Shown piece after piece: positions 1 to 64,000 of a stretch of DNA of 64,000 nt. Both the position numbers and the translations under genes were made by a program. The stretch lies in the IMG/VR virus record IMGVR_UViG_3300045988_163836. One strand, 5' to 3'. The notes under the pieces are model-generated. The model was not told the origin of the DNA and made no database searches. It saw only the letters and a program-made list of their open reading frames with translations. Positions within the stretch are counted from its first letter, which is position 1, and each line of letters begins with the position of its first letter. This stretch comes from a virus.

Positions 1-301
1 ATTCTCCAGTATCTTGCGTAGTTGCTTTATTAAAAGTGAATTTAGTACCAGGGGGCGCCTAAATACCTATTTTTTTTACATTATTGAAGCCTTTTAAAAT
101 ATTAACTCCAAAAATATCTATTTTTTTATTTTCATAATCTGTTTCATCATTGGTAGTAGTTTCAGTAGAATCATTTAAATTATTCTGATATACAGCACTA
201 TATACTAATTCAGATAAATCTCCCTATTTAGTAGAAACTAATCCACCAGAACCACCATAGTCCTCTAAATTATAAACAATTTGTTTAAATTGAATTCCCA
301 T
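1..301 (-). CDS. Hypothetical late protein, partial. The start lies at about 301 and the gene runs off the window. TAG is read as sense.
   Basis: An ATG at 299-301 follows AAGGAGG (plus strand 'cctcctta' at 311-318). The ORF stays open apart from in-frame TAGs at about 213 and 43, with the last complete codon at 2-4. It is transcribed immediately downstream of the fiber gene. Confidence 0.4.
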
Positions 302-312
302 TATTTACCTCC

Positions 313-3300
313 TTATACTCTTGTTAAAGCTTCATTTGTTGTAATCGACATATTTCCATTATAAGTTAAAGGAAGAGTATATTGAGTTATAACAAATTCC
401 CCTTGTATATTACTTTTTCTATCATTTATATAAATTAAATTATTAGGTTCTAAATAATATCTTGGCGCACAGTTAATAGTAACAGTTAAATTATAAATTA
501 AATACTAATATAACATTTCTCTTATATAATCAAATGCCGTACTTCCTGTTCCGCTAGAACTAAATAATTTCATTTGCCCCGGTTTTAAAGCACAATAAGC
601 CTAACCTTTTAATGTATAATCTTCTATCTTTTGAATTAAATCTGCTTCCCCAGTATTTTCAAAAAATATGATATCAGGCACTTCTAATTTATATAAAAGA
701 CTCATATTAGTTTTAGTCAATGCTTTAGTACGCCGACCTATTTTATTAACTGAATATCTAGATACTAACTAATCTACATCAATAAAATCTAACCAATATG
801 TTATTAAGCTAGGATCAAGATAAATAGCAGGATTCCATCCAATCCAAGTATCAGGTATGATTTCTTCATTTTGATTTTTTTCAGAAGAATTTTTTGATTC
901 AATCTAATCAATTTGATTCCGCCATTCTTCATGCCAAGTTTCATTCTAAGGATTAAATATTTGTTTACGCCACAGATATTCACCATCTATTTTAGCTAAT
1001 AATTCATCATCATAGTCTCCTTTCTGAGTGCCATTTTCATTATTTAATAAAGCTTGTCTAAATAATTCTTCACGCCATTCATTACAAGGAGTACCAATTA
1101 AAGTAAAATAAAAATTATCTTCATAATCAAAAGGAGGTTCTTTAGGAGTATATGTAATAATTTTAATTTTATTATTATCATTAATAGTAGAAAAATCAAG
1201 AATATTAGAATTATAAGCTTTAGTAATTTCTTCAATAATTTCATTTAATGAATAATTACCATCATCACGCAAAATAAAAATTTTTTTTATTATATCTTCC
1301 TAATCACCTAAGATTTTTAACTAATCTTTTTTACCATCTACTGGATCTAAGAATGGTAACAATAAATTACTTCCTCCCGATGTATTTCCATTTGATGTAT
1401 TATCTTTATTATTATTCTCTTCATTGGGTTTTAATGTAAAACCTGGATCTAAAACATCTAAAGGCATAATTCCATAATTTGGATCTCTAGGAGTAGGACC
1501 AGGTATATTATTATCTTCTGAATTGCCAGGTTTATTTGGCTTAGATGAATCATCTTTAGGAATTTCTTCCATATTTTTATAACTATAAATTAGTTCAATA
1601 TCTGAAGTTAAATCATCTTTATTTGTTTTATAATATTCTAATAATTTTTTAACTAAATCGTTGTGTTCTTCTTCAGTAATAACAGTTTCATTATTTTTAT
1701 TTTTTATTACTGGATAATTATTAGGAAATACATAACTATATTCTGTCTTCTTTTTAGATTCATTGTAACTAATTAATTTATAACTAGCAACAATAGTATT
1801 ATTTATAGAAATTAAATTATTAGAATCAATAAAACTAAAATCATAATCCTTATTTTTTTCATCAAAATTTATATCTTTAATAATTTTAATATAATAATTA
1901 ATTTTAATAGTATTTAAAAAATTTTCTATATTTCTTAATGAAAGTTCTTCAGTTAATTCGTAAACCTAAATCCACTAGCCTTCGCTATCATAATAGCCTA
2001 AAATATTTTTATTATCTATATTTTTTATTATAGTTAAATAATATTCTTTAGATTCATTAATCGTTGTATTATTATTATTATCATCAGACTTATCATTAGA
2101 AGAATTATTATTTTTATTTGCATTATTTTCTTGATCTGGTGGTAACATAAAATCTGGATCTAACACTGTAGAACCTAGCTCTGGTACCATAAAACCTGGA
2201 TCTAATTCTTTTGTATTAGATATTAGCATAATGCCGTAATTTTCTAAATCTCCAGTCCCTTGGCCTTTACGCCACCAAGAGGCAGGAATACCAAAACCCG
2301 GATCTAATGTGTTATCATCTTTATAATTGTCATTTTTATTATTATTATTATTATTTTCATTAGAAGAATTATTATTACTTGGCCAACTATCAGTAGCATC
2401 TTTTTTAGGATAAACACCAAGAGCTAAATGAGTAAAGTCAATAATATCAGTTAAATCTTCAAGATATTGAAATCCTATAATTTCTCCATCTAATAAAGTA
2501 ATTTTATAATATCTTATCTAATTTAAAAATATTATTTTATAATATAAAATAAACTAATCGCCAGTGTAAAAAGAATAATTCTTTAAAATATTTTCAATTA
2601 TATCTTCTTTAATGTTAGATTCAATTACTTCATCCGCCATTTCTTCATGATTAACAGAATAAATAATTTCTAAAGCTTTTTTATCAGGTGTCTAATTATA
2701 ATTGCTTTTTTTATACTCAAATAAATAAAAAGCATGGTCACCATTACCTCGAACTACATCCCACATATATTGATTAGCTAAATCAATTTGAGGTTTTTCA
2801 TCTATAGCTAAATGATACTATATAGTTTTAGTAACTCCATTACTATTAGTTTTATCGCCCCATACAATAAAATCATTTTTTATATTTTCATATTTAGGAC
2901 TATTATAATAAGATAATGCATCTTTAGCATTTGCAAAAGTATAATAATATTTACTATCTGAAAAAGCTTTTATATAATAAGTATCATTTATTTCTGTAAT
3001 AGGAGTATAATAATAATTTAAATAATTCTTTTTCTACTAAAATACAAAATGACCATCTAAATCATAAAAATATTCATAATTTCCTAAAGATTCAATAATT
3101 TTATCAAGGACAGAAGTTACTGTATCTCCCGCAGAAAATACTAATTCTCCTGGATAAGTAAAATCTGTTTCTTGATATCCTACGTCTTGTCCATAAATAA
3201 ATTTATGCTATAAAAAATTTTCATCTTCAGGAGCATTTTCACTAATTACAAAACTTTTATAATCTTTAGAAAACCATATAGGATTTTGGCCCATATATTT

Positions 3301-3918
3301 TGTACTAAGTTTAGCTGTCATATCTACATCATTAATTATAACATTCTACTCTGGTTCTTTGCCAAAATGTGTTACACATTCTTTAATAACCGTAAATATA
3401 GGCACTTGCTCAATTGTAATATCTCCATTTTCATCTTCATATTGTGTCTCATGAAAGGTAACTGCTGAAGGTAATGTACCTCCACAAGTACCATCAAGCA
3501 TACACATTTTATCCTTACCTGAAATAGAAATATTTGCAGCAGAAGCTGTAGTAGAAGAAGTAGCTTGATTAATTACAAATGTTCCAAGAGGAAACCAAAT
3601 AATATCTCCATAGGTTTTATAATCTTCAAATGGATTCTCAAGTCCTACCTCTACTTTTACTTTTTTATTAATTGAAATAATATTTTCAATATTATTAATG
3701 TCATTCTCATTTTCTACACCGCTAATTGTTAGACTAATCGTGCGGCGCAAGGCGGCAGACCCATTAACTGTAATAGAGCCTGCCGTTGCTATACCCTATA
3801 CTTCTCGTATGGGTTTTTCATCAACAAAAGATAAAATGGTAAGTTTGATATAATGTTTTTTTATACGCATTTCATCTAATGCAGTTAAAAACTCACTATC
3901 TTTTAGATATTCTCTCAT
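313..3918 (-). CDS. Tail fiber / receptor-binding-like structural protein of about 1200 aa. TAG is decoded as sense.
   Basis: Hand translation from the ATG at 3916-3918 (RBS GGAG upstream, ATGA overlap with the upstream gene stop). The frame stays open to a TAA at 313-315 if about 10 in-frame TAGs are read as an amino acid. There are N/D-rich low-complexity tracts and repeated LDPGF motifs. Track fragments 946..1272, 1321..1572, 1975..2229 and 3346..3750 all lie in this frame. Confidence 0.5.
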
Positions 3919-6900
3919 TCCGTTTTCTCCTATGATTCATCTTTTTCTTTCTGCTTACCTTTTTTAACTTCCAAAGATGAAACAGATTTATAATTAACTA
4001 TTGCATAAGTAGGTCTAACAAATTCTACTTTAACAATCTCATCTTTCAAAGGATTTAAAATTAATTTATTAGTAGGTCCAATACGTACATGAGTGCCAGG
4101 AGAACTAATATGATAATTACCAGTAGTTGCATCAAGATCATACTCTCTATAAAAAACTAAATCTGTATTAGCATCTGCTTCAATTTCGATACTATCAATA
4201 CCAGTAAAATTATATATAATTAATTGATCTGAACCATTCATCCAAGCATCAGTCTATTTATTTAAAGTTAATCCAGACAAAGGTCTATAATTTTCTAATA
4301 ACTATGTACCAGTTATTAATAATTCTTCAATAGACTCTGTATCATCTTTAACTCTATTTAAAAATTCATTTATATCATTATACAATAAATCAAAAGTAGA
4401 TTCAAGTTTTTCATCACTATAATTATTTAAAATAGAAGTATGTACTTTTTCTTTTATTATATCCATTAAATTTAATGTAGAATATAATCCATAATTATAT
4501 TTTTCATTAACTATCTAAGTATCATCATTTCTAAAGAACTAATAATTATCAAGAATATCTTGAGTATCAGTAAATACTCCACCAAGCTATCCCCATTGTG
4601 CAAATTCACGCTTAGTAACAGTCACCATTTCTAAGAAATCTTCTTCCTCTAAATCAACTATATAATTAATTAAAATAGGGCGAGTAAATTTTAAATACAT
4701 ACTATCAATAATGGCATCATCCAAATGATAAATACGACTGGGCATCATAGAAATTTCTTTACCATTTATTATCATAGTAATAATATTAGTCTAATTTTTT
4801 TCATATTCCTATAAAAGCTATTCACATCTTAATAATTCAACTGCATTAGTTAACTGACCTATCATAGTTGAACTAGTTTTATTTTTTAAATATTCTATTT
4901 TATTTTTAAGATTTAGTTTAGGATACTATTCTACCCAAATCGCTTTTATTCTTCTTACTCGATATTTTCTATCTTCACTTATTTCTTGTTCTTCTTGAAG
5001 TTTTATTGCGTTACAAATGTTATCATAAGTAAGATTAAATTTATTATTATCAACTATAGATAATTTATTATTAGTAATTTCCTGTGCATATTTTCCATTA
5101 AATGTTCGAGCTACTTGCCCAATAACTGTTTTAGTTTTTGTACTAGCATTCTAAATTGCTAATTTAGAATTATTAGACAAAGTAGTTAATGGATTTATCT
5201 AATATAAGATAATATTTTCTGGGGTACAATCAGCTACTTCATAAGCTGTTGAATTAAAATCATAAATCATACGATATAAAGAAGCTTGAGGAGTCCAAGT
5301 AACATTAGTTAAAGTAACTATATGATTTCCTTCAGTTGGTGACTTAAATAATTTATAACCACCATCATTTAAAAATTCTTCTACCCAATGTCTATATATA
5401 CGTTCCATATATATATTATCATTAGTTGGATTAGTATTAAATGTAGAAGCATTTTGAATATTATATTGTCTTATATTATAATCATTGTTATATGGATTCT
5501 ATAAATCACGTTCAAAAGTTTTAATATATTTATCTTTTGAAATAACTATATCTCCATACCAACTATGATAATAACCACCTTTAGCATCATTACGCATTAA
5601 AAAAGAAGAATCAATATCACTTAATAAAGAAATTTTTGCACCTAACTAAAATTCTGCATAATGTGCCAATCCATTACGCAAAATAATCGGATATTTAGAA
5701 TTCAAGCTATCTTGCTTTTGGAATAAAGTAGTATGCTTATAACTATTCATTTTGCAATCAAAATCTAAACGAACTTGAATACCATTATTATAAATATAAC
5801 TATACTAAAAATTAGACCAATGCGCTGGTGATGAATCAATATCATCACTTTCATATTTAGGGGCACTTCTTAATCCTACAGCATTCTATTTCTATAAAGC
5901 ATATTTATATTTAACTCCACTTTCAACAGTAAAATCTTCATATAATAAAGTTAACTTATCATCATAATTAGTTTCATTATACCAATCAAATTGAGCTATA
6001 TCTTTCCATTGAGTATAATTATCAGTTTCACAAGCTCTTGATAAAATAAAAGTACCATCAAGAGATTGATATTTTTCTACATCTATTTCACGTTCTACTT
6101 TTTCACCAGTAATAGTAGTAATAGTTATTTTTTCTTTTACTTCATAAGGATTATTTTTAATATAAATTTCTAAGCTGCCATTTTCATCAGCTCGCAAATT
6201 ATGACTAAAATCTTCAATTGCTTTTATTCTAGTAATTTTACTTAATACATGAGTTTCTATATTATCTTCATTAATATTACCAGTTTGATAAATTATATCT
6301 CCCGCATTATACCCATCTGCATCATCATAATAACCTTTAATAAATTTAGGAGCCTATCCTTTTAATCCAAAATATTCCTTATACATCTAAAAAGCAACTT
6401 GATTTGCTCCGGCTATTTTATTTAATAATATGGTAGATTCAGTATTATCTTTTACTGTAAATACTAAAGTCTATAACTATTTTAAATAATTTTCAGTAAT
6501 AGTAAAATTATAATATTCAGAAGATTTTTGATAATTATTCATTGTAATAACATCAAAAATCAATGAATACATTTTTATTCCAGTCTAATCTAATTGTCTA
6601 TTAAAACTATAAGAGACTAAAGCACTATATTTATCTTTCCCTCCACCATTATACTATAGCCAATCACTCTATAAATATGGCTCAGAACTTGGAGGATTCT
6701 TTGAATTAAAACTGCCTTCATATAATCTAAAACGATATTTATCCAATGGTTCAGTATCGCTTTGATATCCTCCCTCAAATTTAGGGAAACGGCTAACTTC
6801 TATATTATTACTTGATATTAAAATAAATCCTACATCTAATGAAGAAGTATCTTTATTATTTAATATTTCTACAATTGGATCATCAATTGCTTTAGTAATT

Positions 6901-7343
6901 ATAATATTGGACCATTCTGAAAAAGCTTCAGCTACAGTCTAAGATTTTTTCCATTTAAAAAATGAAATTTTATCTGTATAATCTATTTTCCCATAGCCAA
7001 AACGTATCTAAATTTTATAATAAGTATTAGAAACCCAACCTATTGTATCTCCTAATTTAATATCTGAACTATTTACAGTAACTGTATATATTTCATTATC
7101 AGTAGAGGTAGTTGGCTTTTCCATATAAATAATACCATCCCAATATTTATCAGTATTAATTATACTTTTATTATTGGATTGCTATACAAATTTAATTGAG
7201 ATATTCTTTACATCCTCATAATTTAATGATTTAGGTAAAGAAAAATTTATATTAATAGAGGCCGCAGTTGCTAAAAATGCTGGTATTGAACTATCTACAA
7301 TAGGCGGATATACTCTATTTATATTTATTGTGGACGCTGCCAT
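3915..7343 (-). CDS. Large tail/baseplate structural protein of about 1140 aa (TAG as sense).
   Basis: ATG at 7341-7343 preceded by AAGGAGG. The frame is continuous through many TAGs to a TGA at 3915-3917. Track fragments 3930..4241, 4587..4775, 5199..5408 and 5892..6197 are in this frame. Confidence 0.5.
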
Positions 7344-7451
7344 TTATTGACCTCCTTTAACTCTTATTTCTATTTATTTTTAAAAATTATATATTGTAAA
7401 CATACTATTTTGGTCCAAATAAAAAAAAAGAATGATGGATAAAAATCCATC

Positions 7452-10400
7452 ATTCTTCAATATACCAATCACGTAATTTTATATTTTTAGGAGCAATATA
7501 ATCAGATAACTATTGTTTTAAATCAGCATTTGTAGCTATCTCATTTAGCAATTTAGCTACTGTTAAAATATTAGTCACACTTTCTTCTTTTAACTAAATA
7601 GAACCATCAACATTAAAACATAAAGCATCTCCTGCTAATTTTACAACTCCATCAGAACGCAAAATATTGGTAGGAATACCATCTATATCATATTGATATA
7701 ATCCTGAAACAAACCCTGAACTATCTAATTCTTCCGCTGGTTCTTCTTCAGCTTCTAAACTTAATGTCTAAATTTCTAAATCTTTTCCTGGATCTTCGAT
7801 AGGCAAGGTATATTTTCTACGTTTATTTTCCCACAAAGAACCTACATAAGTTTTACCTTCATCTCGCGCCCAAGGCCTACCATGAGAAAACCCTGGATCA
7901 AGAGGCTTTTCAGATTCTACATTATCTTCATCAAGTACGGGTATATTAGTACCATCATTATCTTCATCTGTTATAATAGTAATATCTTTATTATTAAGCA
8001 TTACTATTGGATAAAATAAACTACCTTTATTATCTGGCAAAAAAATCTATAATGCACCCATAGGAACTGTTTTTACTTGGTCAGTGGATTTAGCAAAATA
8101 AGCACCTGGATAATTTTCTTGTGGTCTAAGGTATTGCTATTTTACATTATCAGAATTAGTAGAATTAACTATAATTATATAATCAGTAAGAGACACTGGA
8201 TTAGTAACCTATAATAAATCAATAAATTTTTTACCATCATATTTATACATAAAAGAAATCTATTTATTTATTAAAGAAGGAGTTCCCTTTTCATTATAAG
8301 TAATTTTAGAAGGTATATTAATATTACCAATGCTATTAACTACAAAATTAGTACTAACCATTATAGGCTTGTAATAATATAAAGTCTAATTTGTAATAGC
8401 TTTATTCTCTAACCCTATAGTTACTTTAAATTTTATAAAATACTAACCCTTACAATCTTCAACTGGATTTGAAATTTTAAATACATTTTTTTCTTTATTT
8501 ACTTTTTCACAATCTAAATTGATAGGATCTGCTTCAACAGTTATTTTATATTTATCTGTGACATTACCAACAGCATCCTAATAAGCAGAACCATTTATTA
8601 TTTTATTACCATTATATCTTACTTCTGGCATAAGATAAATCGGTTCATAACCAGACCCACTTTTTTTATTAATAGGTTTAGTATCGAGTTCACTGCCATC
8701 AACATTACAATCTTTAATAATTAATTGATAATCTAAACCACTAACTGTTGAGTCACCTGGTTTAATAAAAACAATACTTTTATTAAACTTAAATTCTTTA
8801 TCAGCTAATGTTATTACTTTTAATGATAAGGTATTATTAGTATAAGTATCTACATATTTAGGTTTAATATAATAATGTAAAGCATTATTAGTTTTATCTA
8901 TCCAAAGCTTTGAAAGCATTGAATTAGTAATTTTAGTAGTAGGATATTCTAAAAGTTCTCCTCCATCAGGTGAATACCAAGTAACACTTTTAACTCCTAT
9001 ATTTTCCTTATCTACGCTAATAGTTGGAGTAATAATTATTTCTTTATTAGCCTAATCTAAAGAAATACTACCATTAACATCATACTAAAAAGTATCTGTT
9101 CCACTAAATACTACTCGCACGGGCGATTCTTGTTTATAAGTAATTAATTTATATTCGCAAGGTACATAATCACCAGTATCTAATTTACTAACACTATAAA
9201 ATATTACATTACCATATTCTAAAAACTAACTTACATCAATCTAACTAACTCCAGTAGATAAAGGTAAATATGATCCATCCATCAAATCAACATACCAATC
9301 AGCTTCATTAATAGTTTCTAATGAATCTACAATAGATAATTTAACTTCATTTTCACTAATAAATTGCGGAATTATAGTAAATCGTTCATTATAATATTTA
9401 ACTACTCTAACATCTTTATATAAAGTAACATTAGAATTATATACTACCACTAATTTATATCGCATCTATTGATATACATCTTTGCCCGAAATAGTTAGTT
9501 CATTAAATCTTACATTAGAACTATCATTAATACATTCCCACCCAGGGCCGCCTATCTAATCATATTTTTCACTACCAGATAGAACTGCCGGATTCTATTT
9601 ATACCAATAACATTTGCAAGTTTTTTCTTCTAATATATTTTTATTAGCATAATAAAAAACGCCTATTAATTTTATTTTATCGGTATCTTGAATTAATGAT
9701 AAACCCTATGGCGCGCTAATACCTACATAATATAAATCTTTAGTAGAATCTTGGACATCAACAAAACTAAGTTTTATATTTTTGACAAAAAGATTAGGTT
9801 CTTTATTATAAACCGCAGTTATCTCACCTTTACCGTTAAAAACAGTATCATATCTTAAAAATCTTTCTTGAAAAAATGTAATTTTTTTTATGCCAATTAA
9901 ATTAATTCCAGTTAAATCATAAATTACATACTATGGTGAAAATACTTCATAATCGTAAATACTACCAGAGAAATTTATAATATCTAATCTACGACTAAAA
10001 ACAATACCTGTATCTTTTTCTACAAAATCAATTTTTAATCCATAATTACCAGCCATCATTGTTCCATAAAACTATGTTCTAAAATCGGCCTAAATCATAA
10101 TACGAGGATAAGTAGTTAATAAACTGGTAAAAATTACATCTTCAGTGAGATTATCATTTTCATAAATTACCTATTCATAATATTTACTTTTATCTTCTTC
10201 CTCTTCTATCGGTTCTTTACTATCTTCAGCCTAAGTATCAGTTGCAGTACCTTCTTTTGTATCATTTGATGAATTATCTTTATCATCTTTTGGAGTTTCT
10301 TCTTCTTCCTTTTTAGGTTCTGGGGCATAAGCTAAGATACCATATTCATTACCATTGCTATATATTTCACTTATTTCAACTACTTGCTAAGATAAATCGC

Positions 10401-10746
10401 TATATTCTTCTTCTGTATAAGAAGTAGCAGATGCTTTGCCTTCAATAGTTTTTTTCTAAGTAAAATCACCGCCTGGTACTTTTACATATACATTAGTTCC
10501 TTTAGAATATACATAAGTTAATGTAGCTGGGGCATAAGCACAGAATTTGCCTTTTTGATATTCAACAAAATACTCTCCAGTACTGGCGTCGTTTAGACTT
10601 ATAACTTCAGCAATTATAGTTTTATCAAATGATAATTCAGCATCACGTGCCCGTGCTATATAATCTATAGTCTCTAATAAGGTATCTGTTATTTCTTTTG
10701 GCTTTTTTATAGTAGCTAAATATTCTTCTTTTCTATTATAAGCCAT
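7452..10746 (-). CDS. Large distal tail protein of about 1098 aa, immediately downstream of the tape measure gene (Dit/Tal-like by position).
   Basis: ATG at 10744-10746 with RBS GGAG. It ends at a TGA at about 7452 and is followed by a rho-independent terminator hairpin at about 7415-7450. Track fragments 7768..8040, 8578..8919, 9241..9465 and 10456..10746 join if TAG is read as sense. There is one LDPGF motif. Confidence 0.5.
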
Positions 10747-10802
10747 ATTAACTCCTTTCTCTCCTCAAAAATGAGGAGGAAATTAATCCTCCTCATTTAG
10801 AT

Positions 10803-13800
10803 TTATTTGCACTTATATATTGAGCCGCATTATTACTAAGATTAGACAATGCTTCTTCAATTTCATAATGATCAGTAACTCCTGGGAAGTCTGCTTGGAT
10901 AGTAACTTCTTGCTTAATTGGCTAAGTTTCATAAACAGGTGGAGTAGTTTTATCAATTAAATTACCCAACTTTATCTATCCAAAATTAATCATTGATTGC
11001 ACTTGTTTATCAACCCAATCATTCATATTACGAACAATATCAACTGCACGAAGTATATTAGAAGTATCTTTTTGGTTAAGAATTAATTCTTTAGGATGGA
11101 CTTTAATAATTTTACCATTATCAAGTCCAAAGCCTTGTCCTTTAGCCCAATTACCAGTATAAGCACCAGAAGCAGCACCATTTCCGTTTAAAATATCATC
11201 TAACCATTTTTCATCTTTTTCGCTAGTAATCTATTTCATTTCGTCTTTAGTCCAATAATCAGTGCTAGAATCATTCTTTAATTCTTGACCCTCATTACGC
11301 ATATTATCTAATTTTTCATTACGGGCTGTAACTACATCATCAATACTCGTCCAAACGTTACCATTTTTATCAACAACAGTACTTTCCCCATTCTTCATAC
11401 GAATAGCAATAGCACTTAAATCAACACCAACTAAATTTCTAGCACCACTTCCGCCGCCGCTACTGCCAAAGTTACCATCAATATACTATTCATTCTTAGC
11501 TAACTCTTCATCAGTCCGCTTAGAATATTTCTATTCCCAATCAAGAACCATTCCAATAGACTAAGAAATATAACCCATTAATACATTAACAAGCTCTTCA
11601 ATTTCATCACACAATTTTTGAATATGTTCTTCAAGACTATCAAGAGTACCGCCCATATCAGAACCAAAGTTTTCCCAAGATGTACCAGCAACGTTCATTG
11701 CTGCTTCAACAACTTTTTGCCAATCTTTATAATTGGTTTGTAATTCACTAATTGTAGTATTAGAATTATTAACAAATAACATATAAGCATCATTATAATC
11801 ATACAAATCAGTCATTTGGCCGTAGAGAGTATCATGGAATGTTAATCCACTATTTACAACACCTTTATTTAATTCATCAAGTAAATATCTTTGTCTTTCA
11901 ACATAATACTCTTGCAATGATAATAGCTAATTTGAATAATCCGCAGAGTTTTTATCAAGATCTTGTAGGGCTTCTTTAAAATCAATTTGATTCTAAATTA
12001 ACTATTCACTTACGTCATTAATATAATCCTTACTTAACTTACCTAATTCATGAACCGCATCTTCATATTTCTATGTGGCGTCTTCAATTTTTTCTTCATC
12101 TGCATCATAAGCATAAGTCCAGTTACCAGCGGCATCACGCACTAAACGCATTGAAGTTTTGGAATTTTGTTGCTCCATAAGAGCTATTTCAGCAAGTTGT
12201 AAGTCATATTTCTTCTACAAATACTCAAGATCATATTGGCTCATCTAGACGCCATCGGCCTGAAGATCGTGAATCTCTTGCTAAATGTCTCTAAGTTTTT
12301 GTTTAGCTAAAAGGTCATTAGTATCAGCCAGCTATAAATTTAGCTAACGATTTAATTTATTTAATTCATATAAGCGTTCGGCATCATCAAGATATTCTTC
12401 ATTGATAGTTTTTGCTTTTTCGTATTTGTCTTGGAAATCTTCAAGAGTTTCAAATGGTGATAATGCATTACTTAATACATTAACGGCCATTTCAACACGC
12501 ATTTCAAATAAATCTTGAGCAGCTTCAAGTGTTTCTTCCCAAGAAGCTAAAAATTCATCAGAAGCTTTTTCAGTTTCTTGTTTTAATACTTCAACTTGAT
12601 TCTCCCAGAATTTAACAGAAGATGTATCACCATCAGCCTGACGATCAGCGAGAGCGGCCTAAGCCTCTTTAGTTGCTTTAGCCAAACCATCCATTTGTGC
12701 TTTTAAGGATTTCATTTTACCTAACATTGTTTCTACCTTAGTAGCACCAATCTAAGTTTTTAATCCCATATCAAGCATTGAGCGACCAGATAAATCAATA
12801 ATATTATTAAGATGGTCAAGCATCGATGTATAAGTATCAAGACGTTCTATCTACTTATCAATTTCATCAAGTGCCAAGTCTAGAACATTCTAAACCAAAT
12901 CTTCAATATCATTACGTAAATCTAGAATAGCTTCATTAACATCAATTAAATCACTTTGATATTCAAGTATCTATTCATCAAACATTTGTTCATAACCTGG
13001 ATACTTAGCTTTCGCGGCGTTCAACTAATCAATACCCTAACGTAATGTAGCACCTTTATCAAAGAGCTATAACATTTCTTGCTCTTGGTAAGCAAATCCT
13101 TCAAGCATTGCTTCAATAGTTTGTTTATTACCATGGGCCTATTTAAGAAGTTTTTCTTGATAATAATTAAGACGTTTAATCTAATAATCAATCTATTTAA
13201 CTTTCCAATCAATAGCTTTTGTAATGGCTTCGAGTTCAAGTTCAGCAGCTTCTTTTTCTTTCTGAGCGATAAGAGCGACATTTTCATCAATGTTCTATTG
13301 GATACCCATAGGACCATCAAGACTATCTTTGATTTTAGTAAACCATTCATTCAGGTCTTCTTCACTCATGCCATCTTCAAGATTTTTTTGATACTAAGCC
13401 CAAACTTTACCCCATAGCTCAGAAGCATTAGCAATTTCACCATCATCAGTAAGCTTTATTTCAAATTCTGGATTTTCTTTGTTAAATTCTTCTACTTTAA
13501 GTTTTAATAACTTTTTCCAAGATTTAATCTAATCTTCAAGAATATCTTGCTCTTCTTTTAATAATTTTATTTCTTCTTGGATATATTTAGCAGAATCTTC
13601 TGGATTAGCTCCCTCACGTAAAGCTTCAAGACGATCACGTTTCTTTTCTTTTGTTTTTAATACTTCATCTTGAATTTCTTTACCAATATCATTAGCAGAT
13701 TTAGTAGATTTACCTCCACCGCCTCCGCCACCACCTTTATTCCCGTTTTCAGTGGTTAAATATTTGCTGCCATCACCTTGAGTAACAACAGAACCTTCAG

Positions 13801-16800
13801 AAGCAACAGAAACTATATCACCTATTTGACTTTTTAAATCTCTTAACTTGGCAGCGTCATCAGATGTAAGATCACTAATGTCTTTACCGCCCATAATATC
13901 AGCCATTTGAGCAAAACATTCTAATAATTGCTATAGCTAATCAGTAGTGAAATGAATGCCTACTTGGCCCATAGCATTAATCCATCCGCACATTTCTTCT
14001 AAAGAACCACTGATAGGAGTTATGGCAGCTAAAGCCTAAGAAGCATCTGCTGTAATTTTACCATTAACTACAAATCCATCGTTCTAAGATAAAAGATTAG
14101 TTATTTCAGTTAATTTAGATTGAGCTTCAGTATATAATGTTGAAAAATCTAATTTTCCCGCAGATTCATTTATTTTTTCGATTAAAGCACTATCTACTTG
14201 AGAAAACATATCTAAGACTTGACCAGCTAAAGCTGCTTCATCATCATTACCCCATAAAAATTTTTCTATTAATGGTTGATTCATCTAATAATCTGATTCA
14301 GAAAAATTAAATAAATCTTTTACTTTTTGTTTTAAATCAGCTTCTACTTCAGCAGTATCTTCACCTTCATCACGCAGCTCTTTATATTTTGTTTTTAATT
14401 CACTAATTTCTTTGGTAGCTTCTTTTATTTCATTATTACGTAAAGCATTATATAAATTATTAATAGCTTTTTGGGCGGCATTAGCATTATCTCCAGCCTA
14501 CTCCATTTCATAATTATACTAATTTAAAGCTTCAGTATTACCTTCAATATCTTGATTTTTAGCAGCCCAACTTACTAAACCTTGCTAGCTAGCCTCATCA
14601 CCTAAATTAAAACCTGTCATTTGATTCATTTCTTTTACTGAATTAGCATCAGTATAAGCATTAGTTCTTAATAAATCAGCATTATATGATCCATCAATAT
14701 TAGCCATATAAGCATCTATTATTCCTTGCATAATAGCAGCCTAAGTAGCTGAATCCTAACGTTTATAGAAGTCTAAATCATAATTACCACTTTCATCGGT
14801 GCCAACTAATTTTGCTATTTCTTCAGGACTGCCAAAAATATCTAAAGCCTATTGTAATAAGGATCCCCCAGAATCATCAGTTAAACCTTTTTGCATTGCC
14901 TCTAATTGAGTATATTCTTGTCCATTAAAAATATATCCACCTTGTTTTATACCGGATCCCCAAGCTTCTTGATGAGCCTCTGCAACGTTATGCTATTCTT
15001 CAGCTCTATCTACTCCAGCCTGAGTTAATGCATTCTTAGCAGCAGTATCAAAATCTTTAACTTTTACATAGGTATCCAGACCAGTCTAAACATAATAATC
15101 TTCAGGATTTAATCCAGCAGCTTTAAAACCTTCAGTGATCTTATCATATTTTTCTTGAGTGATAGAACTACCGACTTCTTGGCCCATCAAGTTAAAAATT
15201 TCAATTAACAAATCTCTAAAAGTAGTAAAATCTTCTATAGGCAATTTATTAGCAGTTTCTTGCATCATATCATAGAAGCCTTTCCAAGCTCCTTCATCAT
15301 CTGACACAACAATACCTAAATCTTCTAGGGTATCAATAAATTCTTCCCAAGTTCCAGAAGACCAATCAAAATCAGCTATTTTATTTAACTAATCAAAAGT
15401 TAAATCTTTTCCTATGGTATTAATCGCTTCAGTAAACGCGGCGACTCCATTTTTACCTGCCACTTTAAATATATCTTCTGCAATCTAAGAAATACGAGAT
15501 TTTAATGAAACACTATATCCTTCAAATTCATCAATTGCTTCTGATATATCATCTTCATCTTCAAGCCCTAATATATATTTAAATGCTTTATTATTATTTA
15601 TATCCTCAATGTTAGTAATCTAGTGAGATGCTTCTTCTACTATGGCTTCACCTAATTCTTTACCGCTGGTTACGCCTAATTCTTTCATCATATTAGACAT
15701 ATATGATTTTACGGTTTCTTGCTATTCAGGTTTTAATAAATTAAAATCTTCGCCAAATAAACTCTATCCAATTAAGTTCTGTAAATCTTCATCTTCAAAA
15801 CCTTTTTCTATATCTTTTTTTAACTATTTAAGCTAATCTTGAGTAAAATTACTTAAATCACCATCATTGCCAAAAAATTCTAAAATACCTTGGCCTACAG
15901 TTCCTTGATTGCTCATACCAGTCTAGAATTTTTGAGCCATAGCATAAGTAGTTTGAAGTTCTTTTCCCATAGCCTACATAGTAGCTATCGCAGTAGCAAC
16001 TTCTGAAAATGATTTAGTTTTTCCATTTTCTAATTGGAATGATCTATTCTAACCTTCACCAATTACAGAATTTTTCTAATCTAATTTATATTCACTATCA
16101 TTTTTATCTATTTTAATCGCTGCTAAATAAGCATCCCATAAATTACGTAAAGCTTGATCTCCTTTACCAACTCCACCAGCATTTTCATCGTGAGTTCCTA
16201 TTTCTCGGTCCTTACCAGTTCCGTCATCCCAACTAATAGTTCCATTCTCATTATAAAAACTATTTTTTATAGCTTCAATATTAGCATCTACCAAAGCAGT
16301 AGTTATTTTAGCATCTTCAGTAGACATAGTATCTAATCCAAGAGCCTATTGGACTGAAGCTTCTTTCGTAACCTATAATGTAGCATCAGTATTTGCTTGT
16401 ATTACTTTTGAGACATTAGATATAGCAGCTTGAACATCATCAGTATTAAATTTATCTGCAATTTTCTAGGCATAATCATTTAAAGTCGTACTGTTATTGA
16501 GAGTTTCAAATCCATTATTCTTTAATGCCTATTCAATAATACTAACTTGTTCTTCCTAACTTTTATTCTATAAATTTTCCTAATTATTTAAAATTAAATC
16601 TGCTATACCTGGCATTACTGAAGTATATTGTCCATTTTTTGTTAATCCTCCAGTTGTACTGCCACTCTAAATATTAAGAACACCCTAAAGATTACTTATT
16701 AAGTCCTATTTAGCTTTTTCAATATTTAAGTCTTCTAAATTGCTTTGTTCATTAGCTAAAGCATATTGCTATTGAAGAATCTATTTATCATAAATAGACT

Positions 16801-19800
16801 ATAATTTATCAACAGCACTTTGGTCTATCCAAATTTCACCAGTATCTTTCTTGCCCCAAGCACCTTCCATATTCTTTAGCTCAGGATAAGTATTTAAAAT
16901 ATTAAGAGCTTCTTCATTAGCTTTAGTTAACTATGCACGCCATTCTTTAGTACCAACAGTACATTCATCTAAAGCAGATTTAACAGAGCTATAACTATCA
17001 AATACTGATTTTAACTATTCAGCTTTATTTTTTGTTTCTTCTAACTAACTTTTAAAACTCTCAACAGCCTATTCAGAACGTTTAATTTGTTCTTCTATAG
17101 TAAAAGACTAAGCTGTATTATATACTTTAACCAATACAGCAATGGCAGCAACTACTGCTCCAATTATTAAAGCATATTTACCCAAAACAAGTAAAGATTT
17201 AGTAAACATTGCATGAGTCGCTGCACCACTAGCTGCCAATTGCTATTCAGCAGTTCCCGCAGAACCAGCAGCTACTCCCAATTCTTTAAGCTTGGCGGTA
17301 TAAGCATCAAGACCAGTTTGCATAATTTTAGCTCTAAATCCAGAGCTATTCTCTATCTTTGTCTTTAAAGCTGCCTATAAGTCAGAACCCTATAAAGACC
17401 CTCCTAAACCAGTCATTATTGATAAAATATTAGTACCTAGTCCCTTCCAATTAGTTCCAATTTCTTTTAATCCACTAGCTAACTAATTTACTCCATTGAT
17501 TAAAGAAGGAATAGCAAAACTTGCCGAAGTAATGCTCTAAGTTAATTTTTCTCCAAAATCTAATTCGCTATTATTTAAAGTATTAAACATTCCTTTTAAA
17601 CTATTGATTCCAATAGCTAATTGAGAAATACCCTAAAAACTAGAAACTAATCCTTGAGAAAAACTATATATAGATCCTTGACTAGCTTTTAATTCTGCGT
17701 TAAAAGCTTCAATAGCACTCTCATATTTTTCAACCGCTCCTTTGTTCTACAAAAGAGCCTCTTTCTCATTTACGTAATCTGTAAGACACTATCTTAAAGC
17801 ATTAGACTAAGCTTTTGTTAATTTTTCTGCTTTAATTTTCTAATTAACATAATTATCAATTTCAAGATTAACGTCTCTTAAATTATTAACTTCAGCTAAT
17901 ATATCTTTTCTAAGAGTACCTTTAGCACCATTACTTAGATTAGAATTGTTACCCTATTGAATTAACTAATTTAATTTACTATATCTTTGATTATTTAAAT
18001 CTAATTGACCAAATTGAGAAATAAAATCTTTAAAAGAACCATTTGAATTAATTTTTAAAGACTTTAAATCTTGCATTGTTTTATCATTATAAAAATTATC
18101 AACAATCTTTTGGCCTTTTTTTAAGTTATTGTCAAAATAAATTACGCCCTTATCTCCACCAAATTTTTTATTATTATCTTCAAAAATTGTATTGCGAGCA
18201 TTACGTAAATTGTTATTACTCTAAGTTTGTTGAGCTTCTATGCTTTTTTTAGATTCTATAGCTATTTGTCCATAAGCCTAAGAAATTTTTAATAATGTCT
18301 ATAATCTTAATTTATCTGTTTCATTTAACTAATTATTTGCTAGCTATAAATCATAAGAAGCCTCTGCAGCTTTAACCATTGTAGTTGTTTCTAATTCAAC
18401 TGAACCCTATTTTGTTAAATCAGGTTTTTCTTCATAAGTTGTAAAGGTCTTTAAAACATTTATCATCTACTGCTTCATAACCGCAGCCTAATTTTCAGCA
18501 GCTCCGCTGTCAATAAACAAATTGGAAGCCATACGCTGCATATTATTTACAATATCAGGACCGAAGCTTTTTAGCATTAAAGTAGAAATAACACTTAATA
18601 CACCAGGCAATCCGCCTAATGAATCAATCAATTTGCTTGTAATATTTAATGTATCACTTAATGTATCATTTAATCCGATAAAAAATTTATCACTAACTAA
18701 TTGCTTATAAATTTCTTCAAGAGAAGCTTGTACTCGCTTTTTAGAAGCTTCCCAACTTTCAGCATAAATATCAGCTTGTTCTTGTAAAGTACCTTCAGAA
18801 TTTTTAGCCACTCCAACTAGCTCTTTAAAATAATCTTTATTCTCCATAAGATTAACTAATTGAGTGTATTGACGAACACCACCAACAGTCTATGCAAGAG
18901 CCACTTGTTCAGCACGACTTAAACTATCCCACTTATTCATCATTTCATCAAGGATAGTATTCATATCTTTTAACTCACCCTATTGATCTTTAATACTAAT
19001 ACCAACTTTTTCAAGGGCTTTAGAATATTTATTTAAATCAGTACCATCTTCAAGAGTTTCTCCAAGAGTCAGACCCTAAATACGTGCAAATAAGGTTTTA
19101 AGGCTATTACCTACTGTATTCGCACTTTCACGTGTTTTGGCAGTTAATGTAGCTAATGCAGATGTAGCATATTCATAACTAAGACCAATAGTATTAGCAA
19201 CAGAAGCGAATTTCTATATACCTTCTGAAATTTCATCAGTACTAGAAGCAGTATATGCACCAAGTTTAGTCATTACATCTGCATAATATTCAAGAGATTT
19301 GCTACCATCATAGAAGTTATTCCAAACAGCAGTTAACTAATCAGATACTTTAGAAGCACTTTCGCCTGCGGCGTTAGCCATTTTAATAGTAACTTCAGTA
19401 CGATCAGCAACTTCTTTATCACTTAAACCCTATTGATAATAAATTAAAGAAGCATTAGTATAATTAGTAGTAGTTGTACTTAATGCTTGAGCAGCCTTAT
19501 TAGCTTTTTCAGCAAACTCAGCCATCTAATCATTACTCTATCCAGTAACTATACGAATATCATTTAATGATCTATTTAAATCTTCTGCATAATAGTAAGC
19601 TTTCTATAAAGAACCCTATACTCCATGCATTAAGTTAGATGAAATTTGCCATTTGGCTGTATTAGCTAATGTCTTTTTAAAATTATCTAATATAGCGTTA
19701 GTTCTTTTTAAAGGAACTTCAGCATTAATAACAGACTATGCTAATGCAACAAATGCTTTATCACCTGTTGGGCCTAGATTCTCTAAGTGTGTAGCAAAAT

Positions 19801-20095
19801 CCTAAAGAGTATAACCACTCTAGCTTAAACTCTTTGAAAATTTTGATAAATCTAAACGCCCAGTATTAACATTAGTCGCCTAATCTAAAGCAATTTTTAA
19901 CTCCTAAACTGCTGCCGAGGCTTCATCTATTTCTTTTTTAGTGGCATTAACATCAAAAAATTTAATATTTTTTGTTGCTATCTAATTCATTAAAGTATCT
20001 AATGAACTTTGTAAATCTCGTAATTGCTATTTAGCTTGACCTGTATCAGCTGTAAATCGCATATTAACATTATAATTAGCACTGTTATTAGCCAT
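10803..20095 (-). CDS. Tail tape measure protein of about 3100 aa. It is heavily TAG-recoded, with many dozens of in-frame TAGs and no internal TAA/TGA in my reading.
   Basis: ATG at about 20093-20095 after AAAGGAG. The frame is continuous to a TAA at about 10803. It is coiled-coil rich and has a poly-Gly (G8) tract encoded at about 13700-13740. Track fragments 11561..11917, 13529..13906, 14084..14284, 15086..15307, 16076..16327 and 18488..18847 are all in this frame. Its position after the chaperone-like gene and before the distal tail genes fits a tape measure protein. Confidence 0.7.
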
Positions 20096-20139
20096 AAAAT
20101 AGCTCCTTTCTCTCATTATAAATTTCTATATATATAAAG

Positions 20140-20172
20140 AAAAGGCGAGAGGAACAAAGCCTCTCGCCTTTT
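20140..20172 (-). terminator. Hairpin (attenuator/terminator) between the chaperone-like gene and the tape measure gene.
   Basis: aaaggcgagagg ... cctctcgcctttt. Confidence 0.4.
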
Positions 20173-20209
20173 AATATTCCTATTTAAATTAGAAATTAAT
20201 TATAATATT

Positions 20210-20736
20210 TTAACCCATCTTGGTTAAAATATCTTTTACTAAAGATAGACTCTCAGGATTAGAAATCTTATCTTGCAGTTCATTAACATCTAAGTTTAAA
20301 TTAGAATAATTCTGATTCATAGCATCCATAATTCCATAAATACTATTATGATATTTATAATATCCATTAAGTGTTTCATAAGTATAGACTTCTAAATCAT
20401 CAGTTTGATTACAATCTACTTGCTTCTTCAATTCTTTCATAAACCCTGATCCAACAAGTAAATCATAAAGTTTATACAAATCTTCTTTTTGCTTATCAGT
20501 AAAAGATAAATTTGTATAATTAAATACTATTGCTAAATCCATATACATATGGAAAGCAAATTCATTCAAAAATTCATTATTAAAATCAATGACTTGTTGA
20601 ATGACCAACTAAGCAATATCCATTCTTTCCTTAATAGACAAATACTGCTTTACTTCAATAGATTGCTCATTAAAACTCCATTCTTTTACCTAAGAGTTTT
20701 TTTGAAGTGTAAGCTTGGAAAATGCCAATTTTGCCA
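20210..20736 (-). CDS. Tail assembly chaperone-like protein, about 175 aa, placed directly upstream of the tape measure gene.
   Basis: ATG at 20734-20736 with RBS AGGAGG. There are two in-frame TAGs. Track ORF 20210..20608 is the C-terminal part. The assignment is by position only. Confidence 0.35.
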
Positions 20737-20815
20737 TTACCTCGCCTCCTTCTTTATTATATTTTAAAAAAATTACCTAGGTAAATTTTTTAATTTTCAT
20801 TATCTTACAAATATA

Positions 20816-20844
20816 TTATAACAAAAAAATTTTTCAAAGTCAAA
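20816..20844 (-). promoter_or_regulatory. Sigma70-like promoter upstream of the chaperone/tape-measure genes. A near-identical copy of the 37226-37254 promoter.
   Basis: The minus strand reads ttgactttgaaaaatttttttgttataat. It lies just downstream of the TAA at 20851. Confidence 0.5.
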
Positions 20845-20850
20845 AAAATT

Positions 20851-22170
20851 TTACTAATCCTCAAAAATTTTTTCAAAATTCATACTAATAGGACTATATA
20901 AAGCTTGTTCCATGGACATTCTTCTTTTATCATTTTCTAAAATACTTTTAGATCCCTATTTTTTATTAAAATATAAATTCATTTCTATATCTTTTGCCAA
21001 TTTAGCTGTTGATAAAACTTTTAAGAATCCTTCTTTTTTAGGATTATTAATAACTAAAAATTTAGTACGACCAATATCATTAATAAAATTTGCCATTACA
21101 TTCTAATAAGCATACTTAGTATCTCCAACTCTTTGCTTAGCCCCTGTTAATTCATAAATAGCTCTAATTCTAAAAAACATTTTAGGTACATCATTATGCT
21201 CGGCCATTTTAGAATGCCTTGCCATACAATTTAACATACGAGCATATCTATATAACTTATAACTTGTATCTCCATCGGCTACGGTTAAAAAAACACGATA
21301 AGGATTAGTATGGCCTAAACCTATAAAACTATTTGATAAATAGTTTTTATCACTAAAAGTAGCTAATGATAAAGCATTAACTACTCGTTCTAACATTGTT
21401 GCGGTAGCTGTTATTGAAATATTATAATTTAATCCTGTATTATCAGCTTTTATCTATTTACTCTAAATAGCACCGACTTTACCATTTTCTTTAATTTGAG
21501 TATAAATAGTAACAGCTTTTAAATTATTTTTTTGACGTTCTGTTGTAGTATTACCTGAATCTTTTTTTTCCTGCCCAATTTTATAAGCTAGCCTAGAGAA
21601 ATAATTTATGGCAGTTTTTGTTGCACTATCTATGGCTCCATCACCAGCATTAATAATTAAATTTTTCATATTAATACTATCAACTAACTGACCAGAACGA
21701 TGTGTTTGAGGTAAAGGACCATAAGGCATTTCTATATTCTAAAAAGCATAGTCAATAGTAGTAATAAATTCATTCATAAAATTTTCTAATAAAGCACCAC
21801 GTTCAGAACTATTAGCTCCTTTTTTCACCAATCCTCCATTAGTAAATAAATTAGGATTTACCATATATAACTAATTAAATAATTCGGCTAAAGCCTAATC
21901 CTAAACTATTTTTACTAAAGACTCGGTAGTGAAAGACATTTTTTTACTATAATTATTTTGTATCTATTTAATTCCATTTAAAACTTCTTCTAATAATTTA
22001 GCGTCCTGAACTTCTTTATTAGTAATCATATCATTTGGTCGAGCTGCTGCTCTATATGTTTCCAAAAGACTATTTAAATAAGTAGGAGTATTTACTTCAT
22101 TTTTATATGAAACTCCCTTTTGTTTATAATAAACTAACTAATTTTTCTAGGCATTTGTTAATTTTGCCAT
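20851..22170 (-). CDS. Hypothetical tail protein of about 439 aa (TAG-recoded).
   Basis: ATG at 22168-22170 after AAAGGAG. The frame runs through about 10 TAGs to a TAA at 20851-20853. Track fragments 21463..21729 and 21103..21396 are in this frame. Confidence 0.4.
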
Positions 22171-22198
22171 ATCTTTTTCTCTCCTTTTTCACAAAATA

Positions 22199-22232
22199 AA
22201 AAAAGGAGAGGGATTAACCCTCTCCTTTAATA
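22199..22232 (-). terminator. Rho-independent terminator after the major tail protein gene.
   Basis: The minus strand reads aaggagagggttaatccctctcctt followed by a T-run. Confidence 0.55.
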
Positions 22233-22380
22233 ATCTTTTCAATAAGTTCATCCTCTGTGAGAGGAGCTTTATTTTCTTTTTGTTGAGAAATTTTATTTTC
22301 TTTTTTCGACTTTTTAATTACGACTTTTTCTACTTCAAACGCTTTAATAGGCCGTGGAGCATTAGAGCTAATAATCATAA

Positions 22381-23466
22381 TTAAATATCAAAATAGCTGT
22401 CGTGCATCGGATCATGGATAGTTTGAGTACGATAGACACTATCATTGTCAATATCTTCAATGATCTGAATTGCAGCAAGTACTTTCTTAGTAGGATTGAA
22501 ACGAGTAGTTCCTGGGAAAGCATCAAGCGTGAAAGTGAAAGTCGCAGGATCGCCAGTCGCGGCCATGCTGAAAGTAAAGTTAGACTGAATCTTGCAGTTA
22601 GGGATTATAAATTCTGCTGGAAGATCAACGCCGTCTTGAGTACGGAATAGAGTAGAAGCTTCAAGATAGAAGTTGCCACCAAAAGATTCAGCAGTAATTT
22701 CAATTTGACGAGTCTTGCTGGCTTTCTCAATATAATAATCAAGAAGAACAACAGAGCCTTCAAAGAGTTCTAACTTATGTTCTGCCCCGGCTTCAGTTTC
22801 ATCGACGATTTTGTAAGTAGAAGTGATTTCCTTAATTTGAAGACCATAATAAATCTAAGTACCAGCTTTGGCTTTAGTATCAGCTTCTTCATCAGTGCAG
22901 GTCTTATACTTCATTTCAGTTTCATCAAAATAGAACTTTTGAGGTTTTGTTGGTGCCTCTGTCTAACGAATAACTGTAGGAAGATAAGGTTCAGTTACTG
23001 GCTCATCATTGTCAACTCGCATAGCATAAATATAGAATTCACCCTTATGCGCACCAGTAGTAGTATCAACTTGTTCATATGGTAAGTTCTTAACAAAAAT
23101 TTGTACACTCTTTTTATCTTCAGAGAGAGCGACAGCAGTTGTTTTTTCAGTTACATGCTGTTTAATCGTATTCTGCTTCGAAGCATCAATAAGACCTGCT
23201 CCAGCAAGAATCATGAAACCTTCAGCAGAAATAAGAGCATCTTCCATAGTGAATGTTAAAGTACGGTCGCCATCCCAAGCTACTAAACGAGCATTGCCGC
23301 GTCCGCCTTGTGCATATACGGTCGTAGAAGCACCTTCAAGGCTAGAAGTTTTTAATGTATCAAAATAAAGAACTGGTTCGTTCGCATAGAAAACTTTATT
23401 ACCAACCTTCATAGGAGCACGAGCTTTTAATACGACATCGCATATCTCACGAACACCAAATTTCAT
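22381..23466 (-). CDS. Major tail protein candidate, about 361 aa. It has only two in-frame TAGs and is GC-richer than its neighbours.
   Basis: ATG at 23464-23466 after AAGGAGG. Track ORFs 22963..23466 and 22381..22566 join through TAGs. A strong terminator hairpin (about 22199-22232) follows. Its position upstream of the chaperone and tape measure genes, its low TAG count and its higher GC suggest a highly expressed structural gene. Confidence 0.5.
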
Positions 23467-23540
23467 AGGTTATTTCCTCCTTAATAAAATTTAAATTTTA
23501 TTTATATAACTCGCTACAAAAATTAGTAAAGCGATTTATA

Positions 23541-24281
23541 CAAAATTAATGAATGTTTTTCATCCAATTGTCAGGTTTTTTATCTGACTTAACTCCTGCT
23601 AATCTACTCTTTACATCAGTATCCCAATTAGTGTAAAGAGAAAATCTTTCTATTAAATCGTATAACTAATACAATGTTAAATTCATACAATCTTCTAATG
23701 ACATTGAATCTAATCCAATAGTCAATGTAGAAACGTATTGGCTCAAAATGCTTGAATCGGTAACCCCTTTAAGTTCAGCGACTCTTTGACGCCCTTTCAT
23801 TAATTTATTAGCTATTTCTTGAGCTTTCTTATTAGCAGGATTATAGTTATCTTGCCCATTTTTATTAGTATCAAAACAAAAAATTTGTCTTGCTACCGAC
23901 TAAAATAATTCAAAGTTATCATCATCAAGATTAATCTAAATGTCACTCTCATTATACTAAATAACAATAGATCTAGGAGTAAATGTAGACTTTGAATTTG
24001 GGAATAGTAATGATAGAACCTATTGCGCGGCTTTACGCCGTTTAACATTATCTTTCTATAGCATTACCATCATAAATATCTAAAAATTGGTAGTAGTATC
24101 CAAATCATTCTTGTCCTGATTTGTTATACTATTTTTATTAATACAAAGACACTGAGCACCAGTAAAAAATTCTTTTTCGCCAATCAATGCTATTTCCTTT
24201 ATCTTAGGCTAATGAAGAGTCAATGGAATTTCTGGAACAGGTAAATCTGTTCCGCACATTAAACTAAGTTTATAATCCATT
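23541..24281 (-). CDS. Hypothetical head-tail joining or tail completion protein, about 246 aa (TAG-recoded).
   Basis: ATG at 24279-24281 overlaps the stop of the upstream gene. It ends at a TAA at 23541. There are about 9 in-frame TAGs. Confidence 0.35.
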
Positions 24282-24870
24282 AGTTCATTTTAGGCATTTT
24301 AAAATAATCCTCGATAAACATTTGTTCATCAGCAGGATTTGGCATATATTTTTTATCTTCTCCTCCGTGTATTGTATCATATAATAAACAAAGTCCAGCA
24401 AATTCATCAGTTAATATAATTTGCTATGCTCCGACGAAATTAAGTTGCCCAATTCCAGTTAAATGTTTTTTATCTAACATACTATCAAGTTCAGCAGCAA
24501 TTCTATAAGGTCTTAACTAAAATGAATCAGCTAACTGCCACTAATCATAATGACAAATAATATCAAATTCAATAGTATTATCTCTGAATTCAGGATTATC
24601 TCCATTAGGAGCAAAATTATCAAAACTAATAACGATATAATTTAAAACATCTTTATCTATATATAATTTTGGTAAATTCCTTATATTCTTGCCAAACATT
24701 TTTGCGAAATTCTAATCACTTACTTCTGGTTTTTTTAACGCATCAGGAGTAGTATAATAAAGTAATTTACGCAAACGTTGATTCGCGGCCATACGATCAA
24801 CTATAATTCTCATATCTTTCTCTTGGGCCAAAAATGCTGACTCTGGATTTTTTACATTATCAATTTTCAT
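24282..24870 (-). CDS. Hypothetical structural protein of about 195 aa (TAG-recoded).
   Basis: ATG at 24868-24870 after GGAGA. It ends at a TAA at 24282-24284. There are several in-frame TAGs. Confidence 0.35.
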
Positions 24871-24891
24871 TCTCCGATTTCTCCTTCATCT

Positions 24892-25887
24892 TTAAAATAA
24901 AGATTCAACTACAATGGTTTTACATTCTGGCCCATAGAATAAATCAAACTAACCACAATATGTAGTTTCCCATCGTAATTTTAAAGTCTTTGTTTCTTCA
25001 TTTACTTTAACTGTTAATGGTAATTTTTTATCCCAAGTCCATTCGCCAGAGTTAATTCCATCATATTTATATTCATATACTACTTTAGGCTTAATAAAAG
25101 TATCACCTATAATGCCATTCTCTTTACCTGAATTAGGATCTTGAACCGACTATATTAAACCATTGACAATACCATTATCAATATCATCAGCGGTTTCATT
25201 AGAATAATACTCGACAGCGTTAATTTCAATTATTCCAGGGGTAGAATACAAATCAGTAGCTTCAATACGCCAACATGTTTTATTAGGGTCATTCTATAAA
25301 TAAAATTTATTATAACGCTAACATAATTTTACATTATCATCATTATAAGGTAATAATATATTTAAAGAATGATTAGGGGTATCTATACTAATTTCATGCT
25401 TTTGAATATAATTAATTTTAGTTTCAACAGGACCACGCAAAGCAACATAAGTTTTATGATAATTTTTATTTTCATCTTCCCAGGCAATTTCATAAGAACA
25501 ACGTCTTATATTACCACGAAAATAAGCTAATTCAGTTAAATCCTGTAAATAAATTAACCAATAAGTATTTGTACCTAACCACTAAAAAATATCCCCAGTT
25601 TTAAAATTACTTTCAAAACCAATTGAAATAATTTTTTCATCATAATCCTATTTTATTTTATCGGGATTAATTAATGCACGACGTTCAATAGTATCTTTAT
25701 CATCATATAATTTTTTTACCAAAGCAGCTTGATAAGAATAAAGTAAAGCTCTACTTAATGTTTTACGTTTATCTCTTATCATTCGTTCTTGTTGTCCTGT
25801 TACTCCATCGCCATATAAATATCTTGTAAGCATATTGGCTTTTGGAATACGGTTATACATTGCATCTAAATATTCATTTTTATTCAA
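24892..25887 (-). CDS. Hypothetical structural protein of about 330 aa, probably with a TTG start (TAG-recoded).
   Basis: Track ORF 25648..25887 is its N-terminus. The frame continues through TAGs to a TAA at about 24892. The start overlaps the stop of the upstream gene. Confidence 0.35.
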
Positions 25888-26173
25888 TGTGAAGCCCCCT
25901 TAATAAAGTAATAGCTTCAAACACTGTCTTTCTATAAATAGGAAATTCAATTTCAATATTTTTTAATCCTTCTAATTTACTTAAAAGAATTAAATACTAA
26001 CTATCGTTAAAAATTTCCCCAAGACCAGTTAATTCAATAATTACAGTATTTAACTAAGATAACCAATCTTCTTCATTTTCGCGCATAGGAATTAATTTCC
26101 ATATCTAATTAGTTAATCTATTAATATTAGTATTAATTAAATCATTATCTATATTAAAATTATATTTAGTCAT
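25877..26173 (-). CDS. Small hypothetical head-tail connector-region protein of about 98 aa (TAG-recoded).
   Basis: ATG at 26171-26173 overlaps the upstream stop (ATGA-type overlap). There are three in-frame TAGs and it ends at a TAA. Confidence 0.3.
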
Positions 26174-26777
26174 CAAGGGCACTTACCTCCCTTAGAACAG
26201 ACCAGTTAGATTTAATATATCCATTATCATCAGTTTTACGACGCTTATATAATCTCTGCATATGAAAGGCCTAACGTCTTACTTCTGTTCTCAATGATAA
26301 CAATTTCTACATATGATTTGCCTATGAAGTAAATTTAAAATCTGTGCCAGAATATTTCATTCTTGTTACTTCAATAGATGCCAATTGACGTTCTACCCAA
26401 GCTTCAACCATAATCAAAGCCAAGATATTAATTTCTTCATCATCCAAATCGGCATTAAAATAGGAGGTATTTTCTTCAGAAAATATCTCCTAAAAAGCAT
26501 TATCTATATCAATGTTACTGCCAGCTACTTCTTCAGATAAATCTCCGCCTAATGGTATATCAATATTTCCGCCATCAATTTCCCCTTTTATAAAATCAGG
26601 AGCATCTTCATCAACTAAAACATAATCTAATCGTTTACGCGGAAATTCAAATCCAGGAATACTATCAACAAGTAATTGACGTAAATCTAAAAATGTATCA
26701 TGAGGAGTAAGTTCTAAATACATATCATCTGTTACTTTACCTAAAAAGCGTTCATAAATCTTATAAAAATATGTCAT
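26171..26777 (-). CDS. Hypothetical head-tail connector/adaptor-region protein of about 202 aa (TAG-recoded).
   Basis: Track ORF 26490..26777 is the N-terminus. It continues through about 7 TAGs to a TAA at 26171. Confidence 0.35.
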
Positions 26778-26799
26778 ATAAAACCCTCCTTATTTATAA

Positions 26800-27366
26800 T
26801 TAACCTTCTTTTACAACGTTATACCGAGGAGCAGTTCTACGACCAGGAGGCGTTGTGAGCTTAGTTTCGGTCTTTACTCTACGTTCAGGAGCTTTTGGAG
26901 TAATTTGTTCATCATCTGCAGCTTCAGCTTCCTTATTAGCTAAGGCTCGATCAAGGTCAAATCCAGTTTTATCCTTAAGAGCTTTACGTTTATTGTAATC
27001 ACTCATAGGAAGAGATACAGCATAACTCTTAATCATATCAATAACTCCAATAGGAGCAAAATCAAGACAGTCAAGGAATTCATCAAGAGTCCCTTCGGTA
27101 AGAAGCTTAATAACTCCAGCGTCGTCTAAATAATATTCAGGTTCTGTATGAATACCTAATTCTTCTGTAGTTTCAGTATCCACAATCTTTAAGAAGTTTT
27201 CCATCAAAGTGCGGCCTCCGCTAAGATAGGCAAGTTTCTCTAATTCCTCAAAAGGAATTTTCTTAGTTTCTCCAGGTGTAAATTCTCTGCGGATACCTTC
27301 TTCAGGAATGGTATAAACAACCATTCCAGCACTTCTATTAGTAACTATTAAAATTTTTTTACTCAT
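26800..27366 (-). CDS. Hypothetical head-module protein of about 188 aa, free of TAG.
   Basis: Track ORF 26800..27423. The preferred start is the ATG at 27364-27366, which follows AAAGGAG. It is downstream of the capsid gene. Confidence 0.45.
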   Translation of the reverse strand: MSKKILIVTNRSAGMVVYTIPEEGIRREFTPGETKKIPFEELEKLAYLSGGRTLMENFLKIVDTETTEELGIHTEPEYYLDDAGVIKLLTEGTLDEFLDCLDFAPIGVIDMIKSYAVSLPMSDYNKRKALKDKTGFDLDRALANKEAEAADDEQITPKAPERRVKTETKLTTPPGRRTAPRYNVVKEG

Positions 27367-27394
27367 TTTTTTTATTCTCCTTTTACTCATAAAA

Positions 27395-27430
27395 CAAAAT
27401 AGGGGAGAAGGGGATTTCCCCATTCTCCCC
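27395..27430 (-). terminator. Rho-independent terminator after the capsid gene.
   Basis: The minus strand reads aggggagaatggggaaatccccttctcccct followed by a T-run. Confidence 0.55.
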
Positions 27431-27466
27431 TAAAAATATTATATATTAATTTTTAGTTAATATCAA

Positions 27467-28603
27467 TTACGGCTTATCTTCATTACCGCCATCAATAGTA
27501 TCATGAGAACCAGTAATCTGACCAGCATAGTCACGGACCTTACCAGTTACGCCATCAAGATGCCATGTCTTCATATCACCAAGAAGTTCAGTATCACAAT
27601 AGCAGCAGATGTTATTAGCTAACATAGCAATAACGCCGACTTTCTTATAAACCTGAATTTCACGGCTACGATCATAATTGGTATATTCATCAACAATGGT
27701 ATTGCCTTCCATAGCAACCTTTACAGGCTTACTATCAGCACCAGTAGGAATAATCCAAGCATAACCTGGGTCAATGACTTTCTTTTCATTAGTAGCATCT
27801 TCAAAGCCCTGTTCAAGAATAACTACTTTATAGCCCTTATAGGAAGCAAGACGGCCAGTATTCCAAAGCTCATTTTTCATAGCTTCAGTATAACGCCAAG
27901 CATCCTTCGGAATCATACGAACAGCAAATTCATAAGTGCAATAAATAGTAGGAGTACCATAAGCAGAAGCAATCATAAGTAACTTATCAAAGCCGGGTTC
28001 ATCAAAACCATTAGCAACTAAACGGTTAGCAGGAGGTAACTGGTTAACAGAAGCCTTTAAAGCACCGGCAATTTCTTTATAGATAAGTTCATCCATACCT
28101 TCCATGACGATCTGAGTGACAACACCAAAATCGACACGGCCATCAAGGAATTCCTCAAATCCAATTTGAGTAGCTCCGCCGATAGCGCTTGTACGGACTT
28201 CAAAACTTTCTTCAGTCTTACCAAGCTTGAATACTTCATAGATACCAGCTAGGCCGACACGAGTGATAAATTGCTTTGCACGAGTATTGTTGCTGAACTT
28301 TCTACGGAAAATAGGCTTGTCACCCTGTTTAAACGTCTTAACTTCAGCAAACTGATTATATTGCTCTTCAACTTTCTTAGGAAGAACTTCATCAATAGTT
28401 TCCTCAATCATTGAGAAAATAAGGTTCTTATTATCACGATATAAAGAATAAGTTCCAGCAAGTTCATTTAATTCTCTGCGGAGAGTTTCATTAAGAGCAT
28501 CATAAGAAAGGCTTTCGCCATTAAAGCTGTAAGCAGTAGGAGTAGAAGGATCAGCCTTAGCGACAGTCTTCATTAATTGAACAAGATTTTTTCTATCTAA
28601 CAT
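27467..28603 (-). CDS. Major capsid protein candidate, 378 aa, with no in-frame TAG.
   Basis: An intact 378-aa ORF in the track. It sits between a scaffold-like gene and the connector genes. It is GC-richer and is followed by a strong terminator hairpin at about 27395-27430. Confidence 0.55.
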   Translation of the reverse strand: MLDRKNLVQLMKTVAKADPSTPTAYSFNGESLSYDALNETLRRELNELAGTYSLYRDNKNLIFSMIEETIDEVLPKKVEEQYNQFAEVKTFKQGDKPIFRRKFSNNTRAKQFITRVGLAGIYEVFKLGKTEESFEVRTSAIGGATQIGFEEFLDGRVDFGVVTQIVMEGMDELIYKEIAGALKASVNQLPPANRLVANGFDEPGFDKLLMIASAYGTPTIYCTYEFAVRMIPKDAWRYTEAMKNELWNTGRLASYKGYKVVILEQGFEDATNEKKVIDPGYAWIIPTGADSKPVKVAMEGNTIVDEYTNYDRSREIQVYKKVGVIAMLANNICCYCDTELLGDMKTWHLDGVTGKVRDYAGQITGSHDTIDGGNEDKP

Positions 28604-28620
28604 TTTTCTTCTCTCCTTTC

Positions 28621-29397
28621 TTACGCGATTCGCATAATCTTAACGCCCTTCTGATGATCAGGCATTTCATAAACCTTGACAACCTACCATTGGATAGAGC
28701 CATCACCAGATTTAGAAAGCATACCATCAGCAGCACGAGGACTTAAAACATCGCCAACTGCAAGAGTAGCTTCGGCAATAGTATTAGTCGTAAAAATATC
28801 ACCAACATTGGTCTTGAAAACACGAGGAACCATATTAGTGCCAGCAGGCATTCTACGAGCCTCATAAGGACCATCAAAATGTAAAGGATCTTCTTCATAG
28901 AAGAGTTCACGAATATCAGGACCAGCAGTAACATCATCATACTCATAAGTATGTTGTACACCCTGACTATCTGTAATAGTCATAGAAGTATTACCTTCGG
29001 CATCCTTGCCGTTTAAATAGCGAGCCTGACGTGTACCAATTTCCTGCTTGCCATCATAGGGGCTGTAATAACGAGCCTGATAATCGTCTTTGCGCATAGC
29101 AAATTCGCAATCAGCTTGTTCCTCACGATAAAGTTTAATTTCATTATAAACTAACATCCATTCGCCCTTGCCAGTGAAATCAACTTCACCAAGGTCACCA
29201 GCAGCATAGTCATACTTAACAAACTGGCCATTTTCAAGAAGCTGGATATTTTTGTTAGCAGGTAATTGAGCGTAAATCTGACCAGTGCGCTGAGCACTTA
29301 AATGATTAGGCTCAACCTGACCATAGCCATATTCAACGTAGCCGCCCTTAACAGCAGATACGCCGCTTAGGTCTTTAAGCATATCTTTTAAAAGCAT
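28621..29397 (-). CDS. Capsid-associated or decoration protein candidate, about 258 aa.
   Basis: Track ORF 28684..29397 plus a single TAG read-through to a TAA at 28621. It lies between the scaffold-like gene and the capsid gene. Confidence 0.4.
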
Positions 29398-29445
29398 TAG
29401 GTTTTCCTCCTTAAAAATTTATTATTCCATAGTTTTCGCAACATC

Positions 29446-30987
29446 CTATACTGCCTTAATCCAAGCAGGAATGCTATCGTCATTTACATCATTATTAATA
29501 TTATATGTAAGTGGGTCATTTTCTTTCTTTTCATTGGTATCGAAATTGACCTTATTGCGAACACAGATAATAGAAAGCTTTGCTTCAATATCATCTAATG
29601 AATATGTATCAATATTAGCAACAACATCTTTCTTATCATCATCAGATAACATATAGAAACTATTAATCATTTCTTGCTTCTTTTCTCTTTCAGCCTCAGT
29701 TTTGAACTGAGTTAAAGAAGCAAGTTCTTGTTCGAGCTGTGTTTTCTTTTCAACTAATTCATTATATTTAGTTTCAAGTGCAGCATACTCATCTTTTAAT
29801 AAACCATATTCAACTACATCTTCCAAAGAGTACTTAGCTTTCTTTTTCTTTTTTTTCTCTTCGTCATCCTCAGTTGGTTCTTCTTCTTCATCAGAAGTAT
29901 CAGTTGGTTTATTTTCGGGAGTGTCCTTCTTTTCACCATCTTTTGGCTGGTCTTTAGAAGGATCTTCCTTATTATTATCATTATTCTCTTTATTGTCTTT
30001 ATCTTTTTCGTCCTTTTTTTTCTTCGCAAATTCTGCGACTTTTTCAGGATCGAATTGAGGATTATCAGAAACAGAATAATCAGTTAATTCAGAAACTTCG
30101 CCAGGAGTGAAAGTATCATTCTCCATAGAAAAATCTAAACGAACGAACTTATCATCTTCCTTGACAATAGCAAATAAATTACCATTGTCTTCGCAAACTT
30201 CTTCAATCATTGCATTACCTGCTCCGAAGCCCTTAATGTAAGAATAAAGAGAAGTCCAAATGGAATCACCAATCTCCACACTATATCTTGTGAACACTTT
30301 TGTTCCTCCTTTACCTTCTAATAATTCTTTTAAATCTTTCATCATAGAGAATAATTGCTCATTAAATTTATCACTAAATGAGAAATGCATCGTAGGTGCA
30401 GTAATATTAGCTCCTTCGAAGCAAGGTTCACAATCTTCTCCAAGAATACAAAGTTTCTTAATTATTGCTTCATTTATAATAAAAAATTCGGGCATTCCAT
30501 TCTTATCTTTCGACCAATACGCATTAATTTTTTCATCATCTAATTCCATAGATTGATTATTGCCTTTTTCAATAATGCGCTTACTTTCTGGATAGATATC
30601 TGTCCAGATATAGCCTTCAGTCATTAAATATTCATGCTCGTTTTTTCCATCATCTAAGAATTTCTAAAACCAAACTTTTGCCCCTAAATCTACAAAACCA
30701 TAAGGAACAGTGGTATCTTTTACATCAAATTTACCATTGGAAATATCAATTACACGGTTATGTTCTTCATAATCTCCATTAGCTTCATTGTAATAACCAA
30801 CAATAGGGCTACCTGGTAAACTCTATGCTAAATCTTTAGCAACTTCTTTTGTTATAATACTTCTATTGCGATTTGGTTTATCACTAACATAGCAGACCTT
30901 AATCTAACACTTAGAAATTAAAGGATTGATTTTAGTGATATTAATAAACTCAACAGGAGTATCTAACTTAACACTTGTATGTCTCAC
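29446..30987 (-). CDS. Prohead protease/scaffolding-like protein. The C-terminal 392 aa are acidic and coiled-coil; the N-terminal roughly 120 aa need a GTG start and three TAG read-throughs.
   Basis: Track ORF 29446..30624 (coiled-coil, K/E/D-rich). The frame stays open upstream to a GTG at 30985-30987 that follows GGAGG. The functional call rests on position and composition only. Confidence 0.4.
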
Positions 30988-30999
30988 TATAAATCCTCC

Positions 31000-32685
31000 T
31001 TATTTACCAGCAGCTTGACGATTAGCAATTGTTTTTTCGCTCTTTTCATCGTTAGCTTTTTCTGGTCGGCCACCCTCTTTAGTTTCTGTTTTCACAGTGG
31101 CATTTCCACTTGTTTTATTTTGAGAAGTGTTAGAACCATTCTAATCTTTTTTACCCAAAATATCTTCACCATTTAATGTAGAACTCATAAGAGGAGGTAT
31201 CATAACTTCGCTTAAATGTAAAACTTCGTTTTCAAAATGAGCTGTATTAAGAATAAAACTCTATGATTGTCCAAGAGCAATCTAAGGTAACATTTTAGAG
31301 AAACCAATCTAAGTTTGCTCTTTATACATTTTAGATAAATCTTTATAATTATACTATGTAGTTTCTAACATATAGAATTTATAATTATATTTTTTCTAAA
31401 CATTCAGGACTGATAATATTCTATCAAAAAATATGTTGAATTGCAAAATTAAATTACGCATGGTAGATTCATCATCTAAGATAGACTTTTCTAAGGCGAT
31501 ATTACCATCTGTATTAAATAAATTGCGTGAAACGCCAAATGCATTATATACAGTTCGTTCAACACGCTCTAATTCATCTGTAGTGGCAGAAGTATTTTTG
31601 TCAGAAGTATCAATAGCATCTACATCAGCAAAAGTAGTTAATACATCAACACCTACTGCTCTACGAAGCATTTCAACAGCATTATTATGGATATCACGAG
31701 CTTCATCAATATCAAAAATCAAATCACCATTTTTATCAAGCGGTAATTTCTAAACTAAAATTTTTAACAATTTCTGCATTTGTTTGCGGCGGTCCAAATC
31801 TTGTGCAGCATCCAAATCTAAAATCGCAGGAATAGCATTTACAAATAATGGAATATCATTAGTACCATTTAGAGCAAACTTAATAGTGCTTTGTGGATCT
31901 AACAAATACCAACTACCAGTATTATCACCAGCTACATCAGGTAAAAGTTTACCAGCTTTATAGAGACGATAACCTATTGTAAATTCATCAGGGAATAATT
32001 TTAATACTCTATTACGGTAATTAGTATCCACAAAAGTATCAAAGTATCTCATATCAAATTCAATAGCAGGTAAATTACCTACTGAATATCTTGAACGGCA
32101 ATACTCAATAGGAAGTTGCTATAAAATTAAGCCAGTACTTGAGGGAACAATATAGGCATAATAAGCTCCACATTTGATAACTTCAAGAGCCATATCGCCA
32201 CAAATTTTCTTAATATAAGAATTATCTAAATAATTTAAAATTCGCCAGAAATCTTTTACTGCTTTTGTTTCATTAATATCTTTAACAGCAGAACCATCAG
32301 TATTATTAGACTAAATAGCAATAGCCCAATCATAACGATACATATTTGCAAAATAATTACATACTCTTTGATAAATACCACTTACTCTAAAAAAGAAACG
32401 TGATATTCTTCGCAGTTCTTGAATATCATTACGAATTAAAGCATCCATAACCATAGGTTTTGTATAAATACGTTCACGGCTATATTTTTCACTACGGCGA
32501 CCGTAAGTGTCCCATCTAAAAGATCCAAGATTTAAGACAGCATCATCTAATGTCTTAACCCCGACTTTAATCTTCTTATACTCATTTGGGCCAACGGCAG
32601 AATACTCACGTACTCCTCCAGTTATGTCAAAACCTTTTTTATGTATCTATTCATTTCTGGTTAATTCTTCCTTTTCTAATTCCAT
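31000..32685 (-). CDS. Portal protein candidate of about 560 aa (TAG-recoded).
   Basis: ATG at 32683-32685 with an RBS. It ends at a TAA at about 31000. Track fragments 31750..32052 and 31396..31722 are in this frame. The gene order (TerL, small gene, this gene, scaffold, capsid) fits a portal. Confidence 0.5.
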
Positions 32686-32702
32686 ACTTCACCTTCTTTC
32701 AA

Positions 32703-33059
32703 TTAATATCCAGCTTTTCGCATTATATAATCATAAGAAATTAAATTTTCTTCTGTATAAGGAATTTCTATTAAATGTAAATCATGTAAAGCACAGAATC
32801 TACGTTTTTGATTATCATTATATTGCTATTGATATAATCCACGTTTTCCGCCAAATTTATTACTAGCTTCATAATGCTATTTCCCTTGATATTCAATTAA
32901 AAAATCAATATTATTATCATCATCAAATATGACAAAATCAAAACGTAAAGGACGACCATTATGTGTTTTTAAATCTGGAAATATATATTCCATCTTAAAA
33001 TTCAGGCCGGCTTCCTCTAAGATTTCTCTAATCTTAATCTCCGCACGACTGGCATCCAT
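32703..33059 (-). CDS. Small endonuclease-like protein of about 118 aa with a 'FDFVIFDD...IEYQGxQH' motif (Vsr/DUF559-like PD-(D/E)XK fold?).
   Basis: Track ORF 32877..33059 extended through two TAGs to a TAA at 32703. The motif resembles the core of the Vsr/DUF559 restriction-endonuclease fold. Judged from memory only. Confidence 0.3.
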
Positions 33060-33147
33060 ATATTAAGTCTCCTTTCTTATCTACAAATAAATTCCTCTTA
33101 TTATTCTTTTAAAAATTAATTTAAAAGAATAATAAGAGTTGCCCGGC

Positions 33148-34899
33148 TTAATTCATAAACATCCAATCAGCAGCCCGGAATTTTTTCTTCTTTTTATCTT
33201 CTTCTACTTTTTTTATATAATATAATCCATACTCTAATGCAGAGAATTTATCTTTTTTAATACTTTTATTAGCTTGTTTTAAAATTATATTTAAACCTTC
33301 ATTTTCTTCACGCAGATTCATAATCTCTTCACGCAATGAAGTAGTTAAACTGAATGGTCTTAAATAATCAGATCGCGCTTCTGTGGTCATATTCTAGCCC
33401 ACTTTAGTAGTTAATAATTTCTATTTAGCAGTTCGTTCATCAATTAAAAATTTAATCTTACCAGAATTTAATACTGACTAAGTAATACTATGGGCTTCAG
33501 TATTAATTGGTGCATTAGCTTTCATTAAATATAAAACATCTAATTCTGTACTATTAGTTTTATATTTTTTATATTCTTGAACTGCATCATCCTGAGTTCC
33601 ACCATAAACTCCAAAATCAGGAATTACTTCAGAAGTTTCAGGATTAATCTATGGCTTAACCATAAAATCTACTAAACCAACACCAAGTCCATTAGCATCT
33701 ATTACAATTCTGCGAGCTTTATATTTATAATATAATTTTTTAAGTTTAATAGCCTAATCTTCAAAGTGTGTATCATTCATAGTATAAATATTAACTAAAC
33801 TTTTAATTGGCTCACCATGCGGTTGCGGCGTTACTTTAAATACACAAACAACAGTATCGCATCCTTTACGGCCTACGTCAACACTTAATATATAATAAGA
33901 TAATTTACTTGAACGGCCAGAAGCTTCGTATTCAGGCTAATTCAGTATTCTATTTCTATTAAATATTTCTGCATTAAAGAAAGCGTCTTCAACAGTACCA
34001 GACCAAATTGATTCATATTCACGTTCGAAAGAAGCTTCATTATAAGTTCCTTCATTTTTTTGGTCAGTAATAAATGTTTTCTGTTGTAATCCAACAGCAA
34101 CAGGAGTTCGCCAAGTTCCACCTAATACCATACATCTATCAGGCTATGTAATCATACGAACTAATAAACCAATTAATCTATCATAAGGATAAGTATTTTT
34201 ATAGCCAGCAGTAGTAATATAAATCTATGATTTATTTACCGCTTCTTCTTCATGAGTTGTACCATCCTTAGCTCTACGAGGAATAGCCATAACTGGTATA
34301 ATGACTTCGCGTAAAATCTAATCATCAATACCTACACATTCTTCCATTAGACCACCATGACGACGCTGACCACGAGTACTTTCTCTCGCAGCTAAATTAT
34401 CAAGGACAGAACCATTCTTAAATACATAACGTACTTTATCTTTACTCTCTTGGCTCTTACCTCGGCCCCAATCAATTTCGCGTTTAAAACTTGGTATTAA
34501 ATCACAAATTTCATTAACTTTATCATGTAGAATACTCGCGCCTTGTTCCTTACCACCCGAAGTAACAAATAAATGAACACCAGGATAAAGAATACATCTA
34601 ACCATTAATGCCATAACTGATAAGAATGATTTAGAATAGGCACGAGGGAAAACTGCATAAACGTACTGATAGCGCATTACACATCTTAAAAAAACACGCT
34701 AATAGAAGAAAAATTTAAATTCTCCTTCTTTCTATTCTGTACGTGTTCCTCGTACTAAAAAATCAACAAATAAATCTGGATATTCGCGCCAAAAGGCAGT
34801 ATATTTACGAATGACTGGCATTACGGCATTAATACGTTCTTCAGAAAGACCTATTTTTTTCCTACTTGTAGATAGGTCAAGTAAATCTTGTAACGCCAT
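33148..34899 (-). CDS. terL: Terminase large subunit of about 583 aa (TAG-recoded).
   Basis: ATG at 34897-34899. The N-terminal ATPase-region fragment is track 34318..34677. The C-terminal nuclease-like region has 'YILSVDVGRKGCDT', 'RIVIDANGLGVG' and 'EREYESIWSG' (tracks 33937..34131 and 33148..33390). About 9 in-frame TAGs. Ends at a TAA at 33148. Confidence 0.75.
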
Positions 34900-36065
34900 T
34901 AATCTTCCCTATCAGAGAAAGCATCTATATCTAACTCTGTTTCATTATCTAAAAATTCACTAAAGTCTTCAATATCTTTATCTTCTAAAGTTTTTTCAAT
35001 GTCTTCAATAGACATATCAACATCATCAACAATTGTATCTTCGACGTTTTCTTTAGCCTATTCATCTTCTTTAGCGTTTTGTTTTAATGCCTAATCAATC
35101 ATATTGCCAAGATTAGTTTCTCGTTCAATTAAAGTGCGTGTATATTTTTGCATATCTTTAATTGTAAAATCTACTTTATCATTTGGAGTATCAATGTAAT
35201 ATCTTTCGATATAACCTTGTTTCTCACACATTTCTATTAATTCACCAACAGAATCAATGAAATCGCCAGACTCTTCTTTATTCTATGCGGCAGTAAATTT
35301 GCCTGATTTCATTAAAGAATCATACATTTTAATCATCTTTTGAGCGCCGTCTACATCACCTATATCTAATAACTAATTAGATTTTAATGATGTCTTACAG
35401 GCAAGTTTTAATGTATCAATATGGCCTGCTGACTAAATATCGTAAGACTACATCATTTCATTAAATAATTGCTCTAAGCGTACCCATTCATCAGGGCTAT
35501 AACCTTTTCCCCATTTTAAATAAAGGTATCGTTTATCTTCGTCTGTTAGCTCCGCGCCCAAATCAGGAACCTCAAAATCTAATTTATCTTTAAAATAATC
35601 TTCTGCAGAATTTCCAAAATCTAGGGGAGGAGGGGCAGGAGGAGGCGGCTCTTTTAATTCTTCTGATGGCAAAGCAAATGAAGCACGTTGAATAGCCGTA
35701 GTAATATCTTGAACATCATATCCCTATTGCTTCATTGTTTCTTCTATTTTTTTATTTTGTAAGTCTTGCAAGAATTGACTATCTTTCCATCTATAATCTT
35801 TCCATTGATTTAATTTCATTGCAGAGAGATAGCGACCTAATATTGTCATTCCAGTGACTTTCGCTCTATCCTTCGCAAATTTACCCATTAACTAATTCCA
35901 CTAATCAGGAATGTAAGGAACATCACATTCTTGCAATATCCATAGATAAGTATCCGGATTCCAATTATCTACATGCATTGTTATACATTTTTTACATTTT
36001 GGTAATTTACCATCATTAGGATATTTATCTAAATTATTAGATGTATAAAACTAAGTTCCATCCAT
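34897..36065 (-). CDS. Hypothetical DNA-packaging-associated protein of about 389 aa (small-terminase candidate). It has an N-terminal Cys cluster (KCKKC), a proline-rich tract and an acidic C-terminus.
   Basis: ATG at about 36063-36065. About 9 in-frame TAGs. Its TAA overlaps the TerL ATG (taATGg). Upstream it is bounded by a TGA at 36114-36116, which shows that TGA is a real stop here. Confidence 0.35.
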
Positions 36066-36131
36066 AGTTTTATTACATTTTTCACAGTAATATTGTTTAC
36101 CTTCGCTGGACAATCAATATTTCTCCTTTCT

Positions 36132-36818
36132 TTAGGATTTCATTTTTTCTTTACGAGAACTATTTCGGCATTTTTTGCATATACTATAAAATCCATCTTT
36201 ACTTGTTTTATTATAGGAAAAATATTTATTGTGAGCCAATTTAATTTGCCCACATCTACTGCATTTTTTATACTTACCTTTTTCTTGAGTTGTATAATAC
36301 CATTCTAAATATTTATCAACAGCTTTATCAGCAATAAGCTTTGGTATTTTATTGCGGAATAAACTTGATATATATTCTAAGCTGTGAGTAATATTAAATT
36401 CTTCTTGTAAAATTTTTTGAATCTCTATATTTTGTAATCCATCAATTTTACATTCTACAATGCGCATTAACATAGGATAATCAGCCAAGGCTTCATCGCA
36501 AATATTTTCAAAATCATAAATAAGATACCAAGTATCATCTTCAAAACGATCCCAACTATCTTCTTTTAATCGAGAATAATTACATAAGATACAAGAGCAA
36601 ATTTCAGGATTCATCAATGAGATTCCTTCTGGAATTGGATATCCATCATCATCAAATACTTTTACGTCTTCATCTAATTTAATTTTATACTTAGATCGTG
36701 TAAGCTTTACTGGTACTATTGGTTTTCGATAAGCATTTTTAATAATATATTGGTCTTTGCGCATTTCTATTAATGCCTTTTTTATAGTGAAAGCATCTTT
36801 ACCACTTACTACTTTCAT
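36132..36818 (-). CDS. Zinc-ribbon protein of 228 aa, a candidate late-gene regulator. It has no TAG and is readable in the standard code.
   Basis: Intact track ORF with a GGGAAG RBS before the ATG at 36816-36818. It carries a C-terminal CxxC...CxxC and an internal CxC..C. It is the first long gene of the minus-strand operon and contains no TAG in 228 codons. Confidence 0.45.
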   Translation of the reverse strand: MKVVSGKDAFTIKKALIEMRKDQYIIKNAYRKPIVPVKLTRSKYKIKLDEDVKVFDDDGYPIPEGISLMNPEICSCILCNYSRLKEDSWDRFEDDTWYLIYDFENICDEALADYPMLMRIVECKIDGLQNIEIQKILQEEFNITHSLEYISSLFRNKIPKLIADKAVDKYLEWYYTTQEKGKYKKCSRCGQIKLAHNKYFSYNKTSKDGFYSICKKCRNSSRKEKMKS

Positions 36819-36905
36819 TTTTGCTTCCCAAGTTGTAATAGCGTCTTTTAATTGTTTTAAGCTAGGAATTTCTTCTAAATCTTTTTTTGTAATTGTAACT
36901 TTTGG

Positions 36906-37190
36906 CTAAAATATCATATTTTTATCACTATTAATTAAATTATATATACCATCTTCACCATTCTCTAACTGGGAAACAAGTCCTTCGAAAGAAGTTTCAC
37001 GTTTATTAACTGTCATTAATCTATTATCAGTTAATATTTTCTTTTCTTTTTTTTCTTGTTTCTCCATACATAGAATTAAATAATCTGCGAGGATTTCTAA
37101 ATACTTTTCATTAGGATTTGGATTTTCCTCTAAAATTTTTTTTACTAATTCATTTCGTTCTTCAGGAGTTTCAAGAGTATAATCTAATTT
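36906..37190 (-). CDS. Small protein of about 94 aa with a TTG start after GGAGG. It terminates at TAG, assuming the standard code.
   Basis: Track ORF 36906..37253. RBS GGAGG with 8 nt of spacing to a TTG at about 37188-37190. It ends at the TAG at 36906-36908. If TAG were sense it would fuse in frame with 36132..36818. Confidence 0.35.
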   Translation of the reverse strand, partial: KLDYTLETPEERNELVKKILEENPNPNEKYLEILADYLILCMEKQEKKEKKILTDNRLMTVNKRETSFEGLVSQLENGEDGIYNLINSDKNMIF

Positions 37191-37225
37191 TATCAAGATT
37201 AATACCTCCAATCCTTCTAAAAAAA

Positions 37226-37254
37226 TTATAACACAAAAAATTTGCAAAGTCAAC
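37226..37254 (-). promoter_or_regulatory. Sigma70-like promoter for the minus-strand regulatory/late operon (TTGACT-17-TATAAT with a TG extension).
   Basis: The minus strand reads ttgactttgcaaattttttgtgttataat. It is almost identical to the promoter at 20816-20844. Confidence 0.55.
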
Positions 37255-37307
37255 CATGGCCAAAAATTTTTATGGTATTTAGTAAAAAAATTATGTAAAA
37301 TGTAAAA

Positions 37308-37336
37308 TTGACAATTATAAAAATTTTTTATATAAT
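37308..37336 (+). promoter_or_regulatory. Plus-strand early promoter (TTGACA-17-TATAAT) in the divergent intergenic region.
   Basis: ttgacaattataaaaattttttatataat, followed by AAAGGAG and an ATG at 37366. Confidence 0.55.
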
Positions 37337-37365
37337 ATTTATATAAAATTAAAGGAGATAATTTT

Positions 37366-37521
37366 ATGAGAAAACCTCGTGGGATTTTAGGTAGTATGGC
37401 TTCTAAAGCTAAACGTAGAGCAACTAATAGTGCGACTAGAGCTATTTATCAACTTATGTGGGGCGAAAACCCTAAACAGCAGGGAGCCTATAATCCTGTT
37501 AAAGAACGTAAGAAAAAGTAA
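37366..37521 (+). CDS. Small basic protein, 51 aa.
   Basis: AAAGGAGATAATTTT then ATG. Hand-translated as MRKPRGILGSMASKAKRRATNSATRAIYQLMWGENPKQQGAYNPVKERKKK and ending in TAA. It is below the track length cutoff. Confidence 0.45.
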   Translation: MRKPRGILGSMASKAKRRATNSATRAIYQLMWGENPKQQGAYNPVKERKKK

Positions 37522-37556
37522 ATATATTATATTTAAAAATTGAAGGAAGTGATTTA

Positions 37557-37994
37557 ATGAAGTTTGTCCATGGGCTTCTTTTAGGTACTGGGGCGGCATT
37601 TGGTTTAGGATGTGCGGCCAGATTTATTTATGGTAAAATTATTGAAGCAAAAATCTATAAAGACTATACTAAAGCCCTTGAAGATTTTATGAATTTTAAA
37701 AGCGATAAAAAATATATTGAATATAATAAAGGGCTAGAAGAAAAATATATTGGACCTGGAATAGTCCATGTCATTAAAAATAAAAAAGATTTAATGTCTA
37801 TTGATTTATCTAAATATGAAGAAGAAGGTGATCCAATCGGTATTACTCTTGGTTCTAAAATTGTAGATAAGGAAGACCAATATATTATACCTGAAGTAGA
37901 AGTTTATAAGTTTAAAAATGGATATACTAATTATCGGTTCCATCAAGAGCGAGGAGTAATTGACCCTAATGAAGGCATTATTCCTTTTGATTAA
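37557..37994 (+). CDS. Membrane-anchored hypothetical protein, 145 aa, with an N-terminal transmembrane helix.
   Basis: Track ORF with the RBS GGAAG before the ATG. Confidence 0.5.
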   Translation: MKFVHGLLLGTGAAFGLGCAARFIYGKIIEAKIYKDYTKALEDFMNFKSDKKYIEYNKGLEEKYIGPGIVHVIKNKKDLMSIDLSKYEEEGDPIGITLGSKIVDKEDQYIIPEVEVYKFKNGYTNYRFHQERGVIDPNEGIIPFD

Positions 37995-38112
37995 TTTATG
38001 TTAAGATTTCGTTAAGAAAATTTTGACAAAACACAAAAAATTTTATAAAATAAGTTATGAAATTTCTGGGATGGCTCGCACTCTCCCAATTAAAAAGAAA
38101 GGAGTGAGTTGA

Positions 38113-38313
38113 ATGCTGAAAACAGCTTATACAAGAAAACTCGATACAGTTGGACGTTTAATGATTCCCTCTAAACTTCGTGAAGAATTGCATATGGTAA
38201 ATGGTCATAATTATGAATTTTATATTGACGAAGTAGATGGTAAAACTTTTTTATGTATTGAATGTCCTGAAGCCAGTGATGCCGTAGCTCTTGCAAAAGA
38301 AACGTTAGAATAG
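38113..38313 (+). CDS. AbrB/MazE/SpoVT-family (swapped-hairpin) DNA-binding regulator, 66 aa. It ends in TAG.
   Basis: The N-terminus 'RKLDTVGRLMIPSKLREEL' matches the AbrB-type beta-barrel motif. RBS AAAGGAG. The stop codon is TAG at 38311-38313. A terminator follows at about 38348-38378. Confidence 0.6.
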   Translation: MLKTAYTRKLDTVGRLMIPSKLREELHMVNGHNYEFYIDEVDGKTFLCIECPEASDAVALAKETLE

Positions 38314-38347
38314 AATGGGTATCGAGTAATTAAGGAATAAAATTAAA

Positions 38348-38378
38348 GCGGGAAAATATTTTCCCGCTTATTTTTTTT
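38348..38378 (+). terminator. Rho-independent terminator.
   Basis: gcgggaaaatattttcccgc followed by a T-run. Confidence 0.6.
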
Positions 38379-38656
38379 TATAAAAATTGTTTTCCAAAAT
38401 TGAAATGATTATCGTTTTCCGAAATTGAAAATGAGTTTAGATTATTGTCCCGTTTTTTGAAATTGAAATTGAGTTTAGAAATTATTTTGCCAGGAAAGAC
38501 TTTATTACATTAAATTGAAAAAGTTTTTCACGAAACACTGCCCCCCCACTTCACTTGACTAAAGTGTTAAAGTCTATTGTCTTACTTTACTTGAGTGAAG
38601 TGAGTTAGATACGACTAACCCCCAAAAAAAATATTTCGATTTTTGAAAAAAAATAC

Positions 38657-38690
38657 TTGACAATTCCGTGCATAGGTGCTATTCTATAAT
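38657..38690 (+). promoter_or_regulatory. Early promoter (TTGACA ... TATTCT/TATAAT).
   Basis: ttgacaattccgtgcataggtgctattctataat. The -10 element could be TATTCT at 17 nt spacing or TATAAT at 22 nt. Confidence 0.4.
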
Positions 38691-38767
38691 CAGAAATTGA
38701 CCACGGGACAACGCAAGCAAGGCAAAACGCCAAGCGAAAAAAATTCAAGAAATTTTGAAAAAAGTCC

Positions 38768-38796
38768 TTGACAAGTCGGAAGTCCTATGGTACAAT
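38768..38796 (+). promoter_or_regulatory. Strong early promoter (TTGACA-17-TACAAT with TG extension), followed by a roughly 260-nt T-poor leader.
   Basis: ttgacaagtcggaagtcctatggtacaat. Confidence 0.6.
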
Positions 38797-39056
38797 GAGT
38801 ACAACGAAAGCAAGGGAACACAAACAACGCAAGCCCTTGCAAATGTAGTAGAATGACCGGAAAGAGGCCGAAGCACCGAACGGCGTTGAACCTTGACAAG
38901 TGAATGTAAGCCGAGCGTCTACACCACATAGCGGACGCAATGGTAGAACATGAAAAGTGTGGTGCAAGCCGTAGGGCAGTCCAACGCCTATGGCAGATAG
39001 CAACACGGACAGCTGACAACTAACAGTCAAATAATATGTAAAGGATTGGTAAAATC

Positions 39057-39461
39057 ATGGTATATACAATTAAAACAAGCAAGGAAGACAAGGAAAAAGC
39101 AATCAAGGCAGAGCTTGTCTATCAGGCTAAAGATATTCTGTCTGACCTTGCACAGTATTATAAATCAGGGGACAAGTTCGACTATGAAGGCGTCCTTGAC
39201 ACCTACCACTGTTTCGCGGCGAAGAATATCCAGCAATGGGATAATCTTACATGGGCCATAGAGTCGGCAGAGTATGACTTGGAGCATACCGACTATAATA
39301 TGGATATGGAAGCCGGCAATCCATGTGCCGCATATGAGGCCGCCTACGAGAAGCTGACAGACTTACAGGACGAAGCCGAAGAATGGGCGAACACCTTTGA
39401 GCATATGTTCGAGGACTTCTTTAATAAGCTGTATGACCTGTTATATGGTGAAGAAGCATAA
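39057..39461 (+). CDS. Acidic hypothetical early protein, 134 aa. First gene of the early operon.
   Basis: Track ORF with RBS AAAGGA. It is strongly D/E-rich. Confidence 0.55.
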   Translation: MVYTIKTSKEDKEKAIKAELVYQAKDILSDLAQYYKSGDKFDYEGVLDTYHCFAAKNIQQWDNLTWAIESAEYDLEHTDYNMDMEAGNPCAAYEAAYEKLTDLQDEAEEWANTFEHMFEDFFNKLYDLLYGEEA

Positions 39462-39514
39462 GCTTCTTCACCCATTCACCCAACAACCAACTGACAATAT
39501 ATGGAGGTATTATT

Positions 39515-39850
39515 ATGAACCGTATCAACAGAAGAACCGCACGCAAGGAAGCTATGATGAACACTATCGAGCGTGTTAATACTGCTATCAGCAAGGTCAG
39601 ATTCTCTGACCCTGATGGCAAGGCCACCTTCCACAAGCTCTTGGAGAAGAAAGACTATATCGCTGAACAAATCGCCGAAGCCAGCTACACCGAATACTCG
39701 ATGAAGGCTGACTATAATGAGGTCAAACGCATTCTCTCTCATATGGATGAAGGTGGCTGTGCTGACTGGGTCAAGTGGGATATCGAGCAGCTGGCAGCAA
39801 GTCGGCGTCGCTGGTCTATCGCAACAAGTAAGCAGATTTGGTTGGGCTAA
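39515..39850 (+). CDS. Hypothetical early protein, 111 aa.
   Basis: Track ORF with RBS GGAGG before the ATG. Confidence 0.55.
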   Translation: MNRINRRTARKEAMMNTIERVNTAISKVRFSDPDGKATFHKLLEKKDYIAEQIAEASYTEYSMKADYNEVKRILSHMDEGGCADWVKWDIEQLAASRRRWSIATSKQIWLG

Positions 39851-39885
39851 TTGCCCAACCAACCACAAGAAAGGGGATAACATTA

Positions 39886-40073
39886 TGTACGCTATCTATA
39901 ATCACACCACTGGCAAGTATGGCATTATCTACCACAGCCTGACCGTAGCACGGTCTATGGCTCATGCTTACAGCATATGGGCAAAGAATGACAGAGATGT
40001 CATTGATATGCAAACTGGTGAAGTTATGAGTCAGTTCAGCAAAGGACACGAAACTTACAGAGCCAAGGGTTAA
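39886..40073 (+). CDS. Hypothetical early protein, about 62 aa.
   Basis: An internal ATG of track ORF 39717..40073, preceded by AAAGGGGA. Confidence 0.45.
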
Positions 40074-40107
40074 AACCCTTGGCTTCCAATAGAAAGGATA
40101 ATACAAT

Positions 40108-40407
40108 ATGGCAACTGTACGAAATCCCTACGCTGAAATCCGTTTTCTTGATAAGAACAATGTTCAAACTGATTATTGCAGATGGCAATTATCCAGCACA
40201 TTCAACTGCCCTTGGCAGCCTGCCTTCTACCGCGAACTCGAAGAAAAACTCTACATCATGCAGGAACTGGAAATCGTAGGGTTCGGCAGTCGGTCTGCGG
40301 TATTTACTTCTGGTCTGCTGACTACCTACCATTTCACAAACTATCAGATTGTACAGGCAATCGAGCATACGGCCGACCACCTGACGTTAGTGGTGAGGGA
40401 CATTTGA
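40108..40407 (+). CDS. Hypothetical early protein, 99 aa.
   Basis: Track ORF with RBS AAAGGA. Confidence 0.5.
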   Translation: MATVRNPYAEIRFLDKNNVQTDYCRWQLSSTFNCPWQPAFYRELEEKLYIMQELEIVGFGSRSAVFTSGLLTTYHFTNYQIVQAIEHTADHLTLVVRDI

Positions 40408-40475
40408 GTCCCTCTACCGCTTACTAACCGCACAATCGAGCACATGGATTGAATTTTTGGAAAGGAATTTTTGAA

Positions 40476-40628
40476 ATGAAAAATCTCAAGCTGGCGTTGA
40501 CCTTATCCGGTATTATAATTTTCCTCTGGGTCAGCATTTCATTTTGCAATGTAGTAGCACATAACAATCCGGCTGGAGGGGCTTATGAATATCCCTCTTG
40601 GAATTTCTTCGTGATGATGGACGAGTGA
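40476..40628 (+). CDS. Small membrane peptide, 50 aa.
   Basis: Hand-translated as MKNLKLALTLSGIIIFLWVSISFCNVVAHNNPAGGAYEYPSWNFFVMMDE. RBS GGAA. Confidence 0.35.
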   Translation: MKNLKLALTLSGIIIFLWVSISFCNVVAHNNPAGGAYEYPSWNFFVMMDE

Positions 40629-40684
40629 AGGCCATATGGCCTTCACTTAAAATGAAATGAATTAACAGAAAGGAAATATCTGAT

Positions 40685-40996
40685 ATGATTAACATTCGCA
40701 CAATCAAGAAACTGGCTGACGGCGATGGCCTAACACTTAAAAATGGAAAAATCAAGAGGTACAAGAGTGGCTATCAGGTAGCTACTAATGGCGTCGAGGT
40801 CATCAGTCCTGAAATGGCAATACAGGCGGTTCGAGAGTTCAAAGGCACATGCGGCATTTGGCTTGAAAATGGCAGATACTACATTGACATTTCTAAACGA
40901 GTGTCCACAAAACGCGAGGCAGTTGAAATTGGCAGGAAATGTAATCAGCTTTCAATTTACAGATGGCGTGGAAATCCTGCCTGCCTTTACATTTAA
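40685..40996 (+). CDS. Hypothetical protein, 103 aa. Paralog of 41019..41336.
   Basis: The track ORF starts MINIRTIKKLADGDGLTLKNGKIKRYKSGYQV, compared with MINVRTIRKMQDGDTLNIKNGKIKKYKGGFQV in the neighbour. Confidence 0.55.
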   Translation: MINIRTIKKLADGDGLTLKNGKIKRYKSGYQVATNGVEVISPEMAIQAVREFKGTCGIWLENGRYYIDISKRVSTKREAVEIGRKCNQLSIYRWRGNPACLYI

Positions 40997-41018
40997 TATT
41001 TGAGAGGAGAAATAAAAA

Positions 41019-41336
41019 ATGATTAACGTGAGAACTATTCGGAAAATGCAGGATGGCGATACCCTGAACATCAAGAACGGAAAAATCAAAAAGTACAAGG
41101 GCGGTTTTCAGGTGAATATCGCAACATATGAATGCGAACAGCCCGAAAAGGCAATGGAAATTGCCAGAACCCTGAACCGAATGATTGGAAATTGCAGTAT
41201 TCAATTCAAAAATGGAAAATATTACGTCAGCACCACTGAACACGCCTACACCAGACGGCAGGCAAGAGAAATTGCAAATGAAATGGGCGTAAATAAGATT
41301 TATGAATGGCAGAATCTGGCTCATATGGCAGTTTGA
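41019..41336 (+). CDS. Hypothetical protein, 105 aa. Tandem paralog of 40685..40996.
   Basis: Track ORF with RBS GGAGGAG. Confidence 0.55.
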   Translation: MINVRTIRKMQDGDTLNIKNGKIKKYKGGFQVNIATYECEQPEKAMEIARTLNRMIGNCSIQFKNGKYYVSTTEHAYTRRQAREIANEMGVNKIYEWQNLAHMAV

Positions 41337-41437
41337 TCCTGAAATTCCAAGGGCTGGAAATTGGAAACAGTTTCCAGCCCATTTTTCAAATCATCTTCTT
41401 TAATTCATTATCACTTTAATTAAATAAATTGCCTCGC

Positions 41438-41505
41438 CGGGGCGTGGCGAAATTGATATATCCACAGCAAGCTCGCCACGCCCCGCATTTTCCATTTAAT
41501 ACCAA
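41438..41505 (+). terminator. Long GC-rich hairpin terminator.
   Basis: ctcgccggggcgtggcga ... tcgccacgccccgc followed by atttt. Confidence 0.5.
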
Positions 41506-41649
41506 TTCCGAATATTTCCAGCCAAATTCTACCATATTTGACATTACATTCCATTTCCCATATCCTACCAGCTTATGGTATATAATTCCATACCAAATAT
41601 TTCCAGAATCTTTGTGCATATTGACGAATAAAAAAATTTGACTTTCCTA

Positions 41650-41678
41650 TTGACATTTGCTATAGGGTGTGGTAATAT
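41650..41678 (+). promoter_or_regulatory. Early promoter (TTGACA-17-TAATAT with TGTG extension).
   Basis: ttgacatttgctatagggtgtggtaatat. Confidence 0.55.
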
Positions 41679-41683
41679 ATAAT

Positions 41684-41698
41684 TGTTCCAAGGGAACA
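41684..41698 (+). promoter_or_regulatory. Operator-like palindrome TGTTCC-aag-GGAACA just downstream of the promoter.
   Basis: A perfect 6-bp inverted repeat. A related site lies at 51136-51153. Confidence 0.4.
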
Positions 41699-41725
41699 GA
41701 TAAAAATGAAATGGAGATACAAAAA

Positions 41726-41893
41726 ATGACTACTGAAAAAATCGCTGAACTGCTGAACGAATGGATTGATAATGACCATGATTTTAGTGCTGAATCTATG
41801 AACGATTTCTGCAACACATATGCCCGCAATTATGACGAGTATATGGGTCTGTGGTACACAGTCTGCGGTTGCATCGAGGATGAGGAGGGCTAA
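41726..41893 (+). CDS. Small hypothetical protein, about 55 aa.
   Basis: An internal ATG of track ORF 41669..41893, preceded by GGAGA. Confidence 0.4.
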   Translation: MTTEKIAELLNEWIDNDHDFSAESMNDFCNTYARNYDEYMGLWYTVCGCIEDEEG

Positions 41894-41897
41894 CATC

Positions 41898-42038
41898 ATG
41901 TATGAGTTCGAGATGTACAATGTCAACACAAAAAAAATTGAAACTGCATATGGCTACTCCCTAGCAGACGCTAGGGAGAGAAGCCCGAAGTATAACAGCC
42001 GTGAATGGGTTTGTCTAATGTCTACTTATATTGATTAA
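41898..42038 (+). CDS. Small hypothetical protein, 46 aa.
   Basis: GAGGAGGG then the ATG at 41898. In frame with track ORF 41820..42038. Confidence 0.4.
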   Translation: MYEFEMYNVNTKKIETAYGYSLADARERSPKYNSREWVCLMSTYID

Positions 42039-42051
42039 GGGGGAAATGAAA

Positions 42052-42240
42052 ATGAAAATGTCTGAATTTGTAAATAACGTCCTTGATAAGGATATGCTGA
42101 TTGAACTTATTAAACACCTTCCTTCTTGTGAAGCCTGTCCTTTCCAAAAGGCTTGTGAGAAAGCGGTTAATGATAATCCGGATGAATCTTGCGAACAGTT
42201 TCTGAACCGTTGGATTGAAGATGATAGGAACGAGGGCTAA
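42052..42240 (+). CDS. Small Cys-rich hypothetical protein, about 62 aa.
   Basis: AAGGGGG RBS, then one of several tandem ATGs (MKMKMSEF). It has a C..C..C..C pattern. Confidence 0.4.
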   Translation: MKMSEFVNNVLDKDMLIELIKHLPSCEACPFQKACEKAVNDNPDESCEQFLNRWIEDDRNEG

Positions 42241-42270
42241 AAAGCCCTCTTCCAAAAGGAGGAAATTAAG

Positions 42271-42594
42271 ATGGATATTACAAAATTGCAAGTCAGTAAA
42301 CATTTCAAGGAAGACCGCTTGGACAGATATGTTGAAATTCAAATGAACACCGGACTTGGCGAACCTGTGGCAAAATTCAAATATGAGGACAAATGGCAGA
42401 TTATTACAAGCACGGGAGTGATTTTGATTACAGATAGCCGGATGGAATTTCTAATCACTTTGTATTATGTCAACATGGACAAAGCAACTGCAATTTTCAG
42501 ACGAAACGGGCAGATGAAAATGCCGAAAGTAGTATATGACGCAATTCAAAAGAACATGGCGAAAAAGCTAATCAAACATAGAAAGGAAAAATAA
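42271..42594 (+). CDS. Hypothetical protein, 107 aa.
   Basis: Track ORF with RBS AAAGGAGG. Confidence 0.55.
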   Translation: MDITKLQVSKHFKEDRLDRYVEIQMNTGLGEPVAKFKYEDKWQIITSTGVILITDSRMEFLITLYYVNMDKATAIFRRNGQMKMPKVVYDAIQKNMAKKLIKHRKEK

Positions 42595-42596
42595 AA

Positions 42597-42824
42597 ATGA
42601 AAATCGAGTATGAAAAGCCCAGACAGGTTATCCACTTCGCAGCTCTGGATATTGGAACTGTATTCAAATGTCCATCCTATGATACAGTTTATATAAAAAC
42701 TGAATGCGTAGATAATGACGGTGATGAAATCAATTCGATTGATTTATCTACTGGAGAACTTGATTGTTTTGCTGAGGATACAAAAGTCTACGCCGTAGAT
42801 GCTACATTATATGTTAAGGAGTGA
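42597..42824 (+). CDS. Hypothetical protein, 75 aa.
   Basis: Track ORF that abuts the previous stop. Confidence 0.5.
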   Translation: MKIEYEKPRQVIHFAALDIGTVFKCPSYDTVYIKTECVDNDGDEINSIDLSTGELDCFAEDTKVYAVDATLYVKE

Positions 42825-42830
42825 TAAAAA

Positions 42831-43043
42831 ATGGAAGGATATAAAACCTGGAAGTATCTGGTAATTAACTTCCTCCCTACAAAAGACTGGCCGCGATTGT
42901 TTTTTGTAGAAGCTTCGTGTCGTTCGGAAGCTGAACATTATATTCAAAAACACTGTGGAAAAGATTGTATGCTGGTGGATAAGTACGATGAATTTGTTGC
43001 AAAAATTCTTGACTATCCCGAAATTCCGCATGATAAATTCTAA
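42831..43043 (+). CDS. Hypothetical protein, 70 aa.
   Basis: Track ORF with RBS AAGGAG. A terminator hairpin follows at about 43046-43075. Confidence 0.5.
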   Translation: MEGYKTWKYLVINFLPTKDWPRLFFVEASCRSEAEHYIQKHCGKDCMLVDKYDEFVAKILDYPEIPHDKF

Positions 43044-43361
43044 TTTCCATTTGAATTTCCTCCCATATCTTGGGAGGAAATTCTATTTTGAAAATTATAA
43101 AAAAAAATAATATAATTTTTATATAAAAAAAATAATTTTTATTTCTGTTTCAATTCTATAATTTTCCAGTCAAAAAATCAAATGCGGCAAATTTGGCAAT
43201 CCCATAATTTGGAAGGGGAATTTGAGCCAGCCGCGATCCAACGCCGCGGCTGGAATTTCGCGAGTTAAAGTGCTAACGTAAAAAAGTTTTCCAAATCCTT
43301 CCAGCCCAGCCCTTGGAAAATTTTCCCAAAATGTTTGTGTAATTTGACGAATATTTTATGC

Positions 43362-43390
43362 TTGACTTCTGGTATGCCCTGTGCTATAAT
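43362..43390 (+). promoter_or_regulatory. Early promoter (TTGACT-17-TATAAT).
   Basis: ttgacttctggtatgccctgtgctataat, preceded by a GC hairpin terminator at about 43230-43262. Confidence 0.6.
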
Positions 43391-43411
43391 AAGGATACAA
43401 AAGGAAAGGAA

Positions 43412-43804
43412 ATGATAAAAATGAAAATTTACATGGCTGGAGCGTTCTTCCGCCCTGAGACAAAATCAAGAATTGATTCATATGCGGCAGGTTTCCGGCG
43501 GCTTGGGTATGATGTATTTGTTCCGCAAGAACATACTGTCCCGAATGCTTGGGATATGTCGCAGGAAGATTGGGCAAGGGAAGTTTTCAAAATGGATGTT
43601 GCCGCAATTCAAGAATGTGATATTCTATTTGCTGTATATGATGGTCTATACTCTGATTCTGGAACAGCTTGGGAAATCGGGTATGCTTATGCCCATGGGA
43701 AAAATATCCAAATCAGTGTAAATAATGGTGTAAAAGATATGTCAATTATGCCATTCGCAAGTGCTTGGGCTATTGAAAACTATAAAAATATCAAATTAGT
43801 TTGA
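43412..43804 (+). CDS. Nucleoside 2-deoxyribosyltransferase-family protein (NDT / DNPH1-like), about 130 aa.
   Basis: 'MKIYMAGAFF...' together with 'DSGTAWEIGYAYAHGK' matches the family-defining motifs of the NDT fold. RBS AAAGGAAAGGAA. Confidence 0.6.
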   Translation: MIKMKIYMAGAFFRPETKSRIDSYAAGFRRLGYDVFVPQEHTVPNAWDMSQEDWAREVFKMDVAAIQECDILFAVYDGLYSDSGTAWEIGYAYAHGKNIQISVNNGVKDMSIMPFASAWAIENYKNIKLV

Positions 43805-43813
43805 AAAAAACAC

Positions 43814-43842
43814 TTAACAAATCCGCTTGTATCTGATATAAT
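43814..43842 (+). promoter_or_regulatory. Early promoter (TTAACA-17-TATAAT).
   Basis: ttaacaaatccgcttgtatctgatataat. Confidence 0.5.
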
Positions 43843-43875
43843 AAAGATACTCCAAAAGAGAAAGGAAATGATAAA

Positions 43876-44349
43876 ATGATTAAGGAATTGTGCTTCGATC
43901 TTGATGGAACTCTGGTTGACCTCTATGGGGTTGAAGATTGGCTTGATAAGATTCGAGCCTATGACCCTACACCTTATCAGACCGCCGAACCGCTGGTTGA
44001 TATGGCAGAACTTGCCTGTCTACTCCGTAGCTTGCAGAATTGCGGTATCAATGTTGCGGTTATCACTTGGCTGTCAAAAGAGCCGAACAAGCAGTATGAT
44101 GATGAAGTCAGAAAAGCAAAGAGAGCTTGGCTGAAAGAATATGGTTTTCCATTTGACAGTTTGCGATGTGTAGCCTATGGGACGCCGAAGCATAAGATTG
44201 AAGCCGCAAGACTTGCTGATGATGAAGAAGCCCTGATTTTTGATGATGATGCAAGAGTCCGCAGAGATTGGGACTTGGGCGGAGCAATCGACCCCACGAC
44301 CACAAACATCCTTGATGTGCTGAAAGAAATTTTGAATGGACTGGAATAA
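43876..44349 (+). CDS. HAD-superfamily phosphatase, 157 aa (5'(3')-deoxyribonucleotidase-like).
   Basis: The N-terminal 'FDLDGTLVD' is HAD motif I (DxDGT). Its size and layout resemble small phage deoxynucleotidases. Confidence 0.5.
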   Translation: MIKELCFDLDGTLVDLYGVEDWLDKIRAYDPTPYQTAEPLVDMAELACLLRSLQNCGINVAVITWLSKEPNKQYDDEVRKAKRAWLKEYGFPFDSLRCVAYGTPKHKIEAARLADDEEALIFDDDARVRRDWDLGGAIDPTTTNILDVLKEILNGLE

Positions 44350-44373
44350 TCCAGCCCATAGGGGGAAAATGAA

Positions 44374-44586
44374 ATGAATGATATTCTTAAAGAACTTACA
44401 GACTTGGCAAATAAGATTGAAAAATTGTCTGGAAAAGTGTACCTTAGCAGAAAGGATATCTCAAATCCTTATGATTTTACACAAGCAGAAGAATTGAGCG
44501 ATAAGTTATTCAAGATACAATCTGATTTACGTTATGATTGTTATACCTTAGCTGTTGCTATTTGGGGAGACGATGATGGAGACTAA
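44374..44586 (+). CDS. Hypothetical protein, 70 aa.
   Basis: Track ORF with RBS GGGGGAA. Confidence 0.5.
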   Translation: MNDILKELTDLANKIEKLSGKVYLSRKDISNPYDFTQAEELSDKLFKIQSDLRYDCYTLAVAIWGDDDGD

Positions 44587-44770
44587 AATTATAGTTTATT
44601 ATGCTGGTGTAAATTGTTGGAATGTGTCCTATTTTGAGGAACTGCTTTTTGACACAGAAGAAGAAGCTAACCGCTTTATTGGCAAAATTAAAAATAGAAT
44701 GGATGTTAACCGAATTATCAAGACTATTGATTGGAAATTTGAGGGGAGAAACAAAAATGATGATTCCTAA
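44576..44770 (+). CDS. Small hypothetical protein, about 64 aa. Tandem paralog of 44757..44954.
   Basis: An internal ATG of track ORF 44555..44770. It shares a 'KIIVYYAGV...FDTEEEANRFI' motif with the next gene. Confidence 0.4.
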   Translation: METKIIVYYAGVNCWNVSYFEELLFDTEEEANRFIGKIKNRMDVNRIIKTIDWKFEGRNKNDDS

Positions 44771-44954
44771 AAATATTATTGTTAAGTATTCAGGTGTTGA
44801 TAAAAGAGGATTATATTATAATAATGCATTAGAGTTTCGCACAGAACGAGATGCTGACCTTTTTATTCTGGATATGAAGAAATTGATGTTTGGACTGCAA
44901 TCTTATACAAAAATTATCAATTGGGTAAAAAAGGAAGAAACGACAAATGAATGA
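44757..44954 (+). CDS. Small hypothetical protein, about 65 aa. Paralog of 44576..44770.
   Basis: GAGGGGAGAAACAAAA then ATGATG. 'NIIVKYSGV...FRTERDADLFIL'. Confidence 0.4.
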   Translation: MMIPKNIIVKYSGVDKRGLYYNNALEFRTERDADLFILDMKKLMFGLQSYTKIINWVKKEETTNE

Positions 44955-45033
44955 CGAACAGCTTGATATTTTACTTGAAGAAGCAACAGATATTAAAATT
45001 TTGATTGCCTTGGGCTGAAAGGATTGGTAAAAA

Positions 45034-45267
45034 ATGAAAGTTGTAGCTTATATTACGAAGTGCGTTCCTGTCATAGTAGAAATTGATGATAAGTGGAAAA
45101 AGATGGAAAGATGGGCCAATGAACCTACTTGTGAAGAATTGGATGATTATCACGATGATAACATTGATGAATTCGAGGAAGAAGTTGACAAAGCACTGGA
45201 AACAATCGGCGAAAGCGACTATGACATTGCGACAGTCCATACTTCGGCAGGAAATGAAATTTTTTAA
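45034..45267 (+). CDS. Acidic hypothetical protein, 77 aa.
   Basis: Track ORF. A terminator hairpin at about 45345-45383 follows. Confidence 0.5.
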   Translation: MKVVAYITKCVPVIVEIDDKWKKMERWANEPTCEELDDYHDDNIDEFEEEVDKALETIGESDYDIATVHTSAGNEIF

Positions 45268-45435
45268 GAATTGAAAAAATTGGGAATCCAGATTTTGGAT
45301 TCCCCTTTTCTTAATTGTCTATTGGAAATAATTTACATTTTCATTTGAGCCTGCCGCGAACCAACGCCGCGGCAGGCATTTTAGATTTTCAGCATTTTCA
45401 CCAATTTTTTGCCCTAAAATTTGTGCATTCTGCCA

Positions 45436-45464
45436 GTAGACAAAAATCCTAAAACATGATATAC
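45436..45464 (+). promoter_or_regulatory. Early promoter (TAGACA-17-TATACT with TG extension) inside a repeated roughly 110-bp cassette.
   Basis: tagacaaaaatcctaaaacatgatatact. The cassette at 45375-45485 is about 85% identical to 48650-48765. Confidence 0.5.
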
Positions 45465-45527
45465 TTTATAATGTCAAAGGGAAATAATAATTAAATGTTT
45501 AGATAAAATAAGAAAGAGGTAAGCCTA

Positions 45528-46592
45528 ATGACTATTGAAAAAAATAAGAACTTGTTTATCATCACTCTTGGAGATGGCAAGAAAACCTACTTCAACTTCT
45601 CTGATGGCTGTATCTATGGTATGACCGGCAAAAAGGTTAAGGATTTTTGTCCAGAAGCAAAAAGGATTCTCAAAGAATACGCCGATAATAATTTTCTTGC
45701 AAGATATTTTGTAGTAAGAAATAAAGATTATGACTCTTATTTTAGTGATGCTAATAAATGGTCTACTGAAATGGTAGAAACTGTTTATAGCATCTTCGGC
45801 AAAGAATATAATTTGCGTATCCTTGGTGTAATTGCTTATTTCTGTAGCTATAATCATTATGTTCTTGATAAGCAAGGCGTTAAATATCTGAAATTAGGTC
45901 TTGCATCACTGGAAGAACGCCAGCTTGAAAATCTGTGCCGGAATGAAATTGAAGTTGCTGTTCGGGCAGTACATTATTCAAATGTCAATCCGCAGATTTT
46001 AAGAATGATGAATAATGTGAAGCCCGCAGTACATGAAATTATTCTGAAAGACGCAGATAAAATTTTGTTCCGAATGGAACATGAATGTTGGGAACTGCTT
46101 GAAGGCTTCTATGCTATGAGTAAATACATTGAAAGATATATCACACTCTGCAACGAATTGGGCAAAGAAAGAACATACAAAGATATGTTTTTAGCCATTT
46201 GTCAGATGGAAATGGAAAAACGCCTTGCTCTTGAAGCAGGAAGCAGAGACTATCAGTTAAATGCAAACCTTGCATTTGAAGATAATAATTTTATTGTACT
46301 TGTGCCAACGGTAGCAAAAGAATTTGAAGCAGAGGCCGACTATCAGTCAAACTGTGTTTATCGTGCCTATTATCCAAAGGTATTGAAGCGTGAAACACAC
46401 ATTGTTTTTATTCGGCACAAGGCTGAACCGGAAAAACCCTACATCACTTGCGAAGTAAATAATGATGGAAAAATCATCCAGTATCTGACACGTTTCAATA
46501 ATCGTGTTGATTGGGAAACTGATGAATTGGGCTTCCAGTTCCAAGCAATATACGCTAATTATCTTTCTGAACATTTTAATAAAAACGCTTGA
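45528..46592 (+). CDS. Hypothetical protein, 354 aa.
   Basis: Intact track ORF with RBS AAGAAAGAGG. No family recognised. Confidence 0.6.
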   Translation: MTIEKNKNLFIITLGDGKKTYFNFSDGCIYGMTGKKVKDFCPEAKRILKEYADNNFLARYFVVRNKDYDSYFSDANKWSTEMVETVYSIFGKEYNLRILGVIAYFCSYNHYVLDKQGVKYLKLGLASLEERQLENLCRNEIEVAVRAVHYSNVNPQILRMMNNVKPAVHEIILKDADKILFRMEHECWELLEGFYAMSKYIERYITLCNELGKERTYKDMFLAICQMEMEKRLALEAGSRDYQLNANLAFEDNNFIVLVPTVAKEFEAEADYQSNCVYRAYYPKVLKRETHIVFIRHKAEPEKPYITCEVNNDGKIIQYLTRFNNRVDWETDELGFQFQAIYANYLSEHFNKNA

Positions 46593-46617
46593 CAAAATAG
46601 CCCTATTGTGATATAAT
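46589..46617 (+). promoter_or_regulatory. Early promoter (TTGACA-17-TATAAT) overlapped by a palindrome.
   Basis: ttgacaaaatagccctattgtgatataat. The palindrome is tagccctat ... atagggcta at 46598-46624. Confidence 0.55.
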
Positions 46618-46646
46618 AGGGCTATCAAAAGAAAGGAATTGATATC

Positions 46647-46958
46647 ATGAATTTTGAATCCGCTATTGTTGAAGCAATGAATTTGCAGGACTTGCACAAT
46701 TATATAAACAACATGAAGCCCGAAGAATTACAGACCCTGATTGCATTAGCACAGACAAGAATTAACCAGTTAGACCAAGAGAAAGAAGCAAAGTACATGG
46801 CCGCAATTATTAAGGCTATTCAGGATTATCTGGATAATGTTGGAGATTTGACATTCCATGTCGAGTATGAAGATGAAGATGGTCAGAACGGGGAAACTGA
46901 CATTACAGTAGATAATACAAATCCGCCTGCTGGTGGCAATGGAGTTATTTATATTTAA
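46647..46958 (+). CDS. Hypothetical protein, 103 aa.
   Basis: Track ORF with the conserved leader AAAGAAAGGAATTGATA. Confidence 0.55.
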   Translation: MNFESAIVEAMNLQDLHNYINNMKPEELQTLIALAQTRINQLDQEKEAKYMAAIIKAIQDYLDNVGDLTFHVEYEDEDGQNGETDITVDNTNPPAGGNGVIYI

Positions 46959-46970
46959 GGAGTGATACAA

Positions 46971-47285
46971 ATGCTTACAAATCCTAGTTTTTATATTGCA
47001 TGGGCTGTCATGGCCGTATTTCCTCTAATGATTGCTTTTCTTGCCCCTGAAACTTGGGGCGGCAAAATTGTTGCTATTTTAGTTGCACTTGCTATCGCTT
47101 TTGGTGTTGCGACTCTTATGTATAAAGAAGCAGAGGGAGACCATGATCGCTGGAACAATGGATACTGCGAATGTGGTGGTCAGTATCAGTTTTCTAGTGC
47201 TACAAATTGGCGTGGTTCAAAAAACTATTATTACACTTGTGATAAGTGCGGGCATACAGAAGAATTTCATGCAATCATGAAATAA
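46971..47285 (+). CDS. Membrane-anchored zinc-ribbon protein, about 104 aa.
   Basis: TAAGGAG then the ATG at 46971. An N-terminal transmembrane segment and a C-terminal CxCGG..CDKCGH motif. Confidence 0.5.
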   Translation: MLTNPSFYIAWAVMAVFPLMIAFLAPETWGGKIVAILVALAIAFGVATLMYKEAEGDHDRWNNGYCECGGQYQFSSATNWRGSKNYYYTCDKCGHTEEFHAIMK

Positions 47286-47334
47286 AAAACAAGCCGGCTG
47301 GGAAAAAAATTATAAAAAAAAATTCCCAACCGGC

Positions 47335-47363
47335 TTGACAAATTAAAAAAAATTTGATATAAT
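47335..47363 (+). promoter_or_regulatory. Early promoter (TTGACA-17-TATAAT) following a hairpin terminator at 47291-47337.
   Basis: ttgacaaattaaaaaaaatttgatataat. Confidence 0.55.
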
Positions 47364-47394
47364 AATAGTACCAAAAGGAAAGGAATTGATAATC

Positions 47395-47805
47395 ATGACT
47401 GAAATTACGACCTATGAATGCGACTTTTGCGGGCAGGTGTTCGACGATGAAGCGGAATGTATTCATCATGAATGGAAATGCAGATACGAAGATCTGTGTA
47501 AAACTGAAAATTGCGAACCAATAAAAATGTTCAATGTCCTTGGTAAAGAAATCAATAGTTTTGATTATCCTGAATGTGATGAAATTGGAGCTGTTGAAAT
47601 TCATTCTTACGCTTGGGCACAATTCATCAATGATTATTTTGATGAACGGGGTTATGAACATCCTATTAAAATTAAAATGGGGCTGATTGATTACTATGGT
47701 CTGTGGTATTATGACCCTGAATACCATTATGGTGAGTGGCGGTCTTATGAAGAAGTTCTTGAAGGTATTCAGGAAATTGGCAAGAAATTTGGAGTAGGGG
47801 CTTGA
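47395..47805 (+). CDS. Cys-rich hypothetical protein, about 136 aa.
   Basis: Track ORF 47386..47805. Preferred ATG at 47395 after the conserved leader. CDFCG..C..H and C..C motifs. Confidence 0.55.
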   Translation: MTEITTYECDFCGQVFDDEAECIHHEWKCRYEDLCKTENCEPIKMFNVLGKEINSFDYPECDEIGAVEIHSYAWAQFINDYFDERGYEHPIKIKMGLIDYYGLWYYDPEYHYGEWRSYEEVLEGIQEIGKKFGVGA

Positions 47806-47830
47806 CAAGCCCCTTACCCTGTGGTATAAT
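47802..47830 (+). promoter_or_regulatory. Early promoter (TTGACA-17-TATAAT). Its -35 element is embedded in a hairpin.
   Basis: ttgacaagccccttaccctgtggtataat. Hairpin aggggcttgacaagcccct. Confidence 0.55.
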
Positions 47831-47860
47831 TGATTTATCAAAAGGAAAGGAATTGATACA

Positions 47861-48136
47861 ATGAATTATCAAGTTATTTTCATGGATAATGAGGGAACTG
47901 TTCAGGCGGGTATTTGGAATCAGGACAGGGATGAAATTGTCTGCGGTTGCTGTGGTGCAACCATCGAGTCGGGCGATTTTGTTCTGCTTCATATCTATGA
48001 TGAATGGCTGAACATTACCGATGAAATCTGTGGAGATGATGGAGAAATTCTCCATGAGATTGAAGAAAAGGTTGACCGCCTGACTACTTCGGAGATTGAG
48101 GCAATTCTTGATGGAGAGAAGGATTTTAACGCATGA
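47861..48136 (+). CDS. Hypothetical protein, 91 aa (CGCCG motif).
   Basis: Track ORF with the conserved leader. Confidence 0.55.
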   Translation: MNYQVIFMDNEGTVQAGIWNQDRDEIVCGCCGATIESGDFVLLHIYDEWLNITDEICGDDGEILHEIEEKVDRLTTSEIEAILDGEKDFNA

Positions 48137-48282
48137 AAGGGAAAAAGTTCAGAAAGGGCGGTTACATCGCCCAAGCTGTCCAGTGGGACCATTATGAAGC
48201 CCTTTGGATTTGTAAATTTTCATGGGGCGAGTTCTTCTATGAAGATGATGAATTTATCAGGGAAAATCTGGTGGAGGATTAA
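48133..48282 (+). CDS. Small hypothetical protein, 49 aa.
   Basis: ATGA overlap with the upstream stop. Hand-translated as MKGKKFRKGGYIAQAVQWDHYEALWICKFSWGEFFYEDDEFIRENLVED. Confidence 0.35.
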   Translation: MKGKKFRKGGYIAQAVQWDHYEALWICKFSWGEFFYEDDEFIRENLVED

Positions 48283-48284
48283 AA

Positions 48285-48605
48285 ATGAAATTTTTGATTG
48301 CGGCGATTATTGCTTGGTTTCAGAAAAATGAACTGCCTGTTGTAATTTATGGGGCTGATGGTAGCCCCATTGCCAACTGGGAAATTAAGCCAAAGGATTG
48401 TTATTTTGCAAAGCGGCTGGATGAGGCTGTTCGCGATAGAGATGGATTATACTGTTATCCATTAAATGCTGATGGTGAATACTGCGGTTGCATTTGCTGG
48501 GAGTGGCGGGGAGATGATGATGATTTTGAACAGCCAGAAATTTATGATATTTTGAATATCTGTAATCTTCTGGAAATTGCCTGCGGTTTGGATGAAAATT
48601 CCTAA
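48285..48605 (+). CDS. Hypothetical protein with an N-terminal transmembrane segment, 106 aa.
   Basis: Track ORF. A terminator hairpin at about 48620-48662 follows. Confidence 0.5.
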   Translation: MKFLIAAIIAWFQKNELPVVIYGADGSPIANWEIKPKDCYFAKRLDEAVRDRDGLYCYPLNADGEYCGCICWEWRGDDDDFEQPEIYDILNICNLLEIACGLDENS

Positions 48606-48714
48606 AAAATTGGGCGGTTCATTTGAGCCGCCCGATGTCCTGCACACCGGGCGGCATTTTAATTTTTTAGCATTTTGCACAATTTTTTCATGCAAATTTT
48701 GTGCATCTTGCCAA

Positions 48715-48743
48715 TAGACAAAAATCCTGAAATGTGATATACT
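48715..48743 (+). promoter_or_regulatory. Early promoter in the second copy of the repeated cassette (TAGACA-17-TATACT).
   Basis: tagacaaaaatcctgaaatgtgatatact. Confidence 0.5.
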
Positions 48744-48845
48744 CTATAATGTCAAGAGGGAACGGTTAGAGAAAAACCTATTGCTATTAAGTTAGCATCA
48801 CGGTTTGAAATCCGAAAAAATTTCAAAAATAAATAAAATTCCCTC

Positions 48846-48874
48846 TTGACAAATAGTACCTGATGTGTTATAAT
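48846..48874 (+). promoter_or_regulatory. Early promoter (TTGACA-17-TATAAT).
   Basis: ttgacaaatagtacctgatgtgttataat. Confidence 0.55.
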
Positions 48875-48923
48875 TGAGTCAACAAGTGAAGGAAACACTT
48901 AAAAACCAGAAAGGATTGATACC

Positions 48924-49310
48924 ATGGAAAAGATTAAAGCCCCCACCCGCAAGGAAATATTCACTACTGTTTCTGACTTCCTCGCCCAGCATGATGCAGA
49001 CACTGACCTGATTGATTTCATCAATCACCAGATTGAACTGCTGGACAACAAGAAGGAAAACAAGAAGCAGGCCAAGGAGCAGGAAGAAAACGCCGCCTAC
49101 TCTGATGCAATCTATGAGCAGATGGCATTCGAGCGTAAGTACAGCGTTGCAGAGCTGATGAAGGAGCTTCCGATGGTCAATGACTGGAACACCAACCACG
49201 AAACTGAACTGTCGGTTCAGAAGCTCGCAAGCCTGTTGAAGCCGCTGGTCGATGGTGGCAAGGTCATTAAGACCACCGAGAAACGCAGAGTGTTCTACAC
49301 TAAGGCGTGA
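48924..49310 (+). CDS. Hypothetical protein, 128 aa. Paralog of 51202..51579 (module copy A, gene 1).
   Basis: Track ORF. Its C-terminus 'GKVIKTTEKRRVFYTKA' compares with 'GRVIKTTEKRRVYYTKA' in the paralog. Confidence 0.55.
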   Translation: MEKIKAPTRKEIFTTVSDFLAQHDADTDLIDFINHQIELLDNKKENKKQAKEQEENAAYSDAIYEQMAFERKYSVAELMKELPMVNDWNTNHETELSVQKLASLLKPLVDGGKVIKTTEKRRVFYTKA

Positions 49311-49356
49311 TAAACCAAGGGGCGGAGAAATCCGCCCCACTATTTAAGGAGAGCCT

Positions 49357-49755
49357 ATGAGAGAGTTGACTGAAAAGGAATGGGCAAAAGTCGATAATCT
49401 TGTTGACAAGCTGGAATGTTCGATTGATGAAGCAGTTGACATTCTGGACGCCGACAAAGCTATTGACCGCAATCAGAAGGTTGATTTTGATTTAAGTCCA
49501 GAAGAACATAAGCAAGCAATGAAACTTGCTAATGTCAAAGAGCATACAGTTAAGAAAAGCAATGTCTATCGCCCGCGTAAGCCTAATGAAATTAAAGGTG
49601 CGATTATCGCCGGTTTGTCAAAATATTTGACAGAAACGGCAGATTTTGAAGTGATTGATGAAGAAATCACAAATAAAGAGCGTACAATCATGTTTACAAG
49701 TGGCGGCAACCGCTACGAATTGACCCTGATACAAAAGAGAGCATCAAAAACTTGA
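49357..49755 (+). CDS. Hypothetical protein, 132 aa. Paralog of 51672..52034 (module copy A, gene 2).
   Basis: Track ORF with a shared architecture ('...RYELTLIQKR' vs '...YRLTLMRPRK'). A terminator follows at 49756-49793. Confidence 0.5.
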   Translation: MRELTEKEWAKVDNLVDKLECSIDEAVDILDADKAIDRNQKVDFDLSPEEHKQAMKLANVKEHTVKKSNVYRPRKPNEIKGAIIAGLSKYLTETADFEVIDEEITNKERTIMFTSGGNRYELTLIQKRASKT

Positions 49756-50028
49756 AGAAAATGCTGGAAAATGAAAATTTTTCCAGCATTTTTGTATAAT
49801 TTAATGAATTTTTAAGGATTTTTTGTGCATTTTTATCTATTGACATTTGGGCTGCCCGGCCACGACCTAGCCGGGCAGAATTTCCAGTTTTTACCAGTTT
49901 TACCAATTTTTTTACCAAAACTCTGCTTCATTTGATTAAAATATTAAATCCTTAAAGTGTCGTTGAGTCATGGACACCAAATATTGGAAATGTATAAATA
50001 TTCATTGAAAATGAATAAATATTCTTCT

Positions 50029-50057
50029 TGACATTTTGGGCAAGGTGTGATAATATA
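50029..50057 (+). promoter_or_regulatory. Early promoter (TTGACA-17-TAATAT with TGTG extension).
   Basis: ttgacattttgggcaaggtgtgataatat. The palindrome TATTCATTgaaaATGAATA (about 49999-50017) lies just upstream. Confidence 0.55.
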
Positions 50058-50118
50058 TAAGAGCAATGAGGGAGCGATGGCAAACCCTGATTGACATTAT
50101 TAAAAGGATGGAAACCCT

Positions 50119-50976
50119 ATGACTAAACTTGATAAGCGTCGAAAGTATTACCTGATTCTGGATTGTGAAACTGCGACACTTCCTTATGCCGCAAAGTTTA
50201 ATGCAAACCAGAAAAAAGATGTCGCAATCGCCAAGCCGCTGATTTATGATTTGGGATGGCAGATTGTGGATATTCGGGGCAATGTTTACAAGCGTGCGTC
50301 TTATCTCATTTCTGAAATTTTCAGTGTTCCCGCCGTTTTCAATACTGCATATTATGCAAGTAAGCGTCCGATTTATTTGGAGCGTCTGAAAGCCGGAGAA
50401 ATCAAGCTGACGGATTGGAATACCGCAGTCAATGAACTGATTGAAGATTTGGACGCTGTTGTAGCTGTTGGAGCATATAACAGTATGTTCGACTTTAAGA
50501 AAGCTATTCCATTCACTGACCTGTATGTTTCCAAGCTCTATGCCCCTGATTTCTTTGAGTGGGAAGCATATCAGAATGATAGATGTGAAGCAATCGCCCA
50601 CGGAAGCAAGCCCCATTCGCAGAAAGAGTTTGAACCGGATGTTTTCCGCTTCCATGGCAAGACGTATCCGCTGTTTGACTTGTGGGGTCTGTCTTGTGAA
50701 CACCTGTTGAATAATCCTGAATATAAACAGATGTGCTATGATAATGAGTGGAGAACCGCAAGCGGCAAATATTATCCGACTAACGCAGAAAAGGCATTTG
50801 CCTATTGTTTCCAGCAGGAAGATTTTGAAGAAAGTCATACTGCATTAGAGGACGCAATTATTGAGTCTATGCTGTTCGCCCTTATTGGAGCAAAGACCAA
50901 GCACAAGTTTGAAATGGGCATTGAATATTTCCCCTACAAGAAGTTGGGAAGATTTGACAGTGATTGGGAGCTGTAA
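50119..50976 (+). CDS. DEDDh-family 3'-5' exonuclease (DnaQ/RNase T-like), 285 aa.
   Basis: Exo I motif 'LILDCETATL' near the N-terminus and Exo III motif 'HTALEDA' near the C-terminus. Confidence 0.6.
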   Translation: MTKLDKRRKYYLILDCETATLPYAAKFNANQKKDVAIAKPLIYDLGWQIVDIRGNVYKRASYLISEIFSVPAVFNTAYYASKRPIYLERLKAGEIKLTDWNTAVNELIEDLDAVVAVGAYNSMFDFKKAIPFTDLYVSKLYAPDFFEWEAYQNDRCEAIAHGSKPHSQKEFEPDVFRFHGKTYPLFDLWGLSCEHLLNNPEYKQMCYDNEWRTASGKYYPTNAEKAFAYCFQQEDFEESHTALEDAIIESMLFALIGAKTKHKFEMGIEYFPYKKLGRFDSDWEL

Positions 50977-51101
50977 AAAGCTCCCAACTCTCCCAAAATT
51001 ATCATAGCTACGGTATTGAAATTGCCATTCTGACAATTACTTCCAGCGTTCCGCGATAAAATGTCAGCCGAAAAAAAATCGTGGAAAATTCAATTAAGGT
51101 A

Positions 51102-51130
51102 TTGACAAATCAAAAGGTTTGTGATACAAT
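51102..51130 (+). promoter_or_regulatory. Early promoter (TTGACA-17-TACAAT) with a downstream operator-like palindrome.
   Basis: ttgacaaatcaaaaggtttgtgatacaat. TGTTCC-aagaga-GGAACA at 51136-51153. Confidence 0.55.
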
Positions 51131-51201
51131 ATAATTGTTCCAAGAGAGGAACACAAAACAAATAAGGGTTGCGACCTACCGCTAGAAAGGAATTGATAAT
51201 T

Positions 51202-51579
51202 ATGGAAAAGAAGATTACCTATGCTCAGGCTCTGAACACCGTTCTGAACAATGAGAACATCGTCCTCGCGTCTGATGTTCGTGAGAAGCTGGAAGCCCTG
51301 CTTGCTTCTGTTTCCAAGAAGTCCGGCGAAAAGAAGGAGACTGCACAGCAGGTCGAGAACGCCACGATGGTGGAGCGGATTTATCAGGAGATGGAAGCCA
51401 ACCGGACTTACTCCATTGCCGAACTGATCAAGGAGCTTCCGGTTGTGGCAGATTTCAATGCTAATCATGAGAATGATATGTCCACTCAGAGGATGGCAAA
51501 TCTGCTCAGAACCCTTGTGGAAGATGGCAGGGTGATTAAGACCACTGAAAAGCGGCGTGTCTACTACACCAAGGCATGA
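51202..51579 (+). CDS. Hypothetical protein, about 125 aa (module copy B, gene 1).
   Basis: An internal ATG (MEKKITYAQ) of track ORF 51169..51579, preceded by the conserved leader GAAAGGAATTGATA. Confidence 0.55.
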   Translation: MEKKITYAQALNTVLNNENIVLASDVREKLEALLASVSKKSGEKKETAQQVENATMVERIYQEMEANRTYSIAELIKELPVVADFNANHENDMSTQRMANLLRTLVEDGRVIKTTEKRRVYYTKA

Positions 51580-51671
51580 GCGAAAAAGAAGTAAGGGGAG
51601 AAAGCTCCCCTTACTTCTCCCAGCTAGTTCTAGCTAGTTCCTAGTAAACAAAATTCTAATAGGACGGTAAA

Positions 51672-52034
51672 ATGTTAATGACCGCTGAAAAGTTGGCAAA
51701 TTCGCTTAAAATTTCCATTGAAGAAGCCAAACAGGTTTTGGAAATGGACAAGCGAATTGATAGGGGCGAAAAGCTGTTTGAGTTGCCGCCGGAGCTTGAA
51801 GCAGGAGCAAAAAAGGCAAGACGTGCCGACCGGAAGAAAGTGGAAAATGTAAGGCGGGAGCGAAAACCTGATGAAGATAAAAGGGAACTAATCCAGTATT
51901 TGGAAAGTTCCTTGGAAGATGCCTACCCCGATTTGGATTTGGGTAATATTACCATTGCAAATCCAGAACGAGAAATGGAATTTACTTACAATGGAATTAA
52001 ATACCGGCTGACCCTGATGCGCCCAAGGAAATAG
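51672..52034 (+). CDS. Hypothetical protein, 120 aa (module copy B, gene 2). It ends in TAG.
   Basis: Track ORF. The stop is TAG at 52032-52034. Reading through would add about 40 aa across two terminator hairpins (52040-52075 and 52118-52160). Confidence 0.5.
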   Translation: MLMTAEKLANSLKISIEEAKQVLEMDKRIDRGEKLFELPPELEAGAKKARRADRKKVENVRRERKPDEDKRELIQYLESSLEDAYPDLDLGNITIANPEREMEFTYNGIKYRLTLMRPRK

Positions 52035-52259
52035 ATGGAAGATGGAAACATCTTCCATCCTTTTTGGAATCATAATTGGAAAATTTTTCCAAGGAAAATA
52101 TTGGAACAGATGGTAATTTCAACCGGTCGCGTACAGTTGACGCGACCGGAATTTTGATTTAATTTGATAATTGTAAATTTTCCGAAAAAAAATTCGGACA
52201 TTTTACGAAAATTGATTTTTCCCGAATTTTATAGTATTATGTAAAAGGAGGTAAAAATT

Positions 52260-52880
52260 ATGAACAAATATGAATTAGCAAAATATATTAATACAACAGT
52301 TGGAATGGTAGAAACCAATTTTCCCTTGCTCTGCTCTAAAAATTTAGCTAAAGGGTATTTAATTACAAAAATTGGTAAAGGTGAAACGGCTGATTATACT
52401 ATTCAAGAAGTAGAACCATAGATATTAGATAAAAAATTTTTTTCTAAAAAACGAGAACTTGATAATTATTCTCATTTATCTGAAGAAGAATTAAAAAATG
52501 AAAAATGGATAACTACTTATTGTTCTAACTTGTACGAAGTATCAGATTTAGGAAGGGTTAGAAAAAAATATGATAAAAAAATTTTATAGGGAACTATAAT
52601 AGATGGATATTAGTATGTAGAATTAGATTATCATAGATATGGAATGAATAGAATTGTATTACAATCTTGGCACCCTAGCCCTGATTTCCAAAATTTGACA
52701 GTAGACCATATTGATGGAAAAAGAGGGAATAATAGGTTATCAAATTTAAGATGGGGAACTAATAAAGAGAATACTGCTTGGATGTTAATGAATAGGAAAG
52801 AAATAACAAAGGAAACAACTCGATTGATAAATTAGTATGGGTATGATGAAGTATTAAAAATACTTCAATTAATTAAATAA
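52260..52880 (+). mobile_element. HNH homing endonuclease gene of about 206 aa. It is intact only if four in-frame TAGs are read as sense. It sits in an AT-rich island.
   Basis: Perfect RBS AAAGGAGGTAAAAATT then ATG. 'YEVSDLGRVRKK' (NUMOD4-like) and 'VDHIDGKRGNNRLSNLRWGTNKEN' (HNH motif). Track ORF 52644..52835 is the C-terminal piece. In-frame TAGs lie at about 52419, 52611, 52632 and 52836. With the standard code only a 53-aa stub is made. Confidence 0.6.
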
Positions 52881-53078
52881 ATAAATTGGAGCCGACCGGT
52901 CTGGCAAGACTTGGTCGGAATTTCCGTTTAAACCCTCATATGGCAATTTTTTGTTCAATCTAGCAGCCTCTCATATGCCGCATGTTTTTCCCGAAACTTG
53001 CAATTTTTAAAAAAATATTTTATAATATATATACAGAATAAAGAGTTCTGGAAATCTTTATAAAGAGGTAATATACAT

Positions 53079-53474
53079 ATGTATGATTTTTATGATCGTC
53101 TGATGAAGGGTGAATCCGCAGAGGATATTGCCAAGAGCATCACTGAGGAACTGAATAAGGCACAGGCCAAGAGAACAGAAGAGTTGAAGGCTCAGGCTGA
53201 AAAGTCCAAGAGAGATCAGACAATGGCCGCGGATGCACAGGCTATCTGCACTGGCCTGGTGAAGTTTGCTAAGGATTATTATGGTTATGACATTGAGGTC
53301 AAGCCGGAAGACCTGATGAAGGTTTTTGATATGGCTGATAAGATTGGTCGTGCTATTGAAGACCTTGGTAAGACGGTTGAGAAGCCTGCTGAGAAAGTAA
53401 AGGCTAAGGTATACAAGGTCAATGGCTCTGCTGATGAAGTCATTGATAAGTTCCTTAATATGATGGGGTGGTAA
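53079..53474 (+). CDS. Hypothetical protein, 131 aa (standard code).
   Basis: Track ORF with RBS AAAGAGG. A terminator follows at 53477-53512 (aagggcttatgccctt plus a T-run). Confidence 0.55.
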   Translation: MYDFYDRLMKGESAEDIAKSITEELNKAQAKRTEELKAQAEKSKRDQTMAADAQAICTGLVKFAKDYYGYDIEVKPEDLMKVFDMADKIGRAIEDLGKTVEKPAEKVKAKVYKVNGSADEVIDKFLNMMGW

Positions 53475-53838
53475 GAGAAGGGCTTATGCCCTTTTCTTAT
53501 TTTTTTATTTTGGCTGGAAAATTTTGGAAAGTCAAATTTGATTTTTATAAAAAAATATGATATAATATTAAAAAAAGATATAATTGCATTAGGGTGATGA
53601 ATAATTGATGTCGGTCGATATATGGAGAATAGGGGTACCACTGGTGCAGTAGGGGCACACCCACTCCCTAATTTAATACAATTTATATCAATTTTATAAC
53701 AATCTTTTCTCAAATTATTATAATTCATAAATGATTCTATATTAACTAATATTAATTTTAAATTAAATTTATATTAAATTTTTATAATACCTTCTTTATA
53801 ATTATATCTCTTGTAGGCTAATATACAATTAGCCTACT

Positions 53839-54450
53839 TTATTTATATCTAAATGGCTATAATCTACCTGCTATGTTCCCACAAGGTTTATATAATAAAA
53901 TTAACGCAAACTCTATAGTTTTTAAATCAGCAGATGTTATATTTCTATCACATAATAAATCCTCTCCTTTTATAATTGGTTTAAATTCAATATTATCTCT
54001 CTACTCATTTAATAGTTTATATACATATAAACTATTATTATGATTTTTAATATTTCTTTTATGTTCATTCCATCTTTTATTAAAATCAACAGTACTACCT
54101 ATATAAATTAACTATCCATTCCTATATATACCATATACTCCACCATCACATACCTATGATACATTTTTTTTAGACTATCGTTCAAGTAATTTTCGTCTTT
54201 CTTCCTACTATCTTGCAACCATAGCATCAAATTCATCTTTGGTTCCAAACCAATTATAATATTTCTATTTATATGTCCAATAAGGTTTAGTTAATTTTTT
54301 CTAATCATCTACACATATTTCTTTATAATTATCTGGAACTATCATAGCTATATATTCTCTATCTAACCAATCATTATATTTACTAAATGATGATAATGGT
54401 TCTAATGTTCTATAAATATTTAACAAATTCTCACGATTCTATAATTTCAT
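53839..54450 (-). mobile_element. GIY-YIG homing endonuclease gene of about 204 aa. It is intact only if about 9 in-frame TAGs are read as sense. It sits in an AT-rich island.
   Basis: Hand translation gives '...GGVYGIYRNG(Q)LIYIGSTVDFNKRWNEHKRNI...LYVYKLLNE...', the GIY-(10)-YIG..R..H..E module. There is no TAA/TGA until the TAA at 53839-53841. A hairpin terminator (gtaggctaat...tagcctac) lies at about 53796-53822. Confidence 0.55.
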
Positions 54451-54544
54451 ATTAAATTCATAATTTTTCCTTTCAATTTTTGATTTCATTTTTCAATTCA
54501 TTTCTTTGCAACCACAAGGCCAACACCGCCATTCAAGAAAATAC

Positions 54545-54845
54545 CCTGTTTTGTCCTATTGTGGACCGAATGGGACACAATAGGACAAATATGTTATGTT
54601 CGATGTCCTGAATAGGACAAATCGGACAGGACATTTTCTTTCTTCAGCTTTTGTCGCATTTGTCGCATTTGTCCTAAACTAAGTCATTTTGCTAATTTTT
54701 TTAGATTTTTATTTAGTTATGTCGCATTTGTCCTATCGACATTTTAATACTTTCATTTAAAAATAGGACAAAACTCATTTGTCCCATTCAAGACAAATGT
54801 CTGCTTTTGTCTCATTTGTCGCATTTGTCCTATAGGTCCCATTTA
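54545..54845. repeat. Iteron/palindrome array. It is a candidate replication origin, partition site or multi-site operator.
   Basis: Palindrome 1: TTGTCCTATTGTG (54551-54563) with CACAATAGGACAA (54576-54588). Palindrome 2: GATGTCCTG (54602-54610) with CAGGACAT (54627-54634). Direct repeats: TTGTCGCATTTGTCGCATTTGTCCTA (54651-54677), GTCGCATTTGTCCTA (54721-54735), TTTGTCGCATTTGTCCTATAGG (about 54816-54835). Extra TAGGACAAA half-sites are present. Confidence 0.6.
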
Positions 54846-54870
54846 ATATCTTCTATGCTAATTCAAATAT

Positions 54871-55296
54871 CTACGGAGCTTTATAATCTACTCTGTCTAA
54901 TGCTCTGGTACTAATCTTCTAACCAAAAATTTTAAAATAAGCATCAACTGCTTCCTATTTAGTAGGAACTCCATTTTTATCTTTAACAGCTTTTACTATC
55001 GCTTTTTCTACATCTTCTTTATAAATTCTCTACTATGCTCCACCAGCTGCTCCTGCTTCTGCTTTCTATTTACTAACCTCTTTAGACTTATCAATAGTAA
55101 GTTTCATAGACTATAACAGCATCATAATAACTCCATAATCTTTATCATTCTCATCAGGCTCAATACCATACAATCCATAGTTAGTTAATGCACTATATAA
55201 TTTATATTTTAATTCTACATCTTCATTCTATTCAATAGTTTCTCTCATATTAGCCCAGAAGGTAAATTTTTCTTTATTCGGCTTTTCAACTGCCAT
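54871..55296 (-). CDS. Hypothetical protein of about 141 aa (TAG-recoded; five internal TAGs). The lower boundary is uncertain.
   Basis: GGAGGTAATTATTT then the ATG at 55294-55296. If the TAG at 54871-54873 is also read through, the frame stays open into the iteron array as far as a TGA near 54787. Confidence 0.4.
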
Positions 55297-55302
55297 AAAT
55301 AA

Positions 55303-55485
55303 TTACCTCCTTTGAGCTTCAACAAAATCCCTCATAAAATCATCATCAACCTTAAATATCCAGCAATTATATTCAGGATATTTGGGATTGGGCATAGTCT
55401 ATATAGGGAAATGACCATTTTCCACTAGCTTTTCCATAACAGCTAATGAATAAATAATCATATTTTTATTTTGTTCTTTGTTCAC
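55303..55485 (-). CDS. Small hypothetical protein of about 60 aa (one in-frame TAG). The start is uncertain (GTG at 55485 or ATG at 55461).
   Basis: Hand translation: VNKEQNKNMIIYSLAVMEKLVENGHFPI(Q)TMPNPKYPEYNCWIFKVDDDFMRDFVEAQRR, ending in TAA. Confidence 0.3.
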
Positions 55486-55492
55486 TTTGTAT

Positions 55493-55644
55493 TACTTCTC
55501 CTTATCAATATATTCTTTAATGGCTTTTCTAATTAATTGCGAAACACTCATATCATTTTCTTTACAGAATTCATCAATACGTGCCTTTTCTTCATCCTTA
55601 ACACGAGTTGCAATATTATGATAGCCTTCACGTTTACTTGGCAT
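55493..55644 (-). CDS. Ribbon-helix-helix (CopG/Arc/MetJ-type) DNA-binding protein, 50 aa.
   Basis: GGAGAATATAT then ATG. 'YHNIATRVKDEEKARIDEFCKENDMSVSQLIRKAIKEYI' fits the RHH beta-alpha-alpha pattern. There is no TAG. Confidence 0.55.
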
Positions 55645-55859
55645 ATATATTCTCCTTTTCTTTTATTAATCTACTATATATAAAAATATGAATAATATTC
55701 TTAACCGCGGTGGCCCAAAAAATTTTAAGTAATTTATAACAAGTTTAATTGATATAAGTTGAAATAAAAATATACCTATTGGTTTTATAAATAGTGGAAA
55801 AATATAAAAAAATTTGATAAAATATATATAAGATAAAAGATAAGAAAGGAAAATCTTAA

Positions 55860-56327
55860 ATGCCAAATTATCGTGAACAAAATGGCGAAGTTGGTAGCTA
55901 CAACAATCTTAAAGTCTGGGTCCTTAATGGTGAAGAGTTCCAGAAGAGGCTACTCACCAAGGGCGGACTTAGTGCTACTACTATCTACTGCCTTAAAGAT
56001 TATGACCCCTATCATAAATTACTGCCCGACTGCATGTATGCCTATATGATTAACCCCAATGATAAAGATAATCTTTACTGCCTTGGCACTATGGGCAATT
56101 ATGGAAAAGTGAATTTCAAGAAAAATATTGCAGCATGTGAAAAATTCGCACTCGCCCCTAAGCCTACTCCTAAGCCCGCATTTGAAATAGATACCACTAA
56201 TTATGGCGACGCACCTACTCTTACAACTATTGACAGCATTCTGGCCGATATCCAAAAGTGGAATACACAAATTAATTATGCTGACTATACTAAAACAGTG
56301 GATAAATATCTGGAGGCTCTTGTATGA
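55860..56327 (+). CDS. Hypothetical protein, 155 aa.
   Basis: Track ORF with GAAAGGAAAATCTTAA then ATG. A very AT-rich conserved promoter-like block lies upstream. Confidence 0.55.
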   Translation: MPNYREQNGEVGSYNNLKVWVLNGEEFQKRLLTKGGLSATTIYCLKDYDPYHKLLPDCMYAYMINPNDKDNLYCLGTMGNYGKVNFKKNIAACEKFALAPKPTPKPAFEIDTTNYGDAPTLTTIDSILADIQKWNTQINYADYTKTVDKYLEALV

Positions 56328-56533
56328 AAAAGTTTATGTAGTTTGCCCTAGATGATAATAATATATTTTTCTATGTCGTTAATGATATTGTAAACGTAAA
56401 ATTCTATACTCAAAATGAATTAAATAATGAATTAACAATGGAACTTACAACTAAATCTAACGGTATTGAAACATTTACATTCGATAACATAAGAGATTAT
56501 CAAGACGCTATAGATACATTTAATGACTTATGA
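56324..56533 (+). CDS. Small hypothetical protein of about 69 aa with one in-frame TAG (at the 6th codon).
   Basis: ATGA overlap with the upstream stop. The frame runs MKKFM(TAG)FALDDNNIFFYVVNDIVNVKFYTQNELNNELTMELTTKSNGIETFTFDNIRDYQDAIDTFNDL to a TGA that overlaps the next ATG. Confidence 0.3.
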
Positions 56534-56826
56534 TTAATCCATATTTCACATTTACAACAGATAATAAAAATTTTTGCTGCTATAAAACATCGGCCATCCT
56601 CTACGTTAGTTTTTATACCGACCCAAATGAAAAATATAAAATGCAAATTCAAACTGTAGGAGATACCACAGAAGAGACGATAGCTGTTTATTCCTTCAAA
56701 GATAAAAAATATTGGGATGCTGCCCAAGATAAATGGATGGATATTATGCGAGCCGCACGCAATGAAGCAGTAAATAATACCAATATGAAATATTACGGTA
56801 GCTATGGAGATGTTGACCCATGGTAA
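56530..56826 (+). CDS. Hypothetical protein, 98 aa.
   Basis: Track ORF with ATGA overlap. Confidence 0.5.
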   Translation: MINPYFTFTTDNKNFCCYKTSAILYVSFYTDPNEKYKMQIQTVGDTTEETIAVYSFKDKKYWDAAQDKWMDIMRAARNEAVNNTNMKYYGSYGDVDPW

Positions 56827-57020
56827 TTACTATCTATACAGGCCTTCAACGCAAACATCAAGTGAAAAATGACATTCGCTTCGTAAAAGGCGACAATACT
56901 ACTAACACTATTCATGTTACCTTTTGGAGTGGTAGAAAAGCTAAATACAAATGTGATGATAAAATCTATTATATTGCCGCATATGAGAGACTTCGCCGAA
57001 ACATTCAATATCCATTTTAA
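56820..57020 (+). CDS. Hypothetical protein, 66 aa.
   Basis: Track ORF. Confidence 0.4.
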   Translation: MVITIYTGLQRKHQVKNDIRFVKGDNTTNTIHVTFWSGRKAKYKCDDKIYYIAAYERLRRNIQYPF

Positions 57021-57080
57021 TTGAAAAATAAATAAAAATATTATAAAATATATATATAAACAATAGAGGAAAAATAAAAA

Positions 57081-57374
57081 ATGGATAAAAACTTATTTGC
57101 TAAACTTACTACTCTTACCTCTGAAGCGGAAGCCAACAAGGAACGTGCGGCAACTGAAAGAGCAGAAGAAATCATCACAAATAATACGCCGGCAATGCTA
57201 CAAGCGGCAACAAATGGTGCATATGCCTATACCATTGTCATTTCTCCCGATGATACTCCGTCATCAAGCAATTATACCGTTAAGAAACTTCAAGAAATTC
57301 TTAATTCTAATAAGTTTACAACTTGTTTTACCAATAATACGATGATTGTAAGGTGGCGTCCGAATGAATCTTGA
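57081..57374 (+). CDS. Hypothetical protein, 97 aa.
   Basis: Track ORF with AGAGGAAAAATAAAAA then ATG. Confidence 0.55.
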   Translation: MDKNLFAKLTTLTSEAEANKERAATERAEEIITNNTPAMLQAATNGAYAYTIVISPDDTPSSSNYTVKKLQEILNSNKFTTCFTNNTMIVRWRPNES

Positions 57375-57639
57375 CGAATATCTTGACCGTGCAACTGAAA
57401 TGCGGAATGAGATTGCGGCCTATGATGAGAAGATAGTACGCCTTTTGGACAAAAGAGTTCAATTGGCAAAAAACTTGGTAGAACTCAAAAAAGAACATTC
57501 TCGTCCCGCATATACACCAATAGTAGAAGAAAAGAAGATAGAGTATTTAAGCACTCTAACTTCTTATCCAGATTTAATTAAAATGATATGGCCTATGATT
57601 ATGGGCTATAGCCGCATCCCCTATAACGAAAGGATTTAA
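57364..57639 (+). CDS. Hypothetical protein, 91 aa.
   Basis: Track ORF overlapping the upstream stop. Confidence 0.5.
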   Translation: MNLDEYLDRATEMRNEIAAYDEKIVRLLDKRVQLAKNLVELKKEHSRPAYTPIVEEKKIEYLSTLTSYPDLIKMIWPMIMGYSRIPYNERI

Positions 57640-57640
57640 T

Positions 57641-57793
57641 TATGAAAATGAAAAACAATGTCTCCGGTAAGACTTATACGATCGCACAAATTTTCCGAGA
57701 CGATAGCGGATATTTCCGTGTCCTTTACTTTGATCCCGAAGCAAATAGATGGCTAACCGAAAGCCTCAACTTCTTTACTCCAGTAGAAAACTA
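57641..57793 (+). CDS. Small hypothetical protein, 50 aa.
   Basis: Hand-translated as MKMKNNVSGKTYTIAQIFRDDSGYFRVLYFDPEANRWLTESLNFFTPVEN. Confidence 0.35.
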
Positions 57794-57821
57794 ACTAAAA
57801 TTAAGAAAGGAAAAGACGTAA

Positions 57822-59192
57822 ATGTATAATGTATATATTTGTAAAGTAAAAAACATTAGACCTGCGGAAAATGCTGACCGTCTGAATACCTGTGAAGTAT
57901 TTGGTATTACTACCATTGTTGATAAATCCGTGAATGAAAATGACCTTTACGTCTATTTTCCTACGGATGGTCAGATTAGCGAAGAGTTTGGTAAGGCAAA
58001 TGATCTCTTCCGCCGCCAGGATGAAAATGGTAATCCGGCTGGTGGTTTCATTGACCCTGTGAAGCGTAATATTGGTGCAATTCGTCTACGCGGCAATAAG
58101 TCTGAAGGCCTGGTACTTCCGCTTACTTGTCTTGCTTCTTTTGGCGACATTAGCAATCTAGCTGAAGGTGATATTGTATCTACCTTTAATGGTCATGTGA
58201 TTGCCGAGAAGTACGTGCCGATGCATAAGCCCAGAGCTTCACAACCTACTGCACGCGGCGAACGCGACCGTAAGTCTGCAAAGAAATGCCGCATTAAGTA
58301 CCCGTTCTTCGCAGAACATATTGATACTCCGCAGCTTCGTTTTAATATGGATATGTTTAAACCGGGTGATATCATTTGCCTGACCGAGAAAGTTCATGGT
58401 ACCAGCTCTCGAAACGCATATCAAACTGCAATTATTGGTGAAAACGGTTTCTTCCTTACTAAACTTATTGCACACAGCAATTGGTTACCGAAGAAATGGC
58501 GTATGTCTGCACAGTCCCACCTTACTCCTAAAACTGAAATGCGTTATCTAATTGGCACTCGCCGCACTGTTCTTACCAATAATAGTGTTGGCGGTTTCTA
58601 TGGTAATGATGATTTCCGTAGAGCTTGGGGCGAACGTTTCAAGGGTAAGCTTCTGCCCAATGAGGAATGCTTCGGTGAAATTGCAGGATTCTATGCTCCT
58701 AACGCACCTATTATGACGCCGGGTGATAACACTAAAACTAAAGATAAAGCATTTATCAAACAATATGGTAAGACCACTACCTTCTCTTATGGTTGTTCTC
58801 CTACTGGTGACAATAAGCATCTTAATCGCTATTTTGTTTATCGTATGACTTATACCACTCCAGAAGGAGTAGTAATTGAATATCCTTGGGACCTTGTTAA
58901 GCAACGTGCTGAACAGATGGGTTTTGAAACTGTGCCTGAACTTGAACGTTTTATTTACACCACTGAAGAGGATTTTCTAGCACGAATTGCTAAATATGAG
59001 GATATTCCTTCTACGATTGATTCTTCTCATGTTATTGAGGGCGTAGTTATTCGTAAGATGAACGGCACTCGTTTCGATGTTGCAAAAGATAAATCTTATA
59101 ATTTTAAAGTGCTTGAGAACCTGATTAAGGTTGATGCAGAAGTGCCTGACATGGAAGAAATTGAAGAAGAAATGACTTTGGAGGATAATTAA
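57822..59192 (+). CDS. ATP-dependent RNA ligase, 456 aa, with an N-terminal OB-like domain (Rnl2/Rnl5-like nucleotidyltransferase).
   Basis: 'LTEKVHGTSSRN' matches the KxHGxN motif I variant of the Rnl2/DraRnl-type ligases. The N-terminal roughly 150 aa look OB-like, which is the Rnl5 arrangement. RBS AAGGAAAAG. Confidence 0.5.
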   Translation: MYNVYICKVKNIRPAENADRLNTCEVFGITTIVDKSVNENDLYVYFPTDGQISEEFGKANDLFRRQDENGNPAGGFIDPVKRNIGAIRLRGNKSEGLVLPLTCLASFGDISNLAEGDIVSTFNGHVIAEKYVPMHKPRASQPTARGERDRKSAKKCRIKYPFFAEHIDTPQLRFNMDMFKPGDIICLTEKVHGTSSRNAYQTAIIGENGFFLTKLIAHSNWLPKKWRMSAQSHLTPKTEMRYLIGTRRTVLTNNSVGGFYGNDDFRRAWGERFKGKLLPNEECFGEIAGFYAPNAPIMTPGDNTKTKDKAFIKQYGKTTTFSYGCSPTGDNKHLNRYFVYRMTYTTPEGVVIEYPWDLVKQRAEQMGFETVPELERFIYTTEEDFLARIAKYEDIPSTIDSSHVIEGVVIRKMNGTRFDVAKDKSYNFKVLENLIKVDAEVPDMEEIEEEMTLEDN

Positions 59193-59195
59193 TGG

Positions 59196-59412
59196 ATTTA
59201 ATTATAGGAGTTTTTATCCTCTGTATATTTGCCGTTTTAGTTGGAGCAGCATTAGGGAGTGAAATATAATGATTGTAATAGTATTATGTACCTTAATTGG
59301 TGCAGTTATTGGAATTGTATTAGCGAGGGCTACTGATTAATGGAACTATTTTTCTTAACCATTTTTATTTGTCTTACCTTTTATGCTCTTGGCAGTTTGT
59401 ACAATGATTAAA
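59196..59412 (+). other. Three tandem micro-ORFs of 23-25 aa encoding hydrophobic single-helix peptides.
   Basis: MDLIIGVFILCIFAVLVGAALGSEI, MIVIVLCTLIGAVIGIVLARATD and MELFFLTIFICLTFYALGSLYND, each with its own ATG and stop. Confidence 0.3.
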
Positions 59413-59492
59413 ATATTTATTTTTGGTTTTGTAATCATTGCATTCGTAATGTATTTATTCTGTAAAACAAACGATTTATAAGGAGAAATAAT

Positions 59493-59792
59493 ATGAGAAG
59501 TAGAAGTAGCGTCCTGATTGTTATTATTGTTGTGGCTCTTGTAATTGGTATGTTGATTTTTACATTCAGTGGTGCGAATTTCCAGCGTACCTTAAAGAGT
59601 TGGAGAAGTAATTACACTGGCGGTCTTTATCGTATTGTGTCTGTCTATGATTACAATGGTAATCTCTTGCGGGAATATGGTCCGGCAATGATTGATATTA
59701 GTGAATCAGAAAATGAAACATTCTTTGATTATAATGGTAATCGTGTCGTAATTCATAATGCTATTGTAATCGTTGAAGAAGTAAATAGATAA
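59493..59792 (+). CDS. Membrane-anchored hypothetical protein, 99 aa.
   Basis: Track ORF with RBS AAGGAG. A terminator follows at about 59795-59830. Confidence 0.55.
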   Translation: MRSRSSVLIVIIVVALVIGMLIFTFSGANFQRTLKSWRSNYTGGLYRIVSVYDYNGNLLREYGPAMIDISESENETFFDYNGNRVVIHNAIVIVEEVNR

Positions 59793-59879
59793 TCAAAGAG
59801 CCAGAGTAAATCTGGCTCTTTTATTTTTATAAAAAAATTTGTTAAAATATATATATAAAAATGAGGGAGAAAATAAATT

Positions 59880-60212
59880 ATGAAGTATGTTGCTTATGAT
59901 TATTTTGATAACTTCTATCCTGGTATTCTTGGTATCTGTAATACTGAAGCTGATGTGCAGGAACTGATTCTTGCCGCCGCCGAAGAAGAAGCATATAGGG
60001 CATTCCTTGATGATTATTATTATAATGAAACAGAAATTACAGTAAAACCTGGTGAAAATCCTATGGAAGTTTATCTCAATGATAAAGTTCTTGACTGGAA
60101 AGAGTATAATAAATTTAGATTTCCATTTGACGATAAAGATATTTCTTTCTATGGTTGGACTCTTCTTATGGCTGGTGAATATTATAACTATTCTATTGGA
60201 GAGGAGTACTAA
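59880..60212 (+). CDS. Hypothetical protein, 110 aa. Member 1 of a four-gene tandem paralog array.
   Basis: Starts MKY... and carries the motif 'CNTEADVQELILAAAEEEAY'. Confidence 0.55.
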   Translation: MKYVAYDYFDNFYPGILGICNTEADVQELILAAAEEEAYRAFLDDYYYNETEITVKPGENPMEVYLNDKVLDWKEYNKFRFPFDDKDISFYGWTLLMAGEYYNYSIGEEY

Positions 60213-60488
60213 ATGAAATATTTAATTTCTGAAATTGATGATGATGCTTGTTGTGAAATCCCTCGATATATTTGCAACACTCGTGCAGATGCCGAAGAAG
60301 CTATTCTGGCATTAACTGAAGAAGATGTATATTATCAAGCAATGTATGAAGGTGTAGATAATTTCTTCAATAACAGTTTTGAATTTAGAAAATCAAGACA
60401 TCCAGAAATGAAATGCAAAACTCATTACGGCACAGCTCTTTGGTTTATGAGTGGTCGATTTATTATTGAAGAATTAGGAGAATATTAA
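60213..60488 (+). CDS. Hypothetical protein, 91 aa. Paralog 2.
   Basis: Starts MKY... and carries 'CNTRADAEEAILALTEEDVYY'. Confidence 0.55.
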   Translation: MKYLISEIDDDACCEIPRYICNTRADAEEAILALTEEDVYYQAMYEGVDNFFNNSFEFRKSRHPEMKCKTHYGTALWFMSGRFIIEELGEY

Positions 60489-60490
60489 TT

Positions 60491-60784
60491 ATGAAAATTT
60501 ATACAGTTATAGATAGTAATAATTATGGTGAAATTAATAATTATGGTAATAACTATGAAGTATATTCTTTTAGAAATCTTAATGACGCACAAGAATTTGT
60601 TCTTTCATGCGTAGAACAAGAAAGTTTAAATACATATAATCATCTAATATCTATTTACACTGAAGAAAATGTTTTAACAGAATGGAAAAGATTAGCTTCT
60701 AAATATAACAAAACTCTTGAAGGTTATATACTTTATAAGGGCGGATATAATTTAAATGGAATTTATGAAAGTGAGCTTAATTAA
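60491..60784 (+). CDS. Hypothetical protein, 97 aa. Paralog 3 (divergent).
   Basis: Starts MKIY... and carries 'FRNLNDAQEFVLSCVEQE'. Confidence 0.5.
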   Translation: MKIYTVIDSNNYGEINNYGNNYEVYSFRNLNDAQEFVLSCVEQESLNTYNHLISIYTEENVLTEWKRLASKYNKTLEGYILYKGGYNLNGIYESELN

Positions 60785-61060
60785 ATGAAATATGTTGTTT
60801 GGGATAGTTGCAGTGATGATTTAATCTGCTGCGATAGCCGAGCCTCCGCCGAAGAACTTGTTCTATCTATCGCCGAAGAAGAAGCATTTATCGAATATAA
60901 TTATGGCATTAATAAACTTGATGATGCCGATACTCTTGAAGAATATACAGATACATTACGTGATTGGTGGAAGAAATATCAGTGTAGTAATAAATGTATT
61001 GCTCTTTTCTTTGGCGGAATTAATTACTACATTAGAGCTATTCCAAGTTTGGAGGATTAA
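60785..61060 (+). CDS. Hypothetical protein, 91 aa. Paralog 4.
   Basis: Starts MKY... and carries 'CDSRASAEELVLSIAEEEAF'. Confidence 0.55.
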   Translation: MKYVVWDSCSDDLICCDSRASAEELVLSIAEEEAFIEYNYGINKLDDADTLEEYTDTLRDWWKKYQCSNKCIALFFGGINYYIRAIPSLED

Positions 61061-61062
61061 AT

Positions 61063-61293
61063 ATGTATTTTAGATATAAAGTAAATTGGAATTATGATGA
61101 CAAGTCAAAAGATGAGACAGGACTCGTATATTCTGATAATGACGTTGATGAAGGATATACTGATGCTATGGAAAAGATTTACCAGTATTTTGATAGCATT
61201 AATAAGGTAGAGCTTGAAGCATTCGCCCCTGATGATTGTCTTGAAGTAAGTGCCGAAGCACTTGATGCAATTCAGGAGAATGTGCTGTGGTAA
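61063..61293 (+). CDS. Hypothetical protein, 76 aa.
   Basis: Track ORF. Confidence 0.5.
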   Translation: MYFRYKVNWNYDDKSKDETGLVYSDNDVDEGYTDAMEKIYQYFDSINKVELEAFAPDDCLEVSAEALDAIQENVLW

Positions 61294-61502
61294 ATTTGCG
61301 TCGATGCGGCAGATGCGGCTATCGTGTTCAAGGTCAATGCCGCATCGTCTCTGGCTTGCGTGTCGATGATGAAGATCCAGGCTGTAAATTCTTCTGCTCT
61401 AACCCACCGCATTGTACCAGGTGTGGCACTATCCTTCAAAATAATCAAGTTCTTATCGTAGATGATAAAATTTATTGTAAAAATTGTGGGAGTAATATAT
61501 GA
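61287..61502 (+). CDS. Zinc-ribbon protein, 71 aa (three CxxC pairs).
   Basis: Track ORF with CGRCG, CTRCG and CKNCG. Confidence 0.5.
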   Translation: MVNLRRCGRCGYRVQGQCRIVSGLRVDDEDPGCKFFCSNPPHCTRCGTILQNNQVLIVDDKIYCKNCGSNI

Positions 61503-61705
61503 TTTATAAAATTAAAGCTGAAGGATATCCATATCCTATTCATGTTAATACTGCTGTTATTCCTATTATGTATATCATTAAAATTGAAAAAAATTTGTAC
61601 GAATTAACAATGGTTGAATCTTTATCAAAAAGGTATAAACTTACTATTAATGCTCTCGAAAACCGCGATTTTATTGAATTTATGGGAGGGAAAGTAGAAG
61701 AATGA
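61499..61705 (+). CDS. Hypothetical protein, 68 aa.
   Basis: Track ORF. Confidence 0.45.
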   Translation: MIYKIKAEGYPYPIHVNTAVIPIMYIIKIEKNLYELTMVESLSKRYKLTINALENRDFIEFMGGKVEE

Positions 61706-62199
61706 TTTTTTTCTTGATCGCCGCTGCCATTACCATTGTTTATAGTATTCAGCAGTATATTAAATATTATAGCTTTTCAAAAATTTGGAAGTGGTTTAAG
61801 GCCGAATTTCTATGGGCAGCCGTTTGTACTTGTATGGCCGCCATCGTTATCAGTTCACTATTTGCTGTTGTTTATTGTGGAATTCCTGACAGCAAAGAAC
61901 ATTCAGTAATTGAAGTAGAAAACTATCACGAACTTAAACCTATGTCAGAAGATACTTATATTCAATGGGGCAGTAATAATTCTGTTATTGTTCTTTTGGA
62001 TAATGGCTATTATCAGACATATAAACTTGATAATAGTTCAGTATTTATTAAGACTTGTGCCGATGGCGAAGTACCTAATGTAAAAACAATTAATTATACA
62101 AAATATGATGATTATCGTCAGTGGCTCTGTCTCTGGAATGCCTTGAATAGTGAGACATTTATTACACTTCCTCCTGGAGTTTGTAAACCTATTACATAA
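61702..62199 (+). CDS. Membrane protein, 165 aa, with two N-terminal transmembrane segments.
   Basis: Track ORF. A terminator follows at about 62200-62240. Confidence 0.5.
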   Translation: MIFFLIAAAITIVYSIQQYIKYYSFSKIWKWFKAEFLWAAVCTCMAAIVISSLFAVVYCGIPDSKEHSVIEVENYHELKPMSEDTYIQWGSNNSVIVLLDNGYYQTYKLDNSSVFIKTCADGEVPNVKTINYTKYDDYRQWLCLWNALNSETFITLPPGVCKPIT

Positions 62200-62305
62200 G
62201 GTCGGTTGGCTATCCCAATCGGCCTTATTTATTTTTATAAAAAAATATTATAAAATATTTATATAAAGAAATGAGAAATAAAAAAATTGTCAAGGAGGAT
62301 ATATC

Positions 62306-62659
62306 ATGAGTGTTGAATATGAAGTATTTGTAGGCCGCGGTTTTATGTTTGGTGAAGGTAATGTTCCTTCATTTAAAGAATATTGTGAACGAGCAAAAAT
62401 TGATCCGAATGAAACATTTGAAATTCTTCAAGAAGATGACCTTGTAATTTCTGATTGCTATGGCTATGATTGGCTGGACCATGTCTTCTTTGGTTATCGC
62501 CTTTTTAGTATTGACCTTGATTCGTCATTCAATTATAATCGTCTTAACCATTTTGAAATTGATGTAAATAAGGAACATGAAATGGAAAAAAAGTTTAATG
62601 AAGTGTTTGGCGAATATCCGCCGATTTTTAGCAATTATATTGCAGAAAGGGCATATTAA
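62306..62659 (+). CDS. Hypothetical protein, 117 aa.
   Basis: Track ORF with RBS AAGGAGG. Confidence 0.55.
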   Translation: MSVEYEVFVGRGFMFGEGNVPSFKEYCERAKIDPNETFEILQEDDLVISDCYGYDWLDHVFFGYRLFSIDLDSSFNYNRLNHFEIDVNKEHEMEKKFNEVFGEYPPIFSNYIAERAY

Positions 62660-62991
62660 TGAATGGCTTAATTGTTATTAATCATTTGCCGCTTGATGAA
62701 GGCAATTATGATTTTATGGACACCTATGATTTCATTGCTCTTGAACGCAAACTAACGTGGAAAGAGACATTTGCCGAAATTGAAGAAGTGCGGCGGGCAG
62801 TTGTAGAAGATGTAGCAGATGAACTTATCTATTACATCCAAAAGCAAATGTATGAAACAAGTCTGGAAGCAACAGAACAGTGGTTCCTCTATGAAACCTC
62901 TTGTCTCTTGGGTGAAGGTAAGCTGGCATTTATGTCTTATGTAGACAAATATCTTGAATTTATTTATGTGGAGGATGTAAAACAATGGTAA
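62659..62991 (+). CDS. Hypothetical protein, 110 aa.
   Basis: Track ORF. Confidence 0.5.
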   Translation: MNGLIVINHLPLDEGNYDFMDTYDFIALERKLTWKETFAEIEEVRRAVVEDVADELIYYIQKQMYETSLEATEQWFLYETSCLLGEGKLAFMSYVDKYLEFIYVEDVKQW

Positions 62992-63320
62992 AGACTGATG
63001 AAGAGAGACTGATTGCAGAAGGCGTAATTGGCGAAAAGGATTGTGCGAGTAGAGTTATTTATAAAGCATTGAAGTCTATTCCTAATAGTGCAATGATGGT
63101 ACAGGCAAATCTGGCTAATACTCATAGCATTTGGATTGTACGTGAAGGCATGGTACAGACAGTTAAGATTGCACTTGATAGATGCGGTTATCATAAAGAT
63201 ATTGATTATACTGTTATTGATAATCCGCCTTATTATGATGCAATTTTCATTGTAGTGAAAGACCCGACAGATTATTCTAAAGGTATGTATCAGTACAGAA
63301 TTAAGGAGTGGAAGAAGTAA
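62985..63320 (+). CDS. Hypothetical protein, 111 aa.
   Basis: Track ORF. Confidence 0.5.
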   Translation: MVKTDEERLIAEGVIGEKDCASRVIYKALKSIPNSAMMVQANLANTHSIWIVREGMVQTVKIALDRCGYHKDIDYTVIDNPPYYDAIFIVVKDPTDYSKGMYQYRIKEWKK

Positions 63321-63661
63321 TGAAGAAGAATGATAAGTATTGGGAAAGTTCTCACAGCTCCAATAGTAAGAAGAATCTGAAACGTAAGGTTGTTAATCGT
63401 ATCAAGAAGATGAATAAGAATCTGCATGATGACCCTCTGTGGAGGGGCAGATTTATAATTCATTGTGATGATATTTTTCATGGCAGTTATGAAGATGGCA
63501 GCGGGAATTATGCTGTTGTGTATCTAACTATCTGGGACAAGGAAAAGAAATTGCTTGGCAATAAGAGATTTGATGACCTTGATTTTACTATGTTCAATGG
63601 TTATCATTTCTGGGAATGGGTAAATCAATTCGTCTGTGATTGTATTATGGAGGATAAATAA
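63320..63661 (+). CDS. Hypothetical protein, about 113 aa.
   Basis: An ATG at 63320 inside track ORF 63308..63661, preceded by AAGGAG. Confidence 0.5.
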   Translation: MKKNDKYWESSHSSNSKKNLKRKVVNRIKKMNKNLHDDPLWRGRFIIHCDDIFHGSYEDGSGNYAVVYLTIWDKEKKLLGNKRFDDLDFTMFNGYHFWEWVNQFVCDCIMEDK

Positions 63662-64000
63662 ATGACTATTGTGGCTCTTGTTATTGGCATTATTCTTATT
63701 ATTGTTGGTGTCATGCTTAATTTAAGATATGGCTCTTATGAAGGAAAAGGCGTAGGCTGGGTAGCAATCGGCGGTATCCTTGCATTTGTTGCAGCTGTTG
63801 GCATTATTGTTTGTGCTCTATCAATTAGTAAAGTGCCTGAATACAATAAGAAAATTGAAGTATATGAAACTGAAATGCAAACCATCCAAGTGACAATTAA
63901 TGATGTAGTCGCTAATTATCTTGACCACGAAAAAGATACCTATGCTGCATTGACTCCTGAAAATGCTGTTATTTTCGCATCTATTTATCCTGAATTGTCC
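63661..64000 (+). CDS. Membrane protein, partial (continues past the window end).
   Basis: The ATG at 63661 overlaps the upstream stop. Hydrophobic N-terminus MTIVALVIGIILIIVGVMLNL... Confidence 0.45.

What the first reader, a model, noticed from the sequence alone, without database searches (positions are those of the whole stretch)
1..37250. Two genetic codes in one phage genome: TAG is a sense codon across the late/structural half
Every long minus-strand gene from the packaging protein (start about 36065) down to position 1 carries many in-frame TAGs and nothing else that breaks the frame. I count about 9 in TerL, about 10 in the portal, many dozens in the tape measure gene, and about 10 in each large tail gene.

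Three observations argue for recoding rather than pseudogene decay:
- Hand translation across the TAGs gives coherent, domain-consistent proteins. Examples are the TerL motifs, the GIY-YIG and HNH motifs, and a contiguous 3100-aa tape measure protein.
- TAA and TGA are still used as real stops. TGA closes genes at 36114-36116, about 7452 and 3915-3917, and TAA closes most other genes.
- Neighbouring gene boundaries show the classic ATGA/TAATG start-stop overlaps.

In contrast, about 50 plus-strand early genes (37366..53474) have no internal TAG. Two of them, 38113..38313 and 51672..52034, actually terminate at TAG. This is the pattern seen in stop-codon-recoded phages (code 15, TAG read as Gln), where recoding delays structural and lysis protein synthesis until a phage suppressor tRNA is made.

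I found no suppressor tRNA (anticodon CUA), release factor or aminoacyl-tRNA synthetase in this window, so these are predicted to lie elsewhere in the genome.
Basis: partly seen in the sequence, partly recalled or inferred. Interest (0 to 1): 0.9.

Follow-up and report, generated by a model that had tools for sequence, protein, structure and literature searches.

The report
Amber-recoded late genes, gut phage

Summary
With TAG read as sense, the minus strand from 313 to 37196 is tiled by 22 genes. Coding density rises from 50% under code 11 to 97% under code 15. These genes carry 257 in-frame TAGs and no internal TAA or TGA. One of them is a 3,100-aa tape measure gene with 108 TAGs.

TAG means glutamine. 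In 97-99% identical relatives, 24 of 33 changed TAG positions are CAA or CAG. Against standard-code phages, TAG positions align to Gln as often as real Gln codons do.

The early plus-strand genes are almost TAG-free. One of them ends at a TAG that is TAA in orthologues.

The predicted suppressor exists. A contig 99.99% identical to the window encodes a canonical tRNA(CUA) about 59 kb beyond the window's right end. No release factor was detected.

- TerL is at 33148-34899.
- Recoding also covers an HNH gene on the plus strand and the GIY-YIG and DUF6291 genes at 52-55 kb.
- The major capsid gene has no TAG.

The phage has an SPbeta-like structural module and is distantly related to the phAss-1 group. 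Block-wise code 15 recoding with suppressor tRNAs is established, so this is a new member of a known kind. The timing function remains an inference.

The parts
313..37196 (-). Late (packaging, head, tail) module read in code 15: 22 genes with 257 in-frame TAG; stops are TAA (19) and TGA (3)
   Evidence: Pfam YonG/YonD/YonB/YomW/YomV/YomU on identical relatives
10793..20116 (-). Tape measure gene, about 3,100 aa, 108 in-frame TAG
   Evidence: PHROG tape-measure families at E 2e-42. N-terminus, middle and C-terminus align collinearly with the VRE9_4 tape measure gene.
313..10746 (-). Three large tail / baseplate genes (313-3918, 3915-7343, 7450-10746) with 18, 27 and 25 TAG
   Evidence: similarity to tail-region proteins of Enterococcus phage VRE9_4
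22381..23466 (-). Tail tube-like virion protein (YomU-like), 2 TAG
   Evidence: PHROG 2729 at E 8e-54; PF27173 on relatives
27467..28603 (-). YonB-like major capsid candidate with no TAG. The neighbouring head genes 26800-27366 and 28621-29397 have 0 and 1 TAG.
31000..32685 (-). Portal gene, 10 TAG
   Evidence: PHROG 2739 at E 5e-77
33148..34899 (-). Terminase large subunit (YonF-like), 11 TAG
   Evidence: PHROG 2; 43-47% identity to TerL of Geobacillus phage E3 and Enterococcus phage VRE9_4 in one HSP across all TAGs
34899..36113 (-). YonG-like packaging-associated gene, 10 TAG.
   Evidence: PF27269 on relatives; PHROG 3314
36132..37196 (-). Sigma-factor-like gene at the head of the late cluster, 1 TAG; ends with TAA at 36132-36134
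   Evidence: PHROG 5767 at E 2e-46
37366..52157 (+). Early block of small genes in standard code. GC is 36-42%, CAG is preferred over CAA, and there are 2 in-frame TAG in 25 genes.
52032..52034 (+). TAG acting as a true stop of early gene 51672..52034
   Evidence: The orthologous codon is TAA in L249, L252, L253 and L255, and the downstream frame diverges.
38311..38313 (+). TAG near the end of an AbrB/MraZ-like gene (38113..). Stop or Gln is unresolved; a TAA follows 9 codons later.
52260..52880 (+). HNH + NUMOD4 homing endonuclease with 4 in-frame TAG; absent from some relatives
   Evidence: Pfam; presence/absence
53839..54489 (-). GIY-YIG homing endonuclease, 10 TAG over the full 216-aa ORF; the shorter 168-aa call (53839-54345) has 9 TAG and no CAA or CAG
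54775..55296 (-). DUF6291 gene, 9 TAG and no CAA or CAG
55860..63661 (+). Second standard-code early block (includes the RNA ligase-like gene 57822-59192); 1 in-frame TAG in 19 genes

Best explanation
The window is about one third of a roughly 188-kb siphovirus from human gut metagenomes. It has an SPbeta-like structural module.

Its early genes are written in the standard code and can be translated by the host as soon as the DNA enters. At least one early gene still terminates at TAG.

Its packaging, head, tail and homing-endonuclease genes use TAG for about 45% of their glutamine codons. In the relatives examined, so do its tail-fibre, radical-SAM and some replication genes outside the window. 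These genes yield full-length protein only when TAG is decoded.

Decoding is provided by a phage-encoded tRNA with anticodon CUA. It has a normal cloverleaf, U1/U72, G73 and an encoded CCA end. It sits in a tRNA cluster about 59 kb from the window's right end. It competes with host release factor 1 and inserts glutamine.

**Shown:** the recoded reading frames, the Gln meaning of TAG, TAG as a stop in one early gene, and the presence of the tRNA in the same genome type.

**Inferred:** that the tRNA is charged with Gln, that it is expressed before or with the late genes, and that the arrangement serves to hold back late, lysis and endonuclease proteins until the code switch has happened.
For: - **ORF tiling and density.** Coding density for 1-37250 is 49.8% under code 11 and 96.6% under code 15. 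The late genes hold 257 TAG and no internal TAA or TGA.
- **Collinear homology.** Alignments to standard-code phages run straight through the TAG positions.
- **TAG aligns to Gln.** 16.5% of 327 aligned TAG positions pair with Gln, against 17.6% for true CAA/CAG positions and 5.1% background.
- **Synonymous-type exchange.** In 97-99% identical relatives, 24 of 33 changed TAG positions are CAA or CAG, and 22 window CAA/CAG positions are TAG there. CAA is two mutations away from TAG, so mutational proximity alone does not explain this.
- **TAG-free orthologue.** A TerL orthologue with no TAG (L243, 69% identity) has Gln at 6 of the 11 window TAG positions.
- **TAG as stop.** The stop of 51672..52034 is TAA in orthologues.
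- **Suppressor tRNA.** An identical 75-nt tRNA(CUA) occurs in five further contigs (a sixth differs at one base). Two of these contigs are 99.99% and 99.88% identical to the window. It scores 49.2 bits on the Rfam tRNA model.
- **Literature.** The same pattern is described by Borges et al. (10.1101/2021.08.26.457843), Babkin et al. (PMC10607447) and Peters et al. (PMC9523058; per its abstract, metaproteomic evidence for code 15 in crAss-like phages).
Against: - There is no protein-level evidence for this phage.
- The amino acid carried by the tRNA is not shown. Its acceptor stem (C2-G71, C3-G70) differs from that of E. coli tRNA-Gln.
- No RF2, anti-RF1 factor or GlnRS was found (Pfam on the larger window proteins; motif scan of about 150 kb), so how RF1 competition is overcome is unknown.
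- About 37 kb of the genome was not examined.
- Some replication genes left of the late module also carry TAG, so "early = standard, late = recoded" is only approximate.
- The major capsid gene has no TAG, so recoding is not needed for every late protein.
- The timing of tRNA expression is unknown.
Confidence: 0.85

Rival explanations
1. The distribution of TAG is a by-product of AT-biased mutation rather than a timing device. Once a suppressor tRNA is present, CAG drifts to TAG wherever selection on translation efficiency is weak. On this view the block pattern reflects composition and expression level, not regulation.
For: - Late genes have low GC (25-34%) and few CAG (51 CAG against 262 CAA). 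Early genes are 36-42% GC and prefer CAG (56 against 22).
- The most highly expressed late genes, the capsid candidate and its neighbours, have 0-1 TAG and keep CAG.
- TAG positions turn over quickly between close relatives.
- The degree of recoding varies among relatives with 65-80% identical TerL.
- Borges et al. propose low GC as the evolutionary entry route.
Against: - Early genes are almost TAG-free, although off-frame TAG trinucleotides are common there (6-9 per kb).
- Homing endonucleases use TAG for essentially all their Gln codons, which looks selected.
- One early gene uses TAG as its stop.
Confidence: 0.3
2. TAG is decoded as something other than glutamine, for example pyrrolysine (ARAGORN labels the tRNA 'Pyl'), Glu, Lys, Tyr, Leu, Ser or Trp.
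For: - ARAGORN names any CUA tRNA as tRNA-Pyl.
- K and E are the next most frequent residues at TAG positions.
Against: - Gln is the top residue at TAG positions, and the profile matches that of real Gln codons, including the K and E neighbours.
- Exchanges are dominated by CAA and CAG.
- The tRNA has an ordinary cloverleaf with normal D and T arms, unlike tRNA-Pyl.
- The CUA tRNA of relative L127 closely resembles the tRNA-Gln(UUG) of the same locus in the acceptor stem.
Confidence: 0.04
3. The TAG-interrupted frames are decaying pseudogenes, or sequencing or assembly artefacts.
For: Under code 11 the region looks fragmented, with 50% coding density.
Against: - Only TAG interrupts the frames. 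TAA and TGA never do across about 11,900 codons.
- A 3,125-codon frame free of TAA and TGA is effectively impossible by chance at 33% GC.
- The same genes, with conserved TAG positions, occur in hundreds of independent assemblies.
- The genome encodes the matching tRNA.
Confidence: 0.01
4. The whole genome, and perhaps its host, uses code 15 throughout. There is no switch, and the early genes simply happen to lack TAG.
For: Public gene calls for these contigs were apparently made with one code for the whole contig. They read through the TAG of the 51672 gene, giving 159 aa.
Against: - There are 2 TAG against 78 CAA+CAG in the early block, where about 36 would be expected at the late-gene rate.
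- The TAG of 51672..52034 is orthologous to TAA stops.
- No bacterium is known to read TAG as Gln (general knowledge).
- A phage-encoded suppressor would be unnecessary in such a host.
Confidence: 0.03

Closest known systems
Stop-codon-recoded gut phages described by Borges et al. [quoted passage not shown]
   Same: - TAG is read as Gln in structural and late genes, while early genes stay in standard code.
- The phage encodes a suppressor tRNA(CUA).
- The genome has low GC.
- Homing endonucleases are strongly recoded, as reported there for an intron endonuclease in Agate phages.
- Recoded modules are spread over a large genome.
   Different: I could not place this phage in any of the named clades because no sequences from that study were available to compare. 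No release factor was detected here, whereas a few Lak and Agate genomes carry RF2.
phAss-1 / proposed Phassvirus group (Babkin et al. 2023, PMC10607447; OQ749652)
   Same: - Human-gut siphoviruses related to SPbeta-like phages.
- Tape measure protein of about 3,150 aa.
- TAG in TerL, portal, tape measure and tail fibre genes.
- tRNA-Sup(CTA) genes and no dedicated aaRS.
- A Clostridia-type host is suspected.
   Different: - TerL is only 41.6% identical, and there was no megablast match to any INPHARED record.
- The genome is about 188 kb against 133-138 kb.
- One CUA tRNA was found per genome here, against two or three there.
- The window's phage is therefore not a member of that proposed genus.
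crAss-like phages using code 15 (Peters et al. 2022, PMC9523058; Mgcod block-wise codes, 10.1101/2022.06.29.495998)
   Same: Dual coding in blocks within one genome. Per the Peters abstract, there is metaproteomic evidence for code 15 in crAss-like phages.
   Different: Those phages are not close relatives (crAss-like phages belong to the order Crassvirales, PMC12386605) and infect Bacteroidetes hosts (Borges et al.). No proteomic evidence exists for the present lineage.
SPbeta-like phages of Bacillota (SPbeta, Geobacillus E3, Enterococcus EF1/VRE9_4, Brevibacillus Sundance)
   Same: Shared structural module (YonG, YonF/TerL, YonD, YonB, YomW, YomV, YomU and a giant tape measure protein), with TerL 35-47% identical.
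   Different: Those phages use the standard code throughout.
E. coli supE (amber suppressor tRNA-Gln, anticodon CUA)
   Same: A tRNA with a CUA anticodon that inserts Gln at UAG in competition with RF1 (textbook knowledge).
   Different: supE is a host mutant allele giving partial suppression. Here the tRNA is a phage gene and hundreds of essential codons depend on it.

Membership tests
Code 15 (TAG to Gln) recoded phage with block-wise dual coding | Conserved phage genes are interrupted only by in-frame TAG, and reading TAG as sense restores long tiled ORFs | tested here: met
   Coding density rises from 49.8% to 96.6% in 1-37250. The late genes hold 257 TAG and no internal TAA or TGA.
Code 15 (TAG to Gln) recoded phage with block-wise dual coding | TAG positions correspond to glutamine in homologues | tested here: met
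   54 of 327 aligned TAG positions pair with Gln, the same rate as true Gln codons. TAG exchanges with CAA/CAG in close relatives. A TAG-free TerL orthologue has Gln at 6 of 11 positions.
Code 15 (TAG to Gln) recoded phage with block-wise dual coding | Part of the genome stays in standard code, with TAG absent from frames or used as a stop | tested here: met
   The early blocks hold 2 and 1 in-frame TAG. The TAG at 52032-52034 is orthologous to TAA.
Code 15 (TAG to Gln) recoded phage with block-wise dual coding | Phage-encoded suppressor tRNA with anticodon CUA | tested here: met
   None is present in the window. One is present in contigs 99.99% and 99.88% identical to the window (L258:13459-13533, L262:4946-5020), scoring 49.2 bits on the Rfam tRNA model.
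Code 15 (TAG to Gln) recoded phage with block-wise dual coding | Gln is actually incorporated at TAG in phage proteins | not testable with these tools
   This needs mass spectrometry. Per its abstract, PMC9523058 provides such evidence only for crAss-like phages.
Code 15 (TAG to Gln) recoded phage with block-wise dual coding | Accessory code-change genes such as RF2 or an aaRS (found in a minority of such phages; not defining) | tested here: not met
   The larger window proteins are not RF or aaRS by Pfam. No GGQHVN motif occurs in six-frame translations of about 150 kb. About 37 kb was not examined.
SPbeta-like siphoviruses (structural module) | YonG / YonF(TerL) / YonD / YonB / YomW / YomV / YomU gene order and a giant tape measure protein | tested here: met
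   Pfam families on near-identical relatives appear in window order. The tape measure gene is confirmed by PHROGs.
Proposed genus Phassvirus (phAss-1) | Nucleotide identity of about 80% or more with phAss-1, and shared synteny | tested here: not met
   No megablast match was found in the phage collection that holds OQ749652. TerL is 41.6% identical.
Pyrrolysine decoding of UAG | tRNA-Pyl architecture and pyl genes | tested here: not met
   The tRNA is a standard cloverleaf, and TAG aligns with Gln. The pyl genes were not specifically searched for.

The most novel reading that the evidence does not exclude
The code switch may be organised as a small RNA island. In every close relative examined, the CUA tRNA sits between a ROOL RNA (320 bits) and a RAGATH-33 RNA. 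Two unrelated CUA-tRNA alleles occupy the same syntenic slot in 95-98% similar genomes. The sigma-like regulator at the head of the late cluster usually carries a TAG. If these large structured RNAs take part in making suppression efficient, for example by acting on RF1, the ribosome or tRNA processing, then late transcription would itself be gated through the recoded sigma-like gene. That would be a new layer of the phage code-switch mechanism and would give ROOL a function.
Probability: 0.06. Interest if true: 0.7.

Novelty: new member of a known kind. Interest (0 to 1): 0.3.

Why it matters
**Annotation.** Under the standard code, half of the late region falls apart into fragments. Two PHROG families of unknown function match the two halves of TerL and may themselves be such fragments.

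**Biology.** This adds a widespread, roughly 188-kb SPbeta-like gut lineage to the list of phages that switch the meaning of TAG during infection. It offers clean material for testing the timing hypothesis:
- a single identifiable suppressor tRNA;
- a TAG-terminated early gene;
- homing endonucleases written almost entirely with TAG for Gln;
- capsid genes that avoid TAG.

It does not change what is known about the phenomenon.

Tried and rejected
- **No close GenBank relative.** Megablast of 10 kb against GenBank phages found nothing. No closely related annotated genome could be used.
- **Window scans.** ARAGORN and Rfam on the window found nothing.
- **Walking out of the window.**
  - The left flank, down to about -27 kb, has no tRNA.
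  - The first tRNA array, about 26-30 kb to the right, has no CUA tRNA.
- **Substitute decoders considered in that first array and rejected:**
  - A tRNA-like gene with a possible UUA anticodon. It is fused and probably dead in one relative.
  - A conserved 44-nt hairpin with CUA in its loop but no D or T arms.
  - A 146-nt tRNA with a nested insert.
  - A class II tRNA with a CCA anticodon.
- **Custom CUA stem-loop scan.** The first version found nothing. A relaxed version later found the second allele in L154 that ARAGORN had missed.
- **Cluster representatives.** Look-ups of P0123 and P0124 gave only short contigs. Cluster members had to be listed to reach the 188-kb contigs.
- **Host assignment.** MAG titles are contradictory (Mollicutes, Acutalibacteraceae, Treponema, Bacteroidales, Clostridium), so they were not used.
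- **Release factors.** The GGQHVN motif scan found nothing.
- **Clade assignment.** Placing the phage in a named Borges clade was not possible without their sequences.


Full report

The window has 32.6% GC. Under the bacterial code the longest ORF anywhere in it is 456 aa. If only TAA and TGA are stops, 19 long ORFs tile the minus strand from 313 to 37445. The largest has 3,125 codons and 109 in-frame TAGs.

A simple greedy gene caller gives these coding densities:

| Region | Code 11 | Code 15 |
|---|---|---|
| 1-37250 | 49.8% | 96.6% |
| 37251-53600 | 76.8% | 79.9% |
| 53601-55800 | 38.5% | 77.0% |
| 55801-64000 | 88% | 91% |

Making TGA the sense codon instead gives 54% for the first region.

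The 22 late genes contain 257 TAG, 262 CAA and 51 CAG. They end with TAA (19) or TGA (3), never with TAG. Twenty-five plus-strand genes with ribosome-binding sites between 37.3 and 52.2 kb contain 2 in-frame TAG against 78 CAA+CAG. About 36 would be expected at the late-gene rate.

The window has no tRNA and no Rfam match.

**2. Corrections of detail.**

- The terminase large subunit is 33148-34899, with 11 TAG. The gene that starts near 36065 is YonG-like.
- The three large tail genes have 18, 27 and 25 TAG.
- TGA at 36114-36116 is intergenic. The sigma-like gene upstream ends with TAA at 36132-36134.
- Recoding is not confined to the minus strand or to 1-37250:
  - The HNH/NUMOD4 homing endonuclease at 52260-52880 (+) has 4 TAG.
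  - The GIY-YIG endonuclease at 53839-54489 (-) has 10 TAG.
  - The DUF6291 gene at 54775-55296 (-) has 9 TAG.
  - The last two have no CAA or CAG at all in the gene calls (the GIY-YIG call there is the shorter 53839-54345, with 9 TAG).
- Conversely, the YonB-like capsid candidate (27467-28603) and the gene next to it have no TAG.

**3. What the genes are.**

PHROG and Pfam assignments give an SPbeta-like structural module. In order it contains a sigma-like gene, YonG-like, TerL (YonF-like), a small endonuclease-like gene, portal, YonD-like, YonB-like, YomW, YomV, the YomU tube protein, a tape measure gene of about 3,100 aa, and three tail proteins of about 1,100-1,200 aa each.

The tape measure ORF aligns collinearly at its N-terminus, middle and C-terminus with the tape measure gene of Enterococcus phage VRE9_4. 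So the 108 TAGs lie inside one gene.

The nearest annotated phages by TerL are:
- an unannotated 12-kb gut contig (62%);
- Geobacillus E3 (47%);
- Enterococcus VRE9_4, H1 and EF1 (45%);
- phAss-1 (41.6%).

**4. What TAG means.**

Window proteins with X at TAG positions were aligned to four standard-code phages. TAG positions pair with Gln in 54 of 327 cases (16.5%). True CAA/CAG positions pair with Gln at 17.6%, and the background Gln frequency is 5.1%. The next most common partners, K and E, are the same for both classes. In TerL, 16 of 44 aligned TAG positions pair with Gln. No stop is ever aligned to a TAG.

In relatives 97-99% identical, 186 of 219 TAG positions are conserved. Of the 33 that changed, 24 are CAA or CAG. 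Twenty-two window CAA/CAG codons are TAG in the relatives. CAA is two mutations away from TAG, so this is exchange among synonymous codons rather than mutational proximity.

A TerL orthologue that has no TAG at all (L243, 69% identity) has Gln at 6 of the 11 window TAG positions.

**5. Is TAG also a stop in this genome?**

The early gene 51672..52034 ends at TAG. In four orthologous contigs the same codon is TAA and the downstream frame diverges. This TAG is therefore a real terminator.

All available relatives are nearly identical there, and a TAA follows nine codons later.

**6. The suppressor tRNA.**

Near-identical TerL proteins occur on many contigs of 185-195 kb. I walked outward from the window through related contigs.

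- The left flank holds more recoded tail and lysis-type genes, then DNA polymerase III alpha and other replication genes. Some of the replication genes carry TAG.
- On the right come more standard-code early genes.
- Next is a first tRNA array without a CUA tRNA.
- Then come recoded tail-fibre-like and radical-SAM genes.
- Last is a second tRNA cluster containing a 75-nt tRNA with anticodon CUA.

This tRNA has a normal cloverleaf, U1 opposite U72, G73 and an encoded CCA end. It scores 49.2 bits on the Rfam tRNA model.

Using cluster members to reach the long ENA contigs, the identical tRNA was found in two contigs that are effectively the window's own genome:
- BRIT16-1_SAMN02333978 scaffold_35 (188,115 nt) differs from window 44119-54469 by one base in 10,351.
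- k119_314482 (188,240 nt) is 99.88% identical over window 44119-64000.

On the circular map the tRNA lies about 59 kb beyond the window's right end.

A 95-98% similar genome carries a different CUA tRNA at the same syntenic position, which ARAGORN missed. More distant relatives also carry CUA tRNAs. The one in L127 resembles the tRNA-Gln(UUG) of the same locus in the acceptor stem.

No release-factor motif was found in about 150 kb. About 37 kb was not examined.

**7. Mechanism.**

*Shown:* two codon regimes in one genome, TAG = Gln, TAG = stop in one early gene, and a cognate tRNA in the same genome.

*Inferred from established models* (Borges et al., 10.1101/2021.08.26.457843): host ribosomes translate the standard-code genes at once. 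TAG-containing genes yield only fragments until the phage tRNA(CUA) accumulates and outcompetes RF1. This would tie virion, lysis and homing-endonuclease production to the code switch.

*Rival reading:* a neutral drift explanation keeps real weight.
- Late genes are much more AT-rich and have lost CAG (51 CAG against 262 CAA). Early genes prefer CAG (56 against 22).
- The presumably most expressed late genes avoid TAG.
- TAG positions turn over quickly.

*Context:* the base after sense TAG is enriched for A and depleted for G relative to CAA/CAG codons (p = 4e-4). This is a weak hint of selection on termination context.

**8. Comparison with what is known.**

- Block-wise stop-codon recoding with phage suppressor tRNAs is well described for crAss-like phages, Lak phages and six further clades (Borges et al.).
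- Annotation tools exist for it (Mgcod, 10.1101/2022.06.29.495998).
- Per the Peters abstract, code 15 has metaproteomic support in crAss-like phages (PMC9523058).
- It has been reported in the SPbeta-related phAss-1 group, which shares the roughly 3,150-aa tape measure protein and tRNA-Sup(CTA) genes (PMC10607447).
- In Dutch cohorts, 285 of 1,899 terminal-repeat phage vOTUs were predicted to be TAG-recoded (PMC9610469).
- The public protein collection already holds full-length, code 15 translations of this phage's TerL.

The present lineage is not a Phassvirus: TerL is 41.6% identical and there is no nucleotide match. I found no paper describing it. It is a new member of a known kind.

**9. 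Verdict.**

The phenomenon is already established, so interest is modest.

Noticed in passing
window 26800-29397 (-) versus 313-20116 (-): TAG density is graded. The capsid candidate and its neighbours have 0-1 TAG and keep CAG. The tape measure and tail genes use TAG for about half of their Gln codons. This suggests that TAG decoding carries a cost in highly expressed genes.
   Followed up: partly
window 51672-52880: The HNH/NUMOD4 endonuclease gene is present in some near-identical genomes and absent in others. Genomes with it have TAG as the stop of the upstream gene; genomes without it have TAA.
   Followed up: partly
window 37250-52200 versus 1-37250: Early genes have 36-42% GC and prefer CAG (56) over CAA (22). 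Late genes have 25-34% GC and prefer CAA (262) over CAG (51). GC skew flips at about 37 kb and again around 54-56 kb, following gene orientation.
   Followed up: partly
L153:14563-15156 and L153:17062-17174 (same in L154): A full-length ROOL RNA (Rfam RF03087, 320 bits) lies just upstream of the suppressor tRNA(CUA), and a RAGATH-33 RNA (139 bits) lies just downstream.
   Followed up: no
L153:16049-16123 versus L154:18851-18922: Two unrelated CUA-tRNA sequences occupy the same syntenic slot in genomes that are 95-98% identical around it. The second has an odd T-loop and is missed by ARAGORN, but scores 38.9 bits on the Rfam tRNA model.
   Followed up: partly
L102:16165-16310, 17135-17205, 18980-19050, 19905-19990; L113:7910-7955: The first tRNA array of relatives holds several odd tRNA-like genes:
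- a 146-nt tRNA whose anticodon-loop insert is itself an acceptor-like minihelix ending in GCCA;
- a tRNA with the anticodon loop UGAAAGA;
- a tRNA-like gene with a possible UUA anticodon;
- an 86-nt class II tRNA with anticodon CCA that weakly hits the tRNA-Sec model;
- a conserved 44-nt hairpin with CUA in its loop.
   Followed up: partly
window 33148-34899 (TerL): PHROG families 15503 and 24618, both labelled 'unknown function', match the N-terminal and C-terminal halves of TerL at E 4e-63 and 8e-42. They may have been built from TerL fragments split by TAG or by endonuclease insertions.
   Followed up: no
L152:14066-19164 and L153:10001-13184: A cluster of radical-SAM, glycosyltransferase and SPASM-like genes, all with in-frame TAG, lies between the two tRNA clusters in relatives.
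   Followed up: no
L156:1159-6185 and L104:132-5691: To the left of the late module, some replication genes are recoded (a 580-aa protein with 14 TAG, a 510-aa protein with 4) while the 1,115-aa DNA polymerase III alpha has none. The standard/recoded split does not follow a simple early/late line.
   Followed up: no
L241, L247 (CAMELE010000019.1, CAMELE010000001.1): A GTDB species-representative MAG titled 'uncultured Mollicutes bacterium' contains contigs of this phage lineage (TerL 98% and 77% identical). This is probably a binning artefact of low-GC phage DNA.
   Followed up: no
window late genes (313-37196): The base after sense TAG is A in 40% and G in 23% of cases, against G in 38% after CAA/CAG (chi-square p = 4e-4). 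This is a possible bias toward weaker termination contexts.
   Followed up: partly
L015:17798-18479 (left of the window): Small genes just beyond the window's left end are very TAG-rich (8 TAG in 143 codons, 7 in 78). They sit next to a holin-like membrane protein and may belong to a lysis cassette.
   Followed up: no

What the first reader, a model, noticed from the sequence alone, without database searches (positions are those of the whole stretch)
10803..20095. Exceptionally long tape measure protein
The merged frame encodes about 3100 residues. By the usual roughly 0.15 nm per residue rule this predicts a tail several hundred nanometres long. The three downstream tail genes are each about 1100-1200 aa, which points to an unusually large virion tail apparatus. 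The gene is also the best single test-bed for the TAG-decoding hypothesis, because it has by far the most TAG sites.
Basis: inference. Interest (0 to 1): 0.5.

Follow-up and report, generated by a model that had tools for sequence, protein, structure and literature searches.

The report
Long amber-recoded phage tape measure gene
This is a real 3,100-residue phage tail tape measure gene that reads the stop codon TAG as glutamine 108 times and predicts a tail of about 440-470 nm, but proteins of this size are normal for its lineage and are already known in cultured phages, so it is an ordinary member of a known kind.

Summary
With TAG read as sense, the minus strand 20095..10793 is one 3,100-codon gene with 108 in-frame TAGs and no TAA or TGA. 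It is a tape measure protein (TMP): PF10145, TIGR01760 and ten PHROG TMP families all match. Both ends align collinearly with standard-code TMPs of Enterococcus VRE9_3 and Bacillus SPbeta, so it is one protein.

Codon alignments with four relatives (66-87% identical to the window protein in the three closest, 52% in the fourth) show that TAG stands for glutamine (delta lnL about 575 over Glu). The 1,650-residue middle keeps its length within about 2.5% while identity falls to 23%, which is what a ruler should look like. Calibrating on Tsamsa (3,123 aa, 440 nm) and PhiL47 (3,275 aa, 480 nm) predicts a tail of about 440-470 nm.

"Exceptionally long" is not supported. AM4 is 3,280 aa, Thrax5 3,149, code-15 phage phAss-1 3,150 (110 TAGs) and P23-45 5,002. 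Among the nearest protein clusters the median is 3,012 aa and the maximum 4,156. The identical protein is already in public databases.

No suppressor tRNA was found in about 75% of the genome. TAG is avoided in probable capsid and tube genes but supplies about half of Gln codons in tail genes.

The parts
10793..20095 (-). Tape measure protein gene: 3,100 codons plus a TGA stop, with 108 in-frame TAG (Gln) codons, about 341 kDa
   Evidence: frame, start, stop, TAG count. (PF10145, ten PHROG TMP families, TIGR01760). (an identical 3,100-aa protein, P0001, is in the public collection).
18605..19594 (-). Conserved TP901-type tape measure core domain (protein residues 168-497, which contain PF10145 at 199-406). 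The match spans eight TAG codons.
   Evidence: TIGR01760, 118.6 bits against a cutoff of 28.8. (PF10145, E 1.2e-27). (TAGs at residues 186, 190, 222, 253, 294, 340, 372, 402). (97-100% identical in the three closest relatives, synonymous changes far outnumbering non-synonymous).
17105..17209 (-). Strong hydrophobic, putative transmembrane segment (residues 963-997). The surrounding region, 957-1098, is conserved with the phAss-1 tape measure.
   Evidence: Kyte-Doolittle maximum 2.35. (blastp 957-1098 against phAss-1 945-1087, 31% identity).
13796..18745 (-). Variable, length-conserved central 'ruler' segment (residues 451-2100)
   Evidence: 1650, 1655, 1692, 1641 and 1647 residues in five genomes, while identity to the window falls to 83, 73, 41 and 23%. 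One search gives the windowed identities.
11546..13795 (-). Conserved C-terminal region (residues 2101-2850), predicted mostly helical. It starts just before a Gly8 run at residues 2121-2128.
   Evidence: 94-97% identity in all four relatives. (collinear with VRE9_3 1667-2319 and phAss-1 2388-2836). (near-continuous helix, but a low-confidence model). (Gly8 run).
11096..11545 (-). Variable module (residues 2851-3000) with no recognised domain here. In longer family members it is replaced or expanded by an NlpC/P60 cell-wall hydrolase.
   Evidence: 150 aa here against 297 aa in L006, which shows the DCSG...HVGIY motif. (PF00877 in the 3,233-3,285-aa variants).
10796..11095 (-). Conserved extreme C-terminal motif (residues 3001-3100; the similarity begins at about 2975), shared with standard-code tape measures
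   Evidence: 2976-3094 against VRE9_3 2556-2670 (32%); 2975-3059 against SPbeta YomI 2144-2216 (39.5%); also Thrax5 and AM4; the same ending motif occurs in the longest family representatives.
7450..10746 (-). First downstream gene, 1,098 aa, 25 TAG. It sits where the distal tail protein usually lies.
   Evidence: size. (N-terminus and middle match the tail protein that follows the tape measure in Enterococcus phage VRE9_3). (no Pfam or PHROG hit).
3915..7343 (-). Second downstream gene, 1,142 aa, 27 TAG, function unassigned
   Evidence: only phrog_30026, of unknown function.
313..3918 (-). Third downstream gene, 1,201 aa, 18 TAG, probable tail or baseplate protein
   Evidence: phrog_1887 'tail protein', E 6.7e-12; phrog_32343, E 1e-40.
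20210..20737 (-). Upstream 175-aa gene in the position where a tail assembly chaperone usually lies
   Evidence: phrog_30570; the same family lies upstream of the VRE9_3 tape measure (its CDS0015).
22381..23466 (-). Tail tube protein (361 aa, YomU_Tube / phrog_2729), TAG-poor
   Evidence: precomputed PF27173 YomU_Tube. (phrog_2729, E 7.8e-54). (2 TAG out of 14 Gln codons).

Best explanation
Window 20095..10793 (minus strand) is the tail tape measure gene of a roughly 188-kb, low-GC, SPbeta/Enterococcus-EF1-like siphovirus from metagenomes whose late genes use genetic code 15 (TAG = Gln). It is translated as one 3,100-residue, roughly 341-kDa polypeptide. The protein has an N-terminal TP901-type core, a transmembrane segment, a long and mostly helical ruler, and a conserved C-terminal end. 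By analogy with lambda gpH, TP901-1 and SPP1, a few copies would fill the tail tube lumen during assembly, set tube length at about 0.14-0.15 nm per residue (so about 440-470 nm), and leave first at infection to help DNA cross the envelope. Because every copy needs 108 TAG read-throughs, the protein can be made only once TAG termination is almost fully suppressed in the infected cell. This fits the published idea that recoding holds back late genes. Shown here: gene structure, family membership, single-protein status, TAG = Gln and length conservation. Inferred: tail length, copy number, the assembly role and the timing role of TAG.
For: Gene structure.

Family: PF10145, TIGR01760 at 118.6 bits against a 28.8 cutoff, and ten PHROG TMP families. 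The domain match spans eight TAGs.

Single protein: it aligns collinearly from residue 1 to the C-terminus with the standard-code VRE9_3 tape measure, and its C-terminal motif matches SPbeta YomI, Thrax5 and AM4. Four independent IMG/VR assemblies keep one TAA/TGA-free frame of 3,090-3,229 codons with 107-115 TAGs. More than 120 database relatives are 2,910-3,285 aa.

TAG = Gln: the codons opposite TAG are TAG 49% and CAA 10%, the latter being the top non-TAG codon although it is two mutations away. Gln is the best of the 20 amino acids by delta lnL 575. 24% of CAG positions and 11% of CAA positions face a TAG in another genome.

Ruler: the length of the central 1,650 aa is conserved within about 2.5% at 23-83% identity.

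Purifying selection: synonymous changes far outnumber non-synonymous ones in the conserved parts.

Siphovirus context: SPbeta-type head and tube Pfam families lie upstream, and PHROG gene order matches VRE9_3. No sheath gene was seen in the fully scanned stretch YonD..d3.

Calibration: Tsamsa 3,123 aa and 440 nm; PhiL47 3,275 aa and 480 nm; P23-45 5,002 aa and 800 nm; arithmetic.

Late-gene recoding: TAGs are confined to the minus-strand structural block, as described by Borges et al..
Against: No suppressor tRNA with a CUA anticodon was found in the window or in about 141 of 188 kb of genome equivalents, so the decoding agent is unidentified.

The test against distant standard-code homologues is weak: Gln is enriched at TAG columns (7 of 47, P = 0.013), but so is Ser (9 of 47).

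The structure model is of low confidence (pLDDT 43.7), so helical content is only suggested.

The nm-per-residue rule assumes the whole chain acts as ruler. The C-terminal 250 residues look non-helical, and Tsamsa's tape measure runs as 280- and 100-kDa bands, so processing or non-ruler parts could shorten the tail.

There are no virion images or proteomics for this phage.
Confidence: 0.9

Rival explanations
1. The region is not one gene. It is a string of short standard-code ORFs or pseudogene debris, or several genes separated by genuine TAG stops.
For: Under table 11 only ORFs of 132 aa or less exist here. GenBank annotates the homologous phAss-1 region as 17 small hypothetical proteins. 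No suppressor tRNA was located.
Against: A TAA/TGA-free frame of 3,125 codons has a chance probability of about 1e-77. Single curated domain matches span six to eight TAGs. The frame is collinear end to end with an uninterrupted standard-code tape measure. The frame and its length are conserved in four diverged assemblies, with synonymous changes far outnumbering non-synonymous ones across TAG sites. TAG interchanges with CAA and CAG.
Confidence: 0.01
2. TAG is read through, but as an amino acid other than Gln (for example Glu, Lys, Tyr, Ser, Trp or pyrrolysine).
For: No tRNA-CUA was found that could reveal its identity elements. In distant standard-code homologues Ser is as enriched as Gln at TAG columns. 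Glu and Lys are the next most frequent residues opposite TAG.
Against: Gln beats every other amino acid by at least 575 log-likelihood units. CAA, two mutations from TAG, is the commonest replacement, whereas the single-step neighbours TAT (Tyr), TGG (Trp), TTG (Leu) and TCG (Ser) are rare. The ranking Gln, then Glu, then Lys is the normal exchange spectrum for Gln. Relatives in the same NCBI 'code 15 clade' carry a tRNA-Sup(CTA) assigned to Gln, and TAG = Gln has been shown by metaproteomics in other gut phages (abstract of PMC9523058, seen).
Confidence: 0.04
3. It is a tape measure, but a large part is cargo or an enzymatic domain rather than ruler, as with the RNA polymerase fused to the P23-45 tape measure or the hydrolases in SPbeta YomI. 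The tail would then be much shorter than 440 nm.
For: P23-45 shows that giant tape measures can carry enzymes. Relatives have an NlpC/P60 insertion at residues 2851-3000. About 2,500 residues have no family assignment. There is no PDB sequence match.
Against: The unassigned middle diverges to 23% identity while keeping its length, which is the opposite of what a conserved enzyme would show. There is no DxDxD motif and no Pfam or NCBIfam domain beyond the core. Homologous Tsamsa and PhiL47 tape measures of the same size give measured tails of 440-480 nm.
Confidence: 0.05

Closest known systems
phAss-1 tape measure protein (OQ749652; Babkin et al. 2023, PMC10607447; NCBI 'Caudoviricetes code 15 clade')
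   Same: A human-gut phage with TAG = Gln recoding of its late genes. Under code 15 its tape measure is 3,150 aa with 110 TAGs, almost the same size and TAG load. It is collinear at the N-terminal core, the transmembrane region and the C-terminal region.
   Different: Only 27-32% identical in the aligned blocks. The genome is 136 kb rather than about 188 kb. phAss-1 carries three tRNA-Sup(CTA) genes and 36 tRNAs, whereas none with a CUA anticodon was found here in 75% of the genome. GenBank holds the phAss-1 gene as 17 fragments.
Enterococcus phage VRE9_3 / EF1 tape measure (phrog_34405)
   Same: The best PHROG match. It aligns collinearly from residue 1 to the C-terminal end. The surrounding head-to-tail genes are in the same order (phrog 35301, 4088, 30998, 2729, 30570, then the tape measure and a tail protein).
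   Different: Standard genetic code, 2,673 aa, 22-32% identity, cultured on Enterococcus.
Bacillus phage vB_BanS-Tsamsa / Thrax5 tape measures
   Same: Giant Firmicutes siphoviruses (157-169 kb) with tape measures of 3,123 and 3,149 aa. Tsamsa's measured tail is 440 nm. They share the N-terminal core and the C-terminal motif.
   Different: Standard code. The core domain starts at about residue 615 rather than about 130. About 24% identity.
Lactococcus 949-group tape measures (PhiL47 3,275 aa; AM4 3,280 aa)
   Same: The same size class, with measured tails of 480-500 nm. They share the core and the C-terminal motif.
   Different: Standard code, about 24% identity, and an extra N-terminal region of about 570 aa.
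Bacillus prophage SPbeta YomI
   Same: The precomputed Pfam families on the neighbouring genes are SPbeta-named (YonD, YonB, YomW, YomV, YomU tube). The core aligns at 25% identity and the C-terminal motif at 39.5%.
   Different: YomI is 2,285 aa and is annotated as a transglycosylase. No hydrolase domain is detected in this window's protein.
Thermus phage P23-45 gp96
   Same: A giant tape measure that sets a very long tail.
   Different: 5,002 aa, an 800 nm tail, and an N-terminal virion RNA polymerase. No sequence relationship was tested or seen.

Membership tests
Phage tail tape measure protein, TP901-type core (TIGR01760 / PF10145) | Scores above the curated cutoff of the family models | tested here: met
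   TIGR01760: 118.6 bits against a cutoff of 28.8, residues 168-497. PF10145: 97.6 bits against 33.2, residues 199-406. Ten PHROG TMP families at E values from 6e-42 to 2e-5.
Phage tail tape measure protein, TP901-type core (TIGR01760 / PF10145) | Gene position: after the tail tube and chaperone genes and before the distal-tail and tail-tip genes | tested here: met
   The order is tube (YomU_Tube / phrog_2729), 439 aa, 175 aa (phrog_30570), tape measure, then three large genes. The first of these resembles the VRE9_3 tail protein and the third matches phrog_1887 'tail protein'.
Phage tail tape measure protein, TP901-type core (TIGR01760 / PF10145) | Long, predominantly alpha-helical chain with hydrophobic or transmembrane segment(s) | tested here: inconclusive
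   One strong hydrophobic segment at 963-997. The AlphaFold2 single-sequence model of residues 2105-3100 is almost all helix to about 2854, but its mean pLDDT is only 43.7. Residues 1-2100 were not modelled.
Phage tail tape measure protein, TP901-type core (TIGR01760 / PF10145) | Length, rather than sequence, is the conserved property (ruler behaviour) | tested here: met
   The central segment is 1,641-1,692 residues in five genomes at 23-83% identity to the window. The close family spans 2,910-3,285 aa.
Phage tail tape measure protein, TP901-type core (TIGR01760 / PF10145) | Protein length determines tail length (deletions shorten the tail); the protein is present in virions | not testable with these tools
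   This needs virions, electron microscopy, genetics or proteomics. Only calibration from homologues is available.
Genetic code 15 (TAG = Gln) recoded phages | In-frame TAGs in conserved genes, with TAA and TGA retained as the only stops | tested here: met
   There are 108 TAGs in the tape measure. All minus-strand structural genes end in TAA or TGA, and TAG-recoding raises stop-to-stop frames of 300 codons or more from 1,612 to 11,442 codons in total.
Genetic code 15 (TAG = Gln) recoded phages | TAG aligns with Gln codons in homologues | tested here: met
   Within the family: CAA and CAG are the top non-TAG partners, and Gln is best by delta lnL 575. Against distant standard-code tape measures the support is only weak (Gln 15% against a 5.5% background, P = 0.013, with Ser also enriched).
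Genetic code 15 (TAG = Gln) recoded phages | Phage-encoded suppressor tRNA with a CUA anticodon (common but not universal in such phages) | tested here: inconclusive
   None in the window. None in about 141 of 188 kb of genome equivalents in close relatives, or in 2.4 Mb of fetched loci. About 47 kb was not seen.
Genetic code 15 (TAG = Gln) recoded phages | Recoding concentrated in late (structural and lysis) genes | tested here: met
   TAGs lie in the minus-strand block 313-37,445, while plus-strand genes from 43 to 64 kb have almost none. This matches the pattern described by Borges et al..
Phassvirus / phAss-1 group (Babkin et al. 2023) | Close genome similarity (80-86% nucleotide identity within the proposed genus) and placement in its clade in signature-protein trees | tested here: not met
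   No megablast match of the tape measure DNA to any phage record. Tape measure identity is only 27-32%. Genome size differs (about 188 kb against 133-138 kb). Membership of the wider group was not tested by phylogeny.

The most novel reading that the evidence does not exclude
In this lineage the share of Gln codons written as TAG may be tuned to how many copies of each virion protein are needed. TAG supplies 48-64% of Gln codons in the low-copy tape measure and the first two tail-tip genes. It supplies 0-14% in the probable capsid, scaffold and tube genes. The pattern is conserved across five diverged genomes (Fisher P = 7e-9 for a grouping chosen after seeing the data). No phage suppressor tRNA was found in 75% of the genome. 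Taken together, amber decoding could be a limiting resource that sets both the timing and the stoichiometry of late proteins. The 108-TAG tape measure would be the strictest gate: it needs more than 99% read-through per codon for a yield above about one third. Decoding might also rely on something other than a classical phage tRNA-CUA.
Probability: 0.2. Interest if true: 0.55.

Novelty: new member of a known kind. Interest (0 to 1): 0.22.

Why it matters
For annotation, this gene shows how badly standard-code gene calling fails on recoded phages: a 9.3-kb gene becomes fragments of 132 aa or less here and 17 'hypothetical proteins' in the GenBank record of phAss-1. It also gives a clean internal proof that TAG means Gln, based on codon exchanges between relatives and not dependent on finding a tRNA.

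For biology, it adds a predicted tail of about 450 nm to a large, uncultured, apparently gut-associated group of SPbeta/EF1-like siphoviruses. It also shows textbook ruler behaviour, with length conserved while sequence is not.

It does not extend the known range of tape measure sizes, and the protein sequence is already in public databases.

Tried and rejected
1. Megablast of the gene against 50,697 phage records found no match, so there is no close annotated relative.

2. Pfam and PHROG searches on the three large downstream proteins gave almost nothing, so the 'unusually large tail apparatus' idea could not be tested.

3. I looked for the suppressor tRNA with ARAGORN on the window and on loci reached by walking outward through relatives' contigs, using all 8 viral-contig scans, including intron-tolerant and relaxed settings. 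I found a tRNA array (Phe, Leu-UAG, Phe, an intron-split Gln-UUG, Val, Glu, an intron-split Asp, Ser, and an odd 88-nt 'Trp-CCA') but no CUA anticodon. I checked whether the intron-split tRNA-Gln could really carry a CUA anticodon. Its loop reads C-U-UUG-A-A, so it does not.

4. The X-masked alignment to three standard-code tape measures, meant as an independent test of TAG identity, had too little power: 47 cells, with Gln and Ser both enriched.

5. The single-sequence AlphaFold2 model of residues 2105-3100 had pLDDT 43.7, so I used neither its 3-D shape nor a fold search.

6. A PDB sequence search found no hit.

7. Self-blastp found no internal repeats, and there is no DxDxD polymerase motif of the P23-45 kind.

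8. Assignment to one of Borges et al.'s gemstone clades could not be decided from the text alone.

Full report
OBSERVATION

Under the standard code, window 10.8-20.1 kb holds no ORF longer than 132 aa. Treating each stop codon in turn as sense, only TAG opens long frames. Stop-to-stop frames of 300 codons or more rise from 1,612 to 11,442 codons in total. One minus-strand frame, 10793..20170, is 3,125 codons long.

The best start is the ATG at 20095, which has GAAAGGAG 8 nt upstream. From there the gene is 3,100 codons with 108 TAGs and no TAA or TGA, and it ends at TGA 10793-10795. The left boundary is 10 nt short, because the TAA seen there is out of frame. At this base composition, a frame of that length free of TAA and TGA has a probability of about 1e-77.

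WHAT IT IS

The protein matches:
- Pfam PF10145 at residues 199-406 (E 1.2e-27);
- NCBIfam TIGR01760 'tape_meas_TP901' at residues 168-497 (118.6 bits against a cutoff of 28.8);
- ten PHROG families, all annotated as tail length tape measure protein.

The TIGR01760 match runs across eight TAG codons, which directly shows that TAG is read through.

The public protein collection already holds the identical 3,100-aa sequence (P0001, matching my TAG-to-Gln translation) on ENA contigs of about 188 kb. It also holds more than 120 relatives at 77-100% identity, 2,910-3,285 aa long.

The genes upstream carry precomputed Pfam families named after Bacillus prophage SPbeta structural proteins (YonD_N, YonB, YomW, YomV_2nd, YomU_Tube). 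By PHROG the whole head-to-tail module has the same gene order as Enterococcus phage VRE9_3. No sheath gene was seen in that stretch. The context is therefore a large Firmicutes-type siphovirus.

ONE PROTEIN, NOT SEVERAL

The standard-code VRE9_3 tape measure (2,673 aa) aligns collinearly with residues 1-541, 2143-2832 and 2976-3094, that is, from the first residue to the C-terminal end. The C-terminal motif also matches SPbeta YomI (39.5% identity), Thrax5 and AM4.

Four independent IMG/VR assemblies each keep a single TAA/TGA-free frame of 3,107, 3,143, 3,090 and 3,229 codons, with 107-115 TAGs. Their proteins are 87%, 83%, 66% and 52% identical to the window's over the whole length. In the conserved parts, synonymous differences far outnumber non-synonymous ones.

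WHAT TAG ENCODES

In codon alignments of the five genomes, the codon opposite a TAG is TAG in 49% of cases. After that come CAA (10%), GAA (6%), AAA (5%) and CAG (2.6%). CAA is two mutations away from TAG, so its lead reflects selection on the amino acid rather than mutational proximity. The single-step neighbours TAT, TGG, TTG and TCG are rare.

I compared the residues seen opposite TAG with the substitution profile of each of the 20 amino acids taken from the same alignment. Gln fits best, by 575 log-likelihood units over Glu. Conversely, 24% of CAG positions and 11% of CAA positions face a TAG in another genome, against 5% or less for nearly all other codons. The one exception, CGG at 17%, rests on 4 of 23 positions. 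The counts are not independent, because they use ordered pairs of related sequences, but the margin is very large.

A second test used an X-masked query against three standard-code tape measures. It has little power: 47 cells, Gln 15% against a 5.5% background (P = 0.013), with Ser equally enriched. I count it as weak support only.

TAG supplies 108 of the 223 Gln codons in this gene.

ANATOMY AND RULER BEHAVIOUR

- Residues 1-450 (TP901 core), 2101-2850 and 3001-3100 are 94-100% identical among the three closest relatives. In the most distant relative (L006) the first and last of these fall to 73% and 81%.
- Residues 451-2100 fall to 83, 73, 41 and 23% identity, yet this segment measures 1650, 1655, 1692, 1641 and 1647 residues in the five genomes. 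Conserved length with free sequence is what a ruler should show.
- There is one strong hydrophobic segment (963-997) and a Gly8 run (2121-2128). Self-comparison finds no internal repeats.
- Residues 2851-3000 form a swappable module. In the longer family members it holds an NlpC/P60 cell-wall hydrolase, and here it has no recognisable domain.
- A single-sequence AlphaFold2 model of residues 2105-3100 is nearly continuous helix to about 2854, but its confidence is poor (pLDDT 43.7). I use it only as a hint.
- No PDB chain matches by sequence.

TAIL LENGTH

Homologous phages with measured tails give these ratios:
- Tsamsa: 3,123 aa and 440 nm, 0.141 nm/aa;
- PhiL47: 3,275 aa and 480 nm, 0.147 nm/aa;
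- P23-45 (not shown to be related): 5,002 aa and 800 nm, 0.160 nm/aa.

For 3,100 aa these give 437, 454 and 496 nm, and the nominal 0.15 rule gives 465 nm. About 440-470 nm is the best estimate. It is an inference, not an observation.

IS IT EXCEPTIONAL?

No. Annotated tape measures in cultured phages are as long or longer: Thrax5 3,149 aa, AM4 3,280 aa, PhiL47 3,275 aa, Tsamsa 3,123 aa and P23-45 5,002 aa.

The published code-15 gut phage phAss-1 has a tape measure of 3,150 aa with 110 TAGs when translated with table 15. Its GenBank record shows the gene as 17 small ORFs.

An exhaustive HMMER search of 1.84 billion cluster representatives with the N-terminal 570 residues finds 2,810 clusters at E of 1e-30 or better. 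Of the 150 nearest clusters, 128 are at least 2,300 aa long, with a median of 3,012 and an interquartile range of 2,843-3,117. Thirty-five of the 150 exceed 3,100 aa, and the maximum is 4,156. The longest end in the same C-terminal motif, so they are complete. A 3,100-aa tape measure is typical for this lineage.

DOWNSTREAM GENES

Their sizes (1,098, 1,142 and 1,201 aa) are confirmed. The first resembles the tail protein that follows the VRE9_3 tape measure. The third matches a 'tail protein' PHROG. The second is unassigned. Nothing here tests whether the tail tip is unusually large.

DECODING MACHINERY

No tRNA is present in the window. Walking outward through close relatives' contigs covered about 141 of 188 kb. 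It found one tRNA array, including a canonical tRNA-Gln(UUG) split by a 735-nt intron that carries an HNH endonuclease gene, but no CUA anticodon. About 47 kb remains unseen, so I cannot claim the suppressor is absent.

Because full-length yield is the per-codon read-through efficiency raised to the power 108 (34% at 0.99, 0.4% at 0.95), TAG termination must be almost abolished when this gene is expressed.

TAGs are confined to the structural block. This fits the published proposal that recoding delays late genes.

VERDICT

This is a real, correctly interpreted tape measure gene and a good demonstration that TAG means Gln. It is an ordinary member of a large, already-sampled family, and its length is not exceptional. 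The most interesting loose ends lie outside the finding itself: the unidentified suppressor, and the conserved avoidance of TAG in probable high-copy virion genes.

Noticed in passing
window 22381-30624 compared with 313-22170 (minus strand); orthologues in L003-L006: TAG's share of Gln codons differs sharply between virion genes, and the difference is conserved in five diverged genomes. It is 0 of 11 in the YonB-like 378-aa gene (probable capsid protein), 1-2 of about 15 in the 258-aa gene, and 0-2 of 9-15 in the tube gene. It is about 50% in the tape measure and 43-64% in the first two tail-tip genes (Fisher P = 7e-9, with the grouping chosen after seeing the data).
   Followed up: partly
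L118 9871-10680 (relative contig IMGVR_UViG_3300029858_000001), roughly 25 kb beyond the window's right end: A clean tRNA-Gln(UUG) is interrupted just after the anticodon by a 735-nt intron that carries an HNH endonuclease ORF. A tRNA-Asp(GUC) nearby (L118 11770-12308) has a 464-nt intron. Both appear only when ARAGORN is run with introns allowed.
   Followed up: partly
L118 13054-13141: An 88-nt tRNA called 'Trp(cca)' is drawn with an 8-bp acceptor stem, a 4-bp T stem, a long variable arm and a G discriminator, directly after tRNA-Ser(gct). The shape looks Ser- or Sec-like ('allo-tRNA'-like, from my own knowledge) rather than like a normal tRNA-Trp.
   Followed up: no
L118 9092-9167: A 76-nt class-I-shaped tRNA with a UAG anticodon (which reads CUA/CUG Leu codons) lacks the long variable arm typical of bacterial tRNA-Leu. 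It is not an amber suppressor.
   Followed up: no
window 7899, 2304, 2202, 2160, 1449 (minus strand; first and third downstream genes): A short motif, L-D-P-G/D-F, recurs five times inside Asn/Asp-rich low-complexity linkers of two of the large tail genes. Its function is unknown.
   Followed up: no
L010 17400-18557 (about 1.2 kb beyond the window's right end): A phage-encoded S-adenosylmethionine synthetase (MetK-like, three Pfam domains) carries one in-frame TAG, so recoding is not limited to structural genes.
   Followed up: no
L002 5261-14713 (GenBank OQ749652, phage phAss-1): The deposited annotation splits the 3,150-aa, 110-TAG tape measure gene into 17 small 'hypothetical protein' CDS, some on the wrong strand.
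   Followed up: yes
window 53839-54489 and 54775-55296 (minus strand): Two small minus-strand genes sit inside the otherwise TAG-free plus-strand region and have the highest TAG densities in the window (46 and 52 per 1,000 codons). In a near-identical contig, L010, the matching genes have weak GIY-YIG and DUF6291 hits.
   Followed up: no

What the first reader, a model, noticed from the sequence alone, without database searches (positions are those of the whole stretch)
26800..30987. The head module is free of TAG inside the recoded late region
Four consecutive genes contain no in-frame TAG, and the region is visibly GC-richer. These are the 392-aa C-terminal part of the scaffold-like gene, the 28684..29397 protein, the 378-aa capsid gene, and 26800..27366. 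Flanking late genes average roughly one TAG per 30-60 codons. The major tail gene 22381..23466 has only two.

Two explanations are possible. The most highly expressed virion genes may avoid the recoded codon because suppression is rate-limiting or error-prone. Alternatively, the head module may have been acquired recently from a standard-code phage. In either case it means capsid protein could be made before suppression is established.
Basis: seen in the sequence. Interest (0 to 1): 0.6.

Follow-up and report, generated by a model that had tools for sequence, protein, structure and literature searches.

The report
Abundant virion genes avoid recoded TAG
In this gut phage that reads TAG as glutamine, the genes for the proteins that by their inferred roles are needed in the most copies (capsid, a likely decoration protein, an internally started scaffold, the tail tube) almost never use TAG. 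The same holds in all 13 recoded relative lineages examined, so it reflects codon choice under selection, not a borrowed gene block.

Summary
The capsid gene (27467-28603) and the 188-aa gene (26800-27366) have no TAG. The "28684..29397" gene runs on to 28621 through a sense TAG, and the scaffold-like gene has a fourth sense TAG at codon 514.

TAG supplies 1 of 27 glutamine-family codons in capsid + 258-aa + 188-aa genes, against 48% in the other late genes (P = 5e-7). The non-adjacent major tail gene behaves the same way.

In 13 of 13 recoded relative lineages these four genes use TAG for 0-9% of glutamine codons, against 26-48% elsewhere. In 22 standard-code relatives the same genes are already GC-richer and prefer CAG. 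The bias therefore does not depend on recoding, which argues against recent acquisition of the module from a standard-code phage.

A new detail: the scaffold-like gene holds a conserved internal ribosome-binding site plus GTG/ATG at codon 231. TAG share falls from 40% upstream of it to 5% downstream.

Best reading: selection on translation of the highest-copy virion proteins keeps TAG out. No expression data exist, and protein roles rest on synteny and annotation. This is a tidy case of a known principle in a phage group related to phAss-1. Interest is moderate to low.

The parts
27467..28603 (-). Major capsid protein gene, 378 aa. It has 0 TAG, and its 11 Gln codons are all CAA or CAG (7 CAG).
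   Evidence: Searches give the counts. An 81%-identical protein is named 'major capsid protein' by a source, with precomputed Pfam PF27364. Bacillus phage homologues at about 26% identity are annotated as major capsid protein. The AlphaFold2 model was poor (pLDDT 44), so the fold is not verified.
27391..27431 (-). Intrinsic terminator immediately after the capsid gene: hairpin 27431-27401 followed by a T-rich tail 27400-27391.
   Evidence: RNAfold gives -25.5 kcal/mol. A comparable hairpin with a T-tail (at most -12 kcal/mol) follows the capsid stop in 94% of 79 relatives, against 0-19% after the other head and neck genes and 42% after the major tail gene.
26800..27366 (-). 188-aa protein of unknown function, with 0 TAG and only 1 Gln codon.
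   Evidence: Searches give the counts. It matches phrog_30998, function unknown. Across 59 recoded relatives TAG makes up 1.8% of its Gln-family codons.
28621..29397 (-). 258-aa protein between the scaffold and capsid genes (the position of lambda gpD), a candidate decoration protein. It has one sense TAG at 28686-28684 (codon 238).
   Evidence: The true end and the sense TAG come. Codon bias is the strongest in the region. The AlphaFold2 model has low confidence (pLDDT 54.5). Foldseek gave only weak local hits to phage capsid auxiliary chains, none significant.
29422..30987 (-). Scaffold-like gene, 521 aa, GTG start. Sense TAGs lie at codons 28, 55, 108 and 514 (30906-30904, 30825-30823, 30666-30664, 29448-29446).
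   Evidence: It matches phrog_3313. Coiled-coil-type weak Pfam hits fall in residues 392-468.
29422..30297 (-). Predicted nested 291-aa scaffold product, started internally at GTG 30297-30295 (codon 231 of the long gene).
   Evidence: GTG or ATG occupies this column in 78 of 82 sequences, although GTG makes up only 1-4% of Val codons here. In 12 recoded lineage representatives (the window among them) TAG share is 39.8% upstream and 4.7% downstream of it, Fisher P = 9e-9. In relatives, 189 of 200 TAGs map to codons up to 230.
30304..30312 (-). Internal Shine-Dalgarno sequence AAAGGAGGA, 6 nt upstream of the internal GTG.
   Evidence: GGAGG is kept at the nucleotide level in every distinct relative sequence except phAss-1.
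22381..23466 (-). Major tail (tube) protein gene, 361 aa, with 2 TAG (codons 168 and 204). It shows the same codon bias as the capsid gene.
   Evidence: It matches phrog_2729, virion structural protein. Homologues are annotated as tail tube or major tail protein in Bacillus phages. TAG share is 1.1% in recoded relatives.
22202..22228 (-). Bidirectional terminator-like hairpin downstream of the major tail gene.
   Evidence: RNAfold gives -20.7 kcal/mol.
31000..32685 (-). Portal gene, used as a TAG-rich comparison flank (10 TAG in 561 codons).
   Evidence: for the counts; for the match to phrog_2739, portal protein.

Best explanation
The window is the late (virion) region of a siphophage that reads TAG as glutamine. 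It is a distant relative of phAss-1. In ordinary late genes TAG has taken over about a third to a half of glutamine codons.

One class of genes resists this: the capsid protein, the 258-aa protein next to it (probably a decoration protein), the 188-aa protein, the internally initiated scaffold, and the major tail tube protein. For the four with an assigned role, that role implies hundreds of copies per virion. These genes keep CAG or CAA and carry a distinct codon usage, and the capsid and tail-tube genes are followed by strong terminators.

The inferred cause is translational selection. A TAG must be decoded by a suppressor tRNA, presumably in competition with the host release factor. Each TAG would then cost some yield and speed, and that cost would matter most in the genes with the highest ribosome traffic.

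Shown here: the codon pattern, its conservation, its independence from recoding, and the switch inside one gene. Inferred: high expression, copy numbers, and the release-factor cost.
For: 1. Window: TAG share of Gln-family codons is 1/27 in capsid + 258-aa + 188-aa genes and 2/14 in the major tail gene, against 0.483 in the other late genes (P = 5e-7 and 0.009).
2. In 59 recoded relatives the share is: capsid 1.0%, tail tube 1.1%, 188-aa 1.8%, 258-aa 2.9%. The other late gene families show 14-64%.
3. The contrast holds in 13 of 13 lineages clustered at 90% portal identity or more. In each lineage Fisher's exact P rounded to 0.000 at three decimals.
4. Restricted to conserved-Gln columns, where the choice is purely synonymous: capsid 6/405, tail tube 2/265 and 258-aa 13/464 TAG, against 33-62% in portal, TerL and two neck genes.
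5. In 22 standard-code relatives the same four genes are GC-richer and prefer CAG (0.50-0.72, against 0.16-0.35). This predicts TAG avoidance in recoded relatives (Spearman rho = -0.77, P = 0.0014).
6. The codon shift is general, not limited to Gln. Values are high-copy set against other late genes: CTT 0.56 vs 0.16, ATA 0.04 vs 0.32, TTC 0.44 vs 0.13, AAG 0.59 vs 0.14, AGA 0.16 vs 0.36.
7. Within one gene, on one mRNA, TAG share drops from 39.8% to 4.7% at a conserved internal SD + GTG/ATG start. This points to ribosome flux rather than transcription or gene origin.
8. A strong terminator after the capsid gene is conserved in 94% of relatives.
9. The TAG-rich genes include the portal, terminase, neck genes, tape measure and tail-tip proteins. 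By established knowledge of tailed-phage virions these are low-copy components.
Against: - No expression or proteomic data exist for this phage. 'Highly expressed' is inferred from function, synteny and codon bias.
- The functions of the 258-aa and 188-aa proteins are unproven. Pfam and PDB sequence searches found nothing significant, and the AlphaFold2 models have low confidence.
- The capsid fold was not verified.
- Against a base-composition-only null, the capsid gene's zero TAG is only marginal (P = 0.06).
- Without the four genes, the correlation between codon bias and TAG share among the remaining families is weak (rho = -0.37, not significant). The pattern is two classes, not a gradient.
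- The tape-measure gene tolerates 108 TAGs, so suppression must be efficient and the cost per TAG small.
- In crAss-like recoded phages, in-frame stops in the capsid gene were among the markers used to detect recoding (PMC7886860). Capsid avoidance is therefore not universal.
- The suppressor tRNA was not found in the window or in the relatives' 21-kb loci.
Confidence: 0.75

Rival explanations
1. Recent horizontal acquisition: the head module came from a standard-code phage and has not yet had time to accumulate TAG.
For: - The region is GC-richer.
- Standard-code relatives with 81-82% identical capsid proteins exist.
- Capsid and tail-tube proteins separate recoded from standard-code relatives less than portal or TerL do: capsid REC-REC 0.812 vs REC-STD 0.805, against portal 0.683 vs 0.627.
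- Module mosaicism occurs in the clade.
Against: - The TAG-poor state of the same genes is found in all 13 recoded lineages, which have diverged to 71-99% capsid identity.
- The window's nearest capsid relatives (94-99%) are recoded phages whose flanking genes have diverged to 67-93% identity.
- The TAG-poor set is not contiguous. The tail tube gene lies 4 kb away, and the boundary inside the scaffold gene falls at an internal start, not at a recombination-like junction.
- The capsid distance matrix correlates with those of portal and neck genes as well as those genes correlate with each other.
- The GC and CAG bias is present in the standard-code relatives' own genomes relative to their flanking genes, so it is a gene property rather than a donor signature.
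Confidence: 0.05
2. Timing design: these genes are kept TAG-free so their products can accumulate before the suppressor tRNA is expressed. TAG-bearing genes are held back, in line with the recoding-as-late-switch model.
For: - The capsid and 188-aa genes are fully translatable in the standard code.
- The published model holds that in-frame stops delay late and lysis proteins (Borges et al., bioRxiv 10.1101/2021.08.26.457843).
- The most TAG-dense genes in the window include a homing endonuclease, reminiscent of their finding in Agate phages.
Against: - The TAG-free genes lie in the same co-oriented, tightly packed gene string as the TAG-bearing portal, neck and tail genes.
- Portal and the long scaffold-like product, which nucleate head assembly, contain TAG. 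Early capsid protein would therefore have nothing to assemble on (inference from established head-assembly pathways).
- The same genes show the same bias in standard-code relatives, where no switch exists.
- In the window the 258-aa gene and the nested scaffold each carry a TAG close to the 3' end, which would truncate conserved C-termini before suppression.
Confidence: 0.1
3. Pure composition or mutation bias: locally higher GC, from amino-acid content or a different mutational regime, lowers TAG without any selection on the codon itself.
For: A position-specific base-composition null expects only 0.8-2.9 TAG per head gene. Individual deficits are then marginal (capsid P = 0.06).
Against: - At conserved-Gln columns the TAG share differs 12- to 75-fold between gene classes, far beyond the shift in GC3 of about 0.22 to 0.33.
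- Other late genes are 2-4 times above their own composition expectation, while the capsid + 258-aa + 188-aa genes are below theirs (1 observed against about 6 expected).
- The switch occurs inside one gene at a translational start.
- The shift involves specific synonymous codons such as CTT, CGT and avoidance of ATA, not uniform GC enrichment.
Confidence: 0.07

Closest known systems
phAss-1 / proposed Phassvirus and its wider group of human-gut siphophages, some using code 15 (Babkin et al. 2023, PMC10607447)
   Same: - TAG is read as Gln in TerL, portal, tape measure and tail genes.
- The tape measure is about 3,100 aa (3,107 here, 3,149 in phAss-1).
- The capsid protein is homologous (49% identity).
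- Recoded and standard-code members sit in one group.
- In the phAss-1 record the capsid gene and its neighbours are intact ORFs under table 11, and the aligned capsid, 188-aa and scaffold homologues show 0 TAG.
   Different: - This phage is not in that genus: capsid identity is 49%, and the late region is 25-34% GC against 44.5% for the phAss-1 genome.
- In the sections I read, the paper says that TerL and the tape measure are recoded. It does not comment on TAG avoidance in capsid or tail-tube genes, or on a nested scaffold start.
Gene-family-specific bias in use of recoded stop codons in alternatively coded phages (Borges et al., bioRxiv 10.1101/2021.08.26.457843)
   Same: The metric is the same (TAG against CAA/CAG per gene family). 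[quoted passage not shown]
   Different: - They tested for and reported enrichment (lysis genes, a tail tube family, an intron endonuclease) in crAss-like and Agate phages. They interpreted it as timing control.
- Here the striking class is depletion, it includes the tail tube gene, and it tracks a codon bias that also exists in standard-code relatives.
Translational selection on codon usage in highly expressed genes (general principle, from established knowledge)
   Same: A small set of presumably high-output genes uses a distinct preferred codon set and avoids rare or poorly decoded codons. The reassigned TAG behaves like the least-favoured synonymous codon.
   Different: The avoided codon is a reassigned stop. 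Its mis-decoding would cause termination rather than slow decoding. Expression level is inferred here, not measured.
Phage lambda C / Nu3 nested protease-scaffold genes, and the lambda head gene order B - C/Nu3 - D - E (recalled from established knowledge)
   Same: - An in-frame internal start inside the gene after the portal yields a C-terminal scaffold-like product.
- The gene order is portal, nested gene, small protein, capsid.
   Different: - There is no sequence similarity to lambda proteins.
- A protease function for the N-terminal 230 residues is not shown.
- The two protein products have not been observed.

Membership tests
Code 15 (TAG to Gln) recoded phage | Conserved late genes are interrupted by in-frame TAG and become full length when TAG is read as sense. 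| tested here: met
   Portal, TerL and the tape measure are restored, and portal and TerL match PHROG families.
Code 15 (TAG to Gln) recoded phage | TAG positions align with Gln in standard-code homologues. | tested here: met
   Gln is by far the commonest residue at TAG columns in 22 standard-code relatives for portal, TerL and the neck genes. Specific cases are shown.
Code 15 (TAG to Gln) recoded phage | A suppressor tRNA with anticodon CTA is encoded by the phage. | tested here: inconclusive
   No tRNA was found in the 64-kb window or in 18 relatives' loci. Related genomes are about 90-200 kb, so the gene may lie outside. phAss-1 has three such genes according to PMC10607447.
Code 15 (TAG to Gln) recoded phage | TAG is not used as a terminator in the recoded genes. 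| tested here: met
   All 19 late genes end in TAA or TGA.
Phassvirus genus (phAss-1, ctckW2, ct6IQ4) | High nucleotide identity (80-86% within the genus) and about 44% GC. | tested here: not met
   Megablast of the head module against the phage collection found nothing. The capsid protein is only 49% identical. GC in the late region is 25-34%. This is the wider group, not the genus.
Lambda C/Nu3-type nested scaffold gene | A conserved in-frame internal ribosome-binding site and start codon. | tested here: met
   AAGGAGG, then 6-8 nt, then GTG or ATG in 78 of 82 sequences. Val and Met alternate at that column.
Lambda C/Nu3-type nested scaffold gene | The N-terminal part unique to the long product is a maturation protease. 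| tested here: inconclusive
   There was no Pfam hit and no PDB profile hit. Invariant His76 and Ser146 exist, but that is not a test.
Lambda C/Nu3-type nested scaffold gene | Two protein products are made from one reading frame. | not testable with these tools
   This needs proteomics or N-terminal sequencing.
HK97-fold major capsid protein | HK97-like fold, or membership of a curated capsid family. | tested here: inconclusive
   - A source names an 81%-identical protein 'major capsid protein', and precomputed Pfam PF27364 is on record.
- Homologues in Bacillus phages are annotated as major capsid protein.
- The local Pfam copy gave no hit, PDB searches found nothing, and the AlphaFold2 model had pLDDT 44.
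Capsid decoration/cement protein (258-aa gene) | A fold related to known decoration proteins, or detection on capsids. | tested here: inconclusive
   - Its position between the scaffold and capsid genes matches lambda gpD.
- The model has pLDDT 54.5.
- The best Foldseek E-value was 0.18. Repeated weak local hits (probability 0.7-0.85, about 70 aa) fall on chains of the BB1 and phiCD508 capsid entries, whose roles I did not verify, with weaker ones on FCWL1 and T1.
Translationally selected (high-expression) gene class | A distinct, shared synonymous codon preference relative to neighbouring genes. | tested here: met
   for the window. One search shows it is conserved in both recoded and standard-code relatives.
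Translationally selected (high-expression) gene class | Measured high expression or protein abundance. | not testable with these tools
   No transcriptome or proteome is available. The claim is inferred from virion stoichiometry and the conserved terminators.

The most novel reading that the evidence does not exclude
TAG density is not just tolerated or purged but is used as a stoichiometry rheostat. Suppose each TAG passes only a fraction s of ribosomes. The number of TAGs per gene would then set relative protein yields within a co-oriented, presumably co-transcribed late gene block. That would run from about 1 (capsid, tube, short scaffold) down to s^10 (portal, terminase) and s^108 (tape measure). 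The internal start of the scaffold gene would mark the point where yield is stepped up.
Probability: 0.15. Interest if true: 0.7.

Novelty: new member of a known kind. Interest (0 to 1): 0.35.

Why it matters
- **A cost to the reassigned codon.** Inside a recoded phage, TAG still appears to behave as a costly codon that selection keeps out of the genes thought to be most heavily translated. That constrains models of how recoding evolves and how efficient natural amber suppression is. A 3,107-codon gene with 108 TAGs needs read-through of at least about 98% per codon to give 10% full-length product (my arithmetic, an inference).
- **Annotation.** In this lineage the capsid and tail-tube genes cannot be used to detect recoding.
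- **A natural experiment.** The switch in TAG use at an internal start codon separates translation flux from transcription and from gene origin within a single gene.

Tried and rejected
- **Structure of the capsid protein.** A 20-sequence alignment at 79% identity or more gave pLDDT 44, which is unusable.
- **Structure of the 258-aa protein.** pLDDT was 54.5 and Foldseek against the PDB gave no significant match.
- **Sequence and profile searches.** PDB searches for the capsid protein, the N-terminal domain of the scaffold-like protein, the 258-aa protein and the tail tube found nothing. Pfam found nothing for capsid, 258-aa, 188-aa or tail tube.
- **Non-coding RNA.** tRNA and Rfam scans of the window found nothing. 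There were no tRNAs in the relatives' loci.
- **Nucleotide match.** Megablast of the head module against known phages found nothing.
- **Horizontal transfer.** Identity ranking, nearest-neighbour code state and distance-matrix correlations showed no capsid-specific discordance.
- **Base after TAG (+4 position).** A is slightly up and G down relative to CAA (P = 2e-4), but the difference from all codons is not significant (P = 0.07). No clear read-through context emerged.
- **Position of TAG along genes.** Roughly uniform.
- **Literature.** Searches and reading found no prior statement that capsid or tail-tube genes avoid the recoded codon. That is absence in what I could search, not proof of novelty.

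Full report
**What the window is**

Read with the standard code, the minus strand from 313 to 37253 is a litter of short ORFs. With TAG read as sense it becomes 19 tightly packed genes. PHROG matches identify the large terminase (33148-34899), the portal (31000-32685) and a virion structural protein (22381-23466). A 3,107-aa tape-measure-sized gene (10793-20116) carries 108 in-frame TAGs.

The capsid protein's best annotated relative is phage phAss-1 (49% identity). phAss-1 is the type of a described group of human-gut siphophages, some of which use code 15 (TAG read as Gln) while others use the standard code (PMC10607447). The window holds no tRNA gene and no Rfam match.

The plus-strand region 37.5-64 kb consists of small ORFs, nearly all TAG-free, and looks like an early region.

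**Checking the observation**

Most of it holds:
- The capsid gene (27467-28603) and the 188-aa gene (26800-27366) contain no TAG.
- The 392 codons after the ATG at 30624 contain none.
- The major tail gene has two.
- The remaining late genes carry one TAG per 40.8 codons.
- The 188-aa, 258-aa and capsid genes are GC-richer, at 0.37-0.42 against 0.26-0.32 in the other late genes; the scaffold-like gene is 0.32.

Two gene ends are wrong:
That motif is shared by standard-code and recoded relatives. The gene ends at TAA 28621, directly before the capsid gene's ribosome-binding site.
- The TAG at 29448-29446 is also sense. Two relatives have CAA/CAG-encoded Gln there, and the following residues are conserved.

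So the 258-aa gene has one TAG and the scaffold-like gene has four.

**Is it more than chance?**

The fair comparison is among glutamine-family codons (TAG, CAA, CAG). The background TAG share is 0.483.

| Genes | TAG / Gln-family codons | P |
|---|---|---|
| Capsid | 0/11 | 7e-4 |
| 258-aa | 1/15 | 7.5e-4 |
| Capsid + 258-aa + 188-aa | 1/27 | 5e-7 |
| Major tail | 2/14 | 0.009 |

Position-specific base frequencies predict only 0.8-2.9 TAG per head gene, so the capsid gene alone gives P = 0.06. The other late genes sit 2-4 times above their own composition expectation. The contrast is real. It is better described as 'most late genes are TAG-enriched and a few are not' than as a hole in a uniform background.

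**Relatives settle the interpretation**

A scan of IMG/VR with the capsid protein returned 80 loci (capsid identity 71-99%), each with 10 kb on either side. I called genes with TAG as sense and matched them to the window's genes. By that analysis 59 loci (phAss-1 among them) are recoded and 22 use the standard code.

TAG share of Gln-family codons across the recoded loci:

| Gene family | TAG share |
|---|---|
| Capsid | 1.0% |
| Major tail | 1.1% |
| 188-aa | 1.8% |
| 258-aa | 2.9% |
| Scaffold-like | 21% |
| Other families | 14-64% |

Many loci are near-duplicates, so I clustered them at 90% portal identity or more. This gives 13 recoded lineages. In every one the four genes show 0-8.7% TAG against 26-48% elsewhere, and in each lineage Fisher's exact P rounded to 0.000 at three decimals.

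Restricting to alignment columns where Gln is conserved makes the choice purely synonymous. The contrast persists:
- Capsid 6/405, tail tube 2/265, 258-aa 13/464.
- Portal, TerL and two neck genes: 33-62%.

**The bias does not depend on recoding**

In the 22 standard-code relatives the same four genes are also GC-richer. They prefer CAG (0.50-0.72 of CAA+CAG) while their neighbours prefer CAA (CAG 0.16-0.35). This CAG preference in standard-code relatives predicts TAG avoidance in recoded relatives across 14 gene families (rho = -0.77, P = 0.0014). The signal comes from the four genes forming a separate class.

Within the window the shift is general. The four genes favour CTT, CGT/CGC, ATC, TTC, AAC, AAG, CAG and GGC, and avoid ATA, AGA, TTA and most A-ending codons. 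Higher GC is therefore a by-product of a preferred-codon set, not a mark of foreign DNA.

**Horizontal transfer**

- The window's closest relatives are recoded and share the TAG-poor capsid gene. They are L002, L003 and L043 (91-100% identity in head and neck genes) and L004 and L005 (67-94%). The best standard-code capsid is 82% identical.
- Capsid distances correlate with portal and neck-gene distances about as well as those genes correlate with each other.
- There is mosaicism in the clade. For example, L003 matches the window at 95-100% in head and neck genes but only 71% in the tail tube gene.
- Capsid and tail-tube proteins separate the two code groups less than portal or TerL do. TAG-free genes may cross the code boundary more easily, but I could not test that.
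- None of this supports a recent import into this phage.

**A sub-gene boundary**

Mapping TAG positions in the scaffold-like gene of the recoded relatives showed that 189 of 200 lie at or before codon 230. Exactly there the alignment shows the peptide pattern (K/E)GG-x-x-(V/M).

At the nucleotide level this is AAGGAGG, a 6-8 nt spacer, and then GTG (66 sequences) or ATG (12) in 78 of 82 sequences. GTG supplies only 1-4% of valine codons in these genes.

This is a conserved internal translation start. In the window the Shine-Dalgarno sequence is at 30312-30304 and the GTG at 30297-30295. It predicts a nested 291-aa C-terminal product with an acidic/basic linker, a coiled-coil region and a conserved tail. 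The arrangement works like lambda C/Nu3. The gene order portal, nested gene, small protein, capsid mirrors lambda B, C/Nu3, D, E. That comparison is recalled knowledge, not a homology result.

In 12 recoded lineage representatives (the window among them), TAG share is 39.8% upstream of the internal start and 4.7% downstream (P = 9e-9). Other codon-bias indices move the same way. Both parts lie on the same mRNA and share one evolutionary history. The variable that changes at that point is how many ribosomes translate the sequence.

**Transcript architecture**

A strong hairpin with a T-tail follows the capsid stop (27431-27391, -25.5 kcal/mol). A comparable structure follows the capsid gene in 94% of relatives. 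The figure is 0-19% after the other head and neck genes and 42% after the major tail gene. In the window a -20.7 kcal/mol bidirectional terminator follows the tail tube gene.

**Mechanism**

Shown here:
- A class of genes excludes TAG.
- That class shares a preferred-codon set.
- The pattern is conserved and independent of recoding.
- It switches at a translational start.

Inferred:
- These are the highest-output genes. Capsid, decoration, scaffold and tube proteins are needed in hundreds of copies, whereas portal, neck, terminase, tape-measure and tip proteins are needed in few. This rests on general knowledge of tailed-phage virions.
- TAG decoding by a suppressor tRNA in competition with release factor 1 costs yield or speed.
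- Because the tape-measure gene tolerates 108 TAGs, read-through per codon must be high. About 98% or more is needed for 10% full-length product (my arithmetic). At that efficiency, 11 TAGs in the capsid gene would still lose about a fifth of the most abundant protein. That would be a plausible selective difference.

**What remains weak**

- There are no expression data.
- The capsid fold and the roles of the 258-aa and 188-aa proteins are not verified. Structure models had low confidence, and searches found nothing significant.
- The 258-aa model gave only weak local hits to chains of phage capsid entries. That is a hint, not a finding.
- The suppressor tRNA lies outside the window.
- The timing idea ('capsid before suppression') cannot be excluded without time-resolved data. 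It is disfavoured because the portal and the long scaffold-like product need TAG read-through, and because standard-code relatives show the same bias.

**Comparison with the literature**

Borges et al. measured per-family preference for recoded stops. They reported enrichment in lysis genes, a tail tube family and an intron endonuclease, and proposed that selection enriches or depletes such codons. In the sections I read, the phAss-1 paper says that TerL and the tape measure carry TAG and does not comment on the capsid gene. In crAss-like phages, in-frame stops in the capsid gene were among the markers used to detect recoding, so capsid avoidance is not universal.

I found no prior description of depletion in capsid and tail-tube genes, or of the switch at a nested start. 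The principle behind it, avoidance of poorly decoded codons in high-output genes, is standard.

**Verdict**

The feature is real and conserved, and its explanation is ordinary. Interest is moderate to low, with one neat extra in the within-gene switch at the internal start.

Noticed in passing
window 53839-54489 (-): A 216-aa GIY-YIG endonuclease (Pfam PF01541) with 10 in-frame TAGs, about 1 per 22 codons, which is denser than any virion gene. It sits on the minus strand inside the otherwise TAG-free plus-strand region. This recalls the strongly recoded intron endonuclease reported in Agate phages.
   Followed up: partly
window 54775-55296 (-): A 173-aa DUF6291 protein with 9 in-frame TAGs, next to the GIY-YIG gene. 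Its function is unknown.
   Followed up: partly
window 30295-30312 (-); same column in L002-L081: A conserved internal Shine-Dalgarno sequence plus GTG/ATG start inside the scaffold-like gene (78 of 82 sequences). It predicts a nested 291-aa scaffold protein. phAss-1 (L001) lacks the motif at the aligned position.
   Followed up: yes
window 27391-27431 (-); downstream of the capsid gene in 79 relatives: A strong intrinsic terminator directly after the capsid gene, conserved in 94% of relatives. A sigma-70-like TTGATA-17-TATAAT match (27466-27438) lies just upstream of it.
   Followed up: partly
L003, L004, L005 compared with the window: Module mosaicism among close relatives. L003 is 95-100% identical to the window in head and neck proteins but only 71% in the tail tube protein. 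L004 is 96% in the tail tube but 71-75% in the 188-aa and scaffold-like proteins.
   Followed up: no
L008-L024, L070-L075 compared with the recoded loci: Standard-code and TAG-recoded phages are interleaved at similar distances (capsid REC-REC 0.81, REC-STD 0.805). This suggests repeated gain or loss of recoding, or freer exchange of TAG-free genes across the code boundary.
   Followed up: partly
window 51672-52157 (+) and 52260-52880 (+): Among 50 chained plus-strand ORFs only three end at TAG in the standard code. These correspond to ORFs that extend when TAG is read through (1, 1 and 4 TAGs). A few genes at the edge of the early-like region therefore also seem recoded.
   Followed up: no
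window 57822-59192 (+) and 45528-46592 (+): The standard-code region encodes an RNA ligase-like protein (PF09414 plus an OB-fold domain) and a PcfJ-like protein. GC rises to 0.40-0.44 around 38-52 kb, well above the late region.
   Followed up: no
window 10793-20116 (-): The tape-measure-sized gene has 3,107 codons and 108 in-frame TAGs. Suppression must therefore be very efficient for any full-length product to be made.
   Followed up: partly

What the first reader, a model, noticed from the sequence alone, without database searches (positions are those of the whole stretch)
36132..37254. Two standard-code genes sit at the head of the recoded late operon and are candidate code-switch or late regulators
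The first two minus-strand genes after the divergent promoter are TAG-free. They are 36906..37190 (TTG start after GGAGG) and the 228-aa zinc-ribbon protein 36132..36818. A single TAG separates them. In the standard code that TAG is simply the first gene's stop, and a GGGAAG RBS plus ATG follows for the second gene. Under code 15 the two would fuse into one protein of about 350 aa.

All genes downstream of them are heavily recoded. Placement, TAG avoidance and the zinc-ribbon together suggest these proteins are made before suppression. They may control late transcription or the switch itself.
Basis: partly seen in the sequence, partly recalled or inferred. Interest (0 to 1): 0.7.

Follow-up and report, generated by a model that had tools for sequence, protein, structure and literature searches.

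The report
One recoded sigma-like gene, not two
The two small "standard-code genes" are the two halves of one ordinary 354-residue phage transcription-factor gene whose single in-frame TAG is read as glutamine, so it belongs to the recoded late gene set and is not an early gene made before the code switch.

Summary
The sequence facts hold. Two TAG-free ORFs lie in one frame behind a divergent promoter, separated by a single TAG at 36906..36908. The real start is TTG 37196, not 37190.

In non-recoded phages the homologues are one CDS aligning across the TAG. In 51 distinct close relatives, codon 97 is Gln in 31 and TAG in 18. Every recoded relative with enough downstream sequence has 1-7 in-frame TAGs in this gene, at more than 30 different positions.

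The supposed intergenic stretch, codons 98-126, contains invariant residues and has dN/dS of 0.09-0.21. The second "start" (M127) is Leu in 41 of 51 relatives. Across 33 recoded relatives the gene uses TAG for Gln about as often as its late neighbours (0.24 vs 0.28).

The product belongs to PHROG 5767, annotated "sigma factor". A confident model shows a sigma-region-4-like helix-turn-helix followed by a C4 zinc ribbon. No region 2 was detected. The gene sits where SPbeta phages carry the late RNA polymerase gene yonO.

It is therefore probably a late transcription factor whose full-length synthesis needs amber suppression. This is a new member of a known kind, of low interest.

The parts
36132..37196 (-). 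Single protein-coding gene of 354 codons plus TAA stop, with a TTG start. Encodes a PHROG 5767 'sigma factor'-like protein. One in-frame TAG.
   Evidence: The PHROG 5767 match (E=3.6e-52) spans residues 31-346, across the TAG. Single-piece tblastn matches cover residues 2-348 in single CDSs of non-recoded phages. More than 6000 homologues exist, and those listed are mostly about 351 aa.
36906..36908 (-). In-frame TAG, codon 97, read as Gln.
   Evidence: In 51 distinct relatives this column is Q in 31, TAG in 18, K in 1 and R in 1. It is flanked by invariant I95, F96 and P98. The same TAG is present in the 97-99% identical contigs L003, L004 and L010-L013/L016.
36819..36905 (-). It is coding sequence.
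   Evidence: P98, I102, T103, D106, I110, I120 and W123 are invariant in 51 of 51 sequences. dN/dS is 0.09-0.21 against three relatives, similar to the flanking segments.
36816..36818 (-). Not a conserved start.
   Evidence: The position is Leu in 41 of 51 distinct relatives and Met in only 7. The 'GGGAAG RBS' is made from the Trp123-Glu124 codons.
37205..37209 (-). GGAGG ribosome-binding site, 8 nt upstream of the TTG start.
   Evidence: The same arrangement is seen in relatives L003-L009.
37225..37253 (-). Host sigma-A-type promoter TTGACT-N17-TATAAT with an extended -10 TG. It drives the gene.
   Evidence: 11 of 12 matches, TG present. The motif is conserved in 85-98% identical relatives even though the surrounding sequence diverges.
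37308..37336 (+). Divergent perfect TTGACA-N17-TATAAT promoter for the TAG-free plus-strand genes.
36288..36536 (-). Sigma-region-4 / LuxR-like helix-turn-helix domain, about residues 221-303.
36168..36263 (-). C-terminal C4 zinc ribbon (Cys312, Cys315, Cys340, Cys343).
   Evidence: The four Cys are invariant in 70 aligned family members. The segment is modelled as beta-strands. PHROG hits to zinc-ribbon parts of HNH / endonuclease VII / Lar families fall on residues 301-352.
34899..36113 (-). Next gene, separated by an 18-nt gap with no room for a promoter or terminator. YonG_N / PHROG 3314 protein with 10 in-frame TAGs. It is followed by the YonF-type large terminase at 33148..34911.

Best explanation
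Window 36132..37196(-) is one gene. Its single TAG (codon 97) is decoded as glutamine under the phage's TAG-to-Gln regime, giving a 354-aa protein of PHROG 5767, which databases annotate as 'sigma factor'.

Shown: the protein has a poorly modelled but highly conserved N-terminal half. This is followed by a sigma-region-4/LuxR-like helix-turn-helix and a C-terminal C4 zinc ribbon. It is the first gene of the packaging/structural operon in a very large family of big siphophages of Firmicutes (Enterococcus EF1/H1-like, Brevibacillus Sundance, Geobacillus E3, C. difficile phiCD211). It occupies the slot that SPbeta-type phages fill with yonO, their late-gene RNA polymerase.

Inferred: the gene is transcribed by host RNA polymerase from its near-consensus sigma-A promoter. 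The full-length, DNA-binding protein can accumulate only once amber suppression is active. It then acts on host RNA polymerase or late promoters as a divergent sigma, an LtrA/RinA-type activator or an antiterminator, to drive transcription of the packaging and structural genes.

It is an ordinary member of the recoded late set, not a pre-switch regulator. My probabilities: one recoded gene, about 0.97; a transcription factor for late genes, about 0.6; the TAG being a selected gate rather than neutral CAG-to-TAG drift, about 0.2-0.25.
For: - Single-gene homology across the TAG: PHROG 5767 E=3.6e-52 over residues 31-346. One-piece tblastn matches cover residues 2-348 in one CDS in Enterococcus, Brevibacillus and Clostridioides phages. 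More than 6000 database homologues exist, and the top ones are about 351 aa with Q at the TAG position.
- Relatives: 98% identical contigs keep the same TAG. 86% relatives have 4 TAGs. An 85% relative has a sense Gln at codon 97 but 2 TAGs elsewhere.
- In 80 IMG/VR loci, every recoded locus with at least 30 downstream Gln codons has 1-7 TAGs in the gene, and non-recoded loci have 0.
- The commonest TAG columns (97, 115, 149, 255, 260) are Gln, or almost only Gln, in the other sequences.
- Codons 98-126 are conserved with dN/dS 0.09-0.21. Met127 is not conserved.
- There is no family-wide TAG avoidance: TAG share of Gln codons is 0.24 in the gene vs 0.28 in the next 10 kb. In L080 and L088 it is the most TAG-rich gene of the block.
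- Fold: sigma-4-like HTH plus zinc ribbon. The phiCD211 homologue gives sub-threshold sigma70-ECF and YlxM hits.
- Synteny: sigma-like gene, HU, PhoH, YonK...YonG, YonF terminase, versus YonO, HBsu, YonK...YonG, YonF in phi3Ts. The 25 phage records with PHROG 5767 homologues and the 40 with YonO homologues do not overlap. YonO is the SPbeta late-gene RNAP (PMC5467207).
- A conserved sigma-A promoter lies upstream.
Against: - 'Sigma factor' is not established. Neither this protein nor any of 70 family members hits a Pfam or NCBIfam sigma model.
- hhalign against E. coli RpoE is insignificant.
- Foldseek of the full model against PDB finds nothing.
- No region-2-like domain was detected.
- No late-promoter motif was found. 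The late region contains further sigma-A-type promoters (20843..20815, 27466..27438), so a dedicated late factor may not be required.
- No suppressor tRNA lies in the window, so the decoding agent was not seen directly.
- In this lineage the gene is TAG-poor (1 of 10 Gln codons). That is compatible with some expression while suppression is still weak.
Confidence: 0.85

Rival explanations
1. Two independent standard-code genes, a 96-aa protein ending at TAG and a 228-aa zinc-ribbon protein starting at ATG 36818. Both are made before suppression and control the code switch or late transcription.
For: Both ORFs exist and are TAG-free. A weak GGGAAG lies 5 nt before the ATG. In this lineage the gene has only 1 TAG among 10 Gln codons, against 46% in the rest of the late operon. 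A host-type promoter lies upstream.
Against: Homologues are single proteins aligned across the junction. The TAG column is Gln in 31 of 51 relatives. The 29 codons between the two ORFs are highly conserved, with dN/dS 0.09-0.21. Met127 is Leu in 41 of 51. Relatives have up to 7 TAGs scattered through both halves.
Confidence: 0.03
2. Selected translational gate. The in-frame TAG or TAGs in this transcription-factor gene are maintained by selection. The gene is transcribed early from a host promoter but yields only a truncated, inactive N-terminal fragment until the suppressor is made. Late transcription is thereby coupled to the code switch.
For: The sigma-A promoter is conserved. Every recoded relative with enough downstream sequence has at least one TAG in the gene. 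In the lightly recoded L080 clade the gene has 4 TAGs, while the following 3000 codons have 7. In L088 it has 7 of 18 Gln codons as TAG. This fits the general model of Borges et al. (bioRxiv 10.1101/2021.08.26.457843).
Against: TAG positions are not conserved: more than 30 positions are used, and one 85% relative has a sense Gln at 97. The average TAG share equals that of neighbouring late genes (0.24 vs 0.28). With about 3 TAGs expected per gene, the absence of zero-TAG cases is unremarkable. Neutral CAG-to-TAG drift in a gene translated under suppression explains all of this.
Confidence: 0.2
3. The protein is a processive antiterminator (Q-like) rather than a sigma factor or activator. It loads on host RNA polymerase at the sigma-A promoter and carries it through the internal terminators of the 37-kb late region.
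Confidence: 0.15
4. The TAG is a nonsense mutation or sequencing error, and the gene is a pseudogene in this genome.
For: It is one transition away from CAG.
Against: The same TAG occurs in at least six independent contigs of 97-99% identity, and the nearest protein cluster (P0001) has 564 member sequences. Codons after the TAG are under purifying selection. The whole operon is full of in-frame TAGs.
Confidence: 0.01

Closest known systems
PHROG 5767 'sigma factor' proteins of large Firmicutes siphophages (Enterococcus phages EF1/H1/VRE9_x, Brevibacillus phage Sundance gp013, Geobacillus virus E3 GP4, Clostridium phage phiCD211 PHICD211_20175)
   Same: Full-length homology (41% identity to the Enterococcus proteins, 28% to Sundance). 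Same C-terminal HTH plus C4 zinc ribbon. Same position at the head of the YonG/YonF packaging-structural operon.
   Different: Here the gene carries an in-frame TAG read as Gln, and the phage is a code-15 type. HU and PhoH genes are absent between it and the YonG-like gene. No member found has been characterised experimentally. The name rests on remote similarity to sigma region 4 only.
Ltr late transcriptional activators of Gram-positive phages (RinA, ArpU, LtrA 'Sigma70_r4', LtrB, LtrC; Quiles-Puchalt et al. 2013, PMC3753634)
   Same: Encoded immediately upstream of the packaging genes. The LtrA family likewise resembles only sigma region 4. They are required to switch on the morphogenesis and lysis operon.
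   Different: [quoted passage not shown] This protein is 354 aa, has a large extra N-terminal half and a zinc ribbon, and is co-oriented with the next gene across an 18-nt gap. It gives no hit to any NCBIfam model, which would include the RinA/ArpU families.
YonO, the single-subunit late-gene RNA polymerase of SPbeta (Forrest et al. 2017, PMC5467207)
   Same: Same syntenic slot upstream of HU, YonK...YonG, YonF. The two are mutually exclusive across phage records. A role in late transcription is implied.
   Different: No homology; YonO is an RNA polymerase. The protein here is a DNA-binding factor that would have to work with host RNAP.
TAG-to-Gln (code 15) recoded gut phages (Borges et al., bioRxiv 10.1101/2021.08.26.457843; Peters et al. 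2022, PMC9523058; phAss-1, PMC10607447)
   Same: Early genes are in standard code. Late, structural and packaging genes are full of in-frame TAGs that align with Gln.
   Different: The window phage is not similar to phAss-1 at DNA level or for this protein. No suppressor tRNA lies within the 64-kb window.

Membership tests
Code-15 (TAG = Gln) recoded gene | In-frame TAG at a position occupied by Gln in homologues | tested here: met
   Column 97 is Q in 31, TAG in 18, K in 1 and R in 1 of 51 distinct sequences. The other common TAG columns (115, 149, 255, 260) are Gln, or almost only Gln, elsewhere.
Code-15 (TAG = Gln) recoded gene | Coding-type conservation continues across and beyond the TAG | tested here: met
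   Codons 98-126 contain invariant residues and have dN/dS 0.09-0.21.
Code-15 (TAG = Gln) recoded gene | Genome encodes an amber suppressor tRNA (CTA) or another decoding device | tested here: inconclusive
   ARAGORN finds no tRNA in the 64-kb window. The genome is probably about 137-157 kb, judged from 97-99% identical IMG/VR contigs, so the suppressor may lie outside the window.
Sigma-70 family sigma factor | Region 4 helix-turn-helix (-35 recognition, beta-flap binding) | tested here: met
Sigma-70 family sigma factor | Region 2 (core binding, -10 recognition and melting) | tested here: not met
   No Pfam or NCBIfam sigma hit in this protein or in 70 relatives. hhalign against RpoE aligns only the region-4 part, at probability 0.4%. 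The sigma hits to the full-length model cover only 79-97 residues. The N-terminal half is partly low-confidence, so a very divergent region 2 is not excluded.
Sigma-70 family sigma factor | Binds RNAP core and directs promoter-specific initiation | not testable with these tools
   Needs biochemistry.
PHROG 5767 | Significant full-length match to the family HMM | tested here: met
   E=3.6e-52, protein residues 31-346 against profile positions 77-392 of 393.
Ltr (RinA/ArpU/LtrA) late activators | Gene located directly upstream of the packaging genes | tested here: met
   An 18-nt gap to the YonG_N-like gene, followed by the YonF-type terminase.
Ltr (RinA/ArpU/LtrA) late activators | Small basic protein matching one of the Ltr sequence families | tested here: not met
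   The protein is 354 aa. It gives no NCBIfam hit at E<=1, and no relevant Pfam hit.
Q-type antiterminators | Structural or sequence membership in a Q family, plus a Q-binding element and pause site at the late promoter | tested here: inconclusive

The most novel reading that the evidence does not exclude
PHROG 5767 proteins would be a distinct, uncharacterised class of late-transcription factor: an N-terminal domain of unknown fold, then a sigma-4-like HTH, then a zinc ribbon. They would be the host-RNAP-dependent functional counterpart of the YonO polymerase in SPbeta-like phages. In code-15 lineages, the in-frame TAGs in this gene would make late transcription conditional on amber suppression, so that a translational checkpoint sits on top of a transcriptional switch.
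Probability: 0.2. Interest if true: 0.55.

Novelty: new member of a known kind. Interest (0 to 1): 0.22.

Why it matters
The result corrects an annotation trap. Read in the standard code, a recoded phage gene splits into two plausible-looking small genes with apparent start signals.

It also places a putative late-gene transcription factor downstream of the code switch, so the switch components must be sought among the TAG-free early genes or outside this window.

Two points are worth a small follow-up. First, the family is abundant (more than 6000 database homologues) and experimentally uncharacterised, and its 'sigma factor' label rests on a region-4-like fold only. Second, it is mutually exclusive with, and syntenic to, the YonO RNA polymerase of SPbeta-like phages.

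Tried and rejected
- tRNA scan and Rfam scan of the window found nothing.
- Megablast of 20 kb of the window against phage genomes found no match.
- phAss-1, a published code-15 siphophage with a similar-sized tape measure, is in the collection. It does not match the window DNA or this protein.
- Pfam and NCBIfam searches of the protein, four phage homologues and 70 family members gave no sigma, RinA or ArpU hits.
- phmmer and a profile search of PDB sequences gave only an HTH match to an IS256/Mutator transposase at E=0.004.
- Foldseek of the full-length model against PDB found nothing.
- hhalign against E. coli RpoE was insignificant.
An 80% identical homologue (P0002) was used for the full-length model, and the exact window translation was used for residues 190-354.
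- A candidate shared late-promoter word, TTTTGTAG, seen in two intergenic gaps, is not enriched: 8 found versus 4.7 expected.
- tblastn for YonO in the window found nothing.

Full report
**What is in the sequence**

On the minus strand, a GGAGG site (37209..37205) is followed 8 nt later by TTG 37196..37194. The frame then stays open to TAA 36134..36132, apart from one TAG at 36906..36908, which is codon 97. The ORF listing shows the two standard-code pieces. One is 36132..36818 (228 aa, ATG). The other is an upstream ORF ending at 36906, whose listed TTG 37253 is actually the -35 hexamer of the promoter.

The divergent promoters are real. TTGACT-N17-TATAAT with an extended -10 TG lies at 37253..37225 on the minus strand. 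A perfect TTGACA-N17-TATAAT lies at 37308..37336 on the plus strand.

Downstream, the minus strand from 1 to 36113 is a packed late region of read-through ORFs. It holds 261 in-frame TAGs in 11,760 codons, which is 46% of Gln codons. One 3126-codon ORF alone carries 109 TAGs. Most plus-strand ORFs between 37.5 and 51 kb have no in-frame TAG.

**One gene or two**

All comparative evidence says one gene.

- With TAG read as Gln, the 354-aa product matches PHROG 5767 ('sigma factor') at E=3.6e-52 over residues 31-346, straight across the TAG.
- tblastn against phage genomes gives single-piece alignments of residues 2-348 to one CDS in Enterococcus phages H1/EF1/EF5/VRE9_1-4 (about 41% identity; a 339-aa CDS in VRE9_3). 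It also matches Brevibacillus phage Sundance and the phiCD211 group.
- The large protein database returns more than 6000 homologues. Most of the top 120 are about 351 aa, cover 97-99% of the fused query, and read ...IFQPK... at the junction.
- The three nearest clusters (98%, 86% and 85% identity) did not translate under code 11, so I read their DNA. The 98% relatives have the same single TAG. The 86% relatives have four TAGs in the gene, including codon 97. The 85% relative has a sense Gln at codon 97 but two TAGs elsewhere.

**A wider sample**

Eighty IMG/VR loci at 66-99% identity give the same picture.

- Every recoded locus with at least 30 downstream Gln codons carries 1-7 in-frame TAGs in this gene, at more than 30 different positions. 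Loci whose downstream genes are essentially TAG-free have none.
- In an alignment of 51 distinct sequences, column 97 is Q in 31, TAG in 18, K in 1 and R in 1.
- Columns 115, 149 and 260 are Gln in every sequence that does not have TAG, and column 255 is Gln in 38 of 40.
- Codons 98-126, which would be intergenic under the two-gene model, contain seven residues invariant in 51 of 51 sequences.
- Their dN/dS is 0.09-0.21 against three relatives, similar to the flanks.
The 'GGGAAG' site before it is just the Trp123-Glu124 codons.

**Is the gene TAG-avoiding?**

In this lineage it is, weakly. One of 10 Gln codons is TAG, against 46% elsewhere in the operon (binomial P=0.019). However, 27467..28639 (0 of 11), 28621..29418 (1 of 15) and 22381..23469 (2 of 14) are at least as TAG-poor.

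Across 33 distinct recoded relatives the TAG share of Gln codons is 0.24 in this gene and 0.28 in the following 10 kb. In two clades, L080 and L088, it is the most TAG-rich gene of the block.

So there is no family-level signal that the protein must be made before suppression. The gene behaves like its late neighbours.

**What the protein is**

The 'sigma factor' name needed checking.

- No Pfam or NCBIfam sigma model matches this protein, four phage homologues or any of 70 aligned family members at E<=1. The one exception is a pair of sub-threshold hits in the phiCD211 protein: sigma70-ECF at E=0.004 and YlxM at E=0.001.
- A PDB profile search finds only an HTH match to an IS256/Mutator transposase.
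- hhalign against E. coli RpoE is insignificant, although it lines up the expected region-4 segment.
Its conserved segment 54-99 is unmodelled. It gives only noisy fold matches.
- The exact window translation of residues 190-354 models confidently, at pLDDT 92.8 and pTM 0.83.
- The domain is followed by a long helix and a beta-ribbon holding four invariant cysteines.

The protein is therefore a DNA-binding factor with a sigma-4-like HTH and a zinc ribbon. A region-2-like domain, which would make it a true sigma factor, was not detected.

**Context**

In Enterococcus VRE9_3 the order is sigma-like gene, PhoH, PHROG 3314, then the packaging genes.

In Sundance and E3 the order is sigma-like gene, HU-like protein, then PhoH. 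In Sundance it continues with YonK and on to YonG and the YonF terminase. phiCD211 has the sigma-like gene, an HU-like protein and, further on, the terminase.

In the window, the sigma-like gene is followed after 18 nt by the PHROG 3314 / YonG_N protein and then the YonF-type terminase.

In the Spbetavirus phi3Ts the same block reads YonO, a hypothetical gene, HBsu, YonK...YonG, YonF. [quoted passage not shown]

The 25 phage records with a PHROG 5767 homologue and the 40 with a YonO homologue do not overlap, although both groups share the YonF-type terminase. This supports, by inference only, a role for the sigma-like protein in late transcription using host RNA polymerase.

Its position also parallels the Ltr late activators of Gram-positive phages. 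One family of these, LtrA, likewise resembles only sigma region 4 (PMC3753634). The protein differs from Ltr proteins in size and architecture, and it matches none of their sequence families.

**How it probably works**

Shown:
- It is a single recoded gene.
- It has a host-type promoter that is conserved among relatives.
- There is no room for a promoter or terminator before the next gene.
- The C-terminal half, beyond the TAG, carries the DNA-binding domains.

Inferred:
- Host RNA polymerase can transcribe the gene without any phage factor.
- Without suppression, only a 96-aa N-terminal fragment lacking the HTH and zinc ribbon would be made.
- The active protein therefore appears only after the TAG-to-Gln switch, and then promotes late transcription.

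Whether the TAG is a selected gate or neutral drift cannot be settled here. The variable positions and average density favour drift. The enrichment in lightly recoded clades is a weak hint towards selection.

The late region also has other sigma-A-type promoters, at 20843..20815 and 27466..27438. It has several terminator-like hairpins on the coding strand. An antiterminator role therefore remains a live alternative to a sigma or activator role.

**Verdict**

The object is a code-15 ortholog of a known but uncharacterised phage 'sigma factor' family. It is a new member of a known kind, of low interest. A modestly interesting open question remains about what this abundant family does and whether recoding gates it.

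Noticed in passing
window 27467..28639(-), 28621..29418(-), 22381..23469(-); L080, L063 and L088, roughly 16000-20900: A few genes inside the heavily recoded late operon are nearly or completely TAG-free (0 of 11, 1 of 15 and 2 of 14 Gln codons). The genes at the matching positions in relatives L080, L063 and L088 also have 0 TAG. They are probably the most highly expressed head proteins, which would suggest selection against TAG where translation demand is highest. I did not annotate these genes.
   Followed up: partly
phage collection: records listed; loci L090-L092 versus L095: Among phages with a YonF-type terminase, the PHROG 5767 sigma-like gene and the yonO RNA polymerase gene occupy the same slot upstream of HU, YonK...YonG, YonF. 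They never co-occur (25 versus 40 records, no overlap). This looks like a non-orthologous replacement of the late-transcription device.
   Followed up: partly
window 38113..38313(+), 38346..38369: A 66-aa AbrB/MraZ-type (SpoVT-AbrB-like) ORF matches PHROG 4681 at E=1.5e-7. It lies beside the divergent promoter region, ends in TAG under the standard code, and would be extended by 9 codons under code 15. It is followed by a strong bidirectional terminator hairpin. It is a better candidate early regulator than the finding's gene.
   Followed up: no
window 38380..39056(+): This stretch is ORF-poor and has higher GC. It contains repeated GAAATTGAAA-TGAGTTTAGA-like units (about 38390-38480) and two strong sigma-A-type promoters (38657..38685 and 38768..38796, both with TG). 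These are followed by an untranslated leader of about 260 nt before the ORF at 39057. There is no Rfam hit. It may be a regulatory RNA or an operator region.
   Followed up: no
window 20815..20843(-), 27438..27466(-); terminator-like hairpins 33095..33138, 22202..22228, 20140..20172, 10776..10794, 7427..7458 (all minus strand): The 'late operon' is not one simple unit. It contains further host-type promoters, including one with the same TTGACT-17-TG-TATAAT form as the head promoter. It also contains several intrinsic-terminator-like hairpins between genes.
   Followed up: partly
window 36168..36263(-) and 35970..36100(-): The C-terminal zinc ribbon of the sigma-like protein reads CSRCGQIKLAHNKYFSYNKTSKDGFYSICKKC. 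The N-terminal zinc ribbon of the next protein (YonG_N / PHROG 3314) reads CEKCNKTMDGTqFYTSNNLDKYPNDGKLPKCKKC. They share the same C-x2-C ... F/Y-x-x-N ... DG ... C-K-x-C pattern, which suggests related modules in adjacent genes.
   Followed up: no
window 53839..54492(-), 54775..55302(-), 52245..52880(+), 51660..52157(+): Additional ORFs with many in-frame TAGs (10, 9, 4 and 2) lie outside the main late operon, at the far end of the otherwise TAG-free early region. One plus-strand ORF (51672..52034) ends at a TAG that may be read through.
   Followed up: no
L080-L086 (for example IMGVR_UViG_3300032167_000002) and L063/L065/L066: These relatives are lightly recoded. TAG makes up only about 5-6% of Gln codons in the first 10 kb of late genes. 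In the L080 clade the sigma-like gene alone carries 4 TAGs. They may represent an early stage of recoding, or preferential recoding of this gene.
   Followed up: partly
P0002 model residues 54-99 (window codons about 54-99, 36900..37037): The most sequence-conserved N-terminal segment (ILTDNRxxTVNKRETSFEGLVSQLENGEDGIYNL...IFQPK) is modelled with pLDDT below 50. This is typical of a segment that folds only on a partner, such as RNA polymerase or DNA. The TAG codon sits at its end.
   Followed up: no
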